Shown: positions 1 through 64,000 of the stretch, piece after piece | Numbering within the stretch: the stretch's first letter is position 1 | How the letters are laid out: each line of letters begins with the position of its first letter | Source: an uncultured Candidatus Saccharibacteria bacterium | GTDB lineage: Bacteria > Patescibacteriota > Minisyncoccia > Phycocordibacterales > UBA12445 | Assembly (NCBI GenBank): GCA_964531375.1 | Contig: CAZHDO010000002.1 | Span: 21,469 to 85,468 of the forward strand | Length of the DNA stretch: 64,000 bases | Reading direction: 5' to 3' | Program-made: the position numbers and the translations under genes | The notes under the pieces: generated by a model | Databases searched by the model: none | What the model saw: the letters and a program-made list of their open reading frames with translations, nothing else | Told to the model about the DNA's origin: nothing

Positions 1-1106
1 AAAATATCTTTGATTTTAACATCGTAAGCTTCCTTTTTCTCGGCCTCCTTTCTTTTTTCCTCCTTTATTCCAGAATACACACTCCATACCTCATCAAAAT
101 TTATAGATGTTTTCTTTTCATTTTTTGACTGTTTCAATTCGTCACCTATCAACTCAAGATGTCCGGTTGCATTACCATCAACGTCTAAAATTTTAAACAA
201 GGAACTTACTATTTTTATTCTTTCCTCGTCACTAGTAGCAAGTTTATCAATATACTTAAAAATGTTTTCCCTTTTGTTTTGTTTGTCTTTAATATTTTTT
301 AGACTCTCCTTGCTCTTATCTTCCACCTCCTCTTTTGTAATTTCAAGATTTTTAAAATCATTCGCGTCTTTCATATGCGCATTAACAACCTTCATAAAAA
401 TTTTTACTTCATCCTTATCAATACCATTTGCAATAAAACCTTCCTTAACCTTTTTACCAACATCGTAAGTCTCTTCTGTGCTGTCTTTTTTATAAACTTC
501 AGCATGACCCCTCATCGTCTTTATTATTTTACCCTTTTTAGACTCTTCTTCTGTTCCTTTTTTGTTTGCATCATAGTTAGTAACAATATTTTTACCCAAA
601 TCATGATACAAGAACAATATTTTCATTTTCTTCTTCTCGTCAGAAGGAATATCCATTTCTTCAATATTATTTAAACCGGTTTTAACATGATCCCAAACTG
701 TAATACCCTCAGAGTGGGCCACAGAAATAGTCTTTAGCTCGTCTTTGGTCTTATTTGGTTTTTTTCCCTCCTTCTTGTTTTTTTCGTTTTCTAAGGCAAT
801 TTTCTCGTTTTCTGTTTTGATATCCTTATTTAATTCAGCAAGCCTATTCTTTAAAACTTTTTTTAATTCTTCAGGATTATTAAGATTATCAGCAATCTCC
901 TTGTCTTTAATCTGCAAAGTCTTCATATAAGATTGCACCAATTCCAAATTTTCCTTTATTTCCTCAATACCAAATCTTTTTAATTCATTCTTTGACTCAG
1001 CTTCAATTCTTTCTGCTTCTTTTTTATTTTCTAATTCTTGTTTTTCTCCAGAAACGCTGCTATTTTCTCTCATAGCACCTCCCATTTTTTCTGCATTAAA
1101 TCTCAT
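1..1106 (-). CDS. HD-domain phosphohydrolase-like protein. Partial; the C-terminus runs off the window start.
   Basis: A long minus-strand frame stays open from the ATG at 1106 to position 1. The translation MRFNAEKMGGAMRENSS... contains the motif LYHDLGK (an HD-domain signature). The plus-strand ORFs at 262-930 are shadow ORFs of this gene. No clear RBS, so the start is uncertain. Confidence 0.5.
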   Translation of the reverse strand, partial: MRFNAEKMGGAMRENSSVSGEKQELENKKEAERIEAESKNELKRFGIEEIKENLELVQSYMKTLQIKDKEIADNLNNPEELKKVLKNRLAELNKDIKTENEKIALENEKNKKEGKKPNKTKDELKTISVAHSEGITVWDHVKTGLNNIEEMDIPSDEKKKMKILFLYHDLGKNIVTNYDANKKGTEEESKKGKIIKTMRGHAEVYKKDSTEETYDVGKKVKEGFIANGIDKDEVKIFMKVVNAHMKDANDFKNLEITKEEVEDKSKESLKNIKDKQNKRENIFKYIDKLATSDEERIKIVSSLFKILDVDGNATGHLELIGDELKQSKNEKKTSINFDEVWSVYSGIKEEKRKEAEKKEAYDVKIKDI

Positions 1107-1215
1107 GAGTTTTAAAAATATTATTTATAATGAAGAAATTATATCACGTTCTTTAAAAAATAATAAAAGCGCCATCATTTACGACTGGCGCTTACATACA
1201 AAGATAAATAAGGAG

Positions 1216-1809
1216 TTATGAAGCGAGAAACCTTACCATTCCAATCACTTCGGAGATTTTGCCAACAATACCCCGATTACCATTGATAACAAAATGACGA
1301 TGATGTTTTTCCCATACTTTTTTAACAGAGGCTTCAATTTCAATAGCTTTTTCCAGTGGCTCAAAACGATGAGAATTACCAGCCTTGCCATATTTATCAG
1401 GATCAACAACCGAAAGCGATTCAAGGTGGACAATGGCATCGTACCCATTAAGACAATCATCCTGGTTCAAATTGAATTTCTTACAAAACTCGTCAGACCC
1501 GCCTGGCGTATATGCAGCACCGTCAAGAATGCCACGGTCACAAATCAAAATTTTTTTCCCTTCTTTTTTGGCTTTAATGACAATGACACGCTCCACTGAT
1601 TTTTGAAGTGGTAAAATAACATTTTGAAATGCCTCTTGCCACTCCTCGGACCACTCGACATCTCTGCCCGGGGTAGGAAAACCACCCTCTAGAAGCATTG
1701 TTGCGACCTCAGGAACGACAGCAACTTCTTTTTCAAATTCTACACCAAGTGCCGAAATAACCGTTGTTTTACCACCACAAGGGCCGCCCGTAATAACAAT
1801 CTTTTTCAT
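1216..1809 (-). CDS. P-loop NTPase (AAA_28 / NadR-like predicted ATPase-kinase).
   Basis: Walker A motif GGPCGGKTT at the N-terminus. AGGAG RBS 7 nt upstream of the ATG. 197 aa. Confidence 0.55.
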   Translation of the reverse strand: MKKIVITGGPCGGKTTVISALGVEFEKEVAVVPEVATMLLEGGFPTPGRDVEWSEEWQEAFQNVILPLQKSVERVIVIKAKKEGKKILICDRGILDGAAYTPGGSDEFCKKFNLNQDDCLNGYDAIVHLESLSVVDPDKYGKAGNSHRFEPLEKAIEIEASVKKVWEKHHRHFVINGNRGIVGKISEVIGMVRFLAS

Positions 1810-2020
1810 AAATACTCCTTTTTTTCTTGTTAAATTTTAATGTACAAATTTGCTGTAAAGTAGAATAACATTTTTAATCTCCTAGTAAAAAGATTGACAT
1901 GAACACCCAAAAGAATGGTTGTTATTCTTAAAATTGACCTTAATTGCATTCTTTCTGTATAGTTAGGCGAGAAAAAACAAATGAGCTCGTTGAAAAAACC
2001 AAAAAAAGAAAGGAAATTAC

Positions 2021-2653
2021 ATGGATAGCTATATTACGCCAAACCAGATGATTGATTTATTGCGACTGCTTGAGAGAAAGGGGATGACTCCGGAAAAATT
2101 CAAAAAAATCATAGATTCAAACCTCCTGGAAGATTTTTTTGAACTCGATACTAATTCCATAAACGAAATCGACAAGGACGAATTCAGGAGGATCATGGAT
2201 ATTGGACCAAAAGAAAAAAAAATCACCATCAACCAGAGGCTGACCTTAACCCAAATGATTACCGCTGGAGACTACAATTTTGTCGACCCCTTGTTTACTA
2301 AGAACATTAGCAGTTTCAGATTTTCTGCAGGGGTAAAGAAAGAAGAAATAGTCTGTGAGTATATGCAATTCGAGAATAAGATAACTCCACGAGATGCCGA
2401 CAAAGAAATAAGGGCAAAAAACTACAGGTCGACAACAATTGAGGAAATTCTCACTTTCGGGATCGCATTCCCAAAAGAGCAAACCAAGGGCCCGATTGTG
2501 ACCGTGGGAACATCACCAAGAATCGATAACATACAAAAGTTCCCAGGATTAAACATGATTCAGGGAAGAAGCTTGGTTCTTTACAACTGGTTTTGCAGTC
2601 TTGATATCCGTTTTCGATTCCTCGTGGTCAAACGACCGCTGATCGTTAAGTAG
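2021..2653 (+). CDS. Hypothetical protein.
   Basis: 210-aa ORF preceded by an AGGAAA RBS-like sequence. An intrinsic terminator follows. Confidence 0.45.
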   Translation: MDSYITPNQMIDLLRLLERKGMTPEKFKKIIDSNLLEDFFELDTNSINEIDKDEFRRIMDIGPKEKKITINQRLTLTQMITAGDYNFVDPLFTKNISSFRFSAGVKKEEIVCEYMQFENKITPRDADKEIRAKNYRSTTIEEILTFGIAFPKEQTKGPIVTVGTSPRIDNIQKFPGLNMIQGRSLVLYNWFCSLDIRFRFLVVKRPLIVK

Positions 2654-2680
2654 CCCCACGCTGTTTGTGGGGTTTTTTTA
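2654..2680 (+). terminator. Rho-independent terminator.
   Basis: Stem ccccac/gtgggg with loop gctgtttg, followed by a T7 run. Confidence 0.7.
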
Positions 2681-2724
2681 TCCACAGAATATTTTTAGAT
2701 TGATGTGGTATAATAAATGCATAG

Positions 2725-3945
2725 ATGAAATTTGAGTTCAAGGCAAAAAAGCCAGATGGTAGTTTTATTGAAGGAACAAGAGAAAGTCTTGACCGTTTTC
2801 GACTTTCACACGAAATTGTTTCTGAAGGCCTAATCCCTGTTTTAATAAAACCTGTTTCAGAGGGTAGAAAATTTAATTTCGAATACTTTAACCAATTTTT
2901 TATAAGAATAAGCCTCCAGGAGAAGATTACTTTTTCACGCAACTTGGGCGCAATGCTTGCAGCTGGGCTTTCTTTATCACGATCACTCAGTGTCCTAGAA
3001 AAACAAACAGAAAACCCGAAGTTTAAAAAAATAATAAAATCATTACTAGACGATATTGAGGCTGGTAAAAGTTTAAGCCAAGCCCTTGTCCGTTTTCCTA
3101 ATGTTTTCTCGTCTCTTTTTGTTGCGATGGCCTCTGCGGGAGAGGAGTCAGGAAGTCTACATGAGTCATTAAAAATTGTCAGCGATCAACTAGACAAAAT
3201 ATACGCACTAAGGAAAAAGGTTAAAAGTGCACTTATATACCCAATAGTCATCTTAATCGCAATGGTTATAATTGGCTCTTTGATGCTTATTTATGTTGTT
3301 CCAACGATAATCGGGACATTTAAGGATTTTGATGCGACACTACCACTTTCTACAAAAATTGTTATAAATTCAAGTAACTTCCTGGTAAATAACTTTTTGC
3401 TTGTACTGTTTTCTTCCATATTTTTAGGATTCTTGTCGTATACAGCTGTAAATTCAGCAAAAGGACACAGGGTTACGGATTATATTTTACTAAAACTCCC
3501 CGTAATCTCCGAAATCGTTAAACAAATCAACACAGCCACAACAGCAAGAACAATTTCTTCTCTAGTTTCTTCTGGGGTAACACTAACAAAATCCCTAGAA
3601 ATAACTGCCGATGTTATACAAAATTATTACTATCGAAACGCCATTTTAAGGGCCGCTATTGGTATCCAAAATGGCGAATCCCTATCAAACCTATTTAAAA
3701 AAGAGGGTAATTTATTCCCAATTTTGATTACCGAAATGACTGAAGTGGGGGAAGAAACTGGCGGTCTTCCAAAAATGCTCATGAGTGTGGCAATTTTTTA
3801 CGAGGGTGAAGTTGATTCGTTAACAAAAGATATCTCTACAATTATTGAACCGGCTTTAATGCTTATTATTGGCGCTGCTGTCGGTTTTTTCGCCCTTGCG
3901 ATGATCCAACCTATATATGCACTAAGCGGAGGCGCTGGAATTTAA
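2725..3945 (+). CDS. pilC: Type IV pilus assembly protein PilC / T2SS protein F (GspF family).
   Basis: 406 aa, with the two T2SSF-type repeats and three-TM topology typical of PilC. It begins an operon with the prepilin-like genes downstream. Confidence 0.85.
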   Translation: MKFEFKAKKPDGSFIEGTRESLDRFRLSHEIVSEGLIPVLIKPVSEGRKFNFEYFNQFFIRISLQEKITFSRNLGAMLAAGLSLSRSLSVLEKQTENPKFKKIIKSLLDDIEAGKSLSQALVRFPNVFSSLFVAMASAGEESGSLHESLKIVSDQLDKIYALRKKVKSALIYPIVILIAMVIIGSLMLIYVVPTIIGTFKDFDATLPLSTKIVINSSNFLVNNFLLVLFSSIFLGFLSYTAVNSAKGHRVTDYILLKLPVISEIVKQINTATTARTISSLVSSGVTLTKSLEITADVIQNYYYRNAILRAAIGIQNGESLSNLFKKEGNLFPILITEMTEVGEETGGLPKMLMSVAIFYEGEVDSLTKDISTIIEPALMLIIGAAVGFFALAMIQPIYALSGGAGI

Positions 3946-4003
3946 GGTATTTGGTTTTTTGAGATAATAAATAAACACGAACTTCCACAACACAAGAATT
4001 GTT

Positions 4004-5806
4004 ATGCATAAAAACAAAAAAACAGGTTTTACACTAATAGAAACACTTGTTGGAGTTGCTATTTTTGTGATGATAGCAAGTAGTGTATACGAGGCGTATT
4101 CTTTGTTAATAAAATCAGCAAGGCTTTCCAGACTCAAAATAGCAGCAACGATGATCGCAAACGAACAAATAGAAATTGCTAGAAATCTTCCATATTCACA
4201 AGTTGGAACAGCTGGTGGTGTACCAAGTGGAGTAATGATTGCAGACAGAGTAATAGAAAGAGATAACGCAAAATTTAACGTAAAAGCAACAATTAGAAAC
4301 ATTGATGATCCTTTTGACGGAACACTTGGAGGTTCGCCAGGGGACACAGCTCCTGCAGACTACAAAAAAGTAGAGGTAGACGTTTCTTGTCCAGGGTGCG
4401 GAGGTGGATTTACAGATCTTAACCTAAACACAATAGTGGCCCCGAAAAATCTCGAAACAACATCAAGCAATGGTGCTTTATTTATAAATGTCTACGACGC
4501 GCTAGGACAACCAATCCCCAGTGCAGATGTAAAAGTAATAAATAGCACAGTAAGTCCAAACATCAACCTAACCGACATAACTGGTAATAATGGCTCACTA
4601 CAACTTGTCGATGTCCCTCCCTCAAGCCAAAGCTATCAGGTACAAGTTTCAAAAAAGGGTTATTCTAGTGAGATGACATATGCTCCAAACGGCACAATCA
4701 AAAATCCTGTTAAACCAAATTCAACAATAGCAGCACAAAAAGTTACGCAAATAAGTTTTTCTATCGATAAATTAAGCACAATTAATTTTTCAACACTTTC
4801 TTCTAATTGCACACCAAGTCCAAGTGTTGGTTTCCAACTAACAGGAAATAAAACACTAGGCACCACACCTACTGTTTTAAAGTACAATAAATATTTGACT
4901 ACCGATCAGAGTGGAAACAAAAACCTAAGTGATATTGAATGGGACACCTACAACATAGCGGTACCAGTAACATCGACAAGTACCTACTACATGACCGGAT
5001 CGCTGCCAACGTCTCCTACACTAACTTTACCAAATTCAACACAAAATTTTTATATAGTAACAAAACCAAAATTACCAAACGCCATATTAATATCTGTTAA
5101 AGATCAAGGAACAAAATTGCCAATAACAGGGGCTACTGTAACCTGGCTCAAAGGAACAACAGCTTCTTCTACGCTCGTAACAGGGAGAACTTCACAAACC
5201 CAAACCGACTGGTCTGGTGGTGAGGGACAGGACTATGTTATAAATCAAACAAAATTTTACAGCTCATCAAACATTAATTTCAATAATCCAATAGGGGATA
5301 TTCATCTTTCAGGTGCGCTTAATAACTATGAAAGCAGTGGTTTTCTAGAATCTTCGACGTTTGACATCGGCTCGGCGGGAAATTTCTACAGCCTGATATG
5401 GAACCCAAAGGACCAACCCTCAAAAACAGGCTCAAATAGTGTCAAATTCCAGATTGCCACAAATAATGACAAAAATACTTGGAATTATTTAGGTCCAGAT
5501 GGTACCTCAAATAGTTATTATGTTGTTTCTGGCACAAACATTAACGCATTACATAACGGAAATAGATACCTTAGATACAAAGCATTACTAAACACAGCTT
5601 CAACCTCAACAACCCCCACAATTTCAGATGTTTCTTTCGGGTTTACCGGCGCATGCGTTCCTGTTGGACAAGTTTTTTTTGATGGCCTGGCAACGGGAAA
5701 CTATACTCTAAATATCTCACGAAACAGCTATAATAGTATAACCAACCAGGCTTTTTCCGTTACAAATGGTTGGCAAGAGTTAATTGTTTATATGACACAG
5801 AAATAA
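4004..5806 (+). CDS. Large type IV pilin-like protein with a prepilin-type N-terminal cleavage/methylation domain.
   Basis: N-terminus MHKNKKTG|FTLIETLVGVAIFVMI is a class III signal (G-FTLIE with E at +5). 600 aa; the Thr/Ser/Asn-rich remainder suggests a minor pilin or tip adhesin. Confidence 0.6.
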   Translation: MHKNKKTGFTLIETLVGVAIFVMIASSVYEAYSLLIKSARLSRLKIAATMIANEQIEIARNLPYSQVGTAGGVPSGVMIADRVIERDNAKFNVKATIRNIDDPFDGTLGGSPGDTAPADYKKVEVDVSCPGCGGGFTDLNLNTIVAPKNLETTSSNGALFINVYDALGQPIPSADVKVINSTVSPNINLTDITGNNGSLQLVDVPPSSQSYQVQVSKKGYSSEMTYAPNGTIKNPVKPNSTIAAQKVTQISFSIDKLSTINFSTLSSNCTPSPSVGFQLTGNKTLGTTPTVLKYNKYLTTDQSGNKNLSDIEWDTYNIAVPVTSTSTYYMTGSLPTSPTLTLPNSTQNFYIVTKPKLPNAILISVKDQGTKLPITGATVTWLKGTTASSTLVTGRTSQTQTDWSGGEGQDYVINQTKFYSSSNINFNNPIGDIHLSGALNNYESSGFLESSTFDIGSAGNFYSLIWNPKDQPSKTGSNSVKFQIATNNDKNTWNYLGPDGTSNSYYVVSGTNINALHNGNRYLRYKALLNTASTSTTPTISDVSFGFTGACVPVGQVFFDGLATGNYTLNISRNSYNSITNQAFSVTNGWQELIVYMTQK

Positions 5807-5807
5807 A

Positions 5808-6434
5808 ATGTTGAAAAATAACAGAAAAAATCTATTTAAAAATGGTTTTACTACTGCTGAATTACTGGTTGGCATAGCAATTTTTGTTTTTATAGGGATG
5901 GCTGTTAACAAGTTTCAATCTAGTATCTTTTCATCTAGTTCTTATTTACAAGCAAGTCTCAGGACAGAAGATGACGCAAGAAGAATACTTAGAACTATTA
6001 TTTCTGAAATAAGGTCAATGAATTATTCAGCTGTTGGTGGATATCCAATAACCTCCGCAACTGGCAATTCATTTATTTTTTATAGCGACACAAACAATGA
6101 CAATAATACGGAAAGGTTGAGATATTTTATAGAAGGAACGAATCTAAAACGTGGAATTGTGTACCCAACAGGTTCTCCATTTTCCTATGACCTAAATAAT
6201 GAAAAAATATCTATAATTACTTCAAATATAGTAGCCACATCCAGTATTTTTTCTTATTTTAGTGACAGCTATGTTGGTACAGGAATGCCATTACCTGAAC
6301 CCGTAAATCTACCGGATGTAAGATTGATTAAAGTGAGTATTCCGGCCACTATTAAAACAGCCGACGGAAAAATATCGACTTCTTATGAAATTTCAAGTCA
6401 AGTTTCGATTAGAAATCTAAAAGATAATATGTAA
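5808..6434 (+). CDS. Prepilin-type pseudopilin / minor pilin.
   Basis: N-terminus KNG|FTTAELLVGIAIFVFI. Its start is 1 nt after the upstream stop, indicating translational coupling. Confidence 0.55.
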   Translation: MLKNNRKNLFKNGFTTAELLVGIAIFVFIGMAVNKFQSSIFSSSSYLQASLRTEDDARRILRTIISEIRSMNYSAVGGYPITSATGNSFIFYSDTNNDNNTERLRYFIEGTNLKRGIVYPTGSPFSYDLNNEKISIITSNIVATSSIFSYFSDSYVGTGMPLPEPVNLPDVRLIKVSIPATIKTADGKISTSYEISSQVSIRNLKDNM

Positions 6435-7903
6435 TGCTAGGTTTCAATAATAAAACACAAGATAAAAGCAAGAAACCAAAAAAGAAAGGTGCAATTTTGG
6501 TACAGATAATCGTTTTAACCTCTCTTGCTTCAATGCTAATAACCGCCCTTGCGAACTGGAGCGCGATATCTCTAAAAACCAGTAGAAAAGAATATTACAG
6601 AGAAATAGCGATACAAATTGCCGAGGCTGGAATAGATTATTACAGATGGCATTTAGCACACGCGCCAACCGACTACAAAGACGGAACACAGACAAATGGC
6701 CCATATGTTCACAATTACTACGATAAAAATGGAAATATACTTGGAACATTCTCTTTAGATATAACAGCGCCAACAACCGGCTCAACAAATGTAAAAATAA
6801 GATCAACAGGAAAGGTTTCGGCAGACGCAACTATTTCAAGAAAAATTGAAGTCGCGGTGGCAAAACCATCATTGGCCAAGTATGCAGTTATAACCGAAAA
6901 AGACGTAAGATTTGGTGAGGGGACAGAGATATATGGACCAGTACATTCTAACGGTGGCATTCGCTTCGATGGACTTGCACACAACATTGTCTCTTCTGCA
7001 CTATCCAATTACAACGACCCAGACCACTCTGGAAATGTTGAATATGCAGTGCACACACACCTAAATTCAGTCGACCCATACCCGCCAGCGACACTACCGA
7101 GCAGGGGTGATGTATTCCAGACAGGGAGATCCTTCCCAGTACCAGCTGTTGATTTTGCAAAATTCACAAACGATCTTTCTACTCTAAAAACAATAGCGCA
7201 ATCTTCTGGAGTCTATCTTTCAAGTTCGGGAAAATTAGGCTATCACCTTGTGCTAAAAACCAACGGAACTTTTGATATTTACAAAGTTACACAGCTCGTT
7301 CCTGTACCACAAAATTGTAATAGCAATAGCGGTCAGTTCGGATGGGGGACATGGAGTATTCAAACTGAAACTTTTGTACAAAATAGAGCATTCCCAACCA
7401 ATGGAATAATTTTTGCCGAGGATGATATTTGGGTTGATGGACAAATAAATAACGCGCGGCTAACGGTTGCCTGTGGACACTTCCCGGAAAACAAGGGTCA
7501 GGAAACTTCAATAACTGTAAACAATAATTTACTTTATACTTACTATGACGGAAGAGATAGCATCGGATTAATTTCTCAAGGTAATATAAACGCAGGTTTG
7601 ATGAGCGCCGATGTCCTTAGGATAGACGCTGCTCTTATTGCAAAAAACGATAGGGTAGGAAGATATTACTATCAACCTTCTTCCGGCAACAAAACCAATT
7701 GCTCTCCCTATGACACGAGAGACACAATTACTCTTTATGGGATGATAGCAACAAATGAGAGGTACGGTTTTGCCTACACAGACGACACCGGATATCAAAT
7801 AAGAAATATTATTTACGACGCGAATTTATTATTTTCACCCCCACCAAATTTCCCACTAACGACAGACCAATATCAAATAATTTCTTGGAAAGAAATAAAA
7901 TAA
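6434..7903 (+). CDS. Membrane-anchored protein, possibly a PilX-like minor pilin.
   Basis: Its ATG overlaps the upstream TAA. The N-terminal hydrophobic segment KKKGAILVQIIVLTSLASML is non-canonical (Q rather than E at +5). 489 aa. Confidence 0.4.
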   Translation: MLGFNNKTQDKSKKPKKKGAILVQIIVLTSLASMLITALANWSAISLKTSRKEYYREIAIQIAEAGIDYYRWHLAHAPTDYKDGTQTNGPYVHNYYDKNGNILGTFSLDITAPTTGSTNVKIRSTGKVSADATISRKIEVAVAKPSLAKYAVITEKDVRFGEGTEIYGPVHSNGGIRFDGLAHNIVSSALSNYNDPDHSGNVEYAVHTHLNSVDPYPPATLPSRGDVFQTGRSFPVPAVDFAKFTNDLSTLKTIAQSSGVYLSSSGKLGYHLVLKTNGTFDIYKVTQLVPVPQNCNSNSGQFGWGTWSIQTETFVQNRAFPTNGIIFAEDDIWVDGQINNARLTVACGHFPENKGQETSITVNNNLLYTYYDGRDSIGLISQGNINAGLMSADVLRIDAALIAKNDRVGRYYYQPSSGNKTNCSPYDTRDTITLYGMIATNERYGFAYTDDTGYQIRNIIYDANLLFSPPPNFPLTTDQYQIISWKEIK

Positions 7904-7932
7904 AAACTGCTCACAAAAAGCAGTTTTTATTT
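7904..7932 (+). terminator. Rho-independent terminator.
   Basis: Stem ctgct/agcag with loop cacaaaa, followed by a T-run. Confidence 0.65.
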
Positions 7933-8262
7933 TTACAAAAAATTTGAAATTTCGTTCTCGTTTTTTTTATAAAATATAGTCCTCATTGAAAATATATTTA
8001 CTAAAAATAAAAAATTCAAAACGCGAGAGACGCAGGTAGTATCGGTCACAAAAATAATAAAAATTTTGATGTCATTTTTTTGAGTGATTTTAATTAAAAA
8101 TAAATTACTAAATAATCATAAATAAAATAAAAATAATTTTTAAAAAATATTTTACCTTTCGTTAATTATAAAAATATTTTTAATTAAATAAATTTTAATT
8201 TAATTAATACCAGAATGTGCTATCATTTTGTTATTAAAAAATATTACCAAAACGAACAAAAA

Positions 8263-9045
8263 ATGCTTAAGAAAAAAATCATTATTGCCAACTGGAAAAT
8301 GGGTCCAGACAGTATTAAAGAGGCGACTGGGTTTGTTTCACAAATTTTTAAAAAAATTTATTTTTTAAAAAATAAACCAAAAATTGTAATTTGTCCGCCA
8401 CTTCCATACATCTCAGAAATCAAAAAAAACGTTTCATCAAACAAAAATAATGATTTAAATATTGGAGCGCAAGATTGTTTCTATGAAGACAAAGGACCTT
8501 TTACAGGAGAGATATCTTCTCTGTCACTTAAGTCACTAGGAGTTAAGTACATCACAATCGGTCATCACGAAAGGAGATTGCGTGGTGAAACAAATGAAAT
8601 AGTAAACAAAAAATTAAAAAATTTACTAAAAAATGGTTTCACGGGAATTCTTTGTGTGGGAGAAATAGAAAAAGATGAAACCGGGAATTATTTAAAATTT
8701 ATCGAAGAAGAAATTAGGGAGTGTCTAAAATCTATACAAAAAAATTATTTAAAAAATATTATTGTCGCGTACCAACCTATCTCAAACCTACTAAATGAAA
8801 ATAAAAACTTACTACACACACACGAAATAAAACAAATTTCTATTTTTATAAAAAAAATTCTTGTTGAAATTTGTGGCAGAGAAATTGGTCTCGAAATTCC
8901 GATAGTTTATGGAGGAAATTTTGATAAGAAAAACTTTGAATTTTTTTTTCTTGAATCTGGAACTGACGGTTTGTTAACAGAAAAAGATGTTTTCAAAAAA
9001 GATAAATTTTTGGAGTTAATTAAATTGTTTGATAATGTAAAATAA
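8263..9045 (+). CDS. tpiA: Triosephosphate isomerase.
   Basis: Motifs IIANWKM (TIM signature AxNWKMN) and IGHHERR (TIM GHSERR-like). The ORF opens at 8215, but the conserved N-terminus begins at MLKKKIIIANWKM. Confidence 0.8.
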   Translation: MLKKKIIIANWKMGPDSIKEATGFVSQIFKKIYFLKNKPKIVICPPLPYISEIKKNVSSNKNNDLNIGAQDCFYEDKGPFTGEISSLSLKSLGVKYITIGHHERRLRGETNEIVNKKLKNLLKNGFTGILCVGEIEKDETGNYLKFIEEEIRECLKSIQKNYLKNIIVAYQPISNLLNENKNLLHTHEIKQISIFIKKILVEICGREIGLEIPIVYGGNFDKKNFEFFFLESGTDGLLTEKDVFKKDKFLELIKLFDNVK

Positions 9046-10151
9046 TGAACATAAAAACGATAAAAAATTTAAAGGATTTTGGTGGTAAAAAATTTCTACT
9101 TCGATTAGATCTAAATGTACCGATGATTGACGGAATAATTCAAGATGACTACAGAATTAAAAGATCACTTGCGACAATAAATTATTTAAAAAATGGTGGA
9201 GCTAAAATTATAATAATTAGTCACACAGAAAGCGACCCAAACAACTCCTTAAGAAGTGTTGCAAATTTTTTAAATTACAAATTTCTTGATTTAGATTTTA
9301 ATACGCTCGAAGATAAAATTAGAAAAATAGAAAATGGCGAAATTGTAGTTTTAGAGAACTTAAGAACCAACCCAGGCGAGAAAAAAAATGATGAAGCTTT
9401 TACCAAAGAGCTCTCCTCGCTTGCCGATTTTTTTGTGAATGAAGCATTCTCTGTTTCTCATCGAGAACATGCCTCTATTGTAGGTATTCCGAAATATTTG
9501 CCAAGCTATTTTGGTTTCCTTTTTGAGGAGGAAATTGATAACCTCTCCCTTGCATTCAACCCAGAGCATCCGTTTACTTTTATTCTCGGAGGTGCAAAAT
9601 TTGAAACCAAACTACCTCTTGTGGAAAAATTCCTAAACATAGCTGATCAAATTTTTATCGGCGGCGCACTCGCAAATAGTTTCTATAAAGAGCTTGGATA
9701 TCAGACAGGAAAATCGTTGGTAGATAACTCAGATTTAAATCTAAAAAAACTTTCTAAAAATAGTAAAATATTTCTACCAGAAGATGTCGTTGTAAATACC
9801 CCCAATGGAGACAAAATTAAAAATGCGAATGACGTTTTTAAAGAAGAAACAATTGTGGATAACGGACCTTTGTTTATAGCCAAATTAGAGAAGGCCATTT
9901 CTTCCTCAAAATTCATACTATGGAATGGCCCTCTTGGCTTAGCCGAAAAAGGTTATTCAGAAGCGACAAACAGAACCTCTGGGGCCATAGCAAATTCAAA
10001 AGCCAAATCAATTATTGGTGGAGGAGATACGATTGCTGCAATAAATAAATTAGACATTATGAATAAGTTCAGCTTTGTTTCTACCGGAGGAGGTGCTATG
10101 CTCGATTTCTTATCGAATGGCACATTGCCCGGAATTGAAGCAATAAAATAA
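9045..10151 (+). CDS. pgk: Phosphoglycerate kinase.
   Basis: N-terminus LLRLDLNVPMIDG...DDYRI...IIISHTE and C-terminus STGGGAMLDFL match conserved PGK blocks. Its ATG overlaps the tpiA stop. Confidence 0.85.
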   Translation: MNIKTIKNLKDFGGKKFLLRLDLNVPMIDGIIQDDYRIKRSLATINYLKNGGAKIIIISHTESDPNNSLRSVANFLNYKFLDLDFNTLEDKIRKIENGEIVVLENLRTNPGEKKNDEAFTKELSSLADFFVNEAFSVSHREHASIVGIPKYLPSYFGFLFEEEIDNLSLAFNPEHPFTFILGGAKFETKLPLVEKFLNIADQIFIGGALANSFYKELGYQTGKSLVDNSDLNLKKLSKNSKIFLPEDVVVNTPNGDKIKNANDVFKEETIVDNGPLFIAKLEKAISSSKFILWNGPLGLAEKGYSEATNRTSGAIANSKAKSIIGGGDTIAAINKLDIMNKFSFVSTGGGAMLDFLSNGTLPGIEAIK

Positions 10152-10156
10152 ATACA

Positions 10157-10903
10157 GTGAAAAATAAAATAAAAATAATCTTTGAGGACGCTGATATTGT
10201 GGTTATTGATAAGCCAACAGGTATTTCTGTACACAAAGATGGCAAAAACGCCACAGAATACACAACAGCCGACTGGGTTTTAGAAAATTACCCTGAAATT
10301 AAAGGAATTGGCGAGAACATCGAGCTAGATGAGGATGGGGAAATAGACCGTCCAGGAATCGTACATCGACTAGACAAAGACACAAGTGGGATAATGGTAA
10401 TAGCCAAAACAGTTGGTAGCTATAATTTCCTTAAAAGGCAATTTTTACAAAAAAACATCAAAAAAGTATATAGAGCAATTGTTTTTGGAGAATTCAAAGA
10501 CAACAATGGTATGATAGATAAGCCGATTGGAAGAAGCTCTGGAGATTTCCGAGCTAAAGCAGTCGGCAGTAATGCAAGAGGAGAAATGCGAGAGGCGCTT
10601 ACTTATTACAAGGTTATTGAAAGATTTCCAGGATATTCACTGTTAGAACTTCGACCTAAAACAGGCAGAACTCATCAATTAAGAGTTCACCTCAAGTCAA
10701 TAAGCAAACCGATTGTCTGCGACCCAATTTACGCAAAAGGGAAGGAATGTCCAGAATGGATGAGACGTCTCGCCCTACACGCCGTTTCAATTGAAATACC
10801 CCTACAGGGAGAAGATACTACTGGCAGCCGTACATTTACATCCGAATTACCAAAAGATTTCCAAAATGCAATTTCCACACTAGAAAAAACAAAAAAGGCT
10901 TAA
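10157..10903 (+). CDS. RluA-family pseudouridine synthase.
   Basis: Catalytic motif HRLDKDTSGIMVIAKT. The N-terminus ADIVVIDKPTGISVH is typical of RluA/RluD. Confidence 0.8.
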   Translation: MKNKIKIIFEDADIVVIDKPTGISVHKDGKNATEYTTADWVLENYPEIKGIGENIELDEDGEIDRPGIVHRLDKDTSGIMVIAKTVGSYNFLKRQFLQKNIKKVYRAIVFGEFKDNNGMIDKPIGRSSGDFRAKAVGSNARGEMREALTYYKVIERFPGYSLLELRPKTGRTHQLRVHLKSISKPIVCDPIYAKGKECPEWMRRLALHAVSIEIPLQGEDTTGSRTFTSELPKDFQNAISTLEKTKKA

Positions 10904-10995
10904 ATTTAAAAGAAAAGACTGTTTTTTGCCATTTTAAAGAATAAAACCAGGCCACTCTTGATAAAATAAAAGCTTTATGATAGATTTCAGTAACT

Positions 10996-11400
10996 ATGAA
11001 TTTAGGAAATATTAAAATTTCACCTATAGATATCGAGGAGAGGAAGAAATTCAACGGCAGAGCCGGCGATACTGTTAGAGTTTCTGTTAAAATTAAAGAA
11101 GGAGATAAGGTAAGAACCCAGGATTTTGAGGGTATTATCCTTGCCAGAAAGCACGGAACAGAGCCAGGAGCCACATTTTCAGTAAGAAAGGTAGCTAGTG
11201 GAGTCGGAGTCGAGAGAATCTTCCCATTATACTCCCCAAGTATCGAAAAAATCGAAATCAAAAAGAGAGGAGGGGTTAGAAGATCAAAACTTTATTACAT
11301 CAGAGACAAAGCTTCTAAAGAAATAAGAAGAAAAATGAGAAGCGAAGTTGTTCACGAAGAAGCCCCATCAAAGAAAGAAACAGCAGCAGTAACAGAATAA
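10996..11400 (+). CDS. rplS: 50S ribosomal protein L19.
   Basis: [31 protein letters not shown]...[21 protein letters not shown] matches L19 throughout. It carries a basic C-terminal extension. Confidence 0.85.
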
Positions 11401-11432
11401 TTTTTAAAAAGACGGCGCAAGTCGTCTTTTTT
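11401..11432 (+). terminator. Rho-independent terminator.
   Basis: Stem aagacg/cgtctt with loop gcgcaagt, followed by a T6 run. A degenerate copy of this element recurs at 12643-12677. Confidence 0.7.
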
Positions 11433-11466
11433 GCTACCGATTCTGAAAAGGGCTATAATTACAACG

Positions 11467-12642
11467 ATGGACCCAAATAAACCACAAATAAAAAAAATTA
11501 TAAACACATCGAACATAGATAAGTTTTCCTTAACACCTACAAATAGGCCAGTACCTGTTTTTGAAAAAGAAAAAACTTTAGCAGAAAAATTTATGGATCT
11601 CCGAGGCTTTACTGGTAAAAACTTAAACGACATAAATTTTAGTAATTTTTCCACAGAAGATCTAGAAACTTGCAGTTTTGACACACAAACTGTTTGGCCA
11701 AATAAATTACCTGACAGTATCAAACCTAAAGATATTATAGAAAAAGGAAAAAATCCCGGACTTGGAATAAGAGAATTGCACGAGAGGGGTATTACTGGAA
11801 AGGGTGTAAATGTTGCCATCATTGACCAAAAACTTCTCACAGACCATGAGGAGTATAAAGACAATTTGGTATTTTACGAAGAAAATAAGAGTATGGAAAA
11901 CATAAGGCCAGAATTTCATGGAGTTGCAATGTCTAGTCTTCTTATTGGGAAAAATTGTGGTGTTGCGCCTGGTTCAAAACTTCATTATTTTGCAGCCGAA
12001 AACAGGCAAGGTGTAGGAAATTATTTAGAAAATTCCAGATTAGCTTTAGAAAAAATCATTAGCAAAAATGAAACCCTTCCAAAAAGAGAGAAGGTTAGGC
12101 TCGTAAGCATTTCAACTGCGTTACTTCAGAGACAAGATAAAGGTCAAAATTTGGAAGAAGAAAAGATTATGAAAGAGAGTATTATGAGGGCAGAAAATGC
12201 AGGAATAAATGTCATTTTTATGGGACATATAAAGGAAACGGACGGAGATTTTTATTTTGGCAAAGTAGGCAATAACACAGAGGACAAAAACGATACCGAT
12301 TGCTATGAAATCGACCTGTATTCAAAAGAAACAGGAGAAGAACCGACGACTGAACAAAAAGAACGAAACGTGTACATACCAACAGAATACAGAACAAAAG
12401 CATCTTTTACAGGAAAAAATGAGTATTGTTATAGCGGAAAGGGTGGAGGAAGTAGTGCTGCACCATACTTAGTTGGGGTTATGGCCCTAGCACTTCAGAT
12501 TAATCCCGATTTAAAGAAGAAAGAGATTCTTGAGAAAATTAAATTGACTAGTGTGACCAACAAAGCAGGCCTTAGGATAATTAATCCAAAAGGGTTAATT
12601 GAACTTCTTGAAGCAGAGAAAGGACAAAAGCAAACCAAGTAA
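11467..12642 (+). CDS. Subtilisin-like serine peptidase (S8 family), apparently cytoplasmic.
   Basis: Catalytic triad contexts VAIIDQ (Asp), HGVAMSS (His) and GGSSAAPY (Ser). No signal peptide. The ORF opens at 11431 inside the rplS terminator, so I place the start at the ATG of MDPNKPQ, which follows a TATAAT box. Confidence 0.7.
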   Translation: MDPNKPQIKKIINTSNIDKFSLTPTNRPVPVFEKEKTLAEKFMDLRGFTGKNLNDINFSNFSTEDLETCSFDTQTVWPNKLPDSIKPKDIIEKGKNPGLGIRELHERGITGKGVNVAIIDQKLLTDHEEYKDNLVFYEENKSMENIRPEFHGVAMSSLLIGKNCGVAPGSKLHYFAAENRQGVGNYLENSRLALEKIISKNETLPKREKVRLVSISTALLQRQDKGQNLEEEKIMKESIMRAENAGINVIFMGHIKETDGDFYFGKVGNNTEDKNDTDCYEIDLYSKETGEEPTTEQKERNVYIPTEYRTKASFTGKNEYCYSGKGGGSSAAPYLVGVMALALQINPDLKKKEILEKIKLTSVTNKAGLRIINPKGLIELLEAEKGQKQTK

Positions 12643-12787
12643 TTTTTAAAAAAGACGGCGCAAATCATCTTTTTAATTATCCAGATTGGTATTCGCTACA
12701 ACCCTGAGGTACAATATACAAATAAGACCGCTGGGAAGAGTAGAAATCAAACGGTCTATAGAAGTTATTAGCCTGTCTAGAAAACGC

Positions 12788-12816
12788 TTGAAAAATGAAA
12801 GGATATTGAGTATTAT
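12788..12816 (+). promoter_or_regulatory. Sigma70-like promoter for tRNA-Leu.
   Basis: TTGAAA, a 17-nt spacer, then TATTAT. The tRNA 5' end lies about 20 nt downstream. Confidence 0.5.
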
Positions 12817-12836
12817 GGGGCATAAGTCGTAAATAT

Positions 12837-12920
12837 GCGCGGGTGGCGAAACTGGTAGACGCACTACCTTGAGGTGGTAGCGCCCTTACGGGTATGGAAG
12901 TTCAAATCTTCTCCCGCGCA
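12837..12920 (+). tRNA. tRNA-Leu (anticodon GAG).
   Basis: Cloverleaf folds by eye: acceptor gcgcggg/cccgcgc, anticodon loop uuGAGgu, long variable arm, T-loop gttcaaatc, discriminator A. CCA is not encoded. Confidence 0.85.
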
Positions 12921-13174
12921 CAAAATAACCATCCAGAAGCGAAAGCTTTTGGTGGTTTTATTTTATAGACGCCGGGAAGATTTGAAAGACGGAAGTGGGC
13001 CCCTTTCTGCAAAAAAGGGAGCTGAGTCGCGATAGCAAACGGCGAAGAACCTTCTTGAGAATTTTTCAGAGCAAGGTGAATGAAAAAGTCAAAGGTGTAC
13101 TGAACCTGTAAGGTTTGAGAGTACTTAGTGCTCGCAAATTGCGAAGCAATTGAGAACACTTAGTAACTCGTGAC

Positions 13175-13195
13175 CAAATCTTCTCCCGCGCACAA
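13175..13195 (+). repeat. 21-bp exact copy of the tRNA-Leu 3' end (att-like direct repeat).
   Basis: caaatcttctcccgcgcacaa is identical to 12903-12923. Confidence 0.8.
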
Positions 13196-13270
13196 CATAA
13201 AAACACATCAACTGATATTTTGATGTGTTTTTGCATTTTAACAAACATTTTACCGTGCTATTATAGAAAT

Positions 13271-13819
13271 ATGCTTTATACAGGAAATGGGGACAATGGT
13301 TACTCAAAACTATTTGGATGCGAACAAGAGATTGGAAAGGATTCTGAAATTTTTGAAATTTTGGGGATTTTTGACGAATTAAATTCTTTTTTGGGTATAT
13401 GCAAGGTAAAAGCTAATAACCATAAAATTAGCAAAGAACAAACATTTAGCGAAATATTAGAAGAAATACAGCAAAATCTTTTTATTATTCAAGCCAACTT
13501 AGCTGGTGCAAATAAAGTATTTGGTTTAGAAAAAACCATTAAAACAGAAGAGATAATAAATGAAATAGAAAAAGAACTACCAAAAATAAGGAGTTTTTGT
13601 GTTTCGGGAGGAAATGAGCTTTCAACCTACCTAGATTTCGCAAGGACAATCGCCAGAAAAGCTGAAAGGGGATTTGTAAAAATACAAACAATCAAAGCCG
13701 TATTTAATAATGAAAATATTGCCCCATTTTTAAACCGACTTTCCAGCCTCTTGTATGCTTTGTCAAGATTTGCTAATCTCAAGTCTGGGTTTAAAGAGAT
13801 AAACCCAACATATAAATAG
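13271..13819 (+). CDS. ATP:cob(I)alamin adenosyltransferase, PduO/MMAB type.
   Basis: N-terminus MLYTGNGDNGYSKLFGCE...DELNSFLG matches the Cob_adeno_trans signature (YTKTGDxGxTSL...DELN). The ORF opens at 13220, with the conserved start at 13271. Confidence 0.7.
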   Translation: MLYTGNGDNGYSKLFGCEQEIGKDSEIFEILGIFDELNSFLGICKVKANNHKISKEQTFSEILEEIQQNLFIIQANLAGANKVFGLEKTIKTEEIINEIEKELPKIRSFCVSGGNELSTYLDFARTIARKAERGFVKIQTIKAVFNNENIAPFLNRLSSLLYALSRFANLKSGFKEINPTYK

Positions 13820-13821
13820 AT

Positions 13822-13893
13822 GGTGGCCATGGTGTAGTGGTAACACAACAGTCTGTGGATCTGTTATCGCCGGTTCGAATCCGGCTGGTCACC
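13822..13893 (+). tRNA. tRNA-His (anticodon GTG).
   Basis: An extra 5' G(-1) pairs with discriminator C73, which is the hallmark of tRNA-His. Anticodon loop cuGUGga, T-loop ttcgaat. The anticodon stem has one U-U mismatch. Confidence 0.75.
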
Positions 13894-14112
13894 CAAATAA
13901 AAAATCCTTATATGCGGACTTTTTGATTAGGTGGCCAAAAAAGCAAACTTCTTTGCTTTCGCGCCGAGTTCGAAGCCGTTCTCCCATAAGATTTATATAA
14001 CAAAATTGTGTTAAATCTACGACACACTGGTCACTCCAACGGGAATTGAACAAAACAATTAGACAATGAATCTAAAATGATAAATAATCATACTTAATAT
14101 ATAATTTGGTTT

Positions 14113-14733
14113 ATGCTTAAAATAAATAACTTACCCACACCAAAACTGTCTCAAGAGGAAATAATTCATAAAAAAATATCTGTAATCGAAAAAATTCCCA
14201 CCGGGGTTGGTCCAAGGGCTAATGCCATTTTAGTTTTACTTGGCGAAAAACCTGCCGTTGAAATGTATATCCCAGACAAAGAACACGCAGAAAAAGCTGT
14301 TAAAGACTTAAAAGATATTGGACTTTTTGCTGAAATCAGTAAAAAGCCAAGAGTGGGGTTTGACCCGGAAAGCGCAGATGTGCTTATCGCGCGCACTCAA
14401 GAAATTTTGGATGAGTTAAAACAGATTCATCCAAATAAACACCACAGAAGATATGGTGAGTTAATGGGGTATCCACAAACAGCAATCGATGCTTTTCTCG
14501 GAGAGAATGGTGCCGAGATATTACCTGCGGAGGAGCAGGATAAAATGCTAGGTGACATTCCGACTATCTTTAATGGGACTTTTGTTTTTTCCAAAGACCA
14601 CAAAGATGAAGAGTTGGCAGTGGTAAAACACAGAACCAAGCTAATAGCACAAAAAGCCCCAGAACTTTTTTACGACTCGTTCGGAAAAGAGGGTGCTGAT
14701 AAACTTTTAAGTTATATTTTGAATTATTATTAA
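14113..14733 (+). CDS. Hypothetical protein.
   Basis: 206-aa ORF. I recognise no family. Confidence 0.45.
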   Translation: MLKINNLPTPKLSQEEIIHKKISVIEKIPTGVGPRANAILVLLGEKPAVEMYIPDKEHAEKAVKDLKDIGLFAEISKKPRVGFDPESADVLIARTQEILDELKQIHPNKHHRRYGELMGYPQTAIDAFLGENGAEILPAEEQDKMLGDIPTIFNGTFVFSKDHKDEELAVVKHRTKLIAQKAPELFYDSFGKEGADKLLSYILNYY

Positions 14734-14735
14734 AT

Positions 14736-15260
14736 TTGTTTATGAAAATTTTAGGAATAATCAGAGAAACTGATATTTTTCCGGGCCAGCCTCCTACTCC
14801 GGAAGAACAATTGGGAAAATTAAGACAAACAGTAAGAATTGTTTTGTTTGATAAATATGGGAAAATTGCTATGGGTTGTTATCCTCCGTCACCTCACAAT
14901 GAAATGAAAGGTTCCCATGGCTTGCCAGGCGGAGGGGTAGAGGAGGGGGAATCTATAATAAAGGCTCTTTTTCGAGAAAGTTCTGAAGAAACTGGCTGTC
15001 TTGTAAAAAATGTTAGAGAGTTGGGAATAATTAAGGAATTTGGCGTTGGGAAAAAAATAAAACATAATCAAGATACGCATTGTTTTATGGCTGAAGTTGA
15101 TGGAGAGAAGGGTATTCCGAAATTTACGGAAAGAGAAACTGAAGACGGTCTTGAAATACGCTGGGTAACGATTGAAGATGCTTTGAAATTTATAAATGAT
15201 AAAAATTTGTGTGTTGAAAAAATTAGGGAGTTGATTTGTTTAAAAGAGGTAGAAAATTAA
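14736..15260 (+). CDS. NUDIX hydrolase.
   Basis: Nudix box GGGVEEGESIIKALFRESSEETG (Gx5Ex7REUxEExGU). Confidence 0.8.
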   Translation: MFMKILGIIRETDIFPGQPPTPEEQLGKLRQTVRIVLFDKYGKIAMGCYPPSPHNEMKGSHGLPGGGVEEGESIIKALFRESSEETGCLVKNVRELGIIKEFGVGKKIKHNQDTHCFMAEVDGEKGIPKFTERETEDGLEIRWVTIEDALKFINDKNLCVEKIRELICLKEVEN

Positions 15261-15265
15261 AAAAA

Positions 15266-15826
15266 ATGACAAATAAAAGAATTACACTCAAGCCACTTTC
15301 AGTAGACGATGCGAGGCTAATTTATGACAATAGAGAATATATAGTCTCTTATTACAATGGTGGCATAAGTAAAAAAGAATTCGATAATTGGAATTACGAA
15401 AACGAACTAGAATCTATTAAAAATGATATTGAGGAAATAAAAGCGGGAAAGATGGCTAGTTTTACAATATTTAATGAAAACAAAGAATATATTGGTAAGT
15501 GTATGTTAAACAAAATTAAAAAAAGAAACGAAAACGCGAGTATTTCAGTTTCCATAAAAGAGCGCTTCTGGGGAAAGGGTTATGCGACAGAAGTCGTTCA
15601 GGCACTAATGAAATTAGCCTTTGAAGAATACAAGCTACACAGACTTGAATATACTTATTACTCAATAAACGAAAGATCAAAAAAACTTGCAGAAAAGCTT
15701 GGTTTTAAATTTGAAGGCATAAAGAGAGAATCAAAGAAAATTGGCGATAATTTTACGATATCATATTTCACAGTATGCTGGCCCAAGAATACCAACAAAA
15801 TAGTATTGACAAATAGGGTTATTTAA
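15266..15826 (+). CDS. GNAT family N-acetyltransferase (RimJ/RimL-like).
   Basis: Acetyl-CoA binding region RFWGKGYATEVVQALMKLAFEE. The ORF opens at 15236; MTNKRITLKPL is the likely start. Confidence 0.7.
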   Translation: MTNKRITLKPLSVDDARLIYDNREYIVSYYNGGISKKEFDNWNYENELESIKNDIEEIKAGKMASFTIFNENKEYIGKCMLNKIKKRNENASISVSIKERFWGKGYATEVVQALMKLAFEEYKLHRLEYTYYSINERSKKLAEKLGFKFEGIKRESKKIGDNFTISYFTVCWPKNTNKIVLTNRVI

Positions 15827-15875
15827 GTCAAAGTGGCAGACAAATAGTAAATTTACAAACAAAGGAGATTTACTT

Positions 15876-16202
15876 ATGAAAGGTGTTATCAAGGCGATGG
15901 TTAATGGTCAATGTGAGCTTTTTGTTCAACCAGACAATGGAGGAGATCCAGTAATCGTCCGTTGGGACGTTACAATAGAGGAGGAAGATGATTCTGAGGT
16001 GGATTTTATTTTTGACTCCGAAACGACCGACCCAGAAATAAAGAAAAACATCCTTTTTCCTCCCGACGATTGCGTTATTTGCTTTAAGGAAGACCGCATT
16101 CGTTACGAAAAAACGAACACTGGCGAGTATGCCCTAACCAGACTTCTCGTAAAAGAAGGCGACCCGCGCTCCGGTCTCGACAAGGTTGAAACAGAACCCT
16201 GA
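15876..16202 (+). CDS. Hypothetical small acidic protein.
   Basis: Strong RBS AAAGGAG 8 nt upstream. An intrinsic terminator follows directly. Confidence 0.5.
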   Translation: MKGVIKAMVNGQCELFVQPDNGGDPVIVRWDVTIEEEDDSEVDFIFDSETTDPEIKKNILFPPDDCVICFKEDRIRYEKTNTGEYALTRLLVKEGDPRSGLDKVETEP

Positions 16203-16224
16203 CCTTCTTAACAGAGGACACACG

Positions 16225-16252
16225 CACCCCGCTTACTGGGGTGCTTTTTTAT
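16225..16252 (+). terminator. Rho-independent terminator.
   Basis: Stem cacccc/ggggtg with loop gcttact, followed by a T6 run. Confidence 0.7.
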
Positions 16253-16323
16253 TTTCCAAGTGTTCTAAAAATAAACAAAACGACTACCCAAAAAGTATCA
16301 GCTAAGTATGGTATAATTTTCCA

Positions 16324-17136
16324 ATGAAACTCGAAACAATCAATGTCGACTACCATTTTCACCCCAACCTTCCCAAGAACGATAAAAAAGCAATTAAAAA
16401 GATCAAAAAAATCTATGATAAATTTCAAAGAGCCAATATCAATGCAGTAATTGTAACAGAACATATATACAAAGATTACGTGCGTTCTTGGAATTTAATG
16501 AAAGAGCATAAACCAGAAAATTTCTTTATATTTCCTGGAATAGAATATGTCACCAGTGAGAACCTCGATATTATTATATTTTCAAAAGACGAAGAGATAT
16601 TTAATCTAAACCTCAAGCCCTTTAAAATTAGTTATGAAGAAACCGTAAAACTCATTAAAAATAACGATAAACTATTTGGCTTTATTACACACCCACTCAC
16701 ACTTGGCTGGACGAGTATAATTAATAAAAAAGGTCTACCTTTCGAAAAAAAGATGGCCAACGAGTTAAAATCCATAGAAAAAAAATATATTGTGTATTCG
16801 AAATTAAAAAAATTCTTAAATATTCCAATATTAAAAAACATTTTCCACAATACCTTATTAAAAATCAAAAGAGGAGAGAATCTTCCTTCGGCGTATTATC
16901 CCACAGATGTAAGATTTTTTGCAACAGGCTCTGATGCCCACAATACATGGGAAATTGGCAATTATGCAGAAGTAAAAATACAAAAAGGAGATATTTTTTA
17001 TTCTATTATTAATAATGAATATCTGAAAACACATTACAAACCCGACAGAACTAACATAATTCAAGACATTAAAAGCCTATCTACTGTATTTTTCGAGTGG
17101 TGCGCAAAGAGATACTACCTTTTTACTAACAAATAA
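16324..17136 (+). CDS. PHP-domain metal-dependent phosphoesterase.
   Basis: N-terminal DYHFHPN and C-terminal GSDAHN motifs are characteristic of the PHP superfamily. Confidence 0.6.
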   Translation: MKLETINVDYHFHPNLPKNDKKAIKKIKKIYDKFQRANINAVIVTEHIYKDYVRSWNLMKEHKPENFFIFPGIEYVTSENLDIIIFSKDEEIFNLNLKPFKISYEETVKLIKNNDKLFGFITHPLTLGWTSIINKKGLPFEKKMANELKSIEKKYIVYSKLKKFLNIPILKNIFHNTLLKIKRGENLPSAYYPTDVRFFATGSDAHNTWEIGNYAEVKIQKGDIFYSIINNEYLKTHYKPDRTNIIQDIKSLSTVFFEWCAKRYYLFTNK

Positions 17137-17851
17137 AAGAGTTTATTTTTTCTGCCAGTAATGAAGTGAATAATAAAGGAGGGGCACTGTGACCACCGTC
17201 TAATACAATTAACTGCTTTTCAGTCGCAGGAACGGCGTCTATAAAACCATCTATCGTCTTACGACTCACACGTTCGTCTCTGTGACCATAAAAAACAAGA
17301 AGTGGGTGGTTTATTCCCTTTGCAACTTTCAAGTGGTCAAAATTACTCACAATATCATCAATAACTGATGTTTTAACCTTGAAATATAGCGGTTTTATCG
17401 GAGAATAAACCGGCATAAAAAAGTACATATATTCTTTTTTCATTAAGTCAGACAAAGAAACATCTCCAAAATATGAAGATAGAGTTTCTTTAATTTCCAA
17501 TACAGGGGAAGACAGAGCAATACCATCAACAAACCGCTTATCCACCGATAAAGAAACAACCCCTCCAAAAGACTGGCTAAATAATATTATTTTCTTATTT
17601 GGGTATTTATTTTTGATTATATAAAGAATGGATTCTAGTTCTTTTTTCCCTTTAGACAGAGACATTTCTTGAAAATTCTTTTTAGCGAACCATCTAAATG
17701 AAAAATCCAAAGTCACTACGTGTAATCCAAGGTTGATTAACTTACGCCTAAGAATAAAATACTGAAAAGAGCCGCCCTTAAAAGAGGGAACACACACAAC
17801 TATCTTATTACAGCTAGCTGGATAATCGTTTATCCTAAAATCTTCATTCAT
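17126..17851 (-). CDS. Alpha/beta-hydrolase fold protein.
   Basis: Nucleophile elbow SQSFGG (GxSxG). A His/Asp region DGGH near the C-terminus. Confidence 0.6.
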   Translation of the reverse strand: MNEDFRINDYPASCNKIVVCVPSFKGGSFQYFILRRKLINLGLHVVTLDFSFRWFAKKNFQEMSLSKGKKELESILYIIKNKYPNKKIILFSQSFGGVVSLSVDKRFVDGIALSSPVLEIKETLSSYFGDVSLSDLMKKEYMYFFMPVYSPIKPLYFKVKTSVIDDIVSNFDHLKVAKGINHPLLVFYGHRDERVSRKTIDGFIDAVPATEKQLIVLDGGHSAPPLLFTSLLAEKINSFIC

Positions 17852-17994
17852 ATCTTAAAGAAAAAGGTTTAAATATTTTCATAAAACAAAACATGGTAAT
17901 ACAAAACTTATTTCATGAAAATAATTTTACCATTTTATCTTTCTTGACCAAAGTTATATAATACAAAAATTAATAGTATTAACCAAACAACAAT

Positions 17995-18330
17995 ATGTCA
18001 GAATTAGATGATGCAAGGCAGCGAGAGTTAGATGCTGAAAAAAAGCTTGAGGAAGCAAGAGAAGAAGCAAAAAGACCTGAACAAGAAGAAAAACAAAAAG
18101 CAGAAGAGGCGAGGATAAAAACAGAAAGACTTGCACAAGAAGCAGAGCAAGTGCGTATCGCAAAAGAAGCAGAAGACGCCCGCATTGCTGCAGAAAAAGC
18201 GACTGAAACCGCAAGGCTAGCGACAGAGCAGGCAGAAACACGCATAGCAAAAGAAGCAGAAGAGGCACGTGTAACAGCTGAAGAAGCAGAAAGGGCTCGT
18301 CTTGCGGCAGAACAAGCTGCTTCGGCGTAA
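17995..18330 (+). CDS. Ala/Glu/Arg/Lys-rich helical-repeat protein.
   Basis: 111 aa with degenerate AKEAE(E/D)AR(I/V) repeats. It lies in a GC-rich island (~50% GC versus ~33% in the flanks). TTGACC / TATATAAT promoter-like boxes upstream and a weak terminator downstream support the plus strand. The minus-strand ORFs over the same repeats look like shadows. Confidence 0.4.
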   Translation: MSELDDARQRELDAEKKLEEAREEAKRPEQEEKQKAEEARIKTERLAQEAEQVRIAKEAEDARIAAEKATETARLATEQAETRIAKEAEEARVTAEEAERARLAAEQAASA

Positions 18331-18454
18331 TAAACGCTGAAAAACAAAAATAAAACCTTCACATTAATTTGTGGGGTTTTTATTTTGATAAAGATTCCGT
18401 TCTATAATTAACTGAAATTCGACCCACTATTTTCTCTATGTTATATTATCTAAC

Positions 18455-20437
18455 ATGAACAAAGCTGATGAATTAAATGATAAACAAAAAGAGGCGGTGG
18501 CGCATAAAGATGGGCCACTTTTAATTGTAGCGGGGGCGGGGGCGGGAAAAACAAAAACAGTAACACACAGAATCGCTCATCTTATAAAATCAGGTATTGA
18601 ACCAAAGAGAATTCTTGCTGTTACATTCACAAACAAGGCCGCAAAAGAGATGAATGACAGAGTAAGACTTCTTATCCAAGCTAATCCTTTTTCAACTCCA
18701 GCAGGTTTTCCTTTTATAAGCACGTTTCACTCGCTTGGGGTTCACATTCTTAAAGAAAATGCTGAAGCGCTTGGGCGAAGCAAATATTTTTCGATCTTAG
18801 ATAGTGACGAATCGTTCTCTTTTGTAAAAAAAGCAGCAAGAGACATTGGACTTGACCCAAAAACGGTGAATATTAAGGGTATTCGCAATACGATATCTTC
18901 AAACAAGAACAAAATGATTTCGATTTCCGAATACCAAGACCAACCTTCAAATTTCTTCAAAGATACAACACTCAAGGTTTGGAGGAAATATGAAGACTTA
19001 CTTAAAGACAGCGAGGCCTACGACTTCGACGATCTTATCTTAAAAACAGTCCTGCTTTTTAAAAGCAATAAAGAAATTTTAAATTATTACCAGACACTCT
19101 GGCAGTATATTCACATTGACGAGTATCAGGACACAAATATTGTACAGTACGAGCTTTCACGGTTACTCGCTGAAAAACACATGAACATTTGTGTTGTAGG
19201 AGACAGCGACCAAGCCATTTACAGCTGGAGGTCTGCTGATTTCAGAAATATCCTTAATTTTGAAGATAATTTCCCTGGCGCAAAGACGGTTTTACTGGAA
19301 GAAAACTACCGCTCTACCAAGAACATACTCGAGCTGGCAAACAAGGTTATTCAAAAAAACAAGCTTCGAAAGGAGAAAAACCTTTTCACAATGAATAAAG
19401 ATGGCGAGAAAGCGGTTCTTTACGAAGCGATAGATGAGGGTGACGAAGCGAACTTTGTCATCAAAAAAGTTAAAGACCTTGTGAACACACAAAAGGTTGA
19501 TCCGTCTCAAATAGCATTACTTTATCGTGCGAACTTCCAATCACGTGTTCTTGAAGAACATTTCATTAGAGCAGGACTTCCTTACCAAATACTCGGAACA
19601 AGATTCTATGAACGCAAGGAAATTAAGGACATAATTGCTTTTATAAAATTTGCGCTTAATCAGAAAGACAAAGAGGCCTTTGTTCGAATAATAAACGTAC
19701 CACCAAGGGGAATAGGTAAGGTTACTCTTGAAAAGATTCTCGCAAACAAAGAATCCGAGATACCACAGGGCACACGGGACAAAATCGCCGAATTTAAAAG
19801 AAAAATAGACAAAATCAAAGACGTTCTTTTTAAGGAAAAACTTTCTGAAGCTATTAAATTCATAGTTAAAGAAACAGGAATGGACGTTGCTTTTATGGAA
19901 GAAGGCAAGGAAGAGGGGGTTGATAGAATGGAAAACATCCGAGAATTGGCCAACATTACGACCAAATACGATATACTTTCAAAAGAAGAAGCGCTCGATA
20001 AGTTCCTTACCGACACCTCACTTATGTCTGACCAAGACGCAATAATGGATAAACAAGCAAAAAACGGAGTGCGATTAATGACAGTTCACGCCTCAAAAGG
20101 CCTTGAATTCAAATACGTTTTCATTGTTGGCCTAGAACAAGACCTGTTTCCACACAAAAGCTTTGGTGATGAGGAAGTCAGCGACCCAGAAGAGGAGAGA
20201 CGCTTATTCTATGTTGCGATCACAAGAGCCCGAGAAAAACTATTCCTTTCTTATGCGGTATCAAGAATGATTTTTGGCACCAGGCAAATGAATATGCCAT
20301 CAGAATTTCTATCTGACATAGATGAATCTCTCGTAAATGTCGAACAAAATCAGTCATTTTCTTCCGGATACAATGGCGGCAAATCAAAAAGCTATTACAA
20401 AGAAGAAGACGCCATAATTTGGGACTGTTTGGGGTAA
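18455..20437 (+). CDS. pcrA: ATP-dependent DNA helicase, UvrD/PcrA/Rep family.
   Basis: Motif I AGAGAGKTKT, motif Ia TFTNKAAKEM, motif II DEYQDTN, and C-terminal VAITRAREKL. 660 aa. Confidence 0.85.
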   Translation: MNKADELNDKQKEAVAHKDGPLLIVAGAGAGKTKTVTHRIAHLIKSGIEPKRILAVTFTNKAAKEMNDRVRLLIQANPFSTPAGFPFISTFHSLGVHILKENAEALGRSKYFSILDSDESFSFVKKAARDIGLDPKTVNIKGIRNTISSNKNKMISISEYQDQPSNFFKDTTLKVWRKYEDLLKDSEAYDFDDLILKTVLLFKSNKEILNYYQTLWQYIHIDEYQDTNIVQYELSRLLAEKHMNICVVGDSDQAIYSWRSADFRNILNFEDNFPGAKTVLLEENYRSTKNILELANKVIQKNKLRKEKNLFTMNKDGEKAVLYEAIDEGDEANFVIKKVKDLVNTQKVDPSQIALLYRANFQSRVLEEHFIRAGLPYQILGTRFYERKEIKDIIAFIKFALNQKDKEAFVRIINVPPRGIGKVTLEKILANKESEIPQGTRDKIAEFKRKIDKIKDVLFKEKLSEAIKFIVKETGMDVAFMEEGKEEGVDRMENIRELANITTKYDILSKEEALDKFLTDTSLMSDQDAIMDKQAKNGVRLMTVHASKGLEFKYVFIVGLEQDLFPHKSFGDEEVSDPEEERRLFYVAITRAREKLFLSYAVSRMIFGTRQMNMPSEFLSDIDESLVNVEQNQSFSSGYNGGKSKSYYKEEDAIIWDCLG

Positions 20438-21660
20438 GTAGCAATATTAAATCATTAATTTTTATGAAATTAGAAAGTTTTGGAGAACAAAAAGGGAAAA
20501 TTAGGGAAATAGACACGAAGAATCCTGAATCTCAAAAAAATATTGAGGTTATGAAAATCCCAGAAATTGTTTTTGAAGAAGACTGCGGGGCGCAAATATT
20601 CTCTTTGATTAGAAAAGCAAGAGAGCCAGAGTGGGGCGAGACAAAAACGGAAATTGCAAGAGAAACCGTTGAATATTTTAAAGAAAATCCACTTGGAAAA
20701 GAACTTAAGGACTACCTTAATTACCTAAAAGAAAATGGTTTTGATGAAGAAACCCTATACAACATGGCTTTAATTTACAAACACGCAGAAAGACAAGAGG
20801 CGATGTTTGATATAGCCAAAAGATATAAACCACATATTAAAATTCCAAGTTCCGAATGGTCAAAAATAACTGAAAATTTTATAGATGAACTTGAAGAGTT
20901 TGATAAATCATTTTTCAGCTCAGATTTGGGTAAAAAATTCAAATCCCAAACGGAAAATGATATACAAGAAAGAATCAAGAAATCGGAGGAAACAAAAAAA
21001 TTAGTTCGGGATTTAATAGCGTTTTTCAAGCCAGATGCCAAAACAACCACAACAAAGAAATTAAATTATATGCCGACAGATTTTCTTTACAAAAAGAACT
21101 CCGGACGAAATTTTCGTTTTGGAAATGAACAGCTGATTACTTCACACATAGAAAATGTCGATAATCAAAAACATGAATTTTTACACGGGGTGATTAACCC
21201 TATCGTTGATAAATTAAAAGATGTTTTAACAATAGAGCAAAAAGAAAAAATATCAAAACTGGCGCGTGAGGGCTTAAAGAAAGATTATGGGGAAAATTAT
21301 TATAGTCTGCTTTGCGAAGAGCTTATTAGAACTTTTAATGATGTCGTTGAAAAAGAGGAAACACCTTATTTTGAAAATTTTAAGATAAAAGTTGAAAATC
21401 TTAAAGAAAATCAATTTCAAGAACACTTACAGAAAGATAACAAATTCAAAGAGGGGTGCAGAGGACTTAGTATAGAAAACCCTGAACAACTTAAAGAAAA
21501 AGTACAATTATTTTTTGATAATTTTGTAAAAAACCCTTTGCGTGAAATAATTTTTGAGATATATCAAAAATATTCTAGAGTTAAAGATGAACCAAGTATT
21601 AATTTCGAAAATTTCTTTTTAAGTAATTTTGTTGAATTTTTAAATAAAAAAATAAAATGA
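20419..21660 (+). CDS. Hypothetical protein with an HExxH motif.
   Basis: 413-aa ORF containing NQKHEFLHGV. The start could instead be MKLESFGEQ at 20464. It shares a GNxxITxxIxxxxN...HExxH block with the ORF at 22270. Confidence 0.45.
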   Translation: MGLFGVSSNIKSLIFMKLESFGEQKGKIREIDTKNPESQKNIEVMKIPEIVFEEDCGAQIFSLIRKAREPEWGETKTEIARETVEYFKENPLGKELKDYLNYLKENGFDEETLYNMALIYKHAERQEAMFDIAKRYKPHIKIPSSEWSKITENFIDELEEFDKSFFSSDLGKKFKSQTENDIQERIKKSEETKKLVRDLIAFFKPDAKTTTTKKLNYMPTDFLYKKNSGRNFRFGNEQLITSHIENVDNQKHEFLHGVINPIVDKLKDVLTIEQKEKISKLAREGLKKDYGENYYSLLCEELIRTFNDVVEKEETPYFENFKIKVENLKENQFQEHLQKDNKFKEGCRGLSIENPEQLKEKVQLFFDNFVKNPLREIIFEIYQKYSRVKDEPSINFENFFLSNFVEFLNKKIK

Positions 21661-22094
21661 GAATGCTTTTTGTTTGTAAGGGAAATATGTTTAGAAGCGT
21701 AATGGCAGAAGCCATCTATCGAAAAATAACAGGCAGTCGGGGTGTCATTTCGGCTGGCACGTATGTTGGGGCACCAGACGAACCAGAAGGCCGTATTTTG
21801 TCCGATTTATATGCCGAAGATTCCAAATTTTTTAAAATTATGGACGAGCATGGTATAAATATTCGAGACAAAAGAACAAAAAGACTAACACCTAAAATGG
21901 TAAACGATGCCGACATAGTAGTCTCGATGGCACAAGAGCCATTTATTCCCGATTTCCTTAAAAATAATAAAAAAGTAATCTGGTGGCAAATTGCCGACCC
22001 AGATAGCCATACCATAGATTTTCTTGAAGAAACTTATAGAAAACTAGAGACACTTATAACCGAACTCGTTAAAAAAAATAATCAAACCTCATAA
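21657..22094 (+). CDS. Low-molecular-weight protein tyrosine phosphatase / arsenate-reductase-like.
   Basis: P-loop VCKGNMFRS (CX5R(S/T)) at the N-terminus and a DP motif later. Confidence 0.8.
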   Translation: MRMLFVCKGNMFRSVMAEAIYRKITGSRGVISAGTYVGAPDEPEGRILSDLYAEDSKFFKIMDEHGINIRDKRTKRLTPKMVNDADIVVSMAQEPFIPDFLKNNKKVIWWQIADPDSHTIDFLEETYRKLETLITELVKKNNQTS

Positions 22095-22269
22095 ACCATG
22101 CTAAAATTGAATTTTTAATGTATTTTTAAAATAAGATGAAAAATAATCCAGAAAATCCAAATATAAAACAAAACAGTAAAGAAGAGGAAAAACTAGAATA
22201 TGACAAGAAGTTTTGGATTAAAATGTCTTTGGTTTTGAGTTTGCTTTTTCCTGAAGTAAGCGGGGGGGG

Positions 22270-23298
22270 GTGCGAGAAATGCTCATAAAAACAGAAAAGG
22301 TTAAGATTATAAAATCGCACGAGGCCACAAAAGAAGACCGAGAAAGCAACAAGTACTCAAAAGAAATACAAAAAGAAGCGGTCTTGGAAATATTTATGAG
22401 AGGGAGGTCTTATGGCAAAACTCGTGCGGAAAACATAAAACTCAACCCAGAAAATAACCCGAAAAAAGAACCAAAAATTGAAGTTCCTGATGATTTCATA
22501 ATCCCAGGGGCCAAAGAAATGATCACCTCGGCCATAAACAAGCTTCCACAGACAATAACGACAAACATAAGAAGTATTACCTGTACTAATGAAAAAAGAG
22601 AACTGCCAGATGATCTAGGTATAAAAGGTTTTGAGCTTGCACATGCAGATTTTAACGGAAATATTTTCATTACAGGCGGCATTTCTCAAGAAAAAAACTT
22701 AGTGCTAGATAAAATAATTTTTCATGAATGCGGGCACTTTTGTTTCGAATACAACGCGCTACTATCCGACGAAGAAAAATTTAGCCTTATTAATAAAATA
22801 AAAAATAGGGTTATTTCGAGCGATAATTTTTGGAGCAATTATGTGTCACAGATTAAAAATAAAGATAAAAAAACAGAACTTTTAAGAAAAACAGTGGAAT
22901 ATTTTTCCGAAATTATTTCCGCATACTATATGAATAACCCATCGTTGCCTGAAGAAGATGTCGCCATACTAAAAGAATTTCGAATTATCACAGAAGAAAC
23001 TGAAAACTACAAAAAAGCAATAATAAAATTAGCTTCTATTGAAACATATGTTCGTATTTATTATCAAAAGTTCAACCCACAAAACCGTGACTCTATTACC
23101 AAAATACTAAAAGCAAGACGACTAGAGGTTGATAATATTAAAGAAGAAGCTACTTCTCTTTTTAATAAAAAAGAAGAAGATTACGCTGGCGACCTGAACA
23201 AACTAGAAATGGAAATTATAAAAACAATAAATGACGTCAATGTGGAGATTGAAAAAGAAATAGAAAAAGACAAAAACCAACACAAAAAAGTTAAATAA
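22270..23298 (+). CDS. Hypothetical protein with a zincin-like HExxH motif.
   Basis: IIFHECGHFCFEY. The C-terminal half is K/E-rich and helical. 342 aa. Confidence 0.45.
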   Translation: MREMLIKTEKVKIIKSHEATKEDRESNKYSKEIQKEAVLEIFMRGRSYGKTRAENIKLNPENNPKKEPKIEVPDDFIIPGAKEMITSAINKLPQTITTNIRSITCTNEKRELPDDLGIKGFELAHADFNGNIFITGGISQEKNLVLDKIIFHECGHFCFEYNALLSDEEKFSLINKIKNRVISSDNFWSNYVSQIKNKDKKTELLRKTVEYFSEIISAYYMNNPSLPEEDVAILKEFRIITEETENYKKAIIKLASIETYVRIYYQKFNPQNRDSITKILKARRLEVDNIKEEATSLFNKKEEDYAGDLNKLEMEIIKTINDVNVEIEKEIEKDKNQHKKVK

Positions 23299-23299
23299 A

Positions 23300-23761
23300 A
23301 TGAAAAAAATAATTATTGTATTTGATAAATTTTTATTTCTGCGCATGTTTGTTTTTTTAAATGATGGAATGTTTTATGCCGAATATTACTCTGTAGGGAC
23401 CGAGAGAAAAGAAGATGAAAATAAAATAGAAAATTTAAATAGATTAGTGACCGAAAATAAAGTAAAGATAATCGGATTAGAACCAGAGATAGGGGACAAG
23501 AAATCCGTTTTTTACACAAAAGACGTTAATTTAACTGACCCAAATTTCATAAATGCAGTTGAACAATATCTAACCGACGGAGAGTTATTTTCCAAGATAA
23601 TTCCTGAAGAAACAAAAAAGATGTTTCTTTTCCTAGAAGAAAGAAAGCTTACCTTGGAAATTAAAAAGGAACTATATTCAAAAATACTAAATTCCAACGA
23701 CGATTTCATATTAAATATGTCCAATCTAGTCAACAAGGCCGAAGAGACATTTAAAAAATAA
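23300..23761 (+). CDS. Hypothetical protein.
   Basis: 153-aa ORF lying 1 nt after the upstream stop. Confidence 0.4.
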   Translation: MKKIIIVFDKFLFLRMFVFLNDGMFYAEYYSVGTERKEDENKIENLNRLVTENKVKIIGLEPEIGDKKSVFYTKDVNLTDPNFINAVEQYLTDGELFSKIIPEETKKMFLFLEERKLTLEIKKELYSKILNSNDDFILNMSNLVNKAEETFKK

Positions 23762-23837
23762 AGAAACGGGTTGTGTTTATTGTATGATGTGATAATATGA
23801 TGACGTAATATATAAATTACTAAATAATACAAAAAAA

Positions 23838-24062
23838 ATGACCACAATATCTGTTCCCTTACCACAAGACTTGATTGCATATATAGAATCCGTAATCGAC
23901 ATGAACGAGGCAGAGACAAAAGCTGAAGTAGTAAGAAAAGCACTAAGAAAAATGAGGGAAGACGACTTAGTCGACAATCTACTAAAGGCAGAGCAGGAAT
24001 ATAAAAATGGGAAAACTCTAAAAGGTGACCTCCGAAAGCTACTAGGAGAAAATAATAAATAA
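23838..24062 (+). CDS. Ribbon-helix-helix antitoxin (ParD/CopG-like).
   Basis: MTTISVPLPQDLIAYIES...AEVVRKALRKM is the RHH antitoxin pattern. It lies immediately upstream of a RelE/ParE-like toxin gene. Confidence 0.6.
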   Translation: MTTISVPLPQDLIAYIESVIDMNEAETKAEVVRKALRKMREDDLVDNLLKAEQEYKNGKTLKGDLRKLLGENNK

Positions 24063-24323
24063 ATGAAAATCCATTATTCCTCTACTTTTTTCAAGAAAGT
24101 AAAAAGACTGGAAATTGACCTCCAAGAGGAAGTTTTAGAAAAAATAGAACTCATAAAAAACGGGAATAGCGCCAAACGTCTTAAAATCCACAAACTCCAC
24201 GGGCGACTCGGTAAAAGCTATGGTCTTTCAATAAATTATAAAATTAGGGCCATTTTTTACCACGAAAAGAATGGGGATATTGTATTTTTTGACGTAGGCG
24301 AACATGATCAAGTCTATAGATAA
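24063..24323 (+). CDS. RelE/ParE-family toxin.
   Basis: 86 aa. The C-terminus YKIRAIFYHEKNGDIVFFDVGEHDQVY matches the RelE/ParE core. Its ATG abuts the antitoxin stop. Confidence 0.65.
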   Translation: MKIHYSSTFFKKVKRLEIDLQEEVLEKIELIKNGNSAKRLKIHKLHGRLGKSYGLSINYKIRAIFYHEKNGDIVFFDVGEHDQVYR

Positions 24324-24335
24324 CACTATATATAA

Positions 24336-25130
24336 ATGGACGAATATTTTTCACCAAAAAAATCGCTGGGGCAAAACTTTCTGACGTCAGAAGGTGCACT
24401 CCAAAAAATAGTTGAGACTGCGGAAATCAATGAAAATGATGTGATTTTGGAAGTCGGACCAGGGAAGGGCGCTTTGACACTTGAACTTCTACATAAAAAA
24501 CCCAAAAAAATACTAGCAATAGAAAAGGACAAGGAACTTACACCACTTCTAGAAGAAAATTTTAAAAAATATACAGACGAAGGAATTTTAGACATACAAA
24601 ATGGTGATATTCTCGATTTTGAACCAGAAGATAACCCAACCTTAAAAGATGGCTATAAAATAGTCGCAAATATTCCTTATTACATTACCGGTCATTTTAT
24701 TAGAAAATTTCTAACAACACAGAATAAACCCTCAAAGATGGTGATTCTTGTGCAAAAAGAAGTAGCAGAAAGAATTGTAGCAAGAGACGACAAAGAAAGC
24801 CTGCTTTCTATAAGCGTGAAGGTGTTTGGCGAGCCAAAATACATAACGACCGTTAAAAAGGGCTCATTCTTCCCAGTGCCGAATGTTGATTCTGCAGTCC
24901 TACTTATAGATAAAATCAAAAGAGACTCCGATATTAAAGATGGTGATAGATTTTTTCAAATACTACACGCGGGGTTTGCCCAAAAAAGAAAAATGCTATT
25001 AGGAAACCTAGCCGACACGTTCGGAGGAAGGGAGCAGGCCGAGCAAAAACTTAACATTTGTAAAATAGACACAAAGAAAAGAGCAGAGGATATAAAACTA
25101 GAAGACTGGCTCTGTTTAGCGAATAAATAA
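24336..25130 (+). CDS. rsmA: 16S rRNA (adenine1518/1519-N6)-dimethyltransferase.
   Basis: KKSLGQNFL at the N-terminus, SAM site ILEVGPGKGALT, and NIPYYIT. Confidence 0.85.
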   Translation: MDEYFSPKKSLGQNFLTSEGALQKIVETAEINENDVILEVGPGKGALTLELLHKKPKKILAIEKDKELTPLLEENFKKYTDEGILDIQNGDILDFEPEDNPTLKDGYKIVANIPYYITGHFIRKFLTTQNKPSKMVILVQKEVAERIVARDDKESLLSISVKVFGEPKYITTVKKGSFFPVPNVDSAVLLIDKIKRDSDIKDGDRFFQILHAGFAQKRKMLLGNLADTFGGREQAEQKLNICKIDTKKRAEDIKLEDWLCLANK

Positions 25131-25151
25131 CAACCCGACTTGTCTATATTT

Positions 25152-25177
25152 TTACCTTTTGGAAACGACGTTTCCAA
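25152..25177. repeat. 26-bp perfect palindrome cttttggaaacgacgtttccaaaagg (copy 1).
   Basis: Identical to 25710-25735. The two copies bracket the hicBA module. Confidence 0.8.
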
Positions 25178-25224
25178 AAGGCAAAATGGTTTATTTTTTA
25201 TTTATTTTGTGGTAAATTTAACAT

Positions 25225-25443
25225 GTGAAAAAGTTAAATCTTAAAAACATAATCTGGAAAGAAGGCAAACACTACGTTGGTCAGTGTCTTAACGTTGATG
25301 TTTCAAGCTTTGGGAATACAAAAAAGGAGGCACTAAAAAATCTTGACGAGGCAATTGAGCTTTATTTTGAGGGTACTGATAAAATTGATTTCACCAAAGT
25401 TGTCCGTCCGGAAATTATTGCACTCTCAGTAAAATATGCCTAA
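25225..25443 (+). CDS. hicB: HicB-family antitoxin.
   Basis: KHYVGQCLNVDVSSFGNTKKEALKNLDEAIELYFE matches the HicB N-terminal domain. GTG start. It overlaps hicA by 8 nt. Confidence 0.6.
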   Translation: MKKLNLKNIIWKEGKHYVGQCLNVDVSSFGNTKKEALKNLDEAIELYFEGTDKIDFTKVVRPEIIALSVKYA

Positions 25444-25648
25444 ATTTTACTCTTCTAACCACATCATTAAAACCCTTGAAAGAAAGTGTTTTTGCTTTAT
25501 TTCACAAAAAGGTAGCCACGCTAAATATTATTCTGAAGCCTTTAAAAATACCGTTATTATTCCGACCGAAAGAAAACAAATTCCATTTGGAACATTTAAA
25601 TCGATACTTAGACAATCTGGACTTAAAAAAGAGGACTTCGAAAAATAG
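25436..25648 (+). CDS. hicA: HicA-family mRNA interferase toxin.
   Basis: IIKTLERKCFCFISQKGSHAKYY...TVIIPTERKQIPFGTFKSILRQSGL matches the HicA pattern (GSH...VPxH...GTLRSILKQAGL). Confidence 0.7.
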   Translation: MPKFYSSNHIIKTLERKCFCFISQKGSHAKYYSEAFKNTVIIPTERKQIPFGTFKSILRQSGLKKEDFEK

Positions 25649-25709
25649 CACGCGGGAATAACTCAACCGAAAAGTAACATTTTACCTTAAAATTATCCAC
25701 AGTTTTGGC

Positions 25710-25735
25710 TTTTGGAAACGACGTTTCCAAAAGGG
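25710..25735. repeat. 26-bp perfect palindrome (copy 2).
   Basis: Identical to 25152-25177. Confidence 0.8.
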
Positions 25736-25832
25736 GATTAAGTTATCCACATCTTTATCCGGAATTCGTACTTGCTTTTCAAAAGAAGTGTTATAATAAA
25801 TTGGGGATTATTGTTTCCCATTTTATAATATT

Positions 25833-26582
25833 ATGGATATTCTTCCTGGCGAAAATTTCTTTAAACGAGTGCTTATTTTAACGCTAATAACAGGCGGTTA
25901 CTTTTATTTTTCTTCTGGCACAAGAGCTAATATTACAAATACAGAAAATGGTACCATTCAAAAAATTGGAAATGCTGTGGTTTTTTCAAGAAACAAAGAT
26001 TCTGGTTCACCAAAGATGAACGAAATTAATGATTTGAATATCGTTAGCCAAAACCCAGAAACAAGCACCGCCAGTGTTTCAAACGCAATAAACCCAAACA
26101 ACCTTACTCAACTAAAGCTTTCTGATTTAAATATTGATAATAACAACACCACAAAAGACCTACAAACATACGCCAAAAACCTTTCTCTTGCTTTGAAGCC
26201 TTATTCTACTGATGGAATTCCAAACGAACTTGACCTTATGCTTCAGGTCGCAAAAAACCTGGACAATACCGCACTAAATAAAATAAGACTTTTATCACAA
26301 TTCCACGCTTTAATAGCCAAAGATCTCTCAAATATACAAGTTCCAAGCAGTGCTGGATGGAGACATTTAAATCTCACAAACAATTGCCTTAAAATTTCCT
26401 ATTTAGATAGCCAAATCGCAAACAATATCAACGACCCAAAGAAATTACCCTTATTATTAAACGATTTTCAAACTGAGACAAAATTATTCATTTCTACGAT
26501 AAACGACCTTAATCAGTTTTTCCTAGATAAAAAAATTATCTTTAACGACAACAACGCAATTTCAATAAAGCTAAAATTTTAA
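25833..26582 (+). CDS. Bitopic membrane protein, first gene of the T4SS-like cluster (VirB8-like topology).
   Basis: A single N-terminal TM segment (VLILTLITGGYFYFSS) followed by an extracytoplasmic domain of about 220 aa. The topology alone suggests VirB8. Confidence 0.4.
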   Translation: MDILPGENFFKRVLILTLITGGYFYFSSGTRANITNTENGTIQKIGNAVVFSRNKDSGSPKMNEINDLNIVSQNPETSTASVSNAINPNNLTQLKLSDLNIDNNNTTKDLQTYAKNLSLALKPYSTDGIPNELDLMLQVAKNLDNTALNKIRLLSQFHALIAKDLSNIQVPSSAGWRHLNLTNNCLKISYLDSQIANNINDPKKLPLLLNDFQTETKLFISTINDLNQFFLDKKIIFNDNNAISIKLKF

Positions 26583-29500
26583 ATGATCAATATTTTTGGG
26601 CACAAACCAATAAAATTACAACAAAAAGGTAAAACCCCTTATTCTTCGTCATTGCGAGCTGTGGGCGAAGCAATCCAGGATCCAGCACAATTAAATCTGG
26701 ATTGCCGCGGGCTACGCCCTCGCAATGACATATGGATAAAGTCTGTCTTTTATTCAACACTCGTTTTTACCGTCATAAGTGCGTCCATCTTTTCTTATTC
26801 CGCAAATAATTCCTTTGCCTCGACACTACCAATGGGGAACACCCCTGCAAATACGGCTGAAATTACTCAGATTGCGGCACTAGAAATAGGCAAACTTGTT
26901 CCAATTTTCCAGAAAATTAGAGAAATGGGAATAGAAGGAACCTTAGCAAATGGCAATCCAGAGACAATTAGAAAATTTAAAGAACTACAACCAATACTCG
27001 ACAGGCTTGCACCAGGCACAATGGACTCATTGAGCCAACTGCAAAACAACGTAAACGGTTATGCAAAACTTACTTTCTTAACAAAGGATCTGGCAAAAAA
27101 TCCTGAAATTGAAAAAATTAATCAAATATATGCGCTAACCCAATCGGTCAAAAACCTTGGCCAGGCGCAAGATATCAACGGTTTTATGAGTGCTGCTCAA
27201 GGACTCGCCGGAGTTCTACCAGGTCTAAGCCAAACACTTCCACAGATCCAACAAGGAATGAGCCTGATAAATCAATTCGCTGGGGCGCTCGGTGGCAACC
27301 AAACTCAAATCGCCATAAGTAAAATAGAATCGATGTCGAAACCTGGGGGCGCTCTTACCACTGCTCTATCCGGAGCTGGTACAGTTGGTCTTGGTGGGCA
27401 ATCACAATCCCTTTCGCAAATTTTAGGCGAACTTGATGAAGTCGACAAAATACTCAATGAAACTTTGCTAGCAGCAGATTATGACCTTTTTGCGGGTATG
27501 GACCCCCTCATTTCAAACCCAGAAGATATCGTCGGAGCAATGACCAGTGCACAAAAAGAGGCAATGAGTAAAAATAATCCTACCGGTCAAGGTGGTTGTC
27601 AGGGGGTACCAGCGGGACAAAATTCTCAAACAGGACAATACACAGGAAGTGGAAGTGGTGCCACAACAGCTTATCTTAAGGGCGCGGCTACACAATTCAT
27701 ACAAAATGGCGGAGTAAATGGAATTGTTCAACAAGGTTTAAGCGCGGTTTCTAATGCAGGCGTTAGTGGAATAGGCAATACCATAAGCGGTATCACTGGC
27801 GGGCTAACTCAGGCCACTGGACTACTTGGATCCACAGGAAGCCAATCAAATTCCTACATTAGTGCAATGACAAAAGGAATTACAGGTTTTACCGATGCAT
27901 ATGGCTCCGTATCAAGCGCACTTGGACTATCTGGCGGAGGGAGCAATGGTGTGCCTGTCATAGAACAACCAGGTCAGCTCATCAACTGGACAGGCGAAAT
28001 CAAAGACACAAACCAAAAAATCTGCGAAATCACACAGGCTATTCTTTCGGTTGAATTAAATATGTGGAACAAATTGACAAAGACTGACCCAGAACAGGCC
28101 AAAAAATCCGAAGATGCTTTTATTGCAACGAAAAAGGTAATAGAAAGGCAAAACAACGAGGACCGCAAGCCTCTCGACAACATTACAGGGCAAGGCCAAA
28201 ATTTCTATTCACCCGACACCTATCTATCACAAGCAATAAATGTTGGGCGAGCAATATACGAAAACGCTCTAAAGGGACTCTCTAGTCTAAATTATATAAG
28301 TCCGACAGCCAAGGACGACATGGTTCTAAAATTTAAACAGCAATCCGCGATAGAGCAGGGTGGGGCGAGAGCTAAGTACTTAGCAGCGACAACACCAACT
28401 TTTGATACATACAAATGGGTTACCGAAAGAACTACCAACCCTTTAACATTCCTCAATGGATTAATAAAAGTAGCTGAACCAAGAAACAACGTCATTGGAA
28501 ACCTTATGCTTCAAAACGAAGCCAGACAAGTAATGTTGGCTGACTATGAAAAGGAAGCTGAACTAAAATTAAAATACAGCTGGTTACCAGAAGAAACTTG
28601 CGACGTACCAGTTACAACTGACGACGGAAGAGTCGTTTGCGAAAAATCACACATTACAGTACCTGCAAGTATAAAGTCTGGAACAGCTCAAAAACTAAAA
28701 GACGGCTTAATTGAAAATACGCTTAACTCAAAACTTGCTGGACAAGACACACTAACCTTAATAAACCAGCTTCCGGCAGAAAACAAAATTGGCCAAGATG
28801 CTGAATATGCAAACTGGGAAGAATATAATTTAGCAAACACCGAAGCAAGCCCAGCAGACAACCCAGGCAACATAGGAGCCGGTGGTGGAGGTGGGGGTGG
28901 AAGTGGTGGTGGAAATGCAAACACTTCAAAACCATTAACACTAACCGAAATCAACACTATTCTTAATCAATTGCAAGGAATAACTGGAAGCGACACACAC
29001 GACCAAGGAGGAGATTCTTCTGAGCTATCGGAAGCTCCTGCTATAAATATCTCGATGTCTAAAGAAGACCTTGGCGATTCTGTGAGAATTTCCTGGAATG
29101 CAGATGGCGCTGAATCATGCAAAGCAGGCAATGATTGGCCAAACTATCTCGAAAACAACATTAACGGAAGCATAACAACCCCAATAAACTCAGATTTGGT
29201 CACGATGGATGAAATGGTAATCACCAAGCCAACCTTATTTACTTTTAAACCATACATTTCTGGCACAGACGATAGACAAATAAACGCACCACAGCCTTTT
29301 AATAAAACTTACTCAAAGGAAGGGGACTATCTAATAGAAACAGTTACCTATAAGCCAAACATAACCGGACTTATATCTGCTGACATTGTATTCTTAAACT
29401 TAAACGGCAAGGCTGTCTACATTACAGCAGGAGGTGAAGACGACTATATTTCTGCGTCGGACATTGTTAAGAGATTAATAACAACCTTAAATGACAAAGG

Positions 29501-29735
29501 TCTCTCCACAGACAAAGTAAGCGAATTTGCTCAATATACAATAAAACAAACGTATGACAGCCTTGTTATTTCAAAGAAAACAAAAATTTCCTCGACAGCA
29601 ATCGCTAGCATAAAAGGCGACCCACAATCGACAGCCCCAATCGGACTCCAGACAAGTTATGACTACAAAATTACCTGCAGTAACGCAATAGGCGACACAG
29701 CTGAAAGTAAAATAACAGTTGATTTTTTCAAATAA
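26583..29735 (+). CDS. Very large secreted or surface protein (1050 aa) with a Gly-rich linker.
   Basis: Its ATG overlaps the upstream stop. N-terminal TM/signal-anchor segment IWIKSVFYSTLVFTVISASIFSYSA. A poly-Gly run GAGGGGGGGSGGGN near aa 770. Confidence 0.5.
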   Translation: MINIFGHKPIKLQQKGKTPYSSSLRAVGEAIQDPAQLNLDCRGLRPRNDIWIKSVFYSTLVFTVISASIFSYSANNSFASTLPMGNTPANTAEITQIAALEIGKLVPIFQKIREMGIEGTLANGNPETIRKFKELQPILDRLAPGTMDSLSQLQNNVNGYAKLTFLTKDLAKNPEIEKINQIYALTQSVKNLGQAQDINGFMSAAQGLAGVLPGLSQTLPQIQQGMSLINQFAGALGGNQTQIAISKIESMSKPGGALTTALSGAGTVGLGGQSQSLSQILGELDEVDKILNETLLAADYDLFAGMDPLISNPEDIVGAMTSAQKEAMSKNNPTGQGGCQGVPAGQNSQTGQYTGSGSGATTAYLKGAATQFIQNGGVNGIVQQGLSAVSNAGVSGIGNTISGITGGLTQATGLLGSTGSQSNSYISAMTKGITGFTDAYGSVSSALGLSGGGSNGVPVIEQPGQLINWTGEIKDTNQKICEITQAILSVELNMWNKLTKTDPEQAKKSEDAFIATKKVIERQNNEDRKPLDNITGQGQNFYSPDTYLSQAINVGRAIYENALKGLSSLNYISPTAKDDMVLKFKQQSAIEQGGARAKYLAATTPTFDTYKWVTERTTNPLTFLNGLIKVAEPRNNVIGNLMLQNEARQVMLADYEKEAELKLKYSWLPEETCDVPVTTDDGRVVCEKSHITVPASIKSGTAQKLKDGLIENTLNSKLAGQDTLTLINQLPAENKIGQDAEYANWEEYNLANTEASPADNPGNIGAGGGGGGGSGGGNANTSKPLTLTEINTILNQLQGITGSDTHDQGGDSSELSEAPAINISMSKEDLGDSVRISWNADGAESCKAGNDWPNYLENNINGSITTPINSDLVTMDEMVITKPTLFTFKPYISGTDDRQINAPQPFNKTYSKEGDYLIETVTYKPNITGLISADIVFLNLNGKAVYITAGGEDDYISASDIVKRLITTLNDKGLSTDKVSEFAQYTIKQTYDSLVISKKTKISSTAIASIKGDPQSTAPIGLQTSYDYKITCSNAIGDTAESKITVDFFK

Positions 29736-29738
29736 AAA

Positions 29739-32564
29739 ATGAATTTTTGGAACAAAAATAAAATATTTAAACTTTTCCTAATTACATTAGTTGTTTTTTC
29801 TACGTTATTTTTAGCTGGTAAAGCACGGGCTAAAGATACAACTTTCCAGAATCAACAAATAATAAAAGAAGAACAAACGGAGACCACCGCAGCCATAGAA
29901 AACGCGAAAAATAGTATAGGAGCAGCTCCTTTAATAACAGATAAGAATAAAATTAAGGAAATAGGAGATAACTTGGCTATTGCAATTCCCTATATCGACA
30001 AGAAGATTGATGAGCAATCAAAATTAATTACTGATTTTAAAAAACAACAAGATGAAGTGAAGAAAAAAATGTCGAGAACAGGTTTGTTTGATAACGCAGA
30101 AGAAGCACAGGCTAAAATTGATTATTATAAAATAGAAAATCAACTCAAGACAGAAAACTATGTTTTATACGACCTAAAAGAAAAAAAGGCTGTATTAGAT
30201 CTTGAAAAAGCTAGAATTAGTGGGGATCAAAAACAAGTAAATGACGCAATAACAAAACTTGCTGAGGCACGTGTTAATCTAGGTTCAAATGACCACAGGA
30301 ATGACGTGGACACAAGTTTCTCTGGTATTATGACAACTGCGGTTTCAAGTCTGGTTGGTGATAAATGTACATGGGCAACACCAGGCATGCATTGTTTGTT
30401 TGATTTGATGTCGTGGGCCCTAACAGCTGTACGATATTTCCTTACAACCCTACTTAGTTATACTGCAGCAGCCTTTAATATCTCAATTGATATTTCAATA
30501 AATAATCTTTCCGGTTTCCTGTTCTCTATAAAGTCGATTGATATTGCCTGGAAAGTCTTAAGGGATTTGTGCAATATGTTTTTTCTCCTTGTAATGATGT
30601 ATATATCAATTGGAACTGTACTTCAACTTGATGGGGTGAATTGGAAAAAACAAATCGTTACACTGATATTTTCTGCACTTTTGATAAATTTTAGCATGAC
30701 GATAACTAGGGTTGTAATTGATACATCAAATATTTTTGCTGTTTATTTTTACGAACAAGCGGGCGGAGAAATGGTTGGTGTCAATTTAATAAAAAAGGTA
30801 GAAATAGATACCAATCTTGCTGGACTCAAAGAAACCGAAGGAACATCAAGTCTCGAAGGCTTAGTAAGCATGATTGGGACCTTGATACTATTAGTGTCAA
30901 CAATCTTTGTACTTCTTGCTGGTGCCATTTTAATCATCATAAGGATGGTGAGTCTCGTTTTTTTGTTAATTTTTTCACCACTACCTTGGCTAGGGGACGC
31001 AATCCCAAAATTTGGAGGTAAAATTACTGGCAGTTATTGGAATGAACTAATGGACCAGTCTTTATTTGCTCCTGCGTATATGTTTTGTTTATATTTTGCA
31101 ATGACAGTAATCAAATGCACAAATGTTTCACTACTAGGAACATTTAGTCAGGATAAATTCTCTTACAAGGTCCCTGGCGTTTCAATAATAATGTACAATG
31201 CGATTGTAATAAGCCTTATGCTTGGAGCAATAGCCGCCGCAAAAAAAATGAGTGCAGCCGGAGCTTCATTTGCAACATCAACTGCGGGCGGAATAGTGGG
31301 GGGTCTGACTGCTGGAGCAGCAGGATTTGCAGGCAGACAAACAATTGGCCGCATAGCTGGTTCTGATACTGTTACCGATTGGTTGAAAGATCAAAAGAAA
31401 AAAGGTGGCGCAACTGGCTATCTTGCTGAGACAGCAAGTGATTACATAGTAGACCCTATGGCAAAAGGCACGTACGACATTCGAGGAACAAAAGCAGCCG
31501 AGTCTTTTGAAAAAGCCTCTGATGCTAATTTTGGTAAAGCTGGTTCTGGAATGATCTTCGGAGAAGGTTGGGTCGGCGGATCTAAGGGTTATGCTGGTGG
31601 CTTAGCAGCAGCAAAAAAGGCCGAGAGACAGGCCGAAATTGACGAAAGAAAGGAGGCTACTGAGACAAACATAGAGGACGCTAAAAAAGAAATAGTTAGA
31701 TTGGCATCCACCCCAGGCGCTAACCCCGACGATATTAGAAAGAACCTTGGTTATCTAAACAAAGATAATTTCCTAGCAACTGTTGAGAAAAACCCAACCT
31801 TACTAATAAACAACGACATTACAAAATGGCTATCGGAAGATCAGATAAAAACATTAACAGATCCATCTAATAAAAAATCTTACGATGCTTTAGAAAAACA
31901 ATTATTACCAAAAACGCAAAATCCAAACGATAACAATAATCCATATACCAAGCTATCAGATTATCTAGAAGATCAAATGGGTGGCAACACAAAAAACAAA
32001 TCTGGGCGTTCTTATGCAGAGGTCAAGAGAGCAAAAAGAGCCCTTGATTCTGCAGTAAACAGCGGATTAACAACTGGTAATTTCGGTGGTGTAACGAGTA
32101 TAATAACAGGTCTAGCTGCTGGAAAAATTACAGACATAGCCGATGATTTATTTGACAGTACAGGCGCACTAAAAGGAGGAGTGGTAGAAGCACTAGGACC
32201 TAAAGAGCTGGGAGAACTAATTATCGGAAAATCGCTAAACAACACACAAACAACGGAACTAGGTTCAAAAGTTAGAGCCAGACTAGATACAATAAGAAAT
32301 GGAACGACAACGGAAGAAGACGATATTAGTAAAGACAGAATTCCTGATCCAGCAGGCGGAACCATGGATGACCCAGGTGGGGCAATGGAACCACATCCAA
32401 TCACAAGACAGCCTAGAATTAAGCAAGTTCCAAAGACCATCTCTGTTAAAATAAGAGTCCCAGCTGAAATGAAGCAAGACCCAAAGAAAACAGGAGATTT
32501 GCTGTTTAAAGACAAACAATTACAGAAACTTAGTGAATACCTGGATGGTCAAAAGATTTTCTAA
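29739..32564 (+). CDS. Polytopic membrane protein, VirB6/TrbL/TcpH-like candidate.
   Basis: Signal peptide MNFWNKNKIFKLFLITLVVFSTLFLAGKARA, then a coiled-coil region. A block of at least 6 TM helices spans aa 200-470. Gly/Ala-rich amphipathic segments follow, and the C-terminal domain is acidic. Confidence 0.45.
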   Translation: MNFWNKNKIFKLFLITLVVFSTLFLAGKARAKDTTFQNQQIIKEEQTETTAAIENAKNSIGAAPLITDKNKIKEIGDNLAIAIPYIDKKIDEQSKLITDFKKQQDEVKKKMSRTGLFDNAEEAQAKIDYYKIENQLKTENYVLYDLKEKKAVLDLEKARISGDQKQVNDAITKLAEARVNLGSNDHRNDVDTSFSGIMTTAVSSLVGDKCTWATPGMHCLFDLMSWALTAVRYFLTTLLSYTAAAFNISIDISINNLSGFLFSIKSIDIAWKVLRDLCNMFFLLVMMYISIGTVLQLDGVNWKKQIVTLIFSALLINFSMTITRVVIDTSNIFAVYFYEQAGGEMVGVNLIKKVEIDTNLAGLKETEGTSSLEGLVSMIGTLILLVSTIFVLLAGAILIIIRMVSLVFLLIFSPLPWLGDAIPKFGGKITGSYWNELMDQSLFAPAYMFCLYFAMTVIKCTNVSLLGTFSQDKFSYKVPGVSIIMYNAIVISLMLGAIAAAKKMSAAGASFATSTAGGIVGGLTAGAAGFAGRQTIGRIAGSDTVTDWLKDQKKKGGATGYLAETASDYIVDPMAKGTYDIRGTKAAESFEKASDANFGKAGSGMIFGEGWVGGSKGYAGGLAAAKKAERQAEIDERKEATETNIEDAKKEIVRLASTPGANPDDIRKNLGYLNKDNFLATVEKNPTLLINNDITKWLSEDQIKTLTDPSNKKSYDALEKQLLPKTQNPNDNNNPYTKLSDYLEDQMGGNTKNKSGRSYAEVKRAKRALDSAVNSGLTTGNFGGVTSIITGLAAGKITDIADDLFDSTGALKGGVVEALGPKELGELIIGKSLNNTQTTELGSKVRARLDTIRNGTTTEEDDISKDRIPDPAGGTMDDPGGAMEPHPITRQPRIKQVPKTISVKIRVPAEMKQDPKKTGDLLFKDKQLQKLSEYLDGQKIF

Positions 32565-32573
32565 TCATAAAAC

Positions 32574-33185
32574 ATGGAACATACAAAAGAACAAGTAAAT
32601 AATATTTTTCAATCACTACCGGTTGAAATAAAAACTGCAATTTTATCAGTTGAAACCTTTGATTCTATTGTAGAAATATCTCAAAAACACCAACTACACC
32701 TAGACCAACAATCTACACTTGGTCAGGAAACAGGGAATATTTTACTTGGAATCTCTGACCCACTAGATTTCGTGTCAACAATAAGTACAAAACTAGGAAT
32801 TGATAAAAACATAGCCAATCAAATTGTTGGCGAAATAAATGAGAAAATATTTAGTAAAGTTAAAGATTCACTAAGAAATATTCACAACGCTGCAAATAAG
32901 AAAGAGGTTCCAGTAAGTCCTGTGCCAGTTGCACCAAACCTTATTAAAAATACCGAAACACAAAATTTGAATGTTCCACAAAAAACATTAGATGTATTAC
33001 AAGGGAAGGGGGTTGTCACAGAACAAAAACACGACACAAGTATTCTCGGATTTTCAGTAGAGAAAATTGCCGACAAACCAACTAACATTCTAAGCCAGAA
33101 AATGAACGGAAGCTTCAATATGCCAAAAAACGAAACAGAAAATGGAACACAGAAAATAACAGATCCGTACTTAGAAAGTATATAG
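32574..33185 (+). CDS. Hypothetical protein.
   Basis: 203-aa ORF in the cluster, followed by an intergenic repeat element. Confidence 0.45.
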   Translation: MEHTKEQVNNIFQSLPVEIKTAILSVETFDSIVEISQKHQLHLDQQSTLGQETGNILLGISDPLDFVSTISTKLGIDKNIANQIVGEINEKIFSKVKDSLRNIHNAANKKEVPVSPVPVAPNLIKNTETQNLNVPQKTLDVLQGKGVVTEQKHDTSILGFSVEKIADKPTNILSQKMNGSFNMPKNETENGTQKITDPYLESI

Positions 33186-33388
33186 TATTGCGTATAAGTA
33201 TTTAGCATAAACACGAAAAGTATTAAGTATGGGTATATAGTGTTTAGTATAAATACACAAAGAGAAAAAAGACAAAATAAATAAAAAAAATGAGATATAA
33301 AATGCCAAATACCAGATACTACATACTTAATACAAAATACATAATACTGAAATTGCATATTTTTATTAATAATTCTTATTAATAAAAA
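33186..33388. repeat. Intergenic inverted-repeat element of the GTATTTAGTAT family.
   Basis: Forward units (gtataagtatttagcat, agtattaagtatgggtatatagtgtttagtata) on the left face reverse-complement units (atactacatacttaatacaaaatacataatact) on the right. Confidence 0.7.
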
Positions 33389-33390
33389 AA

Positions 33391-33819
33391 ATGCAATTTC
33401 AAGTTCCACAATTTATTGAAATAGAGGATAAAATAATAGGGCCTTTTACATTTTTCCAATTTATGTATCTTCTTGGTGGTTTTGGAGGTGGATATGCCTT
33501 ATATAGACTACTAGAACCATATTTAGGTAGTTTGGTTTATGTCGTAGTGGTACCTTTGATTATCTTTTCACTTGCATTGGCATTCTATAAAGTAAACGAA
33601 AGGCCATTTATAAATATCGTTGAGTCTTGGATAAAGTTTAAATTTAGCGGGAAAAGATATTTGTGGAAAAAGGAAGAAATAGTTATTAAAAAACAGGCTG
33701 ACGATATCGATATTTTAATCAGAAATGCCGGCACACAAAAAGCAGTCGTCCCAAAACTTACATCAGGAAGATTAAAAGACATTGCTTGGAGTTTAGATAT
33801 ACAGGAGAAGATAAAGTAA
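33391..33819 (+). CDS. PrgI/VirB3-like T4SS membrane protein.
   Basis: N-terminal motif VPQFIEIEDKIIGPFTFFQFMYLLGG, followed by two TM helices. This is the layout of the PrgI/TcpE/VirB3-like family. Confidence 0.5.
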   Translation: MQFQVPQFIEIEDKIIGPFTFFQFMYLLGGFGGGYALYRLLEPYLGSLVYVVVVPLIIFSLALAFYKVNERPFINIVESWIKFKFSGKRYLWKKEEIVIKKQADDIDILIRNAGTQKAVVPKLTSGRLKDIAWSLDIQEKIK

Positions 33820-33952
33820 GTATTGGGTATAAAGTATTTAGTATTTAGTATAAAGAGAAAAAGTATTAAGTATCGGGTATATAGTATTTAGTATAAATAC
33901 AAAACAAGACAAAATAAACAAAAAAATTATGTATCGTGTATAATATATTAGA
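33820..33952. repeat. Intergenic GTATTTAGTAT-family repeat element.
   Basis: gtattgggtataaagtatttagtatttagtataaag...gtattaagtatcgggtatatagtatttagtataaatac. Confidence 0.7.
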
Positions 33953-33954
33953 GC

Positions 33955-34329
33955 ATGGAAAAAATAAAGAGTTTTACTGATTTAAATACATGGAAAGAAG
34001 GGCATTCATTAGCTTTATCTGTTTATGAAATAACAAAATCATTTCCAAAAGAAGAAATATTTAGCCTTACCAACCAAATGAGACGATGCGCAGTGTCAAT
34101 TACATCAAATATAGCCGAAGGATTTAGTAGAAGGTCAAAAAAAGAAAAAATACAATTTTATTCAATATCACTGGGATCTATAACAGAACTACAAAATCAG
34201 TTAATCATATCAAAAGACATAAAATACTTGATGCAGGAAAAATTTACCACAATGTTTGACCAAGCCACGAAGACTCAAAGAATGATATATGGATTAATAA
34301 AAAGTGCAAAAGATGTTGTTTATACATAA
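33955..34329 (+). CDS. Four-helix-bundle protein (TIGR02436 / 23S rRNA intervening-sequence protein, Avd-like fold).
   Basis: 124 aa. TDLNTWKEGHSLALSVYEITKSFPKEE...MRRCAVSITSNIAEGFSRRSKKEKIQFYSISLGSITELQNQL matches this family closely. Confidence 0.7.
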   Translation: MEKIKSFTDLNTWKEGHSLALSVYEITKSFPKEEIFSLTNQMRRCAVSITSNIAEGFSRRSKKEKIQFYSISLGSITELQNQLIISKDIKYLMQEKFTTMFDQATKTQRMIYGLIKSAKDVVYT

Positions 34330-34361
34330 TACGTAATACAAAATACTAAATACATATAAAT

Positions 34362-35015
34362 ATGGCGAATAAAAGTACACAAGATTTCGTTCCGGTAGAC
34401 AAAATACATGATGGAATAGTTGTTCTGAAAGATGGGACAATGCTTGTTGTTTTTATGTGCTCGTCTTTAAATTTCGCGTTAAAATCAGCCGACGAACAGC
34501 AGGCTGTAATAATGCAATATCAAAATTTCTTAAACTCGCTAGATTTCACTGTTCAAATACTTGTTCAATCAAGAAGGCTTGATATTAAGCCATATTTAAA
34601 CTCTCTCAACGACAGAATGAGCTTGCAATCAAACGACCTACTTAAAATACAACTAAAAGAATATATTAACTTCATAAGAAATTTCACAGAGGGGGTTAAT
34701 ATTATGGAAAAATCTTTTTATGTTGTGGTTCCATATCAGCCAATGACTTTTATACAGCCAGGTAGTACAAGTAGCGGAATACTGTCTTCGATAACTGGGT
34801 TTTTTGGTAAAAGCGAAAACAAAATGGCTGAAAAGAAACAAGAATTACTTACCTTTGAAGAGAATAGAAGCCAGCTGGAACAAAGAGCAGGAGTGGTATC
34901 ACAAGGCCTCAGTAGGACAGGTGTTAGGACAGTCGCGCTAGGTACCGAAGAATTAATCGAACTTTTTTACAGAATATTTAACCCAGAAGACCAAGGTGGT
35001 GTGCCGAAGGTGTAG
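34362..35015 (+). CDS. VirB4/TraC-family conjugal-transfer ATPase, N-terminal domain fragment.
   Basis: VPVDKIHDGIVVLKDGTMLVVFMCSSLNFALKSADEQQAVIMQYQNFLNSLDFTVQILVQS matches the VirB4 N-terminal domain of Gram-positive systems (PrgJ/TcpF/Orf16-like). It ends 125 bp, and one frame, away from the ATPase ORF. Confidence 0.5.
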   Translation: MANKSTQDFVPVDKIHDGIVVLKDGTMLVVFMCSSLNFALKSADEQQAVIMQYQNFLNSLDFTVQILVQSRRLDIKPYLNSLNDRMSLQSNDLLKIQLKEYINFIRNFTEGVNIMEKSFYVVVPYQPMTFIQPGSTSSGILSSITGFFGKSENKMAEKKQELLTFEENRSQLEQRAGVVSQGLSRTGVRTVALGTEELIELFYRIFNPEDQGGVPKV

Positions 35016-35140
35016 GAAGGGGGTGGAGGGGAAGTATTAAGTATTTGGTATTATGTATTGTGTATATTAAATTTTATACAAAACACGAAACACCAAATAC
35101 TAGATACTAAATACAAAATACTTAATACTTTGTAAAATAT
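35016..35140. repeat. GTATTTAGTAT-family inverted-repeat element splitting VirB4.
   Basis: TAG-gaagggggtggagggg-aagtattaagtatttggtattatgtattgtgtat ... aaacaccaaatactagatactaaatacaaaatacttaatact. Confidence 0.7.
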
Positions 35141-36943
35141 ATGAGCTTTTTTGGAAAACAAAACGACGAAAATAAAATAGAGACAATTCTACCGCAGGAT
35201 ATATATTCTGGTGGGGTTTTGGAGCTCAAGGATATTATTTCTCCTTCAGCGCTAGAAATTGGATCAAATAGCATTAAACTAGGGGAGAAGATAGCGAGGA
35301 CGTTTTTCGTCATTTCTTATCCTAGGTTTTTGTCTGAAAACTGGTTTTCTCCAATAATAAATCTCGACAAAATATTCGATGTTTCTCTTGTAATACACCC
35401 GATAGACACATCCACAGTCCTTCATCAACTTCAAAAGAAACTAGCTGAAGTACAAAGCCAAATACACTCCAACGAAACAAAAGGAATGGTCCGAGATCCT
35501 ATGCTCGACACAGCTTTTCAAGACATAGAGACATTAAGAGACCAATTATCCCAAGCCAGAGAGAAAATTTTTGACGTCGGACTTTATCTCACAATGTACG
35601 CCAACAGTGAAGAGGAACTAAATAAGGTTGAAGCTGAAATTAAAACGATAATGGAATCAAGGCTGGTGTATATAAAACCTGCTCTTTTTCAACAAGAAGA
35701 AGGGTTTAATAGTATTATGCCAATCGCATCAGACGCGCTAGCCGTGAACACTAAACTTAACTCGGCTCCGCTTTCTAGTATTTTCCCCTTTATCTCTTTT
35801 GACCTTACTTCAAACAAAGGAATTTTATATGGAATAAATAGACACAACTCCAGCCTTATAATCTTCGACAGATTTTCACTTGAAAACTACAACTCTGTTA
35901 TCTTTGCCAAAGCTGGCTCTGGTAAATCTTATTTTACAAAACTGGAAATTTTAAGGTCTTTAATGTTCGATGTAGATGTAATTGTAATTGACCCTGAAAA
36001 AGAATATGAATTCCTAGCAGAAGCTGTCGGGGGTAGGTATTTTAATATTTCCCTCTCGTCAGAACACCACATAAATCCTTTTGACCTTCCACCAGTAAGA
36101 GAAGATGAATCTCCATCTGATGTTTTGAGATCTCACATTATTAGTCTCGTGGGGTTGTTTAGAATAATGCTTGGAGGAATGTCGCCAGAAGAAAGCTCTG
36201 TTATGGATAATGCGATAATGGAGACATACGCCCTTAAAGATATAACAGCGGATAATGATTTCACAAACGCAAATCCTCCGCTTATGTCTGACCTTGAACT
36301 CGTGCTCGCGGGTATGGACGGGGGGGCATCGCTTGCACAAAGGCTTCTTAAATACACACAAGGAACTTGGTCCGGATTCTTAAACAGACCAACAAACATC
36401 GACATCAATAAAAAATTCATAGTATTTTCTGTTCGCGATATGGAAGACGAACTCAAGCCTATCGCAATGCACATAATAATGAATAATATTTGGGGCTCAA
36501 TCAGAAGAGACCTGAAAAAGAGAATGCTTATTATCGACGAGGCGTGGTGGATGATGAAATCGCCAGATACCGCTTCATTCTTATACAGCCTCGCAAAAAG
36601 AGGTAGAAAATATTATCTCGGTGTGACAACAATTACACAAGACGTCGCCGATTTTTTAAACTCGCCATACGGTATTCCTATCATTACGAACTCTTCAATG
36701 CAGATAATATTAAAACAATCTCCAGCCTCGATAGGCCTTGTTCAAAAAACGTTCAACCTGACCGACGAAGAGAAGTTTTTGCTTTTAGAGTCGAATGTGG
36801 GGGAGGGAATCTTCTTTGCTGGCTTGAAGCACGTTGCAATTAAAGTAATCGCTTCATACACCGAAGATCAAATAATAACATCAGATCCATCACAGATATT
36901 AGCGATTAAAAAAGCAAAAGAAGATTTAAGAGCGACGGAGTAG
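35141..36943 (+). CDS. VirB4/TrbE/CagE-family T4SS ATPase (C-terminal body).
   Basis: Walker A FAKAGSGKSYF, Walker B MLIIDEAWWMM, middle region ARTFFVISYPRFLSENWFSPII, and C-terminal RGRKYYLGVTTITQDVADF. 600 aa. Confidence 0.75.
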   Translation: MSFFGKQNDENKIETILPQDIYSGGVLELKDIISPSALEIGSNSIKLGEKIARTFFVISYPRFLSENWFSPIINLDKIFDVSLVIHPIDTSTVLHQLQKKLAEVQSQIHSNETKGMVRDPMLDTAFQDIETLRDQLSQAREKIFDVGLYLTMYANSEEELNKVEAEIKTIMESRLVYIKPALFQQEEGFNSIMPIASDALAVNTKLNSAPLSSIFPFISFDLTSNKGILYGINRHNSSLIIFDRFSLENYNSVIFAKAGSGKSYFTKLEILRSLMFDVDVIVIDPEKEYEFLAEAVGGRYFNISLSSEHHINPFDLPPVREDESPSDVLRSHIISLVGLFRIMLGGMSPEESSVMDNAIMETYALKDITADNDFTNANPPLMSDLELVLAGMDGGASLAQRLLKYTQGTWSGFLNRPTNIDINKKFIVFSVRDMEDELKPIAMHIIMNNIWGSIRRDLKKRMLIIDEAWWMMKSPDTASFLYSLAKRGRKYYLGVTTITQDVADFLNSPYGIPIITNSSMQIILKQSPASIGLVQKTFNLTDEEKFLLLESNVGEGIFFAGLKHVAIKVIASYTEDQIITSDPSQILAIKKAKEDLRATE

Positions 36944-37009
36944 GAGGGGTAAGTATTTAGTATTAGGTATTTGGTATTTAGTATAAAAATACACAATACA
37001 AATAAAAAA
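36944..37009. repeat. GTATTTAGTAT-family repeat element.
   Basis: TAG-gaggggtaagtatttagtattaggtatttggtatttagtataaaaatacacaatac. Confidence 0.7.
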
Positions 37010-37609
37010 ATGCCAGAAGAAAATACGCCGACATTAGACAAAGCAGACTGGTTAAGCCTTTATCTCGTGGCCATTTTTTTTGATGTTATGGGCTGGTTGA
37101 TGGCTTTTGTGGATATTTTTTTGTTAGGGTGGGGAGGGTTCTTTTTAAATCTTTCTGGGGGGGCCACTTTCTCACTTTGGTTAGCAATCTGGAAAGACAA
37201 ATTCGGTGGTTTTGGTAAAATATCAACGACGTTTATAATTGTTTTTCTTTTAGAAGCAACCCCTATTGTGGGCGATGTTTTACCACTTTGGACTGGCATG
37301 ATTTACAGGTTACAAAAAAATCACGAAAAAAACCTAATGGGTACAATAACAGGCACCATCAAAGACAAAGCAACAAAAAAGAAAGAGCAGGACGAGAGAA
37401 GAAAAAAAGAGGAGGACGAAAAAAAGAAAAAAACAGAAGAAGATGGAAGAAGGGAAGAAGAAAGAAGAGAACAACAAAGACAAAAGGAAATGGATGAGAA
37501 GAAAGCAGAAAGACTGGAAAATGGAAAAAGTAGCCAAAATGAAAAGGAGGTAGGTGAAAATAAAAATGAGGGTCTGGAAGAAGCCCAACCTGCACAACAA
37601 GTAGAATAA
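37010..37609 (+). CDS. Small polytopic membrane protein with a Lys/Glu/Arg-rich cytoplasmic tail.
   Basis: ATG at 37010 (MPEENTPTL). Three or four TM helices, then a KKEQDERRKKEEDEKKKK tail. The ORF-track start at 36971 is a TTG inside the repeat element, and I reject it. Confidence 0.4.
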   Translation: MPEENTPTLDKADWLSLYLVAIFFDVMGWLMAFVDIFLLGWGGFFLNLSGGATFSLWLAIWKDKFGGFGKISTTFIIVFLLEATPIVGDVLPLWTGMIYRLQKNHEKNLMGTITGTIKDKATKKKEQDERRKKEEDEKKKKTEEDGRREEERREQQRQKEMDEKKAERLENGKSSQNEKEVGENKNEGLEEAQPAQQVE

Positions 37610-37617
37610 ACAAAAAT

Positions 37618-38622
37618 ATGAAAAAATATCTAGCTCAAATAATTTTAATATCAACAATACTCCTACCACTTAGCGTTGGGGCCGTTGCGACAACTCCGAC
37701 CATTGGGGGTAATTTATCCATAGAGCTCGAACCAAAAAATCCAGGAAGTATGACTTTTGTAAAGGCAACAGCAGTGAGCTTCGAGGCTGAGCTAGGAAGC
37801 GCAACAATATCTTGGTATTTAAATGGAAAACTGGAAAGGGAAGGGGTTGGTCAAAATAATTTTACTTTTCAAACAGACAAACCAGGCCAAATTTCAATAA
37901 TCAAAACCGTAATAAAAACTGATAAAAAACAAATAGAAAAAACAATTTTAATAAATCCCGCTGATGTTGATATTGTTTGGGAAGCGAATACATACACAAC
38001 TCCTTTTTATAAAGGAAAGGCCCTAGCTTCTCCAAGCAGTACTATAAAAATAACAGCTATTCCAAGTATAATTTCTAACCAAGGAACTGCTCTTTCTCCA
38101 GCAAATCTAACATATAAATGGAAATATAATTACGAAAACTTATTATCTGGAATTGGAAAACAAAACGCAGAAATAAAGACTGGATCTCCTTTTACAGATA
38201 ACGTTATTTCTGTGGTTGTATCAGACAATACTGGTAGTATCGTCGCCGAAAAAACGATAAAAATCAGACCTGAAAACCCTAATATTGTTTTTTATGAAGA
38301 CAAATCAATAGAAGGAACAAACTACAACATGGCTTTAGATAATACTTATAATTTAAGTGAAAAAGAAAGCACTGTTAGAGCAGAGCCATATTTCTTTTCT
38401 TACCCGAAATCTGCAACCGAGAATAATCTGTTATTTAGTTGGGCATTAAATAGCAACGGCATTGCACCAAACGACGGCAGTCCTAAGATAATTACCCTCA
38501 GAAATGAAACTGGCAAAAATATCACATCGGAACTTTCTCTTTCAATAGAAAATACAATGCAAGTATTTCAGTCTGCAATTAACAAACTAACAATAAAAGC
38601 AACATCTGGCCTTGGTTTTTAA
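37618..38622 (+). CDS. Secreted protein with Ig-like beta-rich repeats.
   Basis: Signal peptide MKKYLAQIILISTILLPLSVGAVA. 334 aa. Confidence 0.5.
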   Translation: MKKYLAQIILISTILLPLSVGAVATTPTIGGNLSIELEPKNPGSMTFVKATAVSFEAELGSATISWYLNGKLEREGVGQNNFTFQTDKPGQISIIKTVIKTDKKQIEKTILINPADVDIVWEANTYTTPFYKGKALASPSSTIKITAIPSIISNQGTALSPANLTYKWKYNYENLLSGIGKQNAEIKTGSPFTDNVISVVVSDNTGSIVAEKTIKIRPENPNIVFYEDKSIEGTNYNMALDNTYNLSEKESTVRAEPYFFSYPKSATENNLLFSWALNSNGIAPNDGSPKIITLRNETGKNITSELSLSIENTMQVFQSAINKLTIKATSGLGF

Positions 38623-38631
38623 TCGAAAAAA

Positions 38632-39414
38632 ATGAAAAATAAAACTTTTAAAAATGTAATAAGAAAAATGTTGGCGGTTCTTTGTTTTTTTATGCCAATA
38701 ATTTCATTTGCAGCCACAACTGGCTATATACCACTGGAACCACTGCCTGGGTTAAAATCCACGGACGGAGTTGTAAGTCCTGGTGATTATATTAAGTCTG
38801 CATATTGGTATGTTCTCGGAATGACGATTGCACTTTCTGTTTTAATGATGGTTGTCGGCGGCCTACAATACACACTCACTTGGGCAGATCCCGGCCAAGC
38901 AGGGGAAGGAAAGAAAAGGATCGAAAGTGCCGTTATTGGACTAATTCTTGCCTTACTATCTTGGCTTATTCTTTATACAATTAACCCACGGTTAGTTGAT
39001 TTAAGCATGCCGACAGCAAAAGAGTGTGAAAAGGCACCAACCGCATCAACAAACACAACAGTTATACCAGTATCTGGAAACGCAAGTGGTAGTGGAGCAG
39101 TAGGTCCAACAATCGAGGCACAAAAAGAACTGGAGGCTTTAAAGAAAAAAATAAAAGAAATTCCTGATATGAATAAACCAACAGAGACATCAGGATGGGA
39201 TCCCCTTTTGCAAATTCAACCACCAACACAAAACCCTAATCCAACCACAATAACAACACCTCCAGCCCCAACACCAACTCCGACTCCAGCGCCTACTCCA
39301 ACACCAGCACAAGAAAAACCAACAACATCAACACAAGCACCCTTTACCACAAACAATGGTTGGACATTTCACGAGGTTCCGATAGAACAACCTAATAATA
39401 ATCAAGGAGATTAA
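38632..39414 (+). CDS. VirB2/TrbC-like pilin candidate with a Pro/Thr-rich C-terminal extension.
   Basis: A long signal peptide, then two hydrophobic helices (AYWYVLGMTIALSVLMMVVGG and VIGLILALLSWLILYTI) separated by a short charged loop. The tail is TTPPAPTPTPTPAPTPTP. Assignment is by topology only. Confidence 0.35.
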   Translation: MKNKTFKNVIRKMLAVLCFFMPIISFAATTGYIPLEPLPGLKSTDGVVSPGDYIKSAYWYVLGMTIALSVLMMVVGGLQYTLTWADPGQAGEGKKRIESAVIGLILALLSWLILYTINPRLVDLSMPTAKECEKAPTASTNTTVIPVSGNASGSGAVGPTIEAQKELEALKKKIKEIPDMNKPTETSGWDPLLQIQPPTQNPNPTTITTPPAPTPTPTPAPTPTPAQEKPTTSTQAPFTTNNGWTFHEVPIEQPNNNQGD

Positions 39415-39427
39415 GCATTATTTAGCA

Positions 39428-40720
39428 ATGAACAAAAATAAAATTATATTTATAATAATCGTCTCTCTGGTTGTGGTTTTGGGTATTGGGGGGACTGTTT
39501 GGTATTTAAACAATCAAATACAACCTCAAACCAATACACCGGTCACAAACCCTGTCACCACAACAGATAATGGAACTGGTGCTTTTCCTAGCTCTGACAA
39601 AATAATTCCTGTAAGCACTCCCACCAACCAACAAAACACTATCGATAACACCGCGGGAGCTGATACAGTAGAAAGGGTTCCTGGGGAAATTACAAGAAAA
39701 GCAGATGTTGGTGTTGCTGGTGTTGCTTTTATAGATAATTCTTTTAATGGCGCTGGGCCTCTTTTAAGATACATAGAAAAGGGGACAGGGCACATAAGCG
39801 ACATTTCTTATGACGAAAAAATACCTACAAAAATTTCAAACACGACAATGACTGGCGTTTTTGATACCGTTTGGAACAAAGACGCTTCTTCTTTAATAAT
39901 CAGAAGACTAGATGGCGTAGGAAATAATATTCAAACGATTTACGGTAATTTAGAAAGAGGTTTCGCTTCGACAACAATTGATGGGGAAGTGGGAAGCATT
40001 GTTGGTACAATTCTACCAAGTAGCGTAAAAGAAATAGCAGTTTCGCCGTTAAAAGATAAAATATTTTTCCTAAGTAAAAATGGAAACTCTACTATTGGTT
40101 CAATTTCAGACTTTAACAGAGTTGGGGCAAGCAACAAAAAGAATCAAATATTTTCATCTGCTTTTTCTGACTGGTCTGTGTCTTGGCCCACAACAAATTC
40201 AATATCTTTAGTCACAAAACCTGGATATAACGTAAGTGGTTATTTTTATTCTCTAGGGGTTTCAAACAATAAGCTCGAAAAGGTTATTGGGGATATTTCT
40301 GGTTTAACAACACTAATGAGCCCAAGTGGAGATAAAACAATTTATTCTGAGACAACAGGTGCTGGTTTTATGACATATTACACAAACAAAAGCACAGATT
40401 ATCCAAACATAATGCCAATAACAACACTCCCAGAAAAATGCGTTTGGAGTAAAATAAACGAAAACGTGGTTTATTGTGGCGTGCCTAAAACAACCCCACT
40501 AGCGAAATATCCTGACTCTTGGTATCAAGGAGTAACTTCATTCTCCGACAACATATACGAGATCAATTTAGACACAAATTCAGCCAGAGTAATGATCGAC
40601 GACCAAAAACTTGGAGGCATCGAGATTGACGTCACAAACCCAATCCTAAGCACAAAAGAAGACTATCTAGCCTTCATAAACAAAAAAGACAACACACCAT
40701 TTATGGTTAAGATAAGATAG
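39428..40720 (+). CDS. Membrane-anchored extracytoplasmic protein (beta-propeller-like).
   Basis: N-terminal TM segment IIFIIIVSLVVVLGIGGTVWYL, followed by a Thr/Asn/Ser-rich region. 430 aa. It is the last gene of the cluster and is followed by a large repeat element. Confidence 0.5.
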   Translation: MNKNKIIFIIIVSLVVVLGIGGTVWYLNNQIQPQTNTPVTNPVTTTDNGTGAFPSSDKIIPVSTPTNQQNTIDNTAGADTVERVPGEITRKADVGVAGVAFIDNSFNGAGPLLRYIEKGTGHISDISYDEKIPTKISNTTMTGVFDTVWNKDASSLIIRRLDGVGNNIQTIYGNLERGFASTTIDGEVGSIVGTILPSSVKEIAVSPLKDKIFFLSKNGNSTIGSISDFNRVGASNKKNQIFSSAFSDWSVSWPTTNSISLVTKPGYNVSGYFYSLGVSNNKLEKVIGDISGLTTLMSPSGDKTIYSETTGAGFMTYYTNKSTDYPNIMPITTLPEKCVWSKINENVVYCGVPKTTPLAKYPDSWYQGVTSFSDNIYEINLDTNSARVMIDDQKLGGIEIDVTNPILSTKEDYLAFINKKDNTPFMVKIR

Positions 40721-40905
40721 GAGGGGTGGTGTTTAGTATTTAGTATTATGTATATAGTATTTAGTATAAGCACTAACACAAACAATAAACCACTTTTTTA
40801 AGTAGTTGTAAGTTTAGTAGCATACTAAATACAAAATACTAGATACAATATACTTTTTGTTTTATTTATACTAAATACAAAATACAATATACATAATACC
40901 AAATA
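40721..40905. repeat. Large GTATTTAGTAT-family inverted-repeat element (between convergent genes).
   Basis: TAG-gaggggtggtgtttagtatttagtattatgtatatagtatttagtata ... atactaaatacaaaatactagatac ... atactaaatacaaaatacaatatacataataccaaatactaaatact. Confidence 0.75.
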
Positions 40906-41622
40906 CTAAATACTCTTCGCCTTTTGTTTTACGTATAACTCGTGGGCGATACCGAAGAGGTTACTTGTTATCCAGAACACAGAGACGGCTGCATTTAGTT
41001 TTGAGGCGATATAAACAATAAAAACGGGCAAGAAATACTTAACCTGCCAATTCATACTTTGTGCAAAATCATCGGCAAAAGAAGACTCTTTTCCTTGGCT
41101 CTTTGGAAGGTCAGGAACGGAGAGTTTGGTTTGAAAAAACTGTGTAATCCCAACCAAAACCGCTAAATAAAAATTGCTTGTAGCCATTTCTATAAATCCC
41201 AAAAACATAGTGTTTACTGTGGATGGAATTATATTAAATGAGAATATTACAGAAGAGGTAAGGTCTATTTTTTCGCTAAAAATATAATAAAGAGCTATAA
41301 ACATCGGCAATTGAATAAATAAAAGCAAAATAGTAGAAAATGGATTTATTCCATGTTCCTTATATAGATTCATTGTTCTGATGGCCTGCTCTTCTTGATT
41401 ATCCTTAAATTTTTCTTTTATGTTCTTTATATGTGGCTCAATTTCTTTCATTTTCTTCTGAGTCTCAAGTGATTTGTGAGAAAGGGGGAGTATTACGATC
41501 TTTGAAAATATCGTTAAAAGAACAATTGCGATACCAATATCGTTGTTTGGGACAATTGCACTCAAAAATATAATAAGATTATATAGGGGGTAATAAAAGA
41601 TGTTAAAAATAAATGAAAACAT
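40906..41622 (-). CDS. yidC: Membrane protein insertase YidC (short form).
   Basis: GIAIVLLTIFSKIVILPLS...QKKMKEIEPHIKNIKEKFKDNQEEQAIRTMNLYKEHGINPFS is the YidC/Oxa1 core. Confidence 0.8.
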   Translation of the reverse strand: MFSFIFNIFYYPLYNLIIFLSAIVPNNDIGIAIVLLTIFSKIVILPLSHKSLETQKKMKEIEPHIKNIKEKFKDNQEEQAIRTMNLYKEHGINPFSTILLLFIQLPMFIALYYIFSEKIDLTSSVIFSFNIIPSTVNTMFLGFIEMATSNFYLAVLVGITQFFQTKLSVPDLPKSQGKESSFADDFAQSMNWQVKYFLPVFIVYIASKLNAAVSVFWITSNLFGIAHELYVKQKAKSI

Positions 41623-41730
41623 AAGTTATGTATTTAGTATTAAGTATTTAGTATACAGTATTGGGTATTTAGTATACAAGAAGTATTAAGTATTATGTAT
41701 ATAGTATACAAAATACTTAATACCCAATAC
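41623..41730. repeat. GTATTTAGTAT-family inverted-repeat element between rnpA and yidC.
   Basis: gtatttagtattaagtatttagtatacagtattgggtatttagtatac ... atacttaatacccaatacctaatacttattactaaatacc. Confidence 0.75.
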
Positions 41731-42078
41731 CTAATACTTATTACTAAATACCAGAAGCCTCCTAAGCAAAAGGGTAATCTCATTCTCCAATTCTGCAAAT
41801 GACAACTTAGTAACACCCGGCTTGGCAAAAAAAGACAACGTTAAACCATCCTTAATAAGAGGCAGGTTCTTTTTTATTATATGTCGACACCTTCTTTTAA
41901 AAAGGTTCCTTTCTGTGGCTTTTTTGGCTACTTTACTAGATATAACAAAACCAAAGATACTTTTTCCTTGTCTATTGCTTAGGTATTTAACAGAAAGAAG
42001 GGGGGAAAAGGCCGATTTTCCCTTTTTTAGAAGCTCCTCGAAGTATTCTTTCTTAATTCTTCTTGTTTTATCTAACAT
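41731..42078 (-). CDS. rnpA: Ribonuclease P protein component.
   Basis: The basic RNR motif region KKATERNLFKRRCRHIIKK. Position between rpmH and yidC. Confidence 0.7.
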   Translation of the reverse strand: MLDKTRRIKKEYFEELLKKGKSAFSPLLSVKYLSNRQGKSIFGFVISSKVAKKATERNLFKRRCRHIIKKNLPLIKDGLTLSFFAKPGVTKLSFAELENEITLLLRRLLVFSNKY

Positions 42079-42197
42079 ATCTTAAGAGTATTATATTTAT
42101 GGCTCATTGCCAAACGTTTTCAGCTAAACACCCTAACTATACTTATTAAATAAAAATTACGAATTTTTGAGTTCGTAATTTTTATTTTTTTATTATT

Positions 42198-42332
42198 TTA
42201 AACTGTTAGCTTTGCTCTTCCTTTTCTTCTTCTCCTTTGAATGGTTTTTTTACCTCCAGGAGTAGCTTGTCGGACTAAAAATCCGTGTGTTTTATTCCTT
42301 TTTCCTTTTTTTGGTTTATATGTCTTTGACAT
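42198..42332 (-). CDS. rpmH: 50S ribosomal protein L34.
   Basis: A 44-aa ORF, too short to appear in the ORF track: MSLTYKPKKGKRNKTHGFLVRQATPGGKKTIQRRRRKGRAKLTV, which is canonical L34. Confidence 0.8.
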   Translation of the reverse strand: MSKTYKPKKGKRNKTHGFLVRQATPGGKKTIQRRRRKGRAKLTV

Positions 42333-42650
42333 TCCGCTACATTATCACAAGAGGCCTAAAGTGTAAAGTGTCAAAAACACAGTTAGGAAAATCTCATAAA
42401 ATAAAAGCTGGTTTATGTTTTTTCCCTTTACATTTTTATTTTAAATAGTTATCCACACCTAAACCACCTATTATATTTGAAACAGTCTAGTTTCTTTTTC
42501 AAAAGCAAAGAATATAATTATCTTATAAAAATTCAAAAAATAATTTACGTACCGAGCCACAGCATAAAAAAATAAAAAGAAACACCTATAAACAAGAAAA
42601 GATAATTTGGTCGAGAAGGATATATTATAAATTTTTATTTGATACGGTAA
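42333..42650. promoter_or_regulatory. oriC region (rpmH-dnaA intergenic) with a DnaA box.
   Basis: A perfect DnaA box TTATCCACA at 42449-42457, in the AT-rich spacer between divergent rpmH and dnaA. Confidence 0.6.
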
Positions 42651-44039
42651 ATGTCTGACAACAAAAAAATCTGGGACAGCGCTTTAGGGGAGATAGAGAT
42701 GGACGTCTCCAGAGCAAATTTTAGCACTTGGTTTAAAAATACATTTATCGCGAGAGAAGAAGATGGCAATATATATCTTTCTGTACCAAACGCTTTCGTA
42801 AAAGATTGGCTTTCAAATAAATATCACAAATTTATACTAAAGGCATTAAGAAATGTTTCCCCAAACACAAGAAATGTTGAATACATTATCCAAAAAGAAG
42901 GAACAGTTGTAAAAGAACCATACAGCAATCTAACAACTGAGCAAAAAACGACAGTAAGTCAGCTTAAACTAAACGAACCTTACGTAAATAGAGAGGATAA
43001 TCTTAATCCAAAATACATTTTTGAAAACTTCATCGTTGGACCTTTCAACGAACTAGCTTTTGCTGCCTCTCAATCGGTCATAAAGAGGCCTGGCGTGGAT
43101 TATAATCCTCTTTATATATACGGAGGAACTGGACTCGGTAAAACTCACCTTATACAAGCAATCGGCAATTCACTAAAGAAGGCTGGCGCTAGGGTTTTCT
43201 ACTTAACATCCGAAAGATACACTGTCGAACTTGTAAGCGCAATGCAAAACAATACGATTAATTCCTTTAAAGAGAAATATAAAAAATACGACACGCTTAT
43301 AATAGACGACGTTCAGTTCTTTGGAGGTAAAGACAAAACTCAAGAAGAAATCTTCCACCTCTTTAATGATTTTTACAACAACAATAAACAAATTGTTTTC
43401 TCATCAGACAAGCCACCGAAGTTCATACCAAATCTTGAAGAAAGACTTAGGTCGCGCTTCGAAGGTGGAATGACTGTGGATATCTCTAGACCAGAATATG
43501 AATCTAAGATCGCTATTCTTCAAACAAAACTAAAAGTTATGAATTATGCTTTGTCTGATGAAGCTCTTCAATTCATAGCATCTAATGTTCAAGAAAGCAT
43601 TCGAGAACTTGAAGGTGTTTTAAACTCTGTAATATGCCAGTCTCAACTTAAGAACAGAGAAATAAATATTCAAGAAATAAAAGCTCTCATAAAAAATAAT
43701 ACCAGACAGCAAAAAACAATTTCCTTTAAAGATATATTAAGAATAATTGCTGACTACTATAATATTGAGGAAAAATTCCTATACGAAAAGACCAGAAGGA
43801 GGGAAGTGGTAAAACCAAGGCAAATTGCTATGTACATCTTAAGAGAAGATCTTAATTCTTCTTATCCATATATAGGACAAAAATTCGGTGGCAGAGACCA
43901 CACCACAGTTATACACGCCTGTGAAAAAATAAAAGCTGATTTAAAGGAAAATGAAGCCTTACTACGAGAGATAGAAGAAATTAAAACCTTATTATTCGGG
44001 TCTGAAAACAAATCCCCAATTCTAGCTGGAAGTTGTTAA
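42651..44039 (+). CDS. dnaA: Chromosomal replication initiator DnaA.
   Basis: Walker A GGTGLGKTHL, box VII and sensor motifs, and the C-terminal DNA-binding domain KFGGRDHTTVIHA. Confidence 0.9.
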   Translation: MSDNKKIWDSALGEIEMDVSRANFSTWFKNTFIAREEDGNIYLSVPNAFVKDWLSNKYHKFILKALRNVSPNTRNVEYIIQKEGTVVKEPYSNLTTEQKTTVSQLKLNEPYVNREDNLNPKYIFENFIVGPFNELAFAASQSVIKRPGVDYNPLYIYGGTGLGKTHLIQAIGNSLKKAGARVFYLTSERYTVELVSAMQNNTINSFKEKYKKYDTLIIDDVQFFGGKDKTQEEIFHLFNDFYNNNKQIVFSSDKPPKFIPNLEERLRSRFEGGMTVDISRPEYESKIAILQTKLKVMNYALSDEALQFIASNVQESIRELEGVLNSVICQSQLKNREINIQEIKALIKNNTRQQKTISFKDILRIIADYYNIEEKFLYEKTRRREVVKPRQIAMYILREDLNSSYPYIGQKFGGRDHTTVIHACEKIKADLKENEALLREIEEIKTLLFGSENKSPILAGSC

Positions 44040-44270
44040 TTAACTGTGGATAAAAACAAGTTTAAGTTGTGGGTAAACCGTGGAGAAAAGAGGTGATAAA
44101 AAAGGGGTACAATTAACCACAGATGGACAGCAAAATTACAGTACGATAATCCACAGAGAAAAAAATAGATTACCTTTAAAATAAAAGATATAATTAAGTT
44201 ATACACTTATCAACAGTCCTAATAGTAATAATAAACTTTTATATATAATTATTTAAATAAATAAAATCCT
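44040..44270. promoter_or_regulatory. DnaA-box cluster (dnaA-dnaN intergenic; second half of oriC).
   Basis: TGTGGATAA at 44045-44053, TGTGGGTAA at 44068-44076, TTAACCACA at 44112-44120, TAATCCACA at 44146-44154. Confidence 0.6.
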
Positions 44271-45371
44271 ATGAAAGCAGAATGTTTAAAAAACAAACTT
44301 AAAGAAGCAGTCTTCCAAGTAGGAAAAATATCTGGTAAGAATTTATCATTACCAATTCTTGAAGCAATACTTATTGAAGCTAAAGAAAATGAAATTATTT
44401 TAAAGGCAACAAATCTAGATATCGGTTTGGAAGTTAGAATTTCTGCTAAAGTTGAGAGGGAAGGGGCTGTTGCTGTTCCAGGATATTTGATAGCTGGTTT
44501 TATACAGATGCTAGAGGGAGATACTGTCGTTAAATTAGAATCGGTTAATAATAACCTTTCTGTTTCTAGTAAGAAAAATTCTACATTAATTAAAAGTTAT
44601 CCTGCGGATGAATTTCCTTTGATTCCAAGAGTTGAAAAAGAGGAGTCGTTTTTTATTGAGGCATCTAAGATAATTAACGGTATAAAATCAGTTTCTTTTG
44701 CAGCTCTTGCTTCTGATATAAAGCCTGAGATTTCAAGTGTGTATATGTATTTTGATAATGGTTATTTATATTTTGTTTCAACAGACTCCTCTAGGCTGGC
44801 AGAAAAGAAGTTTGAGATAAACAAAGATGCTAATTTTTCTTCTTCTATAATTCCAATAAAAAATGCTAACGAGCTGGTTAGAATATTAGAAAGTACAGAA
44901 GGGGATGTGGAACTTATTTTTAATAAAAACCAGATGTCTGTAATTTCATCTTCAGTTTATTTTACATCAAGAGTTGTGGGTGGAATTTTTCCTGATTACA
45001 GACAAATAATTCCAAAAGATAAAAAAACAGAAGTCATTGTGCAAAAACAAGAGTTGGCAGATTCTATAAAAATGTCGACTATTTTTTCTGATAAATTTAA
45101 TCAAATAAATTTTAAAATAATTCCAGCAGATGGTTTTTTTGAGATAAGCTCTAGAAATCAAGACAAGGGGGAAAGTGTTACGAGAATAGATTCGACTTTA
45201 AAAGGGGAGGATATTGATATGAGTTTTAATGCTAAATTTATTTTAGATTCCATTGCTTCTGTTCAGGATAATAATATAACCATAGATTTTAATGGACACC
45301 AAAGACCAGTTATAATAAAAGGTGTTGGTGATAATTCATTTACATATCTGTTAATGCCGATGATAAAGTAG
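44271..45371 (+). CDS. dnaN: DNA polymerase III beta sliding clamp.
   Basis: 366 aa directly after dnaA. N-terminus KNKLKEAVFQVGKISGKNLSLPILEAILIEA is the beta-clamp pattern. Confidence 0.85.
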   Translation: MKAECLKNKLKEAVFQVGKISGKNLSLPILEAILIEAKENEIILKATNLDIGLEVRISAKVEREGAVAVPGYLIAGFIQMLEGDTVVKLESVNNNLSVSSKKNSTLIKSYPADEFPLIPRVEKEESFFIEASKIINGIKSVSFAALASDIKPEISSVYMYFDNGYLYFVSTDSSRLAEKKFEINKDANFSSSIIPIKNANELVRILESTEGDVELIFNKNQMSVISSSVYFTSRVVGGIFPDYRQIIPKDKKTEVIVQKQELADSIKMSTIFSDKFNQINFKIIPADGFFEISSRNQDKGESVTRIDSTLKGEDIDMSFNAKFILDSIASVQDNNITIDFNGHQRPVIIKGVGDNSFTYLLMPMIK

Positions 45372-45376
45372 TTTAT

Positions 45377-45637
45377 ATGCTTCAAATAGGAACTTTACTA
45401 GAAAGATTTAAAAGGTTTTCTAAACCAGATATTTTAGTACGCGAAAAAACTTGTCAGATAATAGAGGAAGAACTTGGTATTAAATTAGATGACAAAAAAA
45501 TATCTTTTAAAAACGGCACTATTTGTGTGAGTACTTATAATCACGTTCTTAAGAGCGAGATTTTTATAAAAAAAGGAAGGATTTTAAGAAGAATTCAAGA
45601 CTCTATGGCTGATAAGAATATTTTAGATATCAGGTAG
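45377..45637 (+). CDS. DUF721 (DciA-like) small protein.
   Basis: 86 aa directly after dnaN. ISFKNGTICVSTYNHVLKSEIFIKKGRILRRIQDSMADKNILDI fits the DUF721 pattern (L.V.V.S..W..EL.....EIL..LN). Confidence 0.4.
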   Translation: MLQIGTLLERFKRFSKPDILVREKTCQIIEEELGIKLDDKKISFKNGTICVSTYNHVLKSEIFIKKGRILRRIQDSMADKNILDIR

Positions 45638-45722
45638 AGGGGAGGAAAGTATTAAGTATTTTGTATATAGTATTTAGTATAAAAATTTCATACAAAATAC
45701 ATTATACTTAATACTAAATACT
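45638..45722. repeat. GTATTTAGTAT-family inverted-repeat element.
   Basis: TAG-aggggaggaa-agtattaagtattttgtatatagtatttagtata ... tacaaaatacattatacttaatactaaatact. Confidence 0.75.
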
Positions 45723-48248
45723 CTATATGGCTACTTTGAATGGAATAGTCATTTCTTCTGAGTTTCTTATGCTGTCGTAAATAATAACTTTGATTTCATT
45801 ATTGTAATCTATTTGTGGAATCTCTTTTGGTAAGAAATTAAAATTAAAAGGAGGGTTTTTTGAGGAACCAATAAAAGTGTTGTTTATGAAGAAGTCAGCT
45901 TGTACGACAGGGTAGGTGGTTTGTGTTACTTGTAAATTTATATTTACTGTCTCGATTAAGCCGTATGTCCTATTTCTATCTGGTAATAGTATATTTAATT
46001 TTGGTGCAAGACTTGGTCCGTGTACATTATCTAGACCAGTGGGTGCTGTCGTTGTTCCACTGCTTTGTAATCCTTGTATTTCCGCCCATTTTTTAATTGA
46101 GGTTTCCCAGTTGTTAAATTGTGGGTCACTCCAAGGGTCTGTCGGCGCTGGTCCAAGTGGGTCTTTCTTGTCTACCCAATATAAAATTGAATGTACATCG
46201 GTTAAAACCTTCTTTTCTTTAAGTTCTTCTGGTGTGTAAGGTGTTGCTAAATTTCCAGAGGCTTTGTCGATTGTGTATTCAACACCTCCACGCCATTCTC
46301 CACGAAGAACTGGTTTAATATCTTCTGGGATTGGGTCAGGTTTTTTGAAATTTTCAACAGGCAGTGTCTTGAGAACCTTGTCGAAGAAGTTTCTCCATAG
46401 CGGTGCTGTTATCATTCCTGCTACTTTTTTAACCATAGGTGAGTTGTCATTGTTTCCTACCCAAACTCCCATTGCGAAATTTGGTGTGAATCCTATAACC
46501 CAAGCGTCTTTTGTGTCGTTTGTTGTACCTGTCTTTGACGCAACTTGCCTGTCGTCGAACCTGAGAGGGGAGTTTTCTCCATATGCAGGAAGTTTTGCAT
46601 GGTAATCAGAAAGTACATCAGAAATTTCTCGTGCAACATTTGTTTCCAGGACTTTTATTCCATTGTTAGAATATTCTTCAAGAGTTTTTCCTGTCGAATC
46701 TGTAATTTTAAGAATAGGAGTATATGGATTTCTTATACCATCATTCGCAAACACAGAATAAGCGTTCGTCATATCTAGTAAAGTAACCTCTCCGCCTCCT
46801 AATACAAGCGTCAGTCCATATTGGGTGGCATTTGTGAGTCCTGTTATTCCAAGGTCTCTTGCTGTTCTTATAGCGTCGTTTATGCCGACTAGATAAAGAA
46901 GTTTTATGGCGGGTATGTTTATTGACTGAGCTAATGCGTTTCGAAGCGACATTGGCCCCCTAAAACTATCATCATAGTTTTGTGGCATGTAGCAGACGTT
47001 GGGATTATTGTTTGGTGGAATTGGATTTCCGTCTGGGTCACAGTTTGCTTGAAATTCTGTTTCTAAATCAAAAAGAACTGTGTCTGGTGTATATCCTTTT
47101 TTAAAAGCTGTCGCATAAACAAAGGGTTTAAAAGAAGATCCTGGTTGCCTATGTGCAAGAGTAACGTTAAAGTTGCCTTCATTTTTTGTATTGAAGTAGT
47201 CCCTTGAACCAACCATCACTAATATTTGTCCTGTCTTTGGATCTGTTGCTATTAATCCAGCATTTTTAGCCTTAAAATCTTTCTCATTTTTATCGCCGAA
47301 TTCTTTTATTGTTTCTTCAGCTTTTTGTTGAAGGTCGTAGTCAAGGGTTGTTATTATGTTTAAACCTCCAGTTTCAACTTCCTCTCTTCCGTATCTGCTT
47401 TCAAGGTAACTTCTTACAAACTCCACAAAGTGGGGTGCTTTAATACCACTATCATCTTTATTTTTATTAAACACAACGACTTCTTTTTTTGCGCTATCAA
47501 GTTCGTCTTTCGATATAAGCTTCAGTTCATACATTCTATTGAGAACTGTGTTTTTTCTTTCGTCTAGTTTTGTTTTGTTCTGTCCATAAGGGGAGTACAG
47601 GGTTGGTGCTTGTGGAATCGCAGCTATGTAAGCCGCCTCCGCCAAAGTAACATCGCTTGCTTTCTTATTGAAAAATCTCTGTGTCGCTTCTTCAACTCCA
47701 TAGACTGTTCCTCCGTATGGTGACTCGTTTAAATAAATAGAAAGTATCTGTTGTTTACTTAAAACTTTGTCTAGTTTTAAAGCTAATATCCATTCTGTTA
47801 TTTTTCTTGTTACACTTTTTTCTTGAGTTAGAAGCGTGTTTTTTATAACCTGTTGGGTTATTGTAGAGCCACCTTGGACAGCTCCGCCTTTCGTTAAATT
47901 CACCCAAACCGCTCTTATTATTGACTCTATTTTTATACCATTATGAGTGTAGAAATCAGAATCTTCTATCGCGATTGTTGCTTTTTGAATATATGTTGAG
48001 ATGTTTTCAAGAGGAACAACGCGTCTTTTGATGTCTTGGTGAATATCATATAGGAGAATTTTTCCTGTACGGTCGTATATTTTTGTGGATTGGGAAATTT
48101 TCCTCTTATCAAAAGAACCAAAATCAGGGATTTTTAAGTTGGCCATCCAAATAAGGATAATTCCCGCAAAAAAGAAAAAAAATATGGCCAAAACCATAAT
48201 TATCCTTATAGATTCATGTTTTATTGTCTTAAAAATCTTCCTTTTCAC
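45723..48248 (-). CDS. Class A penicillin-binding protein (PBP1A; transglycosylase plus transpeptidase).
   Basis: GT51 motifs EDSDFYTHNG and GGSTITQQ. Transpeptidase motifs SSFKP and KTGTT. 841 aa with an N-terminal TM anchor. Confidence 0.85.
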   Translation of the reverse strand: MKRKIFKTIKHESIRIIMVLAIFFFFFAGIILIWMANLKIPDFGSFDKRKISQSTKIYDRTGKILLYDIHQDIKRRVVPLENISTYIQKATIAIEDSDFYTHNGIKIESIIRAVWVNLTKGGAVQGGSTITQQVIKNTLLTQEKSVTRKITEWILALKLDKVLSKQQILSIYLNESPYGGTVYGVEEATQRFFNKKASDVTLAEAAYIAAIPQAPTLYSPYGQNKTKLDERKNTVLNRMYELKLISKDELDSAKKEVVVFNKNKDDSGIKAPHFVEFVRSYLESRYGREEVETGGLNIITTLDYDLQQKAEETIKEFGDKNEKDFKAKNAGLIATDPKTGQILVMVGSRDYFNTKNEGNFNVTLAHRQPGSSFKPFVYATAFKKGYTPDTVLFDLETEFQANCDPDGNPIPPNNNPNVCYMPQNYDDSFRGPMSLRNALAQSINIPAIKLLYLVGINDAIRTARDLGITGLTNATQYGLTLVLGGGEVTLLDMTNAYSVFANDGIRNPYTPILKITDSTGKTLEEYSNNGIKVLETNVAREISDVLSDYHAKLPAYGENSPLRFDDRQVASKTGTTNDTKDAWVIGFTPNFAMGVWVGNNDNSPMVKKVAGMITAPLWRNFFDKVLKTLPVENFKKPDPIPEDIKPVLRGEWRGGVEYTIDKASGNLATPYTPEELKEKKVLTDVHSILYWVDKKDPLGPAPTDPWSDPQFNNWETSIKKWAEIQGLQSSGTTTAPTGLDNVHGPSLAPKLNILLPDRNRTYGLIETVNINLQVTQTTYPVVQADFFINNTFIGSSKNPPFNFNFLPKEIPQIDYNNEIKVIIYDSIRNSEEMTIPFKVAI

Positions 48249-48261
48249 TGCTAAAATTATA

Positions 48262-48345
48262 CTATAAAAATAGTAAAAAGTATATGAAAGTATTTAGTAT
48301 TGTGTATATAGTATATGGTATACAAAATACAACATACAAGAAATA
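48262..48345. repeat. GTATTTAGTAT-family repeat element.
   Basis: aagtatatgaaagtatttagtattgtgtatatagtatatggtatacaaaatacaacatac. Confidence 0.65.
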
Positions 48346-48432
48346 TTTGGTGAAAATACAATAACTATGGCTAGTAAATTTAAATTTTGATAGTATCTAT
48401 ATATTATTAAAATTTCACTAAAAACCACCAAG

Positions 48433-49635
48433 ATGAGCGACGATAAAAACAAAGATCAAAAAATAAGCGATTTATTAAGTAGGGGGGTTGAGAATATTTA
48501 CCCATCAGTTGGTTTTTTGAAATCAAAACTAGAAAAAGAAGAAGAAATAAAAATATATCTCGGAATAGATCCAACAGGACCGACACTTCATCTTGGACAT
48601 GCAATTGCGCTAAAGAAATTGGCAGAATTTCAAAAACTTGGTTGCAAGATAATACTTTTAATCGGTGATTTCACAGCGATGATTGGTGACCCGACAGATA
48701 AAAAAGCCACCAGAAAACAACTTACACGAGACGAAGTTTTAAATAACGCAAAACTTTACAAAGAACAAGCGTCAGTTTTTTTGGATTTTAGTGGAGCCAA
48801 TTCTGCAGAGTTAAAATACAACTCAGAATGGTTAGAAAAAATGAATTTTGCTGATGTTTTAGGTCTTGCTTCTAAGATGACGGTGAGTCAGATGCTTGAA
48901 AGAGATATGTTTGAAAACCGAATTAAAGAAAATAAACCAATATTCCTTCATGAATTTTTGTATCCACTTATGCAGGGTTATGACAGTGTGGCTATGGATG
49001 TAGATGGGGAAGTGGGCGGAAATGATCAGACTTTCAATATGCTTGTTGGTAGAAACCTCCAAAAGGAAATAAATAATAAAGAGAAGTTTGTTTTAACGAT
49101 GAAACTTCTTGCCGACAATTCTGGAACAAAGATGGGTAAAACAGAAGGAAATATGGTTGCGTTAAACGATGACGCCCCAATGATGTTTGGAAAAATTATG
49201 AGTTGGGAAGATAGCATGATTTTTTCTGGTTTTGAATTATGTACAAATGTTTCTATGGAAGAAATAGATGGTTTAAGGAAAGAAATGAATGACGGCAAAA
49301 ACCCAAGAGATATTAAAATGAGACTAGGGAGAGAGATTGTATCTATTTATTACGGAAATGATGAGGCCGTAAAAGCAGAAGAAAATTTTATAAAGACATT
49401 TCAGAAAAAAGAAACACCAGACGACTTGGAAGAGATAACTGGTGCTGTTGGAGAAGTCATGTCAGATTTTCTTCTTTCAAAAGGTCAAATAAAATCAAAG
49501 TCAGACTTTAGGAGGTTGGTAGAAGAAGGGGCTGTTTCTATAGACGGCATAAAAATCGACGACTTTCTAATAAAAATAGAAAAACTCCCAGTTGTGGTAA
49601 AACTAGGTAAGAAAAAGTTCATAAAACTTATATAA
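48433..49635 (+). CDS. tyrS: Tyrosyl-tRNA synthetase.
   Basis: HIGH motif TLHLGH, KMSKS-type motif KMGKT, anticodon-binding region, and a C-terminal S4 domain (FRRLVEEGAVSIDGIKIDD). Confidence 0.85.
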   Translation: MSDDKNKDQKISDLLSRGVENIYPSVGFLKSKLEKEEEIKIYLGIDPTGPTLHLGHAIALKKLAEFQKLGCKIILLIGDFTAMIGDPTDKKATRKQLTRDEVLNNAKLYKEQASVFLDFSGANSAELKYNSEWLEKMNFADVLGLASKMTVSQMLERDMFENRIKENKPIFLHEFLYPLMQGYDSVAMDVDGEVGGNDQTFNMLVGRNLQKEINNKEKFVLTMKLLADNSGTKMGKTEGNMVALNDDAPMMFGKIMSWEDSMIFSGFELCTNVSMEEIDGLRKEMNDGKNPRDIKMRLGREIVSIYYGNDEAVKAEENFIKTFQKKETPDDLEEITGAVGEVMSDFLLSKGQIKSKSDFRRLVEEGAVSIDGIKIDDFLIKIEKLPVVVKLGKKKFIKLI

Positions 49636-49728
49636 ACAGTTATTTTTGAGTACTGTTGACATAATTTATATTATGTGCTAAATTATTGACTTATTTAGTA
49701 CATTTCTAATTAAAATAGGGAGTTTTTT

Positions 49729-49896
49729 ATGGAACATTTTCAAAATGCTCTTGTTGCTATTCTCGGTCTTTTGTCTCTTTATTGCATGATGAGGGTTTTT
49801 TTTGATTTATTTTGGGATGGAAGCATTGAAGAGATTTCCAAAGAAAAAGAGGAAGAGCTTCTCCGAATTGAAAAGGAGATGCAGAAGAAAAAGTAG
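49729..49896 (+). CDS. Small hypothetical membrane protein (55 aa).
   Basis: RBS TAGGGAG 8 nt upstream. One TM helix (ALVAILGLLSLYCMM) and a K/E-rich tail. An intrinsic terminator follows. Confidence 0.3.
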   Translation: MEHFQNALVAILGLLSLYCMMRVFFDLFWDGSIEEISKEKEEELLRIEKEMQKKK

Positions 49897-49916
49897 GTTT
49901 ATCCTTCTTTTAATAG

Positions 49917-49941
49917 GACCGCCAGAAAAGGCGGTTTTTTC
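49917..49941 (+). terminator. Rho-independent terminator.
   Basis: Stem accgcc/ggcggt with loop agaaaa, followed by a T6 run. Confidence 0.7.
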
Positions 49942-49965
49942 ATTTTTGTCTATTATTTGGTAATA

Positions 49966-49999
49966 AAAAACCGCTTGTTTTAGAAAGCGGTTTTTTCTT
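49966..49999. terminator. Bidirectional intrinsic terminator.
   Basis: aaaaaaccgct-tgttttagaa-agcggtttttt: an A-run, a hairpin and a T-run. It serves the convergent small ORFs on either side. Confidence 0.6.
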
Positions 50000-50006
50000 T
50001 GATTTA

Positions 50007-50216
50007 TTAAAAAGGATCTTTGTCGTCGAAGCTGTCCATGTCTTTATCGATTCCAAGGGTTCTGTTGAAATCGATGTCGTCTGACTCTGTTGTTATTGCT
50101 TCAAGCACAGCATCTCCATCTAATTCTCCTTCTAGTTCAGCATCACCTTTGTATTCCTCACCTAACTCATCGGCATCGTTTACTTTTTTTATTGGTTTTG
50201 GCATGTTTTTATGCAA
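50007..50216 (-). CDS. Small, highly acidic hypothetical protein.
   Basis: 69 aa, rich in D/E (DADELGEEYKGDAELEGELDGD). Confidence 0.35.
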   Translation of the reverse strand: MHKNMPKPIKKVNDADELGEEYKGDAELEGELDGDAVLEAITTESDDIDFNRTLGIDKDMDSFDDKDPF

Positions 50217-50286
50217 AAAAATTTATAAAAATTTACCTTATAATTTATATAATAATTAAAGATATTTATTTTTAGCAAAGTCGTGG

Positions 50287-50781
50287 TTATTTTGCAAGCC
50301 CCCTGTATGTTGCAAGACCTGTTAGTGCCATCCCAATGGCATCGAATTCATCATCTTCAACCTTTTTCTTGTCGATTGTCTTCCAATTTTTGATTAAAAA
50401 CGGGATCATCTTAGAAACCTGGCTTTTTTCAGCCTTACCGTAACCAACAATAGCCATTTTCATTTGGAGTGGGGTAAATTCAAAAACCTTTAGGCCATTT
50501 GCCATTGCAATATATGTCGCCATTCCCTTGGCTTCTGATACTCCCATGGCAGTTTTCTGATTAGTCGTAAAAAAAAGCTTTTCTATAGCCAGAGCTTGGG
50601 GTTTAAATTTATCGATTAGGGTTTGAAATTCTTTTCCTATTGAAAGAAGCCTTTCACTAAATGTGGTTTTTGCCGAAGTTCTAATACACCCAGAATAAAG
50701 TAATTCATCACCACCGCTTTGGTTGTCGACAACAGCGACACCAAACTTGTCATATCCAGGATCAACTCCGATAATTATCAT
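50287..50781 (-). CDS. ruvC: Holliday-junction resolvase RuvC.
   Basis: MIIIGVDPGYDKFGVAVV...ALAIEKLFF...DEFDAIGMALTG carries the catalytic-residue contexts. The ORF opens 27 codons further upstream, but the conserved start is at 50781. Confidence 0.8.
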   Translation of the reverse strand: MIIIGVDPGYDKFGVAVVDNQSGGDELLYSGCIRTSAKTTFSERLLSIGKEFQTLIDKFKPQALAIEKLFFTTNQKTAMGVSEAKGMATYIAMANGLKVFEFTPLQMKMAIVGYGKAEKSQVSKMIPFLIKNWKTIDKKKVEDDEFDAIGMALTGLATYRGLAK

Positions 50782-50804
50782 AAAAAATGATTTAAGATTT
50801 ATTT

Positions 50805-50890
50805 TGTCATCCCGGACTCGATCCGGGATCCAGGATTTATTTAGTTTATATTTAAAATACAATGGATTCCGAGTCGAGCCCGGAATGACA
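50805..50890. repeat. GC-rich imperfect inverted repeat (two hairpins) in the yebC-ruvC intercistronic region.
   Basis: tgtcatcccggactcgatccgggatcc ... ggattccgagtcgagcccggaatgaca. Each arm also folds on itself. Confidence 0.5.
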
Positions 50891-50900
50891 GGTGGAGTTA

Positions 50901-51461
50901 TTATTCAGCTGACTCTTCTTCGGATGATAGGTTTGAAATATTTGTGAAAATATTTTCCACATCTTCGTGGTCGTCAATTATGCCAAGTAAGGTTTCTAGT
51001 GCTTCCTTGTCTGTAGGGGAGACTTCCATTGGCATTGTTGGTACCCACTCATCGTCCTTTTTTTCAAAAGCCCAAGTTACAGAACCTTCTCCGCCAAGTG
51101 TTCCTCCATGGTCAGATAAAATGTGTTTTATTTCAGGAGTCATTCTGTTTTTGTTGTCTGTAATTCCTTCAATAATAATAGCAGCTCCGCCTGGCCCATA
51201 AGCTTCATATTTTACATTCTGCATTTCTGAGCCGCCAACACCAAGTCCTTTTGCGATTGCCCCATCAATTTTATCGTTTGGCATATTAACCTCTCGCGCC
51301 TTCTCGATCATTTTTCTTAGTGAAGGAGAATTTCTATCTCCCTTTGCCGTTCGAGATTCCACGATTAATTTCTTGGCTAAAATAGCAAAAGCCTTACTTT
51401 TCTTCGCATCATTAATACCTTTTTTAACTTTTATTTTTGAAAATTTATTATGTCCTGACAT
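50901..51461 (-). CDS. yebC: YebC/PmpR-family transcriptional regulator (short form).
   Basis: MSGHNKFSKIK...LRKMIEKAREVNMPNDKIDGAIAKG...YEAYGPGGAAIIIEGITDNKNR is the YebC signature. Confidence 0.75.
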   Translation of the reverse strand: MSGHNKFSKIKVKKGINDAKKSKAFAILAKKLIVESRTAKGDRNSPSLRKMIEKAREVNMPNDKIDGAIAKGLGVGGSEMQNVKYEAYGPGGAAIIIEGITDNKNRMTPEIKHILSDHGGTLGGEGSVTWAFEKKDDEWVPTMPMEVSPTDKEALETLLGIIDDHEDVENIFTNISNLSSEEESAE

Positions 51462-51589
51462 ATTTTTTGCAAATTAAAATTATTAATTAGAAGTTATCTA
51501 TTAATTTAGACGTTTCTCTTATTATATTATAAATAATACCAAATTAGTCAACGATAGAAACTTTACCCATCTGATGTATAATACAAAGT

Positions 51590-54022
51590 ATGCAAAACAT
51601 GGAAAATTTTAAACCAAAACCAAAAGAAGAATTAAAAGCACAATTAGGGCAAGTTGCAGAAAAAGTAGGAAATCGTCTTACTCCAGAATCGCAAAATGGT
51701 GGATTGCTGAGTATGACTATTGATGAGATTAAGAATAAATTTCCTTTAAGATATGATATATATCGAAAACTTTTGATTTCTCAAAAAAATAAAACAGAAA
51801 TTGACGAGAAAGAAATTTCAGAAATGAAAACATGGCTTACTGCATTAAATAATCTAGATAAATATATAGAAAATCACAAAGACAATGAAGCTGGTCGTAC
51901 TTTAAGAGAAAGACAATTTACAGTGTTCGAAGCGATTCGTGATTTCTTAGAAAGGGGCGAGAAAGAGGGATATATAAAACTACCAACAGGGGCGGGAAAA
52001 ACAGTTATTTTCTCAGAATTAATCGAATCTCTTCGATTAAAGACGCTGGTTGTTGTTCCGACGCAAATACTTGTTGAACAAACAGGCAAGGAGATCGAGA
52101 AATTTACAGAAGATCTTGATATTGGAAAGATATATACTTATGCGAAGAATCATGGCGATGATGTGACAATTACAACCTATTCATCTTTAATAAATAAAAT
52201 CAAAGATGGTTCGATAAACCCAAAAGACTATAAATGCCTTATTCTCGACGAGGCCCACAAGGCACTTAGCGAAAAAAGAATAGAATCAATTAGTGGTTTT
52301 GATGATGCTATTAAATTGGGTTTTACAGCAACTCCAGAATATTCAGAAGATAAAAATGTAGCTAAATTATTAAGTAAAGAAATATGTTCTCTTTCGATTA
52401 AAGAAGCCGTTAAAGAGAAAGTTTTAAGTGGTTTTTCGGTTTATCTTGTCCAAACAAATATTGATTTGAGTGAAGTGAAAGTCACCTCAACAGGAGAATA
52501 TAATCAAGAGGACCTCGAGAGAGCGATTAATAAGGAGGCGAGAAATAAGGCAGGTGTGGATGTCTACCGAAAGATGTTTGATGGTGAAAGAGCAGTTGTT
52601 TATTGTTGCGGTGTGGCCCATGCAGAAAATATGGCACGGCTATATAACGAGCAAGGTATTTCTGCTAATTTTGTTTCTGGAAAACAAGGTAAGACAGAAA
52701 GAGAGCAAATTTTAAATGATTTCAAGGAGGGAAAGATTAAGGTTCTGTGTAATTCTGATATTTTAATTGAAGGTTTTGATGAGAAGAAAGCGAGTGTCTG
52801 TATTAATTTAAAACCAACATTATCAAAAATAGTTGCAGAACAAAGAGCCGGGCGAGTATTAAGGATAGACGAAACTAATCTAGACAAAATAGGCAGAATT
52901 GTTGATTTTGTTGATGTTTATGATCAAGGCCGTGGTGGTATTTCATTTGCAGATATCGTAGGTGAGGCCGAGGTTTATCAAGAAGAAAAAGAAAAGAGTG
53001 GTGCTGATAATGGTAACGAAACAGAACAAAGCCGAAATATTAAAATTAGGGAAGATATTAAGCTTGAGTTTAAAATTATAACTGAGGCTAAAGAGGTAGT
53101 GCGGATTTTGAGTGAAACTGGCTTGTTGATAGATAAAGAAAAAATAGAACATTTGCCTTTTGAAGAGTTAAAAAAAGAGGTTCAGGTTTTAAAAATAAAA
53201 GATTTTATTGAATATGAAAAAAAGAGAAAAGAAAACCATCCAAATTGGATGAGTTCCGGTAATTTACGTAGACAAAAAGGATGGAAAAATGCAGATGATT
53301 TTTTTGGTAGAGAAGTTGTAGAATTCCTATCTTTTGAGGATACTAAAAAAGAAGTTCAAAGTTTGGGAATTAAAACAAGAATCGAATATAAAAAAGAGAA
53401 AAAAGAAAACCATCCAAAATGGAGATGTTTTTCTGATTTAAAACATGAAAAAGGATGGAAAGGTGCGGATGATTTTTTCGACAGAGAAGCTGTAAAATTC
53501 TTATCTTTTGAGGATACTAAAAAAGAAGTTCGGGGTTTGGGAATTAAAACAAAAAAAGAATATGAAAAAAAGAGAAAAGAAAACCATCCAAACTGGAGAT
53601 GTTTTTCTGATTTAAAACATGAAAAAGGATGGAAAGGTGCGGATGATTTTTTCGACAGAGAAGCTGTAAAATTCTTATCTTTTGAGGATACTAAAAAAGA
53701 AGTTCGGGGTTTGGGAATTAAAACAAAAAAAGAATATGAAAAAAAGAGAAAAGAAAACCATCCAAACTGGAGATGTTTTTCTGATTTAAGCAAAGAAGAA
53801 GGGTGGAAAAGTTCATATGATTTTTTTAATAAGGAACGAAAAGAATTCTTATCTTTTGGGGATACTAAAAAAGAAGTTCGGGATTTGGGAATTAAAACAA
53901 TTACTGAATATGAAGAAGAAAGAAAAAAACATCCAAATTTGAGGAGCTATATATCATTAGTTGATCAAAAAGAATGGAAAGGTTGGGATGATTTTTTAGG
54001 AAGAGGTAAAAAAGAATTCTAA
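51590..54022 (+). CDS. Superfamily-2 DEAD/DEAH-type helicase (ResIII-like) with five tandem 58-aa C-terminal repeats.
   Basis: Walker A PTGAGKTV, DEAH box LILDEAHKA, and motif VI QRAGRVLR. From about aa 520 the protein carries five repeats of the form FLSFEDTKKEVRGLGIKTKKEYEKKRKENHPNWRCFSDLKHEKGWKGADDFF. Confidence 0.7.
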   Translation: MQNMENFKPKPKEELKAQLGQVAEKVGNRLTPESQNGGLLSMTIDEIKNKFPLRYDIYRKLLISQKNKTEIDEKEISEMKTWLTALNNLDKYIENHKDNEAGRTLRERQFTVFEAIRDFLERGEKEGYIKLPTGAGKTVIFSELIESLRLKTLVVVPTQILVEQTGKEIEKFTEDLDIGKIYTYAKNHGDDVTITTYSSLINKIKDGSINPKDYKCLILDEAHKALSEKRIESISGFDDAIKLGFTATPEYSEDKNVAKLLSKEICSLSIKEAVKEKVLSGFSVYLVQTNIDLSEVKVTSTGEYNQEDLERAINKEARNKAGVDVYRKMFDGERAVVYCCGVAHAENMARLYNEQGISANFVSGKQGKTEREQILNDFKEGKIKVLCNSDILIEGFDEKKASVCINLKPTLSKIVAEQRAGRVLRIDETNLDKIGRIVDFVDVYDQGRGGISFADIVGEAEVYQEEKEKSGADNGNETEQSRNIKIREDIKLEFKIITEAKEVVRILSETGLLIDKEKIEHLPFEELKKEVQVLKIKDFIEYEKKRKENHPNWMSSGNLRRQKGWKNADDFFGREVVEFLSFEDTKKEVQSLGIKTRIEYKKEKKENHPKWRCFSDLKHEKGWKGADDFFDREAVKFLSFEDTKKEVRGLGIKTKKEYEKKRKENHPNWRCFSDLKHEKGWKGADDFFDREAVKFLSFEDTKKEVRGLGIKTKKEYEKKRKENHPNWRCFSDLSKEEGWKSSYDFFNKERKEFLSFGDTKKEVRDLGIKTITEYEEERKKHPNLRSYISLVDQKEWKGWDDFLGRGKKEF
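53150..54000 (+). repeat. Five tandem 174-bp repeats within the helicase gene.
   Basis: The period is 174 bp. Copies 3 and 4 (about 53501-53674 and 53675-53848) are nearly identical at the DNA level. Confidence 0.8.
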
Positions 54023-54026
54023 TTTT

Positions 54027-55058
54027 TTAGAGTAAGCTATCTTTAGGTGGTTCAATATTTAGGTGTTCGTAAGCTTTTGTTGTAGCGGATCGGCCTCTTG
54101 GGGTTCTTTCGATGAAGCCAAGTTGTATTAAATATGGTTCGTTTACTTCTTCTACGGTGCCGACTTCTTCGGATATTGCAGCGCCGATTGTGCCGAGGCC
54201 GACTGGTCCACCTCCGAACTTGTTGATTATCGTGTCGATTATTTTCCTATCGACGATGTTTAGGCCTGCGTGATCTATGCCAAGGAGGTCCAAAGCCTTA
54301 CCAACTGTCTTTCTGTTCAATACAACCTCTTTTACCTGAGCGAAATCCCGACATCTTTTTAGTAGGTGATTCGCGATTCTCGGGGTAAATCTACTTCTTC
54401 TTGAAATTTCTTCGGAGGCTTCTTTTTCTATTTCAACGCTGAGTATCTTTGACGAACGTTCGATAATTTTTTCAATTTCTTTTTCTGTATAAAATTCTAG
54501 TCTGAAAGTTCCACCCGAAAATCTTGAACGGAGGGGGGAAGAGAGGAGTGCTATTTTGGTAGTGGCGGCGATAAGTGTGAATGGTGGGAGTTCAAGTTGA
54601 ATTGTTCTCGCTGACGGACCTTTGCCGATTATGATATTTAAAATTCCCGACTCCATTGCAGGATAAAGAACCTCTTCGATCATCTTGTTGAGGCGATGAA
54701 TTTCGTCGATAAATAAAATATCTCCCGGTGAAAGGTTTGTGAGGAGGGAAGCGAGGTCGCCAACTTTCTCTATCGCAGGACCTGATGTGATTTTAATCTG
54801 AGAATTGTTTTCTTTGGCAATTAAATGTGCCAAAGTTGTCTTTCCAAGTCCAGGAGGCCCATAAAAAAGCAGGTGTTCTGGTGGTTGTTTTCTGGACTTG
54901 GCAGCATCGAGTAAAATCTTCAAATTTTCCTTAATTACCTCCTGTCCAATATACTCTTCCCATCGCTCTGGTCTGAGCGTACTGTCAAGAAATACCTCGT
55001 TTTTTTGAGGGTTTTGGTCATTCTCTTGTACTTCATTTTCTGGTGGTATACTTGACAT
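54027..55058 (-). CDS. ruvB: Holliday-junction branch-migration helicase RuvB.
   Basis: LRPERWEEYIGQE...LLFYGPPGLGKTTLAHLIA...DEIHRL is the RuvB AAA+ pattern. Confidence 0.9.
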   Translation of the reverse strand: MSSIPPENEVQENDQNPQKNEVFLDSTLRPERWEEYIGQEVIKENLKILLDAAKSRKQPPEHLLFYGPPGLGKTTLAHLIAKENNSQIKITSGPAIEKVGDLASLLTNLSPGDILFIDEIHRLNKMIEEVLYPAMESGILNIIIGKGPSARTIQLELPPFTLIAATTKIALLSSPLRSRFSGGTFRLEFYTEKEIEKIIERSSKILSVEIEKEASEEISRRSRFTPRIANHLLKRCRDFAQVKEVVLNRKTVGKALDLLGIDHAGLNIVDRKIIDTIINKFGGGPVGLGTIGAAISEEVGTVEEVNEPYLIQLGFIERTPRGRSATTKAYEHLNIEPPKDSLL

Positions 55059-55184
55059 TTATTTTCTTTTATGATAGCCTATTGGGTAATCGATTAAAAT
55101 GTTTACAAATAGGCGATTCTGTGTTGTTAGGTTGATTCGAAAAGATTTCCTTAATAATTTAATAGAATAGATATAGAGGTCTTG

Positions 55185-55382
55185 ATTCTCTAAGCAATAA
55201 AACTTTCGGGTTTAAATGGTCTTTTGAGGAGGACGCCTTGGTACTCACCTTTGAGTGAAATTACTGAGACTATCCTACAAAAAAAATCTAACTTATAATG
55301 TTACATTAAAAGAATTGCTTAGAGAATCAAATTCTCTATATAGGACCGCTTAGTTTTTTAAACTTGGCGGTCCTTTGTTTTT
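55185..55382 (+). ncRNA. Candidate small structured RNA (unassigned family).
   Basis: A 15-bp perfect long-range inverted repeat: gattctctaagcaat at 55185-55199 pairs with attgcttagagaatc at 55314-55328. A local palindrome follows at 55321-55337. There is a plus-strand intrinsic terminator (aggaccgc...gcggtcct plus a T-run) at 55342-55382, but no plus-strand CDS upstream of it. Confidence 0.25.
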
Positions 55383-55479
55383 AAATGAACTTACCGCTAT
55401 TTGCGACTCGGGATCTATAATTTAAGAAATTAACTATTATTTTTTTATTCATGAATTATAGATCTCGAGCCACAAACTA

Positions 55480-57177
55480 TCAGTATCCTTCGTCTGCAAC
55501 TACCAACTCAACAACTCTCGCTAACTCTTCCATTGATGTTATTCCTTGTAAAACCTTCAAAATTCCATGTTCCCTCATGTCTAGTATTCCTTGTTTCTTG
55601 GAAGCACTTTTAATATCTAAAGCATTTACTCTATCTGTAATAACCTTATTTACTTCTGAATCAACCATTATTGCCTCAAATACACCAGTTCTGCCTTTGT
55701 ATCCAACCCCGTGACAAGCAGGGCATCCATCACCAGCCATCCATATTTTACCTCCATCTGGCAGATTAATATCTGGTCTTTTTTCGTTAATTAATTTTGA
55801 AACAATATTAATTATTTTTGTTTCATCTTCTTTTGGTGTTGTTTCTTTTTTGCATTGCTGACAAAGCTGTCTTACAAGTCTTTGTGCGATGGTGAGGGTA
55901 AGGGCTGAACCAATAATTTTTGGATTTACTCCAAGGTCTACGAGTCTTGGAATTGCGCCCGCTGCGTCGTTTGTGTGTAGGGTAGAGAAGACAAGGTGTC
56001 CTGTAAGAGCAGAGTTAATAGCAATCTTGGCTGTCTCTGTGTCTCTTATTTCTCCAACCATTATAATGTCTGGGTCTTGTCTGAGCGCAGAGCGAAGGCC
56101 TTCAAGGAATGTGTATCCTGAGTCTTCGTTGGTTTGTGTTTGGGACAAACCTTTCATGTGGTATTCGACAGGGTCTTCGATTGTGATTATTTTTGTTTCG
56201 TTGTCGTTTACCTTTCTGAGAAAAGCATAAAGTGTGGTTGTTTTACCGGAACCCGTTGGACCTGTGGTCAAAATAAGGCCATTTGGTTTTTTAATCTCGT
56301 CGTTAAAAATCTTTAAGAGTTTTTCTTCAATACCCATATCTTCAAGGTTTATAGATATTGAATCTGGGTCGAGAAGTCTCATTACGATTGTTTCTCCGTA
56401 TACTCCAGGTAGCACAGAAGTTCTTACTTCGATTTCTTTTTGATTTGTCGCAATTGTGAATCTTCCGTCTTGCGCGCCTTTCTTCATGTTTAATTTAAGA
56501 GCAGAAATGAGTTTGATTCTGGAAACGATTAGTTTGTATACATTATTACTTAAGAAATCTATGTCATGCAAAATACCGTCTAATCTATAGCGAAGTCTTA
56601 CCGACTCTTCCTGTGGTTCCATATGAATGTCTGATGCAGATGTTGCAAGGGCTCCACCTAAGACTATTTCTAATATTCTAGAAACACCTTGTGTTTTGTT
56701 ATTTTCAGTGAGTTCTTTTATTTGAACTTGAACATCTTTTACATCTTTTGTTCTTGAGAGAATTTCTGTTAAAAGTTCTTTTGAGATATCAACTAATCCA
56801 GCTTTTGTTTCTACTGATTTTGATATTTCCGCATATCTGGCCCAGGATTTTTCAAGACCTCTTTCTGATCCTATGTTAAGAGTAATTGTATAACCTCTTT
56901 CTTTTAGGTCATTTAAGACTTGGTCTAATTTAGGATTAGATGGCGTAAGTATTACAACGCTTAATTTTTTGCCCGTGAGCTGGAAGCCAGCAATCTTTGC
57001 TTCTTTTGCAACTGATTCATCGATAAGTTTAAGAGCATCTGTATTGATAGAGATATTCATCATATCAACATAGGGAATCGAGTATCTCGAAGAGAGTATT
57101 CTGGCAAGATCTTCTGCTTCCTGTATCTTCAGGTCGTCGATCTTTTTTTGATTTTGTGTGTCGTCGAATGTCGTCAT
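55480..57177 (-). CDS. pilB: Type IV pilus assembly ATPase PilB / GspE.
   Basis: N-terminal GSPII_E_N-like domain, Walker A TGPTGSGKTTTL, Asp/His boxes, and the tetracysteine-region motif CPACHGVGYKGRTGVFE. 565 aa. Confidence 0.85.
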   Translation of the reverse strand: MTTFDDTQNQKKIDDLKIQEAEDLARILSSRYSIPYVDMMNISINTDALKLIDESVAKEAKIAGFQLTGKKLSVVILTPSNPKLDQVLNDLKERGYTITLNIGSERGLEKSWARYAEISKSVETKAGLVDISKELLTEILSRTKDVKDVQVQIKELTENNKTQGVSRILEIVLGGALATSASDIHMEPQEESVRLRYRLDGILHDIDFLSNNVYKLIVSRIKLISALKLNMKKGAQDGRFTIATNQKEIEVRTSVLPGVYGETIVMRLLDPDSISINLEDMGIEEKLLKIFNDEIKKPNGLILTTGPTGSGKTTTLYAFLRKVNDNETKIITIEDPVEYHMKGLSQTQTNEDSGYTFLEGLRSALRQDPDIIMVGEIRDTETAKIAINSALTGHLVFSTLHTNDAAGAIPRLVDLGVNPKIIGSALTLTIAQRLVRQLCQQCKKETTPKEDETKIINIVSKLINEKRPDINLPDGGKIWMAGDGCPACHGVGYKGRTGVFEAIMVDSEVNKVITDRVNALDIKSASKKQGILDMREHGILKVLQGITSMEELARVVELVVADEGY

Positions 57178-57292
57178 TTACCCTCATACTACTGTTTTTT
57201 ATTTTATAGACAAATAAGTTATCAACAGCCTATATTTTTTTCTTTTGCGCAAATATGTTTTTTGATGTTATTATGATTTTTTAACTAGACAA

Positions 57293-57748
57293 ATGAAAAA
57301 AATAACAAAAAATTTAGAAGAGACACAGAAGCTTGCAAAAGAATTTGTGGATTCTTTGAATGCGATGAAAGAGAAGGGACAAATAAATAAAGAAGCTATT
57401 GTGATCGCTCTCTTTGGTGATCTTGGTTCTGGCAAGACATCTTTTGTTCAAGCAATCGCTAAGAATTTTAATATAAAAGAGGGTGTCATTAGTCCAACTT
57501 TTGTTATTCAAAAAAACTATCCAATTAAAAACAATAAAAATTTTAAAAACCTTATTCATATAGATGCGTATCGACTAGATAACCCCGAAGAAATTTTAAC
57601 ACTAGGTTGGCATGAATTAGTTAAAAACGAAAATAATCTTATTTTCGTTGAGTGGCCAGAAAAAATAGGGGACCATATACCAAAAGGCCACAAAAAAATA
57701 TATTTTGAATTTTTAGATCCAGAGACAAGGAGTATAGATGTTGTGTAA
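57293..57748 (+). CDS. tsaE: tRNA threonylcarbamoyladenosine biosynthesis protein TsaE.
   Basis: LFGDLGSGKTSFVQ, SPTF and HIDAYRL motifs. Confidence 0.8.
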   Translation: MKKITKNLEETQKLAKEFVDSLNAMKEKGQINKEAIVIALFGDLGSGKTSFVQAIAKNFNIKEGVISPTFVIQKNYPIKNNKNFKNLIHIDAYRLDNPEEILTLGWHELVKNENNLIFVEWPEKIGDHIPKGHKKIYFEFLDPETRSIDVV

Positions 57749-57795
57749 ATAAGATTTGGTTTGTTTTTTCTTTCCATTTAACTACAATTAACTCT

Positions 57796-60180
57796 ATGAT
57801 TGAGAAAAAACACAAAAGACGCTTAGTTCTTCTTGATGTGCATGCGATATTACATCGTGCTTATCATGCTTTGCCTGATTTTACTAGTTCAAAGGGGGAG
57901 CCGACTGGGGGGCTTTATGGGCTTTGTTTAATGATTATAAAAATAGTTAGTGATTTAAAGCCAGATTATGTTGTGGCTTGTTTTGATTTGCCTGAGCCAA
58001 CTTTTCGAAAACAGATGTATGATGAGTATAAGGCTGGGAGAAAGAAAACAGATGAAGCTTTGGTTAAGCAAATAATTCGTTCTAGGGAGGTATTTGAGGC
58101 TTTTAATATTCCAATGTATGAAAAGGCGGGTTTTGAGGCGGACGATATGATTGGGACGATCGCAGAGGTCGCTAAGAAGGAAGAAGATTTGCAGGTGGTT
58201 ATTGCTTCTGGTGATTTGGATACCACCCAGCTTATTGAAGATGATAAGGTCGTGGTCTATACACTTCATAAAGGAATTAAAGATACAGTTATTTATAATG
58301 AAAAAGGGATAGAGGAAAGATATGGTTTTGCACCTAAATTTATGGTGGACTTCAAGGGACTTCGTGGTGACCCTTCAGATAATATAATGGGAATAAAAGG
58401 AATTGGGGAAAAGACTGCTGAAATTTTAATAAAAAGTTTTGGAACAATCGAAGGAATTTATGAAGCGCTTCGAAAAGATGAAAATCTTTTGCTTGAGGCT
58501 GGTGTAAAACAGAGAATGATCGAGCTTTTGAAGGAAGGGGAAGAAGAGGCTATGTTTTCAAAGAAGCTTGCGACAATAAGGAGAGACGCACCAATAGACT
58601 TTTCTTTATCAGAAAAAAGATGGGAAGATGGATTGGAGTTAGAAAAGGTTAAAAAATTATTTGCAGAGCTTGAGTTTCGAACACTCGGCCCAAGACTCGA
58701 GCAATACTTGGGTAAAGGAAATGGAGATTTAGGTTTTATTGGTTCAAATAAGGAAACAGAGAGTGTTGCTATGGAAGAAATTGAGCCAGTCAGATTAAAG
58801 AAGGCGTTTATCGCTCTTTGGCTTATTAATTCTGAATTTACAAATCCGTCGGTAGAGGATTTATATGCTTTTGCAGATACAAGGAACTTTGATGAAGTAG
58901 AGAAAAAACTCACAGAAAGGTTAAAAAAGGATAATTTGGAAAGGGTCTATTTTGAGATAGAGTTGCCTATTATTTCAATAATTGACGATGCAGAAAAAAG
59001 AGGAATTCTTCTTGATGTCGGTTATTTAAAGAAGTTGTCAGAAGATTATCATAAAAAATTAACGATATTAGAAAAAAATATTTGGGAACTTTCTGGCTCT
59101 GAGTTTAATATCAATTCCCCAAAGCAAATGTCGAAAATTCTATTCGAAAAACTCGCTTTATCAAAAAAGGGGATAAAGAAAACAGCAGGTGGTGCTATCT
59201 CCACAAAAGAATCAGAATTAGAAAAATTAAAAGAATTACATCCAATAATTGTGCCAATTCTTGAATATAGGGGAATGCAGAAACTTCTTTCTACTTATAT
59301 AGATAATTTGCCGTTGCTTGTTGATAAAGAAGGCCGACTTCACACTCATTTAAATCAGACAGGCACAACAACAGGTAGAATGTCGTCTACTGAGCCTAAT
59401 TTGCAGAACATTCCAGCGAGGGGTGAATTTGGGTCTGAAGTTAGAAGGGCAATGCTTGCAACTCCAGGATATAAGTTGGCGACATTTGATTATTCACAAA
59501 TCGAGATGAGAGTGCTCGCTTGGCTTACAGGAGACGAGACGCTTATTCAGACATTTAGGGATGGAAAAGACATTCACTCTTCAGTTGCCTCAAAAGTTTT
59601 TGGCGTACCAGAGTCAGAGGTTACAAAAGAAATGCGCCGTCAGGCTAAAGTGATTAATTTTGGAATAATTTATGGAATGGGGGTGAAGGCACTTAAGAAA
59701 AATTTAGGAAGCACTATGGAAGAGGCCGAAAAATTCCACAATAATTATTTTGAAAAATTTCCAAAAGTTAAAGAATATTTTGATAAGACAAAAGAGGACG
59801 CACATAAAAATGGTTATACTGAAACTTTTTTTGGAAGACGTCGATATTTTCCAGATATAAATTCTTCACTTCCTTACATAAGGAGTGAGGCGGAAAGAAT
59901 GGCTATGAATGCGCCAATACAGGGGAGTGCGACGGCGGATATAATAAAAATAGCAATGTCCCATGTCGCAAAAAAGATAGAGGAAAATAAGTTGGGAGAT
60001 AGTGTGCATATTCTTCTACAAGTACACGACGAGCTTCTTTTTGAAATAAAAGATGATGAACATTTGTTAAACACGGTCACCATTATTAAGCATGCGATGG
60101 AAAATGCGGTCTCAATAAATCTTCCTCTTTTGGTAAATGCTTCGATTGGTGACAATTGGAGCGAATTAACAAGTATTTAG
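57796..60180 (+). CDS. polA: DNA polymerase I (5'-3' exonuclease plus polymerase domains).
   Basis: 5'-nuclease N-terminus LLDVHAILHRAYHA. Polymerase motif A DYSQIEMR, motif B RRQAKVINFGIIYGMG, and motif C LQVHDELLFE. 794 aa. Confidence 0.9.
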   Translation: MIEKKHKRRLVLLDVHAILHRAYHALPDFTSSKGEPTGGLYGLCLMIIKIVSDLKPDYVVACFDLPEPTFRKQMYDEYKAGRKKTDEALVKQIIRSREVFEAFNIPMYEKAGFEADDMIGTIAEVAKKEEDLQVVIASGDLDTTQLIEDDKVVVYTLHKGIKDTVIYNEKGIEERYGFAPKFMVDFKGLRGDPSDNIMGIKGIGEKTAEILIKSFGTIEGIYEALRKDENLLLEAGVKQRMIELLKEGEEEAMFSKKLATIRRDAPIDFSLSEKRWEDGLELEKVKKLFAELEFRTLGPRLEQYLGKGNGDLGFIGSNKETESVAMEEIEPVRLKKAFIALWLINSEFTNPSVEDLYAFADTRNFDEVEKKLTERLKKDNLERVYFEIELPIISIIDDAEKRGILLDVGYLKKLSEDYHKKLTILEKNIWELSGSEFNINSPKQMSKILFEKLALSKKGIKKTAGGAISTKESELEKLKELHPIIVPILEYRGMQKLLSTYIDNLPLLVDKEGRLHTHLNQTGTTTGRMSSTEPNLQNIPARGEFGSEVRRAMLATPGYKLATFDYSQIEMRVLAWLTGDETLIQTFRDGKDIHSSVASKVFGVPESEVTKEMRRQAKVINFGIIYGMGVKALKKNLGSTMEEAEKFHNNYFEKFPKVKEYFDKTKEDAHKNGYTETFFGRRRYFPDINSSLPYIRSEAERMAMNAPIQGSATADIIKIAMSHVAKKIEENKLGDSVHILLQVHDELLFEIKDDEHLLNTVTIIKHAMENAVSINLPLLVNASIGDNWSELTSI

Positions 60181-60198
60181 TATCTAGTATTTTGTATC

Positions 60199-60939
60199 AT
60201 GTATTACTTATTTATCGGTAAAGATACTCAAAAAAGCAGAACAAAGATGGGCGAAACCATCTCGGCTTTTTATTCTAAAAATCCAAACTCAAATGTTTTT
60301 AGGGTTTCTTCAGACGATTTTAACGAGAGCGCTTTTTTGGAATATATTGGGGGGCAGAGTTTATTTTCAAATAAGTTTTTAATTTCCGCGGATGGAATAT
60401 TTAAAAATGAAGAAGCAAAGAAATTTATTTTAAAGAATATTAAGGAGATAGTTTCGTCGCATAACGTTTTCGTTTTTTTGGAAGAAAGCTTGAAAAAAGA
60501 TGAATTAACACCTATGAAAGAAAATGCAGAAAAGGTTTTTGACTTTGAATTGTCTTTAGATAAAGAAGGAAAGAAAAGCGATTTCAACCCTTTTGCTGTA
60601 TCAGATGCTTTTGGTGAAAAAGATAAAAAGAAGATTTGGGTTGTTTATCAAAAAGCGCTTAGAGAGGGAATGGCTTCAGAAGAGGTTTTTTGGAAATTTA
60701 CTTGGCAGGTTAAAAATTTACTTCTTGCAAAAATAGCAGAGAAAAAGGGCGATGCGAGTATTGAGGGATTAAAAATAAGCCCATTTGTTATAAAGAAAGC
60801 CAAGAACTATACAAAAAAATTTACTGAAATAGAATTGCTAAATTTTTATAGTCAGTTAATTTCTTTGTATCATGATGCTAGGAGGGGTGTTATGGATTTT
60901 GATACAGCAACAGAGGCATTTATTTTGAATTTGAGGTAG
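60199..60939 (+). CDS. Possible DNA polymerase III delta subunit (HolA-like).
   Basis: N-terminus MYYLFIGKD...SNKFLIS and overall size and shape are consistent with a reduced HolA. The match is weak, and the start ATG lies inside a repeat element. Confidence 0.3.
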   Translation: MYYLFIGKDTQKSRTKMGETISAFYSKNPNSNVFRVSSDDFNESAFLEYIGGQSLFSNKFLISADGIFKNEEAKKFILKNIKEIVSSHNVFVFLEESLKKDELTPMKENAEKVFDFELSLDKEGKKSDFNPFAVSDAFGEKDKKKIWVVYQKALREGMASEEVFWKFTWQVKNLLLAKIAEKKGDASIEGLKISPFVIKKAKNYTKKFTEIELLNFYSQLISLYHDARRGVMDFDTATEAFILNLR

Positions 60940-61127
60940 GGAGAATTGGGGGGTGGTCTCTATGAGACCAGCAGGATTCTTCCATTACATGGACGGTATA
61001 GCTTTCCCATTTTCTGGGATTTTAAAATCCCAGAAAATAAGGGAGAAGCTTTTCGAATCCTGCGCGAAAGCAAAGCAGTTTGCTTTCTTGGGCGCAAAAT
61101 TAAAACACCTTTCGGTGTTTGAATTTG

Positions 61128-61200
61128 TGCGCCCAGCAGGATTCGAACCTGCGACCATTCGCTTAAGAGGCGACTGCTCTACCAACTGAGCTATGGGCGC
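61128..61200 (-). tRNA. tRNA-Lys (anticodon CTT).
   Basis: The reverse complement folds as a cloverleaf: gcgccca acceptor, D-loop agttggta, anticodon loop cuCUUaa, T-loop ttcgaat, discriminator A. Confidence 0.8.
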
Positions 61201-61295
61201 GTTTGTGTAAAAACAATAACAAAAAAGACGTTAATTGTCCACGTTTGACTCTGTTTGGTTGTATATTTCTCTAAATATGTTAAAAACACACTATT

Positions 61296-61787
61296 GTGAA
61301 TAAGGCAAAAATTACGGGAAATGAGGTGTTTTTAATTCTAGATAATATTAGAAGTAACTTTAATGTTGGTTCTATTTTTCGAATAGCGGATTGCGCTGGA
61401 ATAAAGAAGGTCTTTTTGGTTGGCGTAACACCCTCGCCGATTGATCGTTTTGGTAGGGATAACAAGGAACTTAAAAAGGTTTCTCTTGGAGGGGAGAATT
61501 CTGTGTCCTGGGAAAAGGTTTCTTCCGTTTCTCGACTTATTGGAAAATTAAAGAAAGATGGTTTTGAAATCGTTTCACTTGAGCAGGGTGCTAATTCGAT
61601 TGATTATAAAAAATTTAAAATAAAGTCTCCTACTGTAATTATTCTTGGTAACGAAGTTAATGGAATCCCAAAAAATATTTTAGATAAATCAGACAAAACA
61701 ATTGAGATAAAGATGGAAGGTAAAAAAGAGTCGTTAAATGTGGCGGTCGCAACAGCCGTGGTGTTGTTTAGGATATTGGAAATTTAG
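61296..61787 (+). CDS. SpoU/TrmH-family RNA 2'-O-methyltransferase (TrmL-size).
   Basis: SPOUT motifs LILDNIRSNFNVGSIFRIADCAG, IILGNEVNGI and SLNVAVATAVVLF. Confidence 0.8.
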   Translation: MNKAKITGNEVFLILDNIRSNFNVGSIFRIADCAGIKKVFLVGVTPSPIDRFGRDNKELKKVSLGGENSVSWEKVSSVSRLIGKLKKDGFEIVSLEQGANSIDYKKFKIKSPTVIILGNEVNGIPKNILDKSDKTIEIKMEGKKESLNVAVATAVVLFRILEI

Positions 61788-62680
61788 TTATTTAGTTTCT
61801 GATGAGTTTCACAAAAATGTGCACTTCTTCCTCCTACTTTTATTCTGTTTATGAACCCGCCACATCCTCTTTTGGGGCAAATTTCACCTTTTCTTCTGTA
61901 GGCTTTGTGGCATTCTTGAAAGCCGCCTTTCTCGCCGTTTATATTTCTAAAGTCAGACATTGAATCACCCCCCATTTCTATTGATTTTTTTAGTATTGCT
62001 TTTGTCGATTCAAAAATTTTTTTTAATTTATTTTCTGGAATATTTTTAACTTTTTCCATAGGGTGAACTTCAGCTTCCCACAGAACTTCATCTGAATAAA
62101 TGTTTCCAATTCCTGAAATAATTTCTTGATCCATTAAAACTTGTTTTATCTTCCCATTTTCTTTTTTGTTTATTGACTCTTTGAATTTTTTATAGATAAA
62201 ATCTTTTGACATTGGGTCTGGTCCAAGATCTTTTAGATCCTTTGAGCTCAGTTCCTCTCCTTCATTAAATAAAACAACTTTACCAAATTTTCTGACATCA
62301 CTCATCGCAAGTTGTTTACCATTTGAAAGATTGAACATTAGGTGGATGAACCTGTTGTATGGGTCGGATAGGGGGCCGGGAACTTCTGTTTTCCATGGAA
62401 ATTTACCACTATTTTCTTTGTTCCATTTTCCATATAGAAGATGGCCTGTCATTTTCATGTGGAAAAGAATAGTTTTTTCATCGGACAGGTGCATTAAAAT
62501 ATTTTTACCAACTCTTTCTGAGTTTAATATTTTTTTACCAATAACTTCATTTCGAAAAATATCAAATTTTGGATTTTTGATTATTTTTGGCCAGTCGGTC
62601 CAAACATCTTCTATTGTTAGGTTCTTGAGATTGTCGTTTAGACCAAAGACAATATTTGTCACTTCAGGAAGTTCGGGCAT
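61784..62680 (-). CDS. mutM: Formamidopyrimidine-DNA glycosylase (Fpg/Nei family).
   Basis: N-terminus MPELPEV (catalytic Pro2/Glu3), an H2TH region, and the C-terminal zinc finger CPKRGCGGFINRIKVGGRSAHFC. Confidence 0.85.
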   Translation of the reverse strand: MPELPEVTNIVFGLNDNLKNLTIEDVWTDWPKIIKNPKFDIFRNEVIGKKILNSERVGKNILMHLSDEKTILFHMKMTGHLLYGKWNKENSGKFPWKTEVPGPLSDPYNRFIHLMFNLSNGKQLAMSDVRKFGKVVLFNEGEELSSKDLKDLGPDPMSKDFIYKKFKESINKKENGKIKQVLMDQEIISGIGNIYSDEVLWEAEVHPMEKVKNIPENKLKKIFESTKAILKKSIEMGGDSMSDFRNINGEKGGFQECHKAYRRKGEICPKRGCGGFINRIKVGGRSAHFCETHQKLNN

Positions 62681-62695
62681 AAGTTAGTTGTAAGG

Positions 62696-63934
62696 TTAAT
62701 TTAGAAATTTTTCTTTTGCAAATTTTGTAAGTTCTTCTTCTGCTACTTTTTTGTCGCTCCATTTAATATTTAAGCCATTTTTGCCCATTATAAAAGGATC
62801 AGTTCCTTTGCCTGTGATTATTATGATATCTCCTTTTTTGGCAGACCTTATTGCCTCAGCGATAGCCTCTTTTCTGTCGATGATTATTTTTGGGGTGTGT
62901 TCTTTAACCCCTTCGGCTACGCAAGTAATAATTTCTTCAGGATTGTCATCGTATGGGTCTTCGTTTGTTAAGATTATCTCTTGGCAATTATCATCTGCAA
63001 CTTTGCCCATAAGAGGTCTTTTCCATTTGTCGCGACCACCGCCGCAGCTTCCAAGAACGCAAATCTTTTTTTCATTCTTGAATATTTTGTAAACTTTTTC
63101 CAAAGAATCAGCGGTGTGTGCATAGTCTACAATCACCGAAAAATCAGGAAAGAGTCCCTGTCCAATTGCTTTTCCATTTTTATCTTTTATTTCAGATAAG
63201 TCTATTTGCACCTTTTCCAGTCTTCCGGGAATACTAGAAATTTTCTCAACAGCATCTCTTATTTTTGCAGGGGAGACACCCTGACTCTTGGCGAAGGTTG
63301 CAGCTGCTAAGATATTGTAAACATTAAACTCACCAGGAAGTTTTGTGTGGAACCTTTCTTCGTATATTTTTATATCAGATCCATCTTTCTCTAGGGTGAA
63401 CGGTTTTGCTTCGTTTATTGAATAGGTAAGTTTATTTGGTACGCTTGTGGCCAAAAACTTATTAGCTTCTTTGTCGTCCATGTTTACGATAACCTCTTTG
63501 CTTATTTTACTTGATTTTTCCAGCTGTCTAAGGATTTCCAGCTTTGCAGAGAGATAATTTTCATAAGAACCGTGTGACTCTATGTGTTCAGGAGAAATAT
63601 TTGTAAAGATAAAAGCATTAAGGTCAATGAATTTGTGGCGGAAGTTTTTTGCTCCCTCTGAGGTCATTTCAATTATTGCATAATCACATTTTGCTTCCAC
63701 GGCCTCGCGAAGGAATTTTTGAATAAAAAATCTACCAGGCATTGTCATCTTCATGAGGTTTGGTTGTGTGTTATTTCCGACCTTAAACCTTACCGTCGAC
63801 GCAATCGCGGTTTTGTACCCAGCTTCTTCAAGGATTGCACTTACTATTTCCGCAGTTGTTGATTTTCCTTTTGTTCCCGTAATGCCAACAACAAAAATTT
63901 CTTTAGAGGGGGAGGAGTAGATAATATTTCCCAT
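62696..63934 (-). CDS. Mur-ligase-family protein (MurE/MurF-like; lacks the usual N-terminal domain).
   Basis: P-loop GITGTKGKSTT at aa 17, IIEMTSEG, and NISPEHIESHG (the Mur ligase NxSxDHLDxHG motif). The precise substrate is not assignable. Confidence 0.6.
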   Translation of the reverse strand: MGNIIYSSPSKEIFVVGITGTKGKSTTAEIVSAILEEAGYKTAIASTVRFKVGNNTQPNLMKMTMPGRFFIQKFLREAVEAKCDYAIIEMTSEGAKNFRHKFIDLNAFIFTNISPEHIESHGSYENYLSAKLEILRQLEKSSKISKEVIVNMDDKEANKFLATSVPNKLTYSINEAKPFTLEKDGSDIKIYEERFHTKLPGEFNVYNILAAATFAKSQGVSPAKIRDAVEKISSIPGRLEKVQIDLSEIKDKNGKAIGQGLFPDFSVIVDYAHTADSLEKVYKIFKNEKKICVLGSCGGGRDKWKRPLMGKVADDNCQEIILTNEDPYDDNPEEIITCVAEGVKEHTPKIIIDRKEAIAEAIRSAKKGDIIIITGKGTDPFIMGKNGLNIKWSDKKVAEEELTKFAKEKFLN

Positions 63935-64000
63935 CCACGAAAGGGAGAAGTGGTAAAGTGGTAGGAACTTATTGATAACATCCTTCGGAATTATATTTTT

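Follow-up and report, generated by a model that had tools for sequence, protein, structure and literature searches.

Intervening sequences (IVSs) in 23S rRNA are the setting from which the IVP cassette is best known. REP/BIME elements are short imperfect palindromes, strictly extragenic, present in many copies and of lineage-specific sequence, which often lie at 3' ends or between the genes of an operon and whose repeats flank a RAYT gene, while MITEs such as Correia/NEMIS and RUP are non-autonomous insertions bounded by inverted repeats, which are transcribed together with the adjoining genes and can provide a stop codon. In the Coxiella IVS, GACAGAT heptamers precede the ATG of S23p, and the first of them is where RNase III cuts (PMC4990558). 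Heptanucleotide repeats have also been described in their own right, as GGGAATC in Xanthomonas and GGGGA(T/C)T, or STRR, in Nostoc (PMC4692102), and as TAACTGA in Beggiatoaceae, cyanobacteria and Bacteroidetes (PMC4679880). The Xanthomonas arrays include 70 convergent inverted pairs (PMC4692102), and one GGGAATC array overlaps the start codon of XCC0516 (PMC4692102 supplement); the repeats were not linked to IVP in either study (PMC4692102, PMC4679880). Avd, finally, which binds structured RNA, assembles as a pentameric barrel "similar to S23 ribosomal proteins" (bioRxiv 10.1101/2023.10.23.563531).

Within the window, by which we mean the entire 64,000-nt stretch of Candidatus Saccharibacteria DNA analysed here, the first-pass annotation had described a dispersed family of intergenic inverted repeats, and this is borne out, all ten regions that it listed containing arrays (Table 1). 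The motif that it proposed, GTATWWAGTAT, is real and not a product of AT-rich k-mer background, occurring 36 times against 0.10 expected (maximum 2) from dinucleotide shuffles of the window, with every match confined to 33178-60183; the true unit is nevertheless shorter, a heptamer that reads GTATNNN on one arm and NNNATAC on the other. Arrays of at least three such units number 19, with exactly five units in 13 of them, and the period-7 arrays that TRF located in the window coincide with these sites almost without exception. The period of 7 is that of STRR-like heptanucleotide SSRs, which repeat one 7-nt unit head to tail; the units here, however, share only their 4-nt core (67-84% matched), and GTAT arrays oppose ATAC arrays in inverted pairs. 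Although the window is 88% coding, 563 of 608 array bases (93%) are intergenic, and ten junctions carry short extragenic imperfect palindromes, a count that covers this fragment of the genome only. The arrays are identical in the ENA, NCBI and Logan assemblies, which are independent of each other, and are thus not assembly artefacts.

Table 1. Heptamer arrays and the IVP gene in the window (x, number of units; z, fold z-score)
Feature	Position	Strand	Details
GTAT arrays	33178-33260	.	3 units 33178-33195, containing the TAG stop of gene 32574-33185; degenerate 5-unit array ~33220-33250
ATAC array, 6-7 units	33295-33347	.	pairs with 33220-33250, z -4.95; hairpin upstream of prgI
Two 5-unit GTAT arrays	33820-33894	.	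33820-33851 and 33863-33894; 43-nt period x2; directly preceded by prgI TAA stop; followed by A/C-rich segment that recurs at 33255-33290
Two residual GTAT units	33931-33944	+	overlap TATAAT hexamer, promoter-like only, 11 nt before IVP start codon
23S_rRNA_IVP / bAvd-like gene, 124 aa	33955-34329	+	PF05635; PDB 2GSC, 2RLD
ATAC array, 5 units	34322-34353	.	canonical 3' arm of cassette; overlaps IVP stop codon (TAATAC)
ORF-less hairpin, TraC-like gene/virB4 junction	35013-35130	.	TAG + G-box 35013-35032, GTAT x5 35034-35065, ATAC x5 35097-35128; z -3.6; 34 nt, 82%
Half element after virB4	36941-36999	.	TAG + GGAGGGG, GTAT x5 36953-36984, ATAC x2 36989-36999
Double element, convergent last T4SS gene/yidC junction	40718-40913	.	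TAG + G-box, GTAT x5 40736-40767, ATAC x5 40822-40853, ATAC x7 40868-40913, its last units encoding the final codons and TAG stop of yidC; stem 60 nt, 77%
Nested hairpins, rnpA/yidC junction	41626-41751	.	GTAT x7 41630-41675, GTAT x4 41683-41707, ATAC at least x5 41706-41751; z -5.1
Compact 5+5 hairpin, convergent 86-aa ORF/PBP1 gene junction	45635-45722	.	TAG + AGGGGAGG, GTAT x5 45649-45680, ATAC x5 45690-45721; z -4.8 and -6.3
GTAT x5 + ATAC x3, divergent PBP1-tyrS spacer	48290-48337	.	weak hairpin, z -2.0
Single 5-unit GTAT array	60173-60204	.	spans polA stop (TAG inside GTATTTAGTAT) and next gene's ATG (in GTATCATG)

Contrary to what had been supposed, not every element is a hairpin. Six regions fold into one (33200-33349, 35013-35143, 40718-40913, 41620-41751, 45635-45725 and, more weakly, 48290-48337), with z-scores of -2.8 to -6.3 (the weak one also being given the value in Table 1) and arms of 26-60 nt that are 77-85% complementary, the inverted terminal stem of an IVS-type cassette. 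The full two-arm layout is lacking at 33820-33952, 34330-34361, 36944-37009 and 60173-60204. The first of these consists of GTAT arrays only and has its ATAC partner beyond the gene at 33955-34329, and the second is that partner, a single arm. Together they delimit the one gene-holding cassette of the window, 33820-34353, whereas the other nine elements have no ORF. The enclosed gene lies between prgI and the TraC-like gene and is the only 23S_rRNA_IVP or Avd-like gene in the window; its product matches PF05635 over model positions 2-106 of 106 (E=5e-38), PDB entry 2GSC (E=1e-16) and also 2RLD, both of which contain five chains in the deposit, and has a weak bAvd Pfam match besides. Its 5' arm is displaced 60-135 nt upstream of the start codon, leaving the two residual units closer by. 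A search of 32.5-61 kb gave no rRNA match, and all arrays lie between protein-coding genes; the elements are a cassette of the IVS type in another setting than rRNA. An IVS in the strict sense, in helix 9, 25 or 45 of 23S rRNA, is ruled out by these protein-gene junctions. The tie to the IVP gene, which is key to the identity of the elements, had been overlooked in the first-pass annotation.

The association extends well beyond the window, and the cassette layout is close to universal around IVP genes. Among 80 CPR metagenome loci that encode IVP relatives, about half of the IVP flanks (67/132) carry at least four exact heptamers, against 33 of 1898 background windows, a 30-fold enrichment (p=1e-62), and periods of 5, 6, 8 and 9 were found at none of the 132 flanks. 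Upstream arrays reach into the ATG with their last unit, ending exactly there in 20 of 48 cases, and downstream arrays open with a unit that shares bases with the TAA, starting inside the stop codon in 19 of 46, so that tandem heptamers abutting the ORF start, as described for Coxiella, are generalised here across IVP cassettes. The arms most often have five units upstream and four downstream, with a range of 3-15, and cyanobacterial arrays likewise reach 15 units; the number is not fixed at five. The same layout is seen in Anaerolineae and other GTDB loci and in nine of the ten plasmid records examined (Nostoc, Calothrix, Pseudanabaena, Geminocystis, Stanieria, Anabaena, Riemerella and Azospirillum), the Azospirillum copy being a genuine 23S rRNA IVS with heptamer-array arms. 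XCC0516, moreover, is the 2GSC protein and hence an IVP homologue, and the taxa with published heptanucleotide repeats are those rich in IVP genes. Solo arrays mostly carry the heptamer core of the IVP arms on their own contig. Nor are the elements specific to this genome, as had been claimed: GTAT arrays stand beside IVP genes in dozens of metagenome contigs, and Saccharibacteria, Moraniibacteria, Yanofskybacteria and further CPR genomes have the same 5+5 GTAT hairpins after stop codons. Judged by these sequences, the cassette appears to colonise gene junctions in many bacteria.

A feature of the protein itself varies with the repeat. One IVP residue beside the conserved NIAEG motif, three positions after NIAEGxxR (K62 in the window), tracks the core of the heptamer: it is Tyr or Phe in 14 of 18 GAAT-type clusters but in only 1 of 20 GTAT-type clusters (p=5e-6), and in non-overlapping closest pairs it switches in 21 of 26 cross-type pairs against 2 of 27 same-type pairs (p=4e-8). 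Shared ancestry could account for part of this covariation.

Syntenic relatives show that the junctions are occupied variably, in keeping with the REP- or MITE-like behaviour proposed earlier. In the T4SS-yidC-rnpA region, orthologous junctions hold a short spacer or terminator (4-39 nt spacers or canonical terminators where the element is absent), a solo hairpin (of GTAT type in L218, CGTAATT type in L206 and GAAT type in L220) or a complete IVP cassette (L206, two each in L220 and L221). Each of three junctions whose element is ORF-less here, namely upstream of prgI, TraC-like/virB4 and last T4SS gene/yidC, is filled by an IVP cassette in one or more relatives, and the same is true of prgI/TraC-like, the site of the cassette in the window itself. 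The comparison of filled with empty junctions revealed no consistent target-site duplication, and no recombinase was found. It also removes the suggestion that an element split the VirB4 gene. The 34362-35015 product is a 217-aa TraC-like N-domain protein (PF26593) whose best 120 homologues are all stand-alone proteins of 204-231 aa, and the relatives keep the same two genes 4-39 nt apart; the element at TraC-like/virB4 occupies an ancestral intergenic spacer.

We consider it likely that the GTAT hairpins are ORF-less copies of an IVS-type selfish cassette, with one gene-holding junction and about nine arm-only junctions in this Paceibacteria-like genome, and their arms are probably recognised by IVP. 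Such a cassette consists of a gene for a small Avd-like four-helix bundle (23S_rRNA_IVP, 'S23p') between inverted arrays of 4-5 heptamers. The IVP oligomer, which has five chains in the solved homologues, may bind these arrays with about one unit per subunit, and this binding would maintain or spread full and empty copies alike; since the last unit contains the start codon, it would also switch off translation of IVP itself. When transcribed, the arms would fold into long AU-rich stems, which RNase III would probably cleave as it does those of rRNA IVSs, and insertion between genes might be tolerated for this reason. Equally, hairpins that were already in place could be the favoured landing sites of IVP genes, which would give the same association. 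The cassette reading may hint at a role both for the orphan IVP family and for bacterial heptanucleotide repeats.

Of the 12 stop codons that abut an array, 10 are TAG, a codon used at 6 of the 48 other stops (p=6e-6), and the four reported cases of TAG followed by a G-rich box are all present; a box containing GGGG lies 5' of 4 of 11 GTAT arrays, compared with 2.6% of random 15-mers (p=1e-4), and is not general in cassettes (6/45, against 14% at random). Elements placed exactly at gene ends and with significantly stable folds are what one would expect of RNA hairpins that act as terminators, 3'-end stabilisers or RNase III sites tuning operons, with IVP as an occasional passenger. At the convergent T4SS/yidC junction, the canonical GC-rich terminator of relatives L205 and L207 occupies this position, and TTTTTGTTTTATTT follows the first hairpin; rRNA IVS stems, too, are RNase III substrates (PMC4990558). 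We nonetheless regard this reading as unlikely. All 11 terminator-like sites in 33-49 kb lie clear of the arrays, whose stems are AU-rich and mostly without a T-run, whereas canonical GC-stem/T-run terminators serve elsewhere in the window (2654, 7904, 11401 and 12643), which upholds the earlier view that the elements are not simply terminators. Several elements, moreover, lie within operons directly 5' of a start codon, and close relatives manage with 4-39-nt spacers instead. A host function also fails to account for the strict periodicity of 7 nt, the combination of a conserved 4-nt core with spacers that are not complementary, the covariation with the protein and the absence of a G:U bias. 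Sense-strand mismatches show no excess of G:U over A:C (53 vs 59), and in CPR there is therefore no specific support for an RNA stem. Pairing within a cassette is barely better than pairing between arms drawn from separate cassettes (25.3 vs 22.6 and 23.2 vs 22.2, of 35), and Rfam 15 returned no curated match to the elements, only sub-threshold chance matches to microRNA hairpins.

The absent RNA-strand bias would suit arrays that are read as DNA, near the origin, by a host nucleoid protein, a replication/segregation factor or an operon regulator. Both arms amount to one double-stranded motif in opposite orientations, direct-repeat arrays are typical of protein-binding sites, and 9 of the 10 elements lie <10 kb from dnaA and the rpmH-rnpA-yidC cluster. 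What makes this quite improbable is the distribution of the repeats, with hairpins at unrelated junctions of other CPR genomes, heptamer arrays at IVP genes in cas, nrd and rRNA operons, and different heptamers at the same junctions of syntenic relatives whose housekeeping proteins are conserved; a protein feature that tracks the repeat was, furthermore, found only in IVP. Classical MITEs, dependent on a transposase supplied in trans by an IS elsewhere in the genome, would likewise be short, non-coding, dispersed, bounded by inverted repeats and variably present between relatives, and yet we hold this origin to be very improbable, given arms that are repeat arrays instead of unique terminal inverted repeats, the lack of a recognisable target-site duplication at the compared junctions and of a transposase gene in the window and the loci examined, and IVP as the sole gene ever found within the arms. 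That the arrays are neutral slippage SSRs adjoining IVP genes by chance is scarcely credible, even though heptanucleotides are the most over-represented class of long SSRs in bacteria (PMC4692102, PMC4679880), perfect (GTATNNN)n microsatellites occur in many phyla and Coxiella strains differ in repeat number (PMC4990558), for the phasing with start and stop codons and the 30-fold enrichment at IVP flanks largely refute it, and the 4-nt core is conserved next to a degenerate 3-nt spacer in inverted pairs of arrays of similar lengths.

Among known systems, Correia/NEMIS and RUP resemble the window elements in being found at gene junctions with a similar size, here 85-200 nt, and differ in that the window elements have arms made of repeat arrays, no consistent target-site duplication and no parent IS. 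With REP/BIME they share palindromes, extragenic multicopy placement and a flanked protein gene, but their arms are built from 7-nt direct repeats, and the gene encodes a 124-aa four-helix bundle, unlike RAYT, an IS200/IS605-type Y1 transposase; a scan of 40 window ORFs detected neither Y1_Tnp nor any further family of transposases. Published heptanucleotide arrays have the same period of 7 and intergenic position, often by start or stop codons, although they are mostly perfect and G-rich and have been interpreted as G-quadruplex or translational signals. Avd of diversity-generating retroelements has a fold homologous to that of IVP, as a pentameric basic barrel that binds structured RNA, with recognition of heptamer arrays not reported (bioRxiv 10.1101/2023.10.23.563531); unlike in Avd systems, the surroundings of the window IVP gene lack a reverse transcriptase, a template repeat and a variable repeat. 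The 23S rRNA IVSs with an S23p ORF (Leptospira, Coxiella burnetii; PMC4990558) differ from the window elements, which lie between protein-coding genes, are mostly ORF-less and have arms of degenerate GTATNNN units with non-complementary spacers. Yet they contain the same protein family inside the element, have complementary termini that form a long stem and, in Coxiella, place tandem heptamers directly before the ORF, with a purine-rich SD-like box 5' of the heptamers (PMC4990558).

The repeat elements in the window stand far above its AT-rich background, with 36 occurrences of GTATWWAGTAT against 0.10 expected, all between 33178 and 60183. Although 88% of the window is coding, 93% of the array bases are intergenic. 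The arrays are built from a heptamer with a four-base core (GTATNNN); 19 of them have at least three units, and 13 of these have exactly five; GTAT arrays lie 5' of ATAC arrays, and period-7 arrays (TRF) are essentially confined to these sites. The first-pass annotation had proposed a hairpin at each of ten intergenic regions, which proved correct for six, where long imperfect hairpins form (z from -2.8 to -6.3) with arms 77-85% complementary; the rest are single arms. The most telling single-arm case is that of the GTAT arrays at 33820-33894, whose partner array (34322-34353) lies on the opposite side of a gene, 33955-34329. This gene, inserted between prgI and a TraC-like gene with GTAT and ATAC arrays on either side, encodes a 23S_rRNA_IVP / bAvd-like four-helix bundle (hereafter IVP; PF05635, E=5e-38; matches to PDB 2GSC and 2RLD).

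The window, with a G+C content of about 35%, is a stretch of housekeeping chromosome from a Paceibacteria-like (CPR/Patescibacteria) bacterium; its sequence is also found in independent ENA, NCBI (GCA_037130235.1) and Logan assemblies, with identical arrays. The 3.4 kb to its left hold no heptamer arrays. Very few of its genes have a Shine-Dalgarno sequence, and the upstream regions are A-rich. The elements are real, non-random and distinct from ordinary terminators, as had been claimed; the canonical terminator hairpins around the subtilase gene indicate that the genome does use intrinsic terminators of the usual kind.

Features of the window and the state of the type IV secretion (T4SS) junctions in relatives (L-numbers denote loci from other genomes; solo, arms without a gene; cassette, IVP gene between inverted arrays)
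Feature	Position	Strand	In the window	In relatives
Terminator hairpins	11401-11430; 12643-12675		two, near-identical, canonical (AAAAAGACGGCGCAAGTCGTCTTTTTT), either side of subtilase gene 11431-12642	
Junction upstream of prgI			solo composite element	L220: IVP cassette; L205, L206, L219: arrays of other heptamer types
prgI (T4SS operon)	33391-33819			
Junction prgI/TraC-like			IVP cassette	L221: IVP cassette; L206, L218, L219, L220: solo hairpins; L205, L207: nothing
TraC-like gene (T4SS operon)	34362-35015			
Junction TraC-like/virB4			solo hairpin	L220, L221: IVP cassettes; L218: solo hairpin; others: 4-39 nt
virB4 (T4SS operon)	35141-36943			
Pilin gene (T4SS operon)	38632-39414			
Junction last T4SS gene/yidC			double solo hairpin	L206: IVP cassette; L205, L207: canonical terminators
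yidC	40906-41622	-		
rnpA	41731-42078	-	rpmH beside	
Hairpin by rpmH	42139-42196		arms ATTACGAA / TTCGTAAT	L205: ~17000; L206: 17419-17504; L207: 16951-17104
dnaA	42651-44039			
dnaA-dnaN spacer	44040-44270		231 nt; starts with TGTGGATAA, a DnaA-box-like 9-mer; without heptamer arrays; likely oriC	
dnaN	44271-45371			
PBP1 gene	45723-48248	-	tyrS and polA also in region	
tyrS-ruvC gap	49636-50286		651 nt; lacks a convincing ORF and any Rfam match (E<=1); possible decayed gene or undescribed RNA	
YebC/TACO1-like ORF	50901-51461		186 aa only; aligns to 2-56 of the 160 positions in the Transcrip_reg model; possibly a truncated or frameshifted gene	
ResIII/DEAD helicase gene	51590-54022		810 aa; 58-aa protein repeats in C-terminal part	
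Tandem repeat in helicase gene	53210-53937		174 nt x 4.2 copies, 87% matches	
TAG stop and G-rich box	60937-60975		GGAGAATTGGGGGGTGG, then short hairpin (TGGTCTCTATGAGACCA), without heptamer array; resembles a fifth TAG + G-box; box also SD-like for GTG-start ORF at 60953	

Two further claims of the first-pass annotation did not survive. It had one element splitting VirB4, but all of the best 120 homologs of the 217-aa protein encoded at 34362-35015 stand alone as TraC-like proteins of 204-231 aa, and in syntenic relatives this gene and virB4 are separated by spacers of 4-39 nt. Nor is the family specific to this genome, since a scan of one genome per species with (GTATNNN)4GTAT recovered degenerate 5+5 hairpins in Saccharibacteria, Moraniibacteria, Yanofskybacteria and other CPR lineages, starting 0-9 nt past one ORF and ending 3-18 nt short of the next; a second kind of match consisted of perfect microsatellites in many phyla.

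The arrangement around the IVP gene recurs widely. Among 80 metagenome loci with IVP relatives of 52-67% identity, found by a locus search from a three-sequence alignment, nearly all share one design: an upstream arm of 3-6 units of GTATNNN, GAATNNN or GTAGNNN, a start codon contained in the last upstream unit (..GTATG, ..GAATTATG), and a TAA stop overlapping the first unit of the complementary array (TAATAC, TAATTC). At least four exact heptamers are present in 67 of 132 IVP flanks and in 33 of 1898 background windows (p=1e-62), and periods of 5, 6, 8 and 9 are absent from all 132 flanks. In these cassettes the array ends exactly at the ATG in 20 of 48 cases and begins within the stop codon in 19 of 46.

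Seven relatives with the same T4SS gene order, five of them on longer contigs that run on via yidC and rnpA to dnaA, allow orthologous junctions to be compared (see the table). Every genome keeps to a heptamer type of its own. That of the window, and of L218 as its closest relative, is GTAT; L206 has CGTAATT, L220 GAAT and AAGA, L221 GTAG, L219 TAGG and L205 AGTAG. Solo arrays mostly match the arms of the resident IVP gene, and in the metagenome loci, too, distant arrays mostly have the core of the local IVP arms. The window and the compared loci yielded no transposase, target duplication or reverse transcriptase. Some IVP genes carry a 5' heptamer array only (L221 7568-8008 and 8666-9103; L220 8688-9107); these end 2 nt before the next start codon or overlap it, as if fixed into the operon. 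Other small selfish-looking genes also occur at these T4SS junctions in relatives, namely a nucleotidyltransferase/HepT (MNT-HEPN) pair before yidC (L219 14431-15046) and a PIN-domain gene before prgI (L221 6499-6870), and the T4SS junctions seem to be general landing sites. The hairpin by rpmH, unlike the heptamer elements, is conserved in sequence across four syntenic genomes. Its ATTACGAA/TTCGTAAT motifs also flank intergenic GC-rich CCCTCCCCTGGCCAGGGGGAGGG-like palindromes (L220 13000-13189 and 15449-15644; L221 14352-14514), which are a second, unrelated repeat family.

The protein covaries with its repeat. In 47 of 55 cases an IVP protein and its nearest neighbour have the same repeat type (permuted mean 27, maximum 41), and overall identity is nearly equal within and between types (62.2% vs 60.5%). 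One alignment column stands out, with a mutual information of 0.70 against a 95% permutation limit of 0.40: the residue three positions past NIAEGxxR (K62 in the window), which is Tyr or Phe in GAAT-type proteins and Lys, Ser, Asn or Ala in GTAT-type proteins. Counted by clusters at 72% identity, Tyr or Phe occurs in 14 of 18 GAAT-type and 1 of 20 GTAT-type clusters (p=5e-6); among non-overlapping closest pairs, the residue switches in 21 of 26 cross-type and 2 of 27 same-type pairs (p=4e-8). A single-sequence AlphaFold model, of low confidence (mean pLDDT 53.6), too poor for a fold search and used solely to place residue 62, puts it at the turn between helices 2 and 3, beside the family's invariant motif.

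Selection for an RNA stem in the cassettes was considered and set aside. Pairing between the two arms of a cassette barely exceeds that between arms drawn from separate cassettes, the spacers of paired arms are no more complementary than those of any two arms of the same type, and the sense strand has no excess of G:U over A:C. These observations count against a purely RNA-stem function in CPR; the lack of extra spacer complementarity and of G:U bias instead fits arms that are recognised singly, possibly as DNA.

TAG makes up 10 of the 12 stop codons that abut arrays and 6 of 48 elsewhere in the window, and three times the stop falls within the first array unit (GTATT-TAG-TAT); over the window as a whole TAA ends about 40 of 60 genes, with TAG stops concentrated at heptamer arrays. 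The four reported cases of TAG followed by a G-rich box (G-box) are real (p=1e-4), and a relative (L220) has TAG-GAGG-TA ahead of the array at one orthologous junction. We considered whether the hairpin brings the G-box, as a Shine-Dalgarno sequence, next to the downstream ATG, and at 35016-35140 the spacing does fit. We reject this idea, as the neighbouring gene is convergent at two of the four G-box elements, Shine-Dalgarno sequences are rare in this genome, and similar boxes 5' of cassette arrays in other genomes are not enriched (6 of 45, against 14%). The G-box is enriched in the window but is no general cassette feature. A promoter function finds no more support (59 promoter-like sites, 55.8 in shuffled sequence), and no known RNA family matched.

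The best classification of the elements is as IVS/IVP-family cassettes that lack the ORF and lie outside rRNA. Proteins of the 23S_rRNA_IVP or 'four helix bundle protein' family occur very widely and often in several copies per genome; structures have been solved, and the DGR factor Avd is a relative. To our knowledge the family has no known function outside DGRs, and IVP genes have been recorded within rRNA and cas operons as inserts that lack an explanation. This orphan family now gains a partner, its genes being built into inverted heptamer arrays with gene-less arrays of the same type across the same genomes. We envisage that IVP binds the arrays and, since its start codon is embedded in the last unit, that it is likely autoregulated. 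The arms would fold in transcripts, where RNase III probably cleaves them by analogy with rRNA intervening sequences (IVSs), and ORF-less hairpins might be maintained or spread in trans. Intergenic spaces are tiny in CPR genomes, and for annotation it matters that heptamer hairpins alter the stop codons that genes appear to have, give the impression of 'split genes' and take the place of terminators.

We know of no agreed cause for the excess of heptanucleotide repeats in bacteria. They are the most over-represented long simple repeats there (cited in PMC4692102, PMC4679880), and the tracking of repeat by residue yields a testable hypothesis of specific protein-repeat recognition that concerns both IVP function and the origin of these repeats. 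Avd forms a basic barrel of five subunits that resembles S23 proteins and binds structured RNA (bioRxiv 10.1101/2023.10.23.563531), and the solved IVP homologs 2GSC and 2RLD were deposited with five chains each. One could speculate, in a proposal that we consider somewhat likelier to be wrong than right, that S23p/IVP proteins are rings that bind heptamer repeats sequence-specifically, each subunit of an Avd-like pentamer taking one 7-nt unit and the residue after NIAEGxxR setting part of the specificity; that protein and inverted arrays are a self-propagating pair, spreading as ORF cassettes and as ORF-less hairpins; and that the intergenic heptanucleotide excess is the family's footprint, rRNA intervening sequences being just one insertion site. 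Such a footprint would include STRR in cyanobacteria, GGGAATC in Xanthomonas, possibly TAACTGA, and the GTAT/GAAT hairpins of CPR. A strict match of five units to a pentamer was discarded: five is modal in the window, but other cassettes have 3-6 units and cyanobacteria up to 15, so that the correspondence is a loose argument.

The same design extends beyond CPR. Anaerolineae and other GTDB loci have IVP genes flanked by inverted heptamer arrays with different cores, and of ten plasmid or chromid records from cultured bacteria (Nostoc PCC 7120, N. edaphicum, Calothrix, Pseudanabaena, Geminocystis, Stanieria, Picosynechococcus, Anabaena 90, Riemerella and Azospirillum) nine have clear arrays, among them GGGAGTA/TACTCCC, GGGTGTA/TACACCC, ACAGGTG/CACCTGT and GGTTTAA/TTGAACC. 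The IVP genes in these records sit at nrdB-nrdA, cas6-cas4 or cmr2-cmr3; the Azospirillum copy lies within a 23S rRNA gene (Rfam LSU, 907 bits) and is thus a classical IVS with heptamer arms. The Stanieria and Nostoc PCC 7120 plasmids have a second kind of heptamer, ACTTCAA, immediately before the IVP ATG, within the outer arm complementary to the 3' array. The occurrence of IVP genes within inverted heptamer arrays across phyla, together with a specificity-like residue, seems not to be described in the literature searched, where a general link between the two is absent and the Coxiella IVS paper alone notes heptamers, locally (PMC4990558). In that IVS, an SD-like box is followed by three to four GACAGAT heptamers ahead of the S23p ATG, and the first repeat is the RNase III cut site (PMC4990558). 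The GGGAATC arrays of Xanthomonas campestris number 186, and one of them is listed as overlapping the start codon of XCC0516 (PMC4692102 supplement), which is the very IVP homolog crystallised as 2GSC, and the genome also holds 70 convergent inverted pairs of such arrays.

Follow-up and report, generated by a model that had tools for sequence, protein, structure and literature searches.

The T4SS clusters of Patescibacteria sit next to dnaA, and a small protein of the TrsD type is standard in them (PMC12102498). TrsD is a remote homologue of the VirB4 N-terminus and the most abundant T4SS component in Patescibacteria, with 2272 homologues, 1664 of them beside virB4; it is essential in Ca. Southlakia epibionticum, and a relaxase is absent from most Patescibacteria T4SS clusters in the published survey (PMC12102498). 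A comparable pair is TrsD/TraD and TrsE/TraE of the staphylococcal pGO1/pSK41 systems (MPF_FATA subclass), in which a VirB4-N-terminus homologue of about 200-270 aa is encoded directly 5' of an ATPase of about 620 aa. The same split is found on a Pontibacillus plasmid (Bacillota), with proteins of 274 aa and 621 aa and an 11-nt overlap of the genes. In contrast, the full-length CD1110-type VirB4 of C. botulinum pCDC3875 (fused, 797 aa) and TrwK of R388 are single polypeptides.

The locus described here lies in a stretch of 64,000 nucleotides (the window) from an uncultured Candidatus Saccharibacteria bacterium. An earlier, sequence-only reading of the window had placed two VirB4 ORFs at 34362-35015 (plus strand, 217 aa, stop TAG; ORF1) and 35141-36943 (plus strand, 600 aa; ORF2), which is where they are found; because their starts are 779 nt apart (779 mod 3 = 2), they are in different frames. 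That reading had left two options, namely an intact virB4 split by a repeat element or a lineage that naturally encodes VirB4 as two proteins. The comparisons below very probably settle the matter for the second: VirB4 would be natively two adjacent genes, with a hairpin in the ancestral spacer, no residues lost, two polypeptides joined non-covalently and an apparatus that is expected to function.

The genes around the two ORFs are those of a Patescibacteria T4SS. A PrgI/VirB3-like inner-membrane T4SS protein (33391-33819, plus strand; Pfam PrgI, E = 1.6e-11) is the first of a PrgI - TraC-like - ATPase trio, whose order is the same in the loci L001, L002, L083, L084 and L085. A T4SS pilin-like protein of the same cluster (38632-39414, plus strand; Pfam T4SS_pilin, E = 1.9e-7) has equivalents in L002 and L083. 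The replication-origin neighbourhood (40906-45371) holds yidC (40906-41622, minus strand), rnpA (41731-42078, minus strand), dnaA (42651-44039, plus strand) and dnaN (44271-45371, plus strand), all identified by Pfam, and dnaA lies about 5.7 kb downstream of the VirB4/TraC-like genes. VirB4, a TrsD-like protein, PrgI/VirB3 and a pilin are thus clustered near dnaA, and the gene content, the order and the chromosomal site beside rnpA, yidC, dnaA and dnaN are as published for Patescibacteria (PMC12102498). This locus differs from the published one in an extra 125-bp heptamer hairpin between the two VirB4 genes and an extra four-helix-bundle cassette between PrgI and the small protein; nothing essential differs. 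Two VirB6-like candidates (39428-40720 and 26583-32564) gave no match in the Pfam scan.

ORF1 is a stand-alone VirB4 N-terminal-domain protein of the TrsD or PF26593 'TraC-like' type. Its residues 7-125 align to positions 2-121 of the CD1110-type VirB4 model (a partial NCBIfam match), and its residues 3-118 align to positions 12-137 of the 201 positions of the curated TrsD/TraD model NF041427, with 24.2 bits (E = 2.5e-5) against a curated cut-off of 200 bits. Given this difference in score, the basis for equating ORF1 with the staphylococcal TrsD is remote homology together with the published HMM survey; on that remote homology ORF1 may work like TrsD, though it is no curated member of NF041427. 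The likeness to the staphylococcal pair was judged through this model match, and the split pair inspected was that of the Pontibacillus plasmid, whose protein is 29% identical; similarity to the Bacillota split pairs is therefore remote, and those systems are plasmid conjugation machines with relaxases, whereas the cluster here is chromosomal. PF26593 is listed as a precomputed match for a database protein identical to ORF1 (P0001) and for all of its top 120 homologues, while our own Pfam scan of ORF1 did not report PF26593 and returned a sub-threshold TraC_F_IV match only. A sequence search of ORF1 against the PDB gave no match (best E = 0.75), so the link to TrwK needed a fold search. The AlphaFold model of ORF1 (pLDDT 84.5) retrieved from the PDB TrwK/VirB4 chains only, the best 14 matches having a probability of 1.0 and E of about 2e-4.

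ORF2 encodes the ATPase body, that is, the rest of the N-domain and the P-loop C-domain. Its residues 27-566 align to positions 185-733 of the 752 positions of the CD1110-type model NF045971, with 361.5 bits (E = 8.8e-108), above the curated whole-protein cut-off of 325 bits, and the VirB4 C-domain structure 4AG5 is matched with E = 4e-41. As read from the translation, Walker A is AKAGSGKS (residues 256-263, nt 35906-35929) and Walker B is MLIIDE (residues 462-467, nt 36524-36541), so that the P-loop NTPase motifs of ORF2 are intact. Positions 1-184 of NF045971, the N-terminal domain, are lacking from ORF2, and positions 2-121 are covered by the separate ORF1. The two ORFs are collinear with the full-length CD1110-type VirB4 and with TrwK, which matches the fold of ORF1, and they differ from these in being two polypeptides; the split is located within the N-terminal domain, at about position 184 of the model's 752, rather than at the boundary of N-domain and C-domain. 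The earlier assignment of ORF1 to the VirB4 N-terminal domain and of ORF2 to the ATPase body, together covering a full VirB4, is borne out by these matches.

The spacer between the two ORFs (35016-35140) is 125 bp long, as had been noted, and starts directly after the TAG stop with the G-rich box GAAGGGGGTGGAGGGG (35016-35031, plus strand), the left edge of a repeat element that holds an inverted repeat of 7-nt units. The resulting ORF-less, heptamer-periodic hairpin (35029-35133, plus strand) consists of a left arm of five GTATTNN units (35032-35065), a loop and a right arm (35097-35131); TAG or TAA is often part of the unit and so recurs every 7 nt, by which an array closes all three frames. 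As RNA, the hairpin folds with -27.7 kcal/mol (z = -4.6), and none of 200 shuffled sequences folds as well. The window contains 71 occurrences of the heptamer pattern, where 0.8 would be expected by chance, the right half of the spacer copy (35069-35129) is 80% identical over 61 nt to a copy at 33288-33348, and TAG with a GAGGGG box also precedes heptamer arrays at 36941, 40718 and 45635. An Rfam scan of the hairpins gave no family at threshold and only sub-threshold, microRNA-like chance matches. In the closest relative found (79% identity), the same GTAT-type hairpin sits in a spacer of 114 bp, and the hairpin is absent from the same spacer in the next three closest relatives found. The hairpin is, on this comparison, evidently a later arrival in an already existing spacer and a real secondary insertion, not one into coding sequence.

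A real dispersed repeat that is missing from three of the four closest relatives, together with a fused 797-aa form known in one MAG, is also what could be expected if the repeat had inserted into an intact virB4 of about 817 aa and left a pseudogene or an accidental two-polypeptide VirB4. The related loci make this highly improbable. Two ORFs with the same boundaries are present in all 81 related loci that hold both genes (79 of 80 species-representative loci and two close relatives), and the uninterrupted gene that had been proposed as something to look for was found in none of them. Most of these loci are repeat-free, and the projected gap between the ORFs measures 17 nt at the median, with 55 of the loci in the range of 0-30 nt. 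The ORF1 stop always lies 5-17 residues past a conserved NP motif, and ORF2 begins, in all the relatives compared, at a Met of its own whose position is conserved; the protein ends seen here (...NPEDQGGVPKV* of ORF1 and MSFFGK... of ORF2) are near-identical in close relatives with spacers of 4, 16 and 39 bp. The same is seen more widely: the best 120 of the 7927 ORF1 homologues are all stand-alone proteins of 204-231 aa, and the best 120 ORF2 homologues are stand-alone proteins of 552-680 aa. Of the best 150 ORF1 matches among 1.84 billion representatives searched exhaustively, 149 fall below 445 aa and are thus not full-length, and in four of the longest of these (406-443 aa) the extra length consists of long disordered tails only. 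Homologues consistently encoded as two genes with the same boundaries were the observation by which the sequence-only reading had proposed to judge an insertion into virB4, and that option is refuted by it; the natural two-protein VirB4, its second option, stands and has already been published for Patescibacteria (PMC12102498).

The junction itself tells the same. In the fused homologue of the MAG (P0383, 797 aa), residues 1-209 align to ORF1 residues 1-208 and residues 205-796 to ORF2 residues 2-594 (55% identical), so that the two ORFs tile the fused protein; the loss of residues at the junction, which was to be looked for, is not seen, and by this alignment nothing is missing. The fused form has the same gene context, PrgI...yidC-rnpA-dnaA; as a rare fusion in an unchanged setting, it is Rosetta-stone evidence that both proteins act as one unit. 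The pN/pS ratios (0.19-0.27 for ORF1 and 0.10-0.18 for ORF2, with synonymous sites saturated) indicate purifying selection on both VirB4 halves. With no fused relative, a junction free of residue loss and pN/pS of 0.10-0.27, the marks of a pseudogene are not found.

A single VirB4 would also be made if ribosomes joined the two ORFs in translation, through a programmed frameshift, read-through of the stop or a bypass of the hairpin, and the predicted fold does bring the stop codon near the downstream ATG. The frame relation of the halves is not conserved, however (the same frame in 21 of the 81 loci, which is about random), and therefore carries no recoding signal; the spacers range from overlaps up to 496 nt, ORF2 has its own conserved Met, and in three relatives a whole extra four-helix-bundle gene lies between the halves (broken in L012). 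Since neither frame nor spacing is conserved, programmed frameshift and bypass are rejected, and joining in translation as a whole is scarcely credible.

In the native two-gene explanation, the two-gene VirB4 would be the state of the whole lineage (Paceibacteria and most Patescibacteria), with one protein of about 215 aa for the first part of the N-terminal domain and another of about 600 aa for the rest and the P-loop ATPase. Both would be stable polypeptides that probably bind each other non-covalently and so form the equivalent of one VirB4, docked on PrgI/VirB3 at the membrane, and the secretion apparatus is expected to be functional. The 125-bp spacer would be a short ancestral intergenic gap, widened by an ORF-less copy of the dispersed heptamer-periodic palindromic element; as the insertion would lie wholly between the conserved stop and start codons, no residues would have been removed and no pseudogene formed. 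VirB4 of this genome would then not be broken and the apparatus looks complete, an ordinary answer. In automated annotation, the TrsD-like and VirB4 genes of Patescibacteria are a pair that should not be reported as one disrupted gene.

The newer part is the element. About 400 bp upstream of the spacer hairpin stands a full-length heptamer cassette (33817-34356, plus strand), whose inverted repeats, the left arms at 33817-33894 (GTATTNN) and the right arm at 34319-34356, bracket a four-helix-bundle gene (33955-34329, plus strand) of PF05635, the family of 23S rRNA intervening-sequence proteins (Pfam 23S_rRNA_IVP, E = 5e-38; TIGR02436, E = 2e-36). To our knowledge, no function is known for four-helix-bundle "23S rRNA IVS protein" genes and no catalytic function for the protein, which we take to be a relative of the DGR protein Avd. 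The left arm and leader of the cassette (33875-33925) recur at 33231-33281 with 82% identity over 51 nt; as with MITEs, a longer element that carries a gene has dispersed copies with the same ends and part of its internal sequence. The element has no associated transposase, and neither insertion boundaries nor a target-site duplication could be defined from the empty sites in L002 and L083, which have diverged too far. The same architecture, with arms around a four-helix-bundle gene, is shared by 16 other T4SS loci and, among 73 metagenomic loci, by 64 whose flanking inverted repeats beat all shuffles; it may be worth more than the VirB4 answer.

Two described classes come close. The 23S rRNA intervening sequences with a PF05635 ORF (Leptospira and others; CPR rRNA insertions, PMC11270868) likewise have the gene inside long inverted repeats and are embedded, co-oriented, in a longer transcription unit. 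In contrast, the host here is a protein-coding operon and not rRNA, the arms are lineage-specific 7-nt arrays, and other spacers contain scattered hairpin derivatives that lack the ORF; rRNA within 1.5 kb of the cassette was found in none of the 20 related loci tested, and the copy in the window lies between two protein genes. The STRR heptamer repeats (TAACTGA) of cyanobacteria, Beggiatoaceae and Bacteroidetes are, as here, 7-nt arrays confined to intergenic DNA near gene ends, yet those are direct arrays, whereas here arrays are paired in inverted orientation and fold into hairpins, in many cases with a gene enclosed (PMC4679880). No description of heptamer hairpins with PF05635 genes was found in an incomplete search of the literature, which is weak evidence. 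We tentatively suggest, as a possibility somewhat short of probable, that an undescribed class of Patescibacteria cassettes behaves like intervening sequences of mRNA and that the spacer repeat is its ORF-less form. On this reading such cassettes, a PF05635 gene inside inverted 7-nt arrays, are inserted co-oriented in operons and repeatedly in those of T4SS; within the polycistronic transcript the arms would pair into a long stem, and the four-helix-bundle protein, possibly a multimer with one heptamer per subunit, might bind its own arms. Four-helix-bundle genes that are systematically inside heptamer-periodic hairpins of protein operons and leave ORF-less hairpins behind give a testable handle on the function of both proteins and repeats.

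At the level of RNA, the most likely effect of the insertion would be that a tight stop-start coupling is replaced by independent initiation on an AU-rich leader. A stable stem would also be added to the operon transcript and could be a processing or stabilising site, and a stem of about 100 nt inside the operon could lower expression of the ATPase by premature termination, cleavage or lost translational coupling. The stems of rRNA intervening sequences are cut by RNase III. That the split is natural and the hairpin nevertheless not neutral, acting here as an RNase III-type site, an attenuator or an mRNA stabiliser that shifts the TrsD:ATPase ratio, is a reading we regard as rather unlikely. 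The stability of the stem (its z-score above) is consistent with it, as is the loss, by the insertion, of the near-universal short spacing of the VirB4 halves, and related cassettes are co-oriented in operons (58 of 59 upstream and 57 of 61 downstream cases), like the RNase III-cut intervening sequences. In about 12 other species, however, hairpins or whole cassettes are independently present in the same spacer, which suggests that insertions are merely tolerated, and a consensus scan for promoters and terminators showed no enrichment and no T-tract terminator in the spacer. A non-neutral hairpin modifies the two-gene explanation and does not exclude it.

In phage T4 gene 38, a Shine-Dalgarno sequence is brought near the start codon by a hairpin. 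On this model the G-rich box (GGAGGGG) was considered as a Shine-Dalgarno sequence moved beside the ORF2 start by the hairpin, and this was rejected because gene leaders in the window, that before ORF2 included, are AU-rich and have no Shine-Dalgarno sequence. At 40718 and 45635, too, the box stands before a hairpin, and there the neighbouring downstream gene is read from the other strand, without a start codon following. The next copy of the element (36944-37009, plus strand), a G-box and five heptamers with a weak right arm, lies between the ATPase gene and a membrane-protein gene, whose true start is likely ATG at 37010 rather than TTG at 36971.

Both open reading frames described in the sequence-only reading are present on the forward strand, ORF1 at 34362-35015 (217 aa, with a TAG stop) and ORF2 at 35141-36943 (600 aa), and their frames differ, as had been read, because the starts lie 779 nt apart. 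The assignment of ORF1 to the N-terminal domain of VirB4 is borne out by matches of its residues 7-125 to positions 2-121 of a CD1110-type VirB4 model and of residues 3-123 to a mycoplasma VirB4 model; the stand-alone TrsD/TraD model is matched weakly. An AlphaFold model of ORF1 (39 homologues as input, pLDDT 84.5) matched only TrwK/VirB4 chains of plasmid R388 in the PDB, the top 14 at probability 1.0. ORF2 is the ATPase body, as proposed: its residues 27-566 align with positions 185-733 of the CD1110 model and score 361.5 bits, exceeding the 325-bit curated cut-off, Pfam assigns P-loop_TraG, AAA_10 and the end of TraC_F_IV, and the solved VirB4 C-domain 4AG5 is matched at E 4e-41. ORF1 and ORF2 both evolve under purifying selection (pN/pS 0.10-0.27, synonymous sites saturated).

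Two origins had been offered for this pair, a repeat element inserted into an intact gene or a VirB4 naturally encoded as two proteins. The neighbourhoods of 80 loci of species-representative genomes (more than 576 exist) and of close relatives were compared. All 81 loci containing both genes carry them as two ORFs, and the uninterrupted gene expected under the first origin was found in none of the 81. ORF1 ends 5-17 residues past a conserved NP motif in 81/81 loci, and the projected gap to ORF2, 17 nt in the median, is 0-30 nt in 55 loci. The halves share a frame in only 21 of the 81 loci, about the chance level, so there is no recoding signal. In the four closest relatives found (ORF1 identity 79, 77, 75 and 64%), the spacers measure 114, 16, 39 and 4 bp, respectively; three of them, the closest, share the ORF1 end ...NPxxQGGVPKV*, and all four the ORF2 start MxxFG.... 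Such near-identical ends despite spacers of 4-114 bp, together with the two-ORF state of all 81 loci, refute a gene split by insertion.

The natural two-protein VirB4 is confirmed by these unfused loci and by the matching sizes of the homologues of each half. The best 120 of 7927 database homologues of ORF1 are all 204-231 aa long, each with Pfam PF26593 ("TraC-like"), and every named one is from a Parcubacteria/Paceibacterota MAG. The best 120 homologues of ORF2 span 552-680 aa, with no protein of about 800 aa. A phmmer search of ORF1 against 1.84 billion cluster representatives found 2469 matches, and 149 of the top 150 are shorter than 445 aa, i.e., not full-length. Four of the longest of these (P0290, P0315, P0323 and P0350; 406-443 aa in total), when read, have the same domain followed by a disordered, low-complexity Pro/Gln/Ala-rich tail of 200 aa; these tail-extended TraC-like proteins of some lineages are still unfused to the ATPase.

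The single fused match among the top 150 is P0383, a TraC-like plus ATPase protein of 797 aa encoded at 544-2937 of locus L085 in MAG GCA_964615945.1. Its residues 1-209 align with ORF1 residues 1-208 and its residues 205-796 with ORF2 residues 2-594; as the two ORFs together cover P0383, no residues are missing at the junction. The P0383 neighbourhood (PrgI and the fused VirB4, later yidC, rnpA and dnaA) matches that of the window, and the fused gene in this setting shows ORF1 and ORF2 to be parts of one functional unit. In monoderm systems outside CPR both architectures occur: a Pontibacillus plasmid encodes a 274-aa protein with an 11-nt overlap with a 621-aa CD1110-family ATPase, whereas the gene on C. 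botulinum pCDC3875 is fused (797 aa), with an N-terminus that matches ORF1.

The most abundant component of Patescibacteria T4SS is the remote VirB4 N-terminus homologue TrsD (2272 homologues, 1664 adjoining virB4), which is essential in Ca. Southlakia epibionticum, and the clusters often adjoin dnaA, dnaN and rnpA (PMC12102498). The window fits exactly in gene set and dnaA-region placement, with PrgI (33391-33819, Pfam), the TraC-like gene, VirB4 and T4SS pilin (38632-39414, Pfam), then the replication-origin neighbourhood with yidC, rnpA, dnaA and dnaN (40906-45371), about 4 kb downstream of the ATPase gene. Therefore, the two-gene VirB4 is already known from the literature, and the locus is an ordinary member. 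The ORF at 36971-37609 has its mechanical start at a TTG inside a repeat and its likely true start at ATG 37010 (MPEENT...); the protein, without a Pfam match, is hydrophobic in segments near the N-terminus and ends in a tail very rich in Lys and Glu.

The inverted repeat reported between the ORFs was recovered. The 125-bp spacer opens with GAAGGGGGTGGAGGGG, followed by GTATTNN heptamers in arms at 35032-35065 and 35097-35131, and folds as an ORF-less hairpin (-27.7 kcal/mol, z -4.6) in which neither an Rfam family nor, in a consensus scan, a terminator was found. A shorter GTAT-type hairpin lies in the equivalent spacer of the closest relative, L084, and none in the next three relatives, so the insertion is much younger than the split. 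TraC-like/ATPase spacers of other species hold independent heptamer-periodic hairpins (units ATTACGA, GCCTTAG, TTTTAGC, AACATNN and others), and in three species, one of them with a broken copy, an entire four-helix-bundle cassette; insertions of this kind are clearly tolerated here. Window genes, ORF2 included, have no Shine-Dalgarno sequence and begin downstream of AU-rich leaders, which makes independent initiation of ORF2 plausible. The hairpin is a secondary and probably harmless insertion into an intergenic gap.

The window has 71 GTATTNN matches where 0.8 would be expected, in nine clusters confined to 33.1-60.2 kb around the T4SS operon and dnaA region, with none in the first 33 kb. 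They include 33178-33347, 35032-35131, 36953-36984, 40729-40913, 41630-41751, 45649-45721, 48290-48337 and 60173-60211; every cluster is intergenic or runs at most into the final codons of a gene, and there are hairpins where yidC and rnpA adjoin and past the end of dnaN. Arrays have exactly five units in 8/11 forward and 5/8 reverse runs. Internal sequence outside the heptamers is also common to copies (82% identical over 51 nt, 80% over 61 nt), which makes them a dispersed family of common descent and rules out independent slippage products. TAG plus a G-rich box (GGAGGGG-like) precedes four copies (35013-35031, 36941-36951, 40718-40730, 45635-45647), the TAG being the upstream gene's stop codon at 35013, 36941 and 40718. 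The box was rejected as a usable Shine-Dalgarno, since window genes do without one and, at 40718 and 45635, the adjoining gene downstream lies on the other strand. The unit GTATTTAG places TAG every 7 nt, with TAA on the other strand (33172-33185, 60173-60180), and three units in a row thereby stop all three frames; the ORFs 32574-33185 and 57796-60180 do end within the first unit of such an array. In L002, the relative with 75% ORF1 identity, equivalent spacers (3915-4000, 3430-3485) carry a different unit, AATTCGT/ACGAATT, thus the unit sequence turns over fast among related genomes, with the 7-nt period preserved.

The heptamer and four-helix-bundle cassette deserves a separate look. Located 400 bp upstream of the spacer hairpin, it carries a PF05635/TIGR02436 "23S rRNA intervening-sequence protein" gene between arms of the same GTATTNN type (33817-33894, 34319-34356). 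T4SS loci hold 17 such genes, every one in the operon's orientation and nearly all with inverted heptamer arms on either side (e.g., L020 4627-5049, L028 4627-5092, L012 4618-5115, L042 3532-3980). Among 80 metagenomic loci (L088-L167; proteins 57-67% identical), 73 have full flanks, and in 64 of these the upstream/downstream inverted repeat is better than all 20 shuffles. Autocorrelation peaks at a lag of 7 nt in 64 upstream and 55 downstream flanks, and the median identity at that lag, taken over the best 35-nt window, is 20/28 upstream and 19/28 downstream vs 10/28 in coding controls. Neighbours are co-oriented in 58/59 cases upstream and 57/61 downstream, and none of 20 loci tested lies within rRNA. 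These genes sit between inverted arrays of lineage-specific, ~7-nt units inside protein-coding operons, an architecture for which a literature search found no published description. Of the nearest published cases, PF05635 ORFs of CPR lie in rRNA insertions (PMC11270868), in contrast to the protein-coding operons here, and heptamer arrays of cyanobacteria and Beggiatoaceae are direct (PMC4679880), whereas these arms are inverted. Inside the cassette, at 33915-33944 and just upstream of the four-helix-bundle start, lies the region's best promoter-like match (TAAACA-18-TATAAT, 10/12), and a homologous leader segment persists in an ORF-less copy at 33250-33281.

Follow-up and report, generated by a model that had tools for sequence, protein, structure and literature searches.

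The window, by which we mean the whole 64,000-nucleotide stretch analysed here, comes from an uncultured Candidatus Saccharibacteria bacterium and carries a helicase gene between ruvB and yebC-ruvC. According to the open reading frame list, this gene occupies 51590-54022 on the plus strand and encodes 810 amino acids plus a stop codon; Met4 (51599) may be an alternative start, as homologues open with MEGF or MENF, and NCBI holds a record of a protein identical to the product. The gene lies on the strand opposite the ruv genes, its stop codon 4 bp from that of ruvB, and a candidate promoter-like site is found just 5' of its start codon, inside the 128-bp divergent spacer shared with yebC. The genes and the parts of the helicase gene upstream of its repeats are as follows.

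50287-50862, minus strand: ruvC (Pfam), beyond yebC; the two make up the flank 50287..51461
50901-51461, minus strand: yebC (Pfam), one flank of the putative hotspot discussed below, divergent from the helicase gene
51555-51582, plus strand: candidate promoter-like site TAGAAA-16-TATAAT, 10 of 12 matches, consensus scan only
51590-51898, plus strand: family-specific N-terminal helical domain (aa 1-103) with a conserved ALNNLDxYI motif (alignment, AF2)
51899-52339, plus strand: RecA-like domain 1, ResIII (Pfam)
51902-51916, plus strand: Q motif, LRERQ
51980-52006, plus strand: motif I, PTGAGKT
52241-52261, plus strand: motif II, DEAH
52319-52339, plus strand: motif III, TATP
52580-52867, plus strand: RecA-like domain 2, Helicase_C (Pfam)
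52835-52867, plus strand: motif VI, QRAGRVLR
52925-53149, plus strand: acidic linker (aa 446-520), pI 4.7
54027-55058, minus strand: ruvB (Pfam RuvB_N, AAA_lid_4 and RuvB_C), the other flank, convergent with the helicase gene

The protein consists of four parts, namely a family-specific N-terminal domain, an XPB/RadD-like SF2 motor, a linker and five repeats (aa 521-810), and its predicted structure has a pLDDT of 88.5. The N-terminal domain has no Pfam match; three helices, at aa 12-26, 44-67 and 73-98, are present in the AF2 model (pLDDT around 90), and in an alignment of 71 family members the columns R54, Y58, L86, N87, L89, D90, Y92 and I93 are nearly invariant. In the motor, Pfam places ResIII at aa 104-250 (102 bits, cut-off 22.5) and Helicase_C at aa 331-426 (61.2 bits, cut-off 23.5), with DEAD also matching RecA-like domain 1 at 52.8 bits. 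Motifs Q, I, II (DEAH), III and VI are intact and invariant across the same 71 sequences, the invariant columns being G134, K137, T138, D220, E221, H223 and T248 in the first RecA-like domain and Q418, R419, G421, R422 and R425 in the second. The gene product is intact and probably works as an ATP-dependent helicase or translocase on DNA, of superfamily SF2 and the ResIII/DEAH type. The linker includes a small conserved strand-helix element (aa 488-516, consensus 'IxGLxVIxDxxEVMRI' in the alignment), for which AF2 gives a strand at 495-497 and a helix at 500-515 between two stretches with pLDDT <50 (aa 472-486 and 512-519). The array that follows is basic (pI 9.3, net +14), and the core has a pI of 5.5.

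Archaeal XPB/Rad25 and bacterial RadD are the closest solved relatives by both sequence and fold. Sequence matches to PDB entries reach 3e-19 for XPB and 1e-12 for RadD, and a Foldseek comparison with the predicted model finds both at E 1e-15 to 1e-16. A ResIII-type RecA1 domain, a DEAH motif and Helicase_C are common to these enzymes and the window helicase; however, identity is just 21-24% and confined to the motor, the N-terminal domain and tail being unrelated. RadD is also the best NCBIfam match (4e-28), but neither equivalog was accepted: the RadD model (NF053632) scored 98 bits against a cut-off of 720 and the XPB/Rad25 model (NF045503) 75.8 bits against 610, in both cases over the motor only. 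There is no RadD-type zinc-finger cluster, because among the nine cysteines (aa 216, 266, 339, 340, 387, 404, 613, 671 and 729) only 339 and 340 lie within four residues of each other. Two further assignments were rejected as well, that of a DEAD-box RNA helicase, given a motif II that reads DEAH and a DbpA score of 52 bits against an NCBIfam cut-off of 524, and that of a type IV restriction enzyme or PbeA, as no nuclease family matches the protein and its neighbours are ruvB and yebC.

Tandem Repeats Finder reports a single tandem array at 53210-53937 (period 174, 4.2 copies, 87% matches, score 995). In the reading frame it comprises five contiguous in-frame units of 58 aa at nt 53150-54019, in agreement with the initial annotation, which had described five repeats at the C-terminus of an SF2 helicase. 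The E values below are those of a repeat profile built from relatives.

53150-53323, plus strand: INT_rpt-like unit 1 (aa 521-578), E 8e-19
53324-53497, plus strand: INT_rpt-like unit 2 (aa 579-636), E 1.6e-17
53498-53671, plus strand: INT_rpt-like unit 3 (aa 637-694), the extra unit, E 2.5e-18
53672-53845, plus strand: INT_rpt-like unit 4 (aa 695-752), E 1.5e-17
53846-54019, plus strand: INT_rpt-like unit 5 (aa 753-810), E 5e-21
53420-53789, plus strand: perfect tandem duplication, 2.13 copies of the 174-bp period with zero mismatches (offset-174 self-comparison)

Nucleotide identity is 93.7% between units 2 and 3, 87.9% between 3 and 4 and 81.6% between 2 and 4; unit 1 is about 70% identical to units 2-4, and unit 5 only 48-62% identical to the others. 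Unit 5 is the oldest and the closest to the family consensus. Because an exact 196-nt run recurs at an offset of 174 (53420-53615 equals 53594-53789), one 174-bp period has a perfect duplicate, and unit 3 is a chimera that joins, without a mismatch, the 5' part of unit 4 to the 3' part of unit 2. Two further assemblies of the window species, from ERZ4223250 and ERZ4201038 (99.5-99.7% nucleotide identity), encode an identical protein minus exactly one unit of 58 aa; this 752-aa allele lacks one 174-bp period, and the duplication is missing from L001 and L002. The perfect duplication and the two shorter alleles together bear out the proposal that the array expanded very recently. As regards copy number among strains, the assemblies do differ (five against four units), although collapse of the 196-nt exact repeat by the assembler could explain the difference. 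The repeat exceeds typical de Bruijn k-mers and is close to short-read length, both four-unit contigs carry SPAdes-style names, and collapse of such loops is common. Nevertheless, the four-unit form is the same in two independent assemblies, which represent, with that of the window, separate populations because the three differ by 27-43 substitutions per 11-12 kb, and assemblers expand repeats spuriously much more rarely than they collapse them. We therefore regard an artefact in place of a biological polymorphism as somewhat unlikely, though a serious possibility; even if the other assemblies had been collapsed, the perfect duplication in the window would still denote a very recent expansion.

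The repeats are, on profile evidence, divergent copies of INT_rpt (PF14882, 'Integrase repeat unit', formerly PHINT_rpt), which like the window array is a tandem repeat of about 55 aa. This homology was shown through relatives because the tail and single units, when scanned directly with Pfam, PHROG and NCBIfam, gave no meaningful match; INT_rpt itself (gathering threshold 26.5 bits) gave no match even at E <= 10, whether the query was the entire protein, its tail or one unit at a time. A profile made from 185 units of relatives, with the window species left out, matches all five window units over model positions 1-56 (E 1.6e-17 to 5e-21), and relatives such as P0004, P0003 and P0002 exceed the INT_rpt gathering score in Pfam with 110, 75 and 65 bits. 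Both kinds of unit follow the pattern FLSxEEhxxxVxxxGIxSxxEYxxxxKxHxxWPSxPxxxYxxxWxGWxDFLG, but the window units lack the conserved WPSxP prolines and have W-R-C-F-S-D-L instead. The repeat family, for which a check had been advised, is a catalogued one and not a housekeeping domain; in the literature we found no paper that characterises the function of PF14882, which appeared only in domain lists.

INT_rpt is present in 4244 protein clusters. A two-unit profile was searched against 1.84 billion representatives, and partner domains were taken from the 60 strongest array-bearing proteins, 41 of which have INT_rpt matches. The partners were ResIII helicases (11), Integrase_2 (8; putative integrases of PF13009), Mrr_cat (3) and PDDEXK_4 (1). 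The repeat appears to be joined mainly to DNA enzymes, although not exclusively so, because 3 of the 60 proteins carry PASTA domains, which are extracellular. Of the helicase and methylase partners that had been expected from mobile-element-associated proteins, helicases were recovered, together with PF13009 integrases and Mrr or PD-(D/E)XK nucleases, but methylases were absent from the 60.

In 65 of the 120 nearest relatives of the window helicase, the same position is held by arrays of a 66-aa repeat that matches HTH_29, HTH_28, HTH_23 and similar families. When compared by hhalign, positions 1-35 of INT_rpt align with the HTH part of this repeat at P = 5e-4 and a probability of 32%, which is only suggestive of a relationship. 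INT_rpt has no confident structural relative; the top BFVD matches of a two-unit repeat model are SF2 helicases of giant viruses (Bodo saltans virus, Klosneuvirus and Terrestrivirus), and they are weak, structure-only similarities (E 0.025 to 0.6, TM about 0.45).

The window helicase has the nearly invariant N-terminal columns, the linker element and the array that characterise a family of >1680 proteins, whose source names are almost all Patescibacteria, and it is an ordinary member of this large family, not a new kind of system. The family has in common the N-terminal helical domain of ~100 aa, the motor, the short linker element and, at the C-terminus, small, basic, all-helical modules in a tandem array, which is present in 110 of 121 proteins (120 relatives and the window protein). 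With P0002 through P0017 the window helicase aligns over its full length (39-52% identity, 98-100% coverage), and P0019, an NCBI-sourced protein from an unrelated assembly, is 55% identical to it. The tails consist of 1-11 INT_rpt units or 1-10 of the HTH-like 66-aa repeats. Sister helicases of Patescibacteria such as P0053, P0086, P0105 and P0111 resemble the window helicase in N-terminal domain, motor (49-63% core identity) and linker and have a tandem array of 1 to 10 copies at the same C-terminal position; their 66-aa repeat, however, is of the other type (PEGW...HPEWF...EHYSPEL), with only marginal profile-profile similarity to INT_rpt. Units of one protein have a mean identity of 49%, against 32% for units of different proteins, and 87 of 179 units have their nearest counterpart within their own protein; arrays expand lineage by lineage within the family, and closely related cores have occasionally exchanged tails. 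The 14 genomic contexts compared (the window and 13 homologues) showed no conserved neighbour gene, so that a pathway is not inferable from them; the neighbours that recur, each of them twice (SOD downstream, a copper-resistance cluster and SAM methyltransferases), probably reflect common descent of close relatives or chance. We found nothing on this helicase family in the literature.

The locus itself is well conserved. The order pilB-ruvB-yebC-ruvC is kept in 80 related species, none of which has the helicase there, and this upholds the view that the gene was inserted into a conserved locus. The RuvB of the closest relatives is 85% identical. Relatives with the same gene at the same position and a stable repeat number would have spoken for an ancestral arrangement; no relative has the gene here, and unit number varies from 1 to 11 across the family. 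In 38 of 73 related species yebC-ruvC follows within 200 bp of ruvB, and in 32 of the 73 the junction holds unrelated accessory genes, including restriction-modification and antitoxin genes (a type ISP/IIG enzyme, an MTase-Mrr fusion and SocA/Panacea antitoxins). By gene order, the ruvB|yebC junction appears to be a variable-gene hotspot across Paceibacteria. The spacers at the locus are AT-rich, and no insertion scar is definable because they are unalignable with those of three relatives.

The initial annotation was right that ruvA is absent from the locus, but this is nothing special to the helicase: ruvA was never detected beside ruvB-yebC-ruvC in the 80 related species, and its absence is the norm of the lineage and unrelated to the helicase. 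A tblastn search with an E. coli RuvA sequence as query found no match either in the window or across 1.7 Mb of loci, nor did a Pfam scan of ten window ORFs of 170-220 aa find ruvA. Membership of the window copy in a mobile element, as had been suggested, was not supported by adjacent genes or deviant GC: the helicase is a lone gene in the hotspot, no integrase, transposase or phage gene lies within 10 kb of it, and its GC content (30-37%, window mean 35%) is that of native DNA.

Our preferred explanation, to which we give a probability of roughly 60%, is that the protein works as a DNA motor with a multivalent, fast-evolving repeat array as its tether and that its gene is accessory cargo at the ruvB|yebC hotspot. 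The array would bind nucleic acid, most likely DNA, through several units at once and would in this way target or anchor the motor. Its length and sequence would evolve fast through unequal recombination or slippage between 174-bp units, by which the window strain would have come to hold one perfect extra unit, and no functional link between the gene and ruv is demonstrable. The basic pI of the array, the HTH-like tails of the sister proteins and the DNA enzymes among the partners of the repeat were counted as pointers to DNA binding. DNA is preferred over RNA solely because the closest helicases are DNA enzymes.

An anti-phage or restriction-type role, in which the helicase would be a defence sensor or motor and the array a fast-evolving target-recognition module, is unlikely. 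SauUSI-type type IV restriction enzymes and PbeA do have a similar motor (PADLOC 1e-22 to 1e-24, with PbeA at 2.5e-24 and the type IV methyl-directed restriction enzyme at 3.4e-22; SauUSI, PDB 7clg, 3e-14) and the same general plan of a motor followed by a C-terminal recognition module. The restriction and antitoxin genes in the hotspot of relatives and the fusion of INT_rpt arrays to Mrr and PD-(D/E)XK nucleases point the same way, and an arms race would fit the rapid turnover of the array. However, the window protein lacks a nuclease domain, PLD or other, as well as an SRA-like domain; its gene is without partner genes, and no partner is conserved in the 14 contexts. The PADLOC matches concern the generic motor only and do not surpass the matches to RadD (98 bits) or XPB, and the variability of recent arrays follows that of the surface rather than a discrete code.

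It is quite unlikely that the protein is a replication or recombination helicase left by an integrated mobile element or prophage. The motor is homologous to the DEAD/DEAH helicases of siphophage replication modules (PHROG_16 'DNA helicase', 2.8e-77; for example those of phage phiadh and CL2; 27-32% core identity), the genes of some relatives have a serine recombinase (L088), a small terminase (L089) or TraG/TrwB (L004) nearby, and it was integrases that gave the repeat its name. The siphophage helicases nevertheless have neither the N-terminal domain nor the repeat array; in no phage record does the match reach into the tail or span more than 58% of the query, and all matches are below 60% identity. 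A scan of viral contigs with the window protein returned no close relative and one distant match at 21% identity, and a metagenome scan with the family alignment gave, among the matches listed, mostly phage-type helicases at about 30% identity. Ordinary chromosomal genes surround most of the homologues, and the single gene in the window has neither phage-like neighbours nor foreign GC.

In DbpA/YxiN and CsdA, C-terminal domains tether the helicase to structured RNA. An RNA helicase whose array acts in the same way is improbable here. A basic tail would suit RNA binding too, NCBIfam matches include DbpA (4e-14), CshA and others, and many DEAD-box structures stand in the Foldseek list at about 1e-12; against this, motif II is DEAH within a ResIII-type architecture, the DNA enzymes XPB and RadD score better in both sequence and fold, the repeat's remaining partner domains belong to DNA enzymes, and the alternative tails of sister proteins resemble HTH domains. 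Decidedly improbable, in our view, is that the arrays, those of INT_rpt as well as the HTH-like ones of sister proteins, form a modular, rapidly re-assorting specificity device in which each unit reads a DNA feature and whose units diversify in number and sequence under conflict with phages or other mobile DNA. Variability in recently expanded arrays peaks at positions 19-20, 23 and 35-39, of which 19-20 and 23 fall at the start of the second, putative recognition helix, and these peaks, with the occasional tail swaps, are hints in that direction. A RadD-like or RuvA-replacing branch-migration factor working with RuvB and RuvC, as the match to RadD in NCBIfam and structure, the position between ruvB and yebC-ruvC and the failure to find ruvA in the window might suggest, is highly improbable and largely refuted by missing synteny, as all 80 related species keep ruvB-yebC-ruvC with neither the helicase nor a detectable adjacent ruvA, homologues occur in unrelated contexts, the RadD cut-off is missed by far and the gene, on the opposite strand, is not co-transcribed.

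In summary, the gene is a clean natural example of the growth of a tandem protein-repeat array, and its perfect 174-bp duplication would be the product of an unequal crossover caught between near-identical strains. The value of the finding lies in annotation and in the generation of hypotheses; it does not overturn current knowledge or open a long-standing question. It draws attention to a family of >1680 helicases with interchangeable tails, each an array of small helical modules, to the INT_rpt repeat and to the Paceibacteria ruvB|yebC hotspot, all three of which are under-described. If the units did prove to read DNA features one by one, a helicase found throughout the Patescibacteria would be a programmable surveillance motor, and the INT_rpt fold would gain a function in DNA recognition.

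The helicase gene lies within the ruvB/yebC/ruvC locus, which is arranged in the window as follows:

50287-50862, minus strand, ruvC, beyond yebC
50901-51461, minus strand, yebC, flanking the helicase
51590-54022, plus strand, helicase ORF, 810 aa
54027-55058, minus strand, ruvB, flanking the helicase

The placement of the helicase on the opposite strand between ruvB and yebC-ruvC, made in the initial annotation, was borne out. The helicase and ruvB are convergent, with stop codons 4 bp apart, and the helicase and yebC are divergent, with a 128-bp spacer that holds a promoter-like site. The protein carries ResIII (aa 104-250) and Helicase_C (aa 331-426) domains, both far over the Pfam threshold, and its residues 521-810 consist of five 58-aa units placed end to end. 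Tandem Repeats Finder reported a single array at 53210-53937 (period 174, 4.2 copies, 87% matches), which together with translation of the ORF confirmed the five in-frame C-terminal copies of a 174-bp period described initially; the repeat consensus proposed then also agrees with that of the five units.

Nucleotide identity between units of the array
units 2 and 3: 93.7%
units 3 and 4: 87.9%
units 2 and 4: 81.6%
unit 1 and units 2-4: about 70%
unit 5 and all others: 48-62%

When the array was compared with itself at an offset of 174, positions 53420-53615 and 53594-53789 formed a 196-nt exact run, indicating that one 174-bp period was duplicated with zero substitutions since. Unit 3 is chimeric without a mismatch: its 5' 118 nt are those of unit 4 and its 3' 78 nt those of unit 2, as expected for one unequal crossover or slippage event. 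An antisense ORF within the array (53356-53793, minus strand, 145 aa) is repetitive too; it simply mirrors the 174-bp periodicity, and we saw no reason to call it a gene.

NCBI has the identical 810-aa protein on one contig (118.8 kb), and a 752-aa form (NCBI MEI6296772.1, 'MAG: DEAD/DEAH box helicase [bacterium]') was found on two other contigs, which are 99.5-99.7% identical to the window across 11-12 kb with full synteny. As the 752-aa form equals the window protein minus one 58-aa period, with no other difference, one assembly carries five units and the other two carry four. The four-unit form may be an artefact of assembly and the copy-number difference not biological, because short-read assemblers collapse exactly such repeats as the 196-nt exact one. 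Whichever unit number holds elsewhere, the perfect 174-bp duplication in the window is a very recent expansion, as claimed initially. A class A penicillin-binding protein (Transgly and Transpeptidase) is encoded by one gene in the window (45723-48248, minus strand) and in contig L001 of the same species, and by two genes (603 aa and 189 aa) in conspecific contig L002 (4134-6608); this split stems either from misassembly or from a frameshift or pseudogene in one of the populations.

The window tail and its single units gave no significant Pfam match, even at permissive thresholds. Seven full-length homologues (P0002, P0003, P0004, P0007, P0010, P0024 and P0036) exceed the gathering score for Pfam PF14882, INT_rpt ('Integrase repeat unit'), and a profile built from 185 units of 44 relatives, with the window's own species excluded, matched all five window units across the full 56-position model (E from 5e-21 to 1.6e-17). 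The window repeats are therefore divergent INT_rpt units, which probably fall below the Pfam threshold because they have lost the WPSxP prolines of the INT_rpt consensus. A two-unit profile run against 1.84 billion representative proteins matched 4244 at E <= 1e-3, of which 731 reached E <= 1e-30; the arrays are N-terminal, internal or C-terminal. In the accessible literature PF14882 figures only in domain lists, with no function given.

Pfam families in the best 60 of the 4244 two-unit-profile matches
INT_rpt: 41/60
ResIII: 11/60
Helicase_C: 9/60
Integrase_2 (PF13009): 8/60
Mrr_cat: 3/60
PASTA: 3/60
PDDEXK_4: 1/60
HHH_RecD2: 1/60

An AlphaFold2 model of two units, from a 59-sequence alignment, reached a mean pLDDT of 91.4; each unit folds as a pair of 10-11-residue helices and then two short ones, and the pTM of 0.58 suggests that the two units are loosely coupled beads. 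In the full-length model (pLDDT 88.5) all five units are confidently folded, and two stretches of the linker (aa 472-486 and 512-519) are disordered. By fold the motor is nearest to XPB and RadD (Foldseek, E about 1e-15), in agreement with the sequence searches. Against a viral structure library, the two-unit model best matched giant-virus SF2 helicases at weak scores (E 0.025-0.6), namely the BFVD entries A0A2H4UVX6, A0A3G4ZSX7 and A0A1V0SLK7 from Bodo saltans virus, Terrestrivirus and Klosneuvirus; these weak scores hint at the same helicase-plus-repeat architecture in Nucleocytoviricota. In recently expanded arrays, differences between units cluster at alignment positions 19-20 and 23, where the second helix begins, on either side of invariant Tyr22, and at positions 35-39, in the loop following invariant Trp32; this variability tracks family-wide entropy, and so may reflect surface exposure alone.

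More than 1680 helicase homologues were found among 8000 scored candidates, almost all with Patescibacteria source names (Kerfeld-, Magasanik-, Pace-, Levy- and Daviesbacteria), and one record carries the label Nanoarchaeota. Beyond its own species, no homologue exceeds 52% identity to the window protein over the full length, and core identity to the homologue P0002 is 70%. Family members have in common a helical N-terminal domain, about 100 aa long and marked by the motif ALNNLDxYI, a motor whose motifs I, II (DEAH), III and VI are invariant, and a small element in the linker. The C-terminal tails of the window protein and its 120 nearest relatives are of several types.

Tails of the 121 proteins (one protein has both repeat types and is included under each)
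INT_rpt-type array: 46 proteins, 1-11 units, mostly 4-6
66-aa repeat (PEGW...HPEWF...EHYSPEL): 65 proteins, 1-10 units
other tails: 11 proteins

The 66-aa repeat (consensus APEGW..LA..LG.S..TIKK.AEKYR..HPEWFK......G...E.YSPELV) is in tandem in sister helicases, among them P0042, P0051, P0053, P0055, P0062, P0082, P0083, P0086, P0099, P0105, P0111, P0119 and P0120. Its individual matches to many HTH families are weak; taken together, it matches HTH_29, HTH_28, HTH_23 and similar families, and no dedicated Pfam family was seen. In profile-profile alignment, INT_rpt positions 1-35 align with its HTH part (P = 5e-4, probability 32%), a suggestive likeness. In each of the three tail classes the cores are on average about 54% identical to that of the window protein, and the nearest core neighbour shares the tail type in 93 of the 121 proteins, with 14 INT/HTH mismatches, indicating that tail type is mostly inherited and now and then swapped. 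Units are 49% identical inside one protein versus 32% across proteins, and the nearest unit is in the same protein for 87 of 179 units; each lineage thus expands or homogenises its arrays on its own, and the window array is among the more recently active.

In species-representative genomes, a RuvB-based scan found 80 loci, in Paceibacteria-type MAGs (Vogel-, Yonath-, Nomura- and Paceibacterota), with RuvB identity of up to 85%. The order polA-tsaE-pilB-ruvB-yebC-ruvC-tyrS is widely kept and the helicase is present in none of the 80, so the reading of an insertion stands. The locus lacks ruvA, as was also recorded initially, and this has no bearing on the helicase: in a tblastn search with an approximate E. 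coli RuvA query, no ruvA adjoining ruvB was detected in any of the 80 loci, which makes its absence the lineage norm.

Distance from ruvB to yebC (ruvC where yebC is absent) in 73 informative loci
less than 200 bp: 38/73
449-566 bp: 3/73
0.6-6.2 kb: 32/73

Because the genes inserted in these 32 loci are mostly unrelated among themselves, the ruvB-yebC junction (window 51461-54027; L006-L085 in related species) is an accessory-gene hotspot across Paceibacteria, of which the helicase is the cargo in the window species. Elsewhere the junction holds a type ISP/IIG restriction-modification enzyme (L084:5827-8922), an N6_N4 methyltransferase fused to Mrr (L061:9348-10847), HTH-SocA/Panacea antitoxins (L050, L084), an extra pilB (L012), glycine-rich secreted proteins (L015, L048, L068, L071), a periplasmic binding protein and a glycosyl hydrolase. 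An integrase, deviant GC and an alignable insertion scar were looked for in the window and none was found.

The 13 other homologue contexts share no common neighbour gene. Some homologues adjoin housekeeping genes and others lie near a serine recombinase, a small terminase, TraG/TrwB, copper-resistance genes or methyltransferases. A superoxide dismutase is immediately downstream and convergent in L004 (10593-11192, Fe type) and L005 (9463-9933, Cu type), and a copper-resistance cluster (CsoR-like repressor, Cu-ATPase, DsbD_2, cupredoxin) is immediately upstream in L170 (740-4709) and L172 (1175-5390); these recurring neighbours may be due to common descent of closely related sequences or to chance.

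Other features of the window were also recorded. YebC, like its L001 copy, is short, with 186 aa against the usual 240 or so, and seems to be incomplete: its second and third domains match Pfam in two separate stretches. A replication-origin cluster, yidC-rnpA (minus strand) and dnaA-dnaN (plus strand), lies at 40906-45371, some 6 kb upstream of the helicase locus, with gene names taken from the near-identical L001. Plus-strand ORFs at 2021-2653, 5808-6434, 14113-14733, 32574-33185, 34362-35015 and 36971-37609 encode 203-217 aa with no Pfam match at E <= 1e-3; uncharacterised proteins are common in Patescibacteria.

Judged by its motifs, the motor is intact and of DNA-repair or restriction type. 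The tail is modelled as five independently folding helical modules and is basic (pI 9.3 versus 5.5 for the core), HTH-like arrays occupy the same C-terminal position in sister proteins, the other partners of the repeat are mostly DNA enzymes, and unit number changes fast. We propose that the array would bind nucleic acid, most likely DNA, multivalently and would tether or target the motor, and that changes in its length or sequence would tune this interaction; the role could be in repair, restart, defence or mobile-DNA handling. The strongest rival is a defence helicase, because restriction- and antitoxin-type cargo occupies the same hotspot and because of PADLOC similarity; however, the window protein has neither a nuclease nor a partner gene. 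A helicase that replicates a mobile element and one that acts on RNA are further rivals, and the weakest is a partner of the Ruv proteins, given the lack of conserved synteny.

Both building blocks, the SF2 ResIII helicase and INT_rpt, are catalogued, and the database name of the protein is already 'DEAD/DEAH box helicase'. The equivalog tests for XPB, RadD and DbpA all returned negative results for the window protein, and SauUSI-type enzymes have a nuclease, whereas the window protein does not; it should be filed under none of these. It belongs to a known but uncharacterised kind; its recent duplication, the hotspot and the interchangeable tails of the family are useful as annotations and hypotheses and are not surprises.
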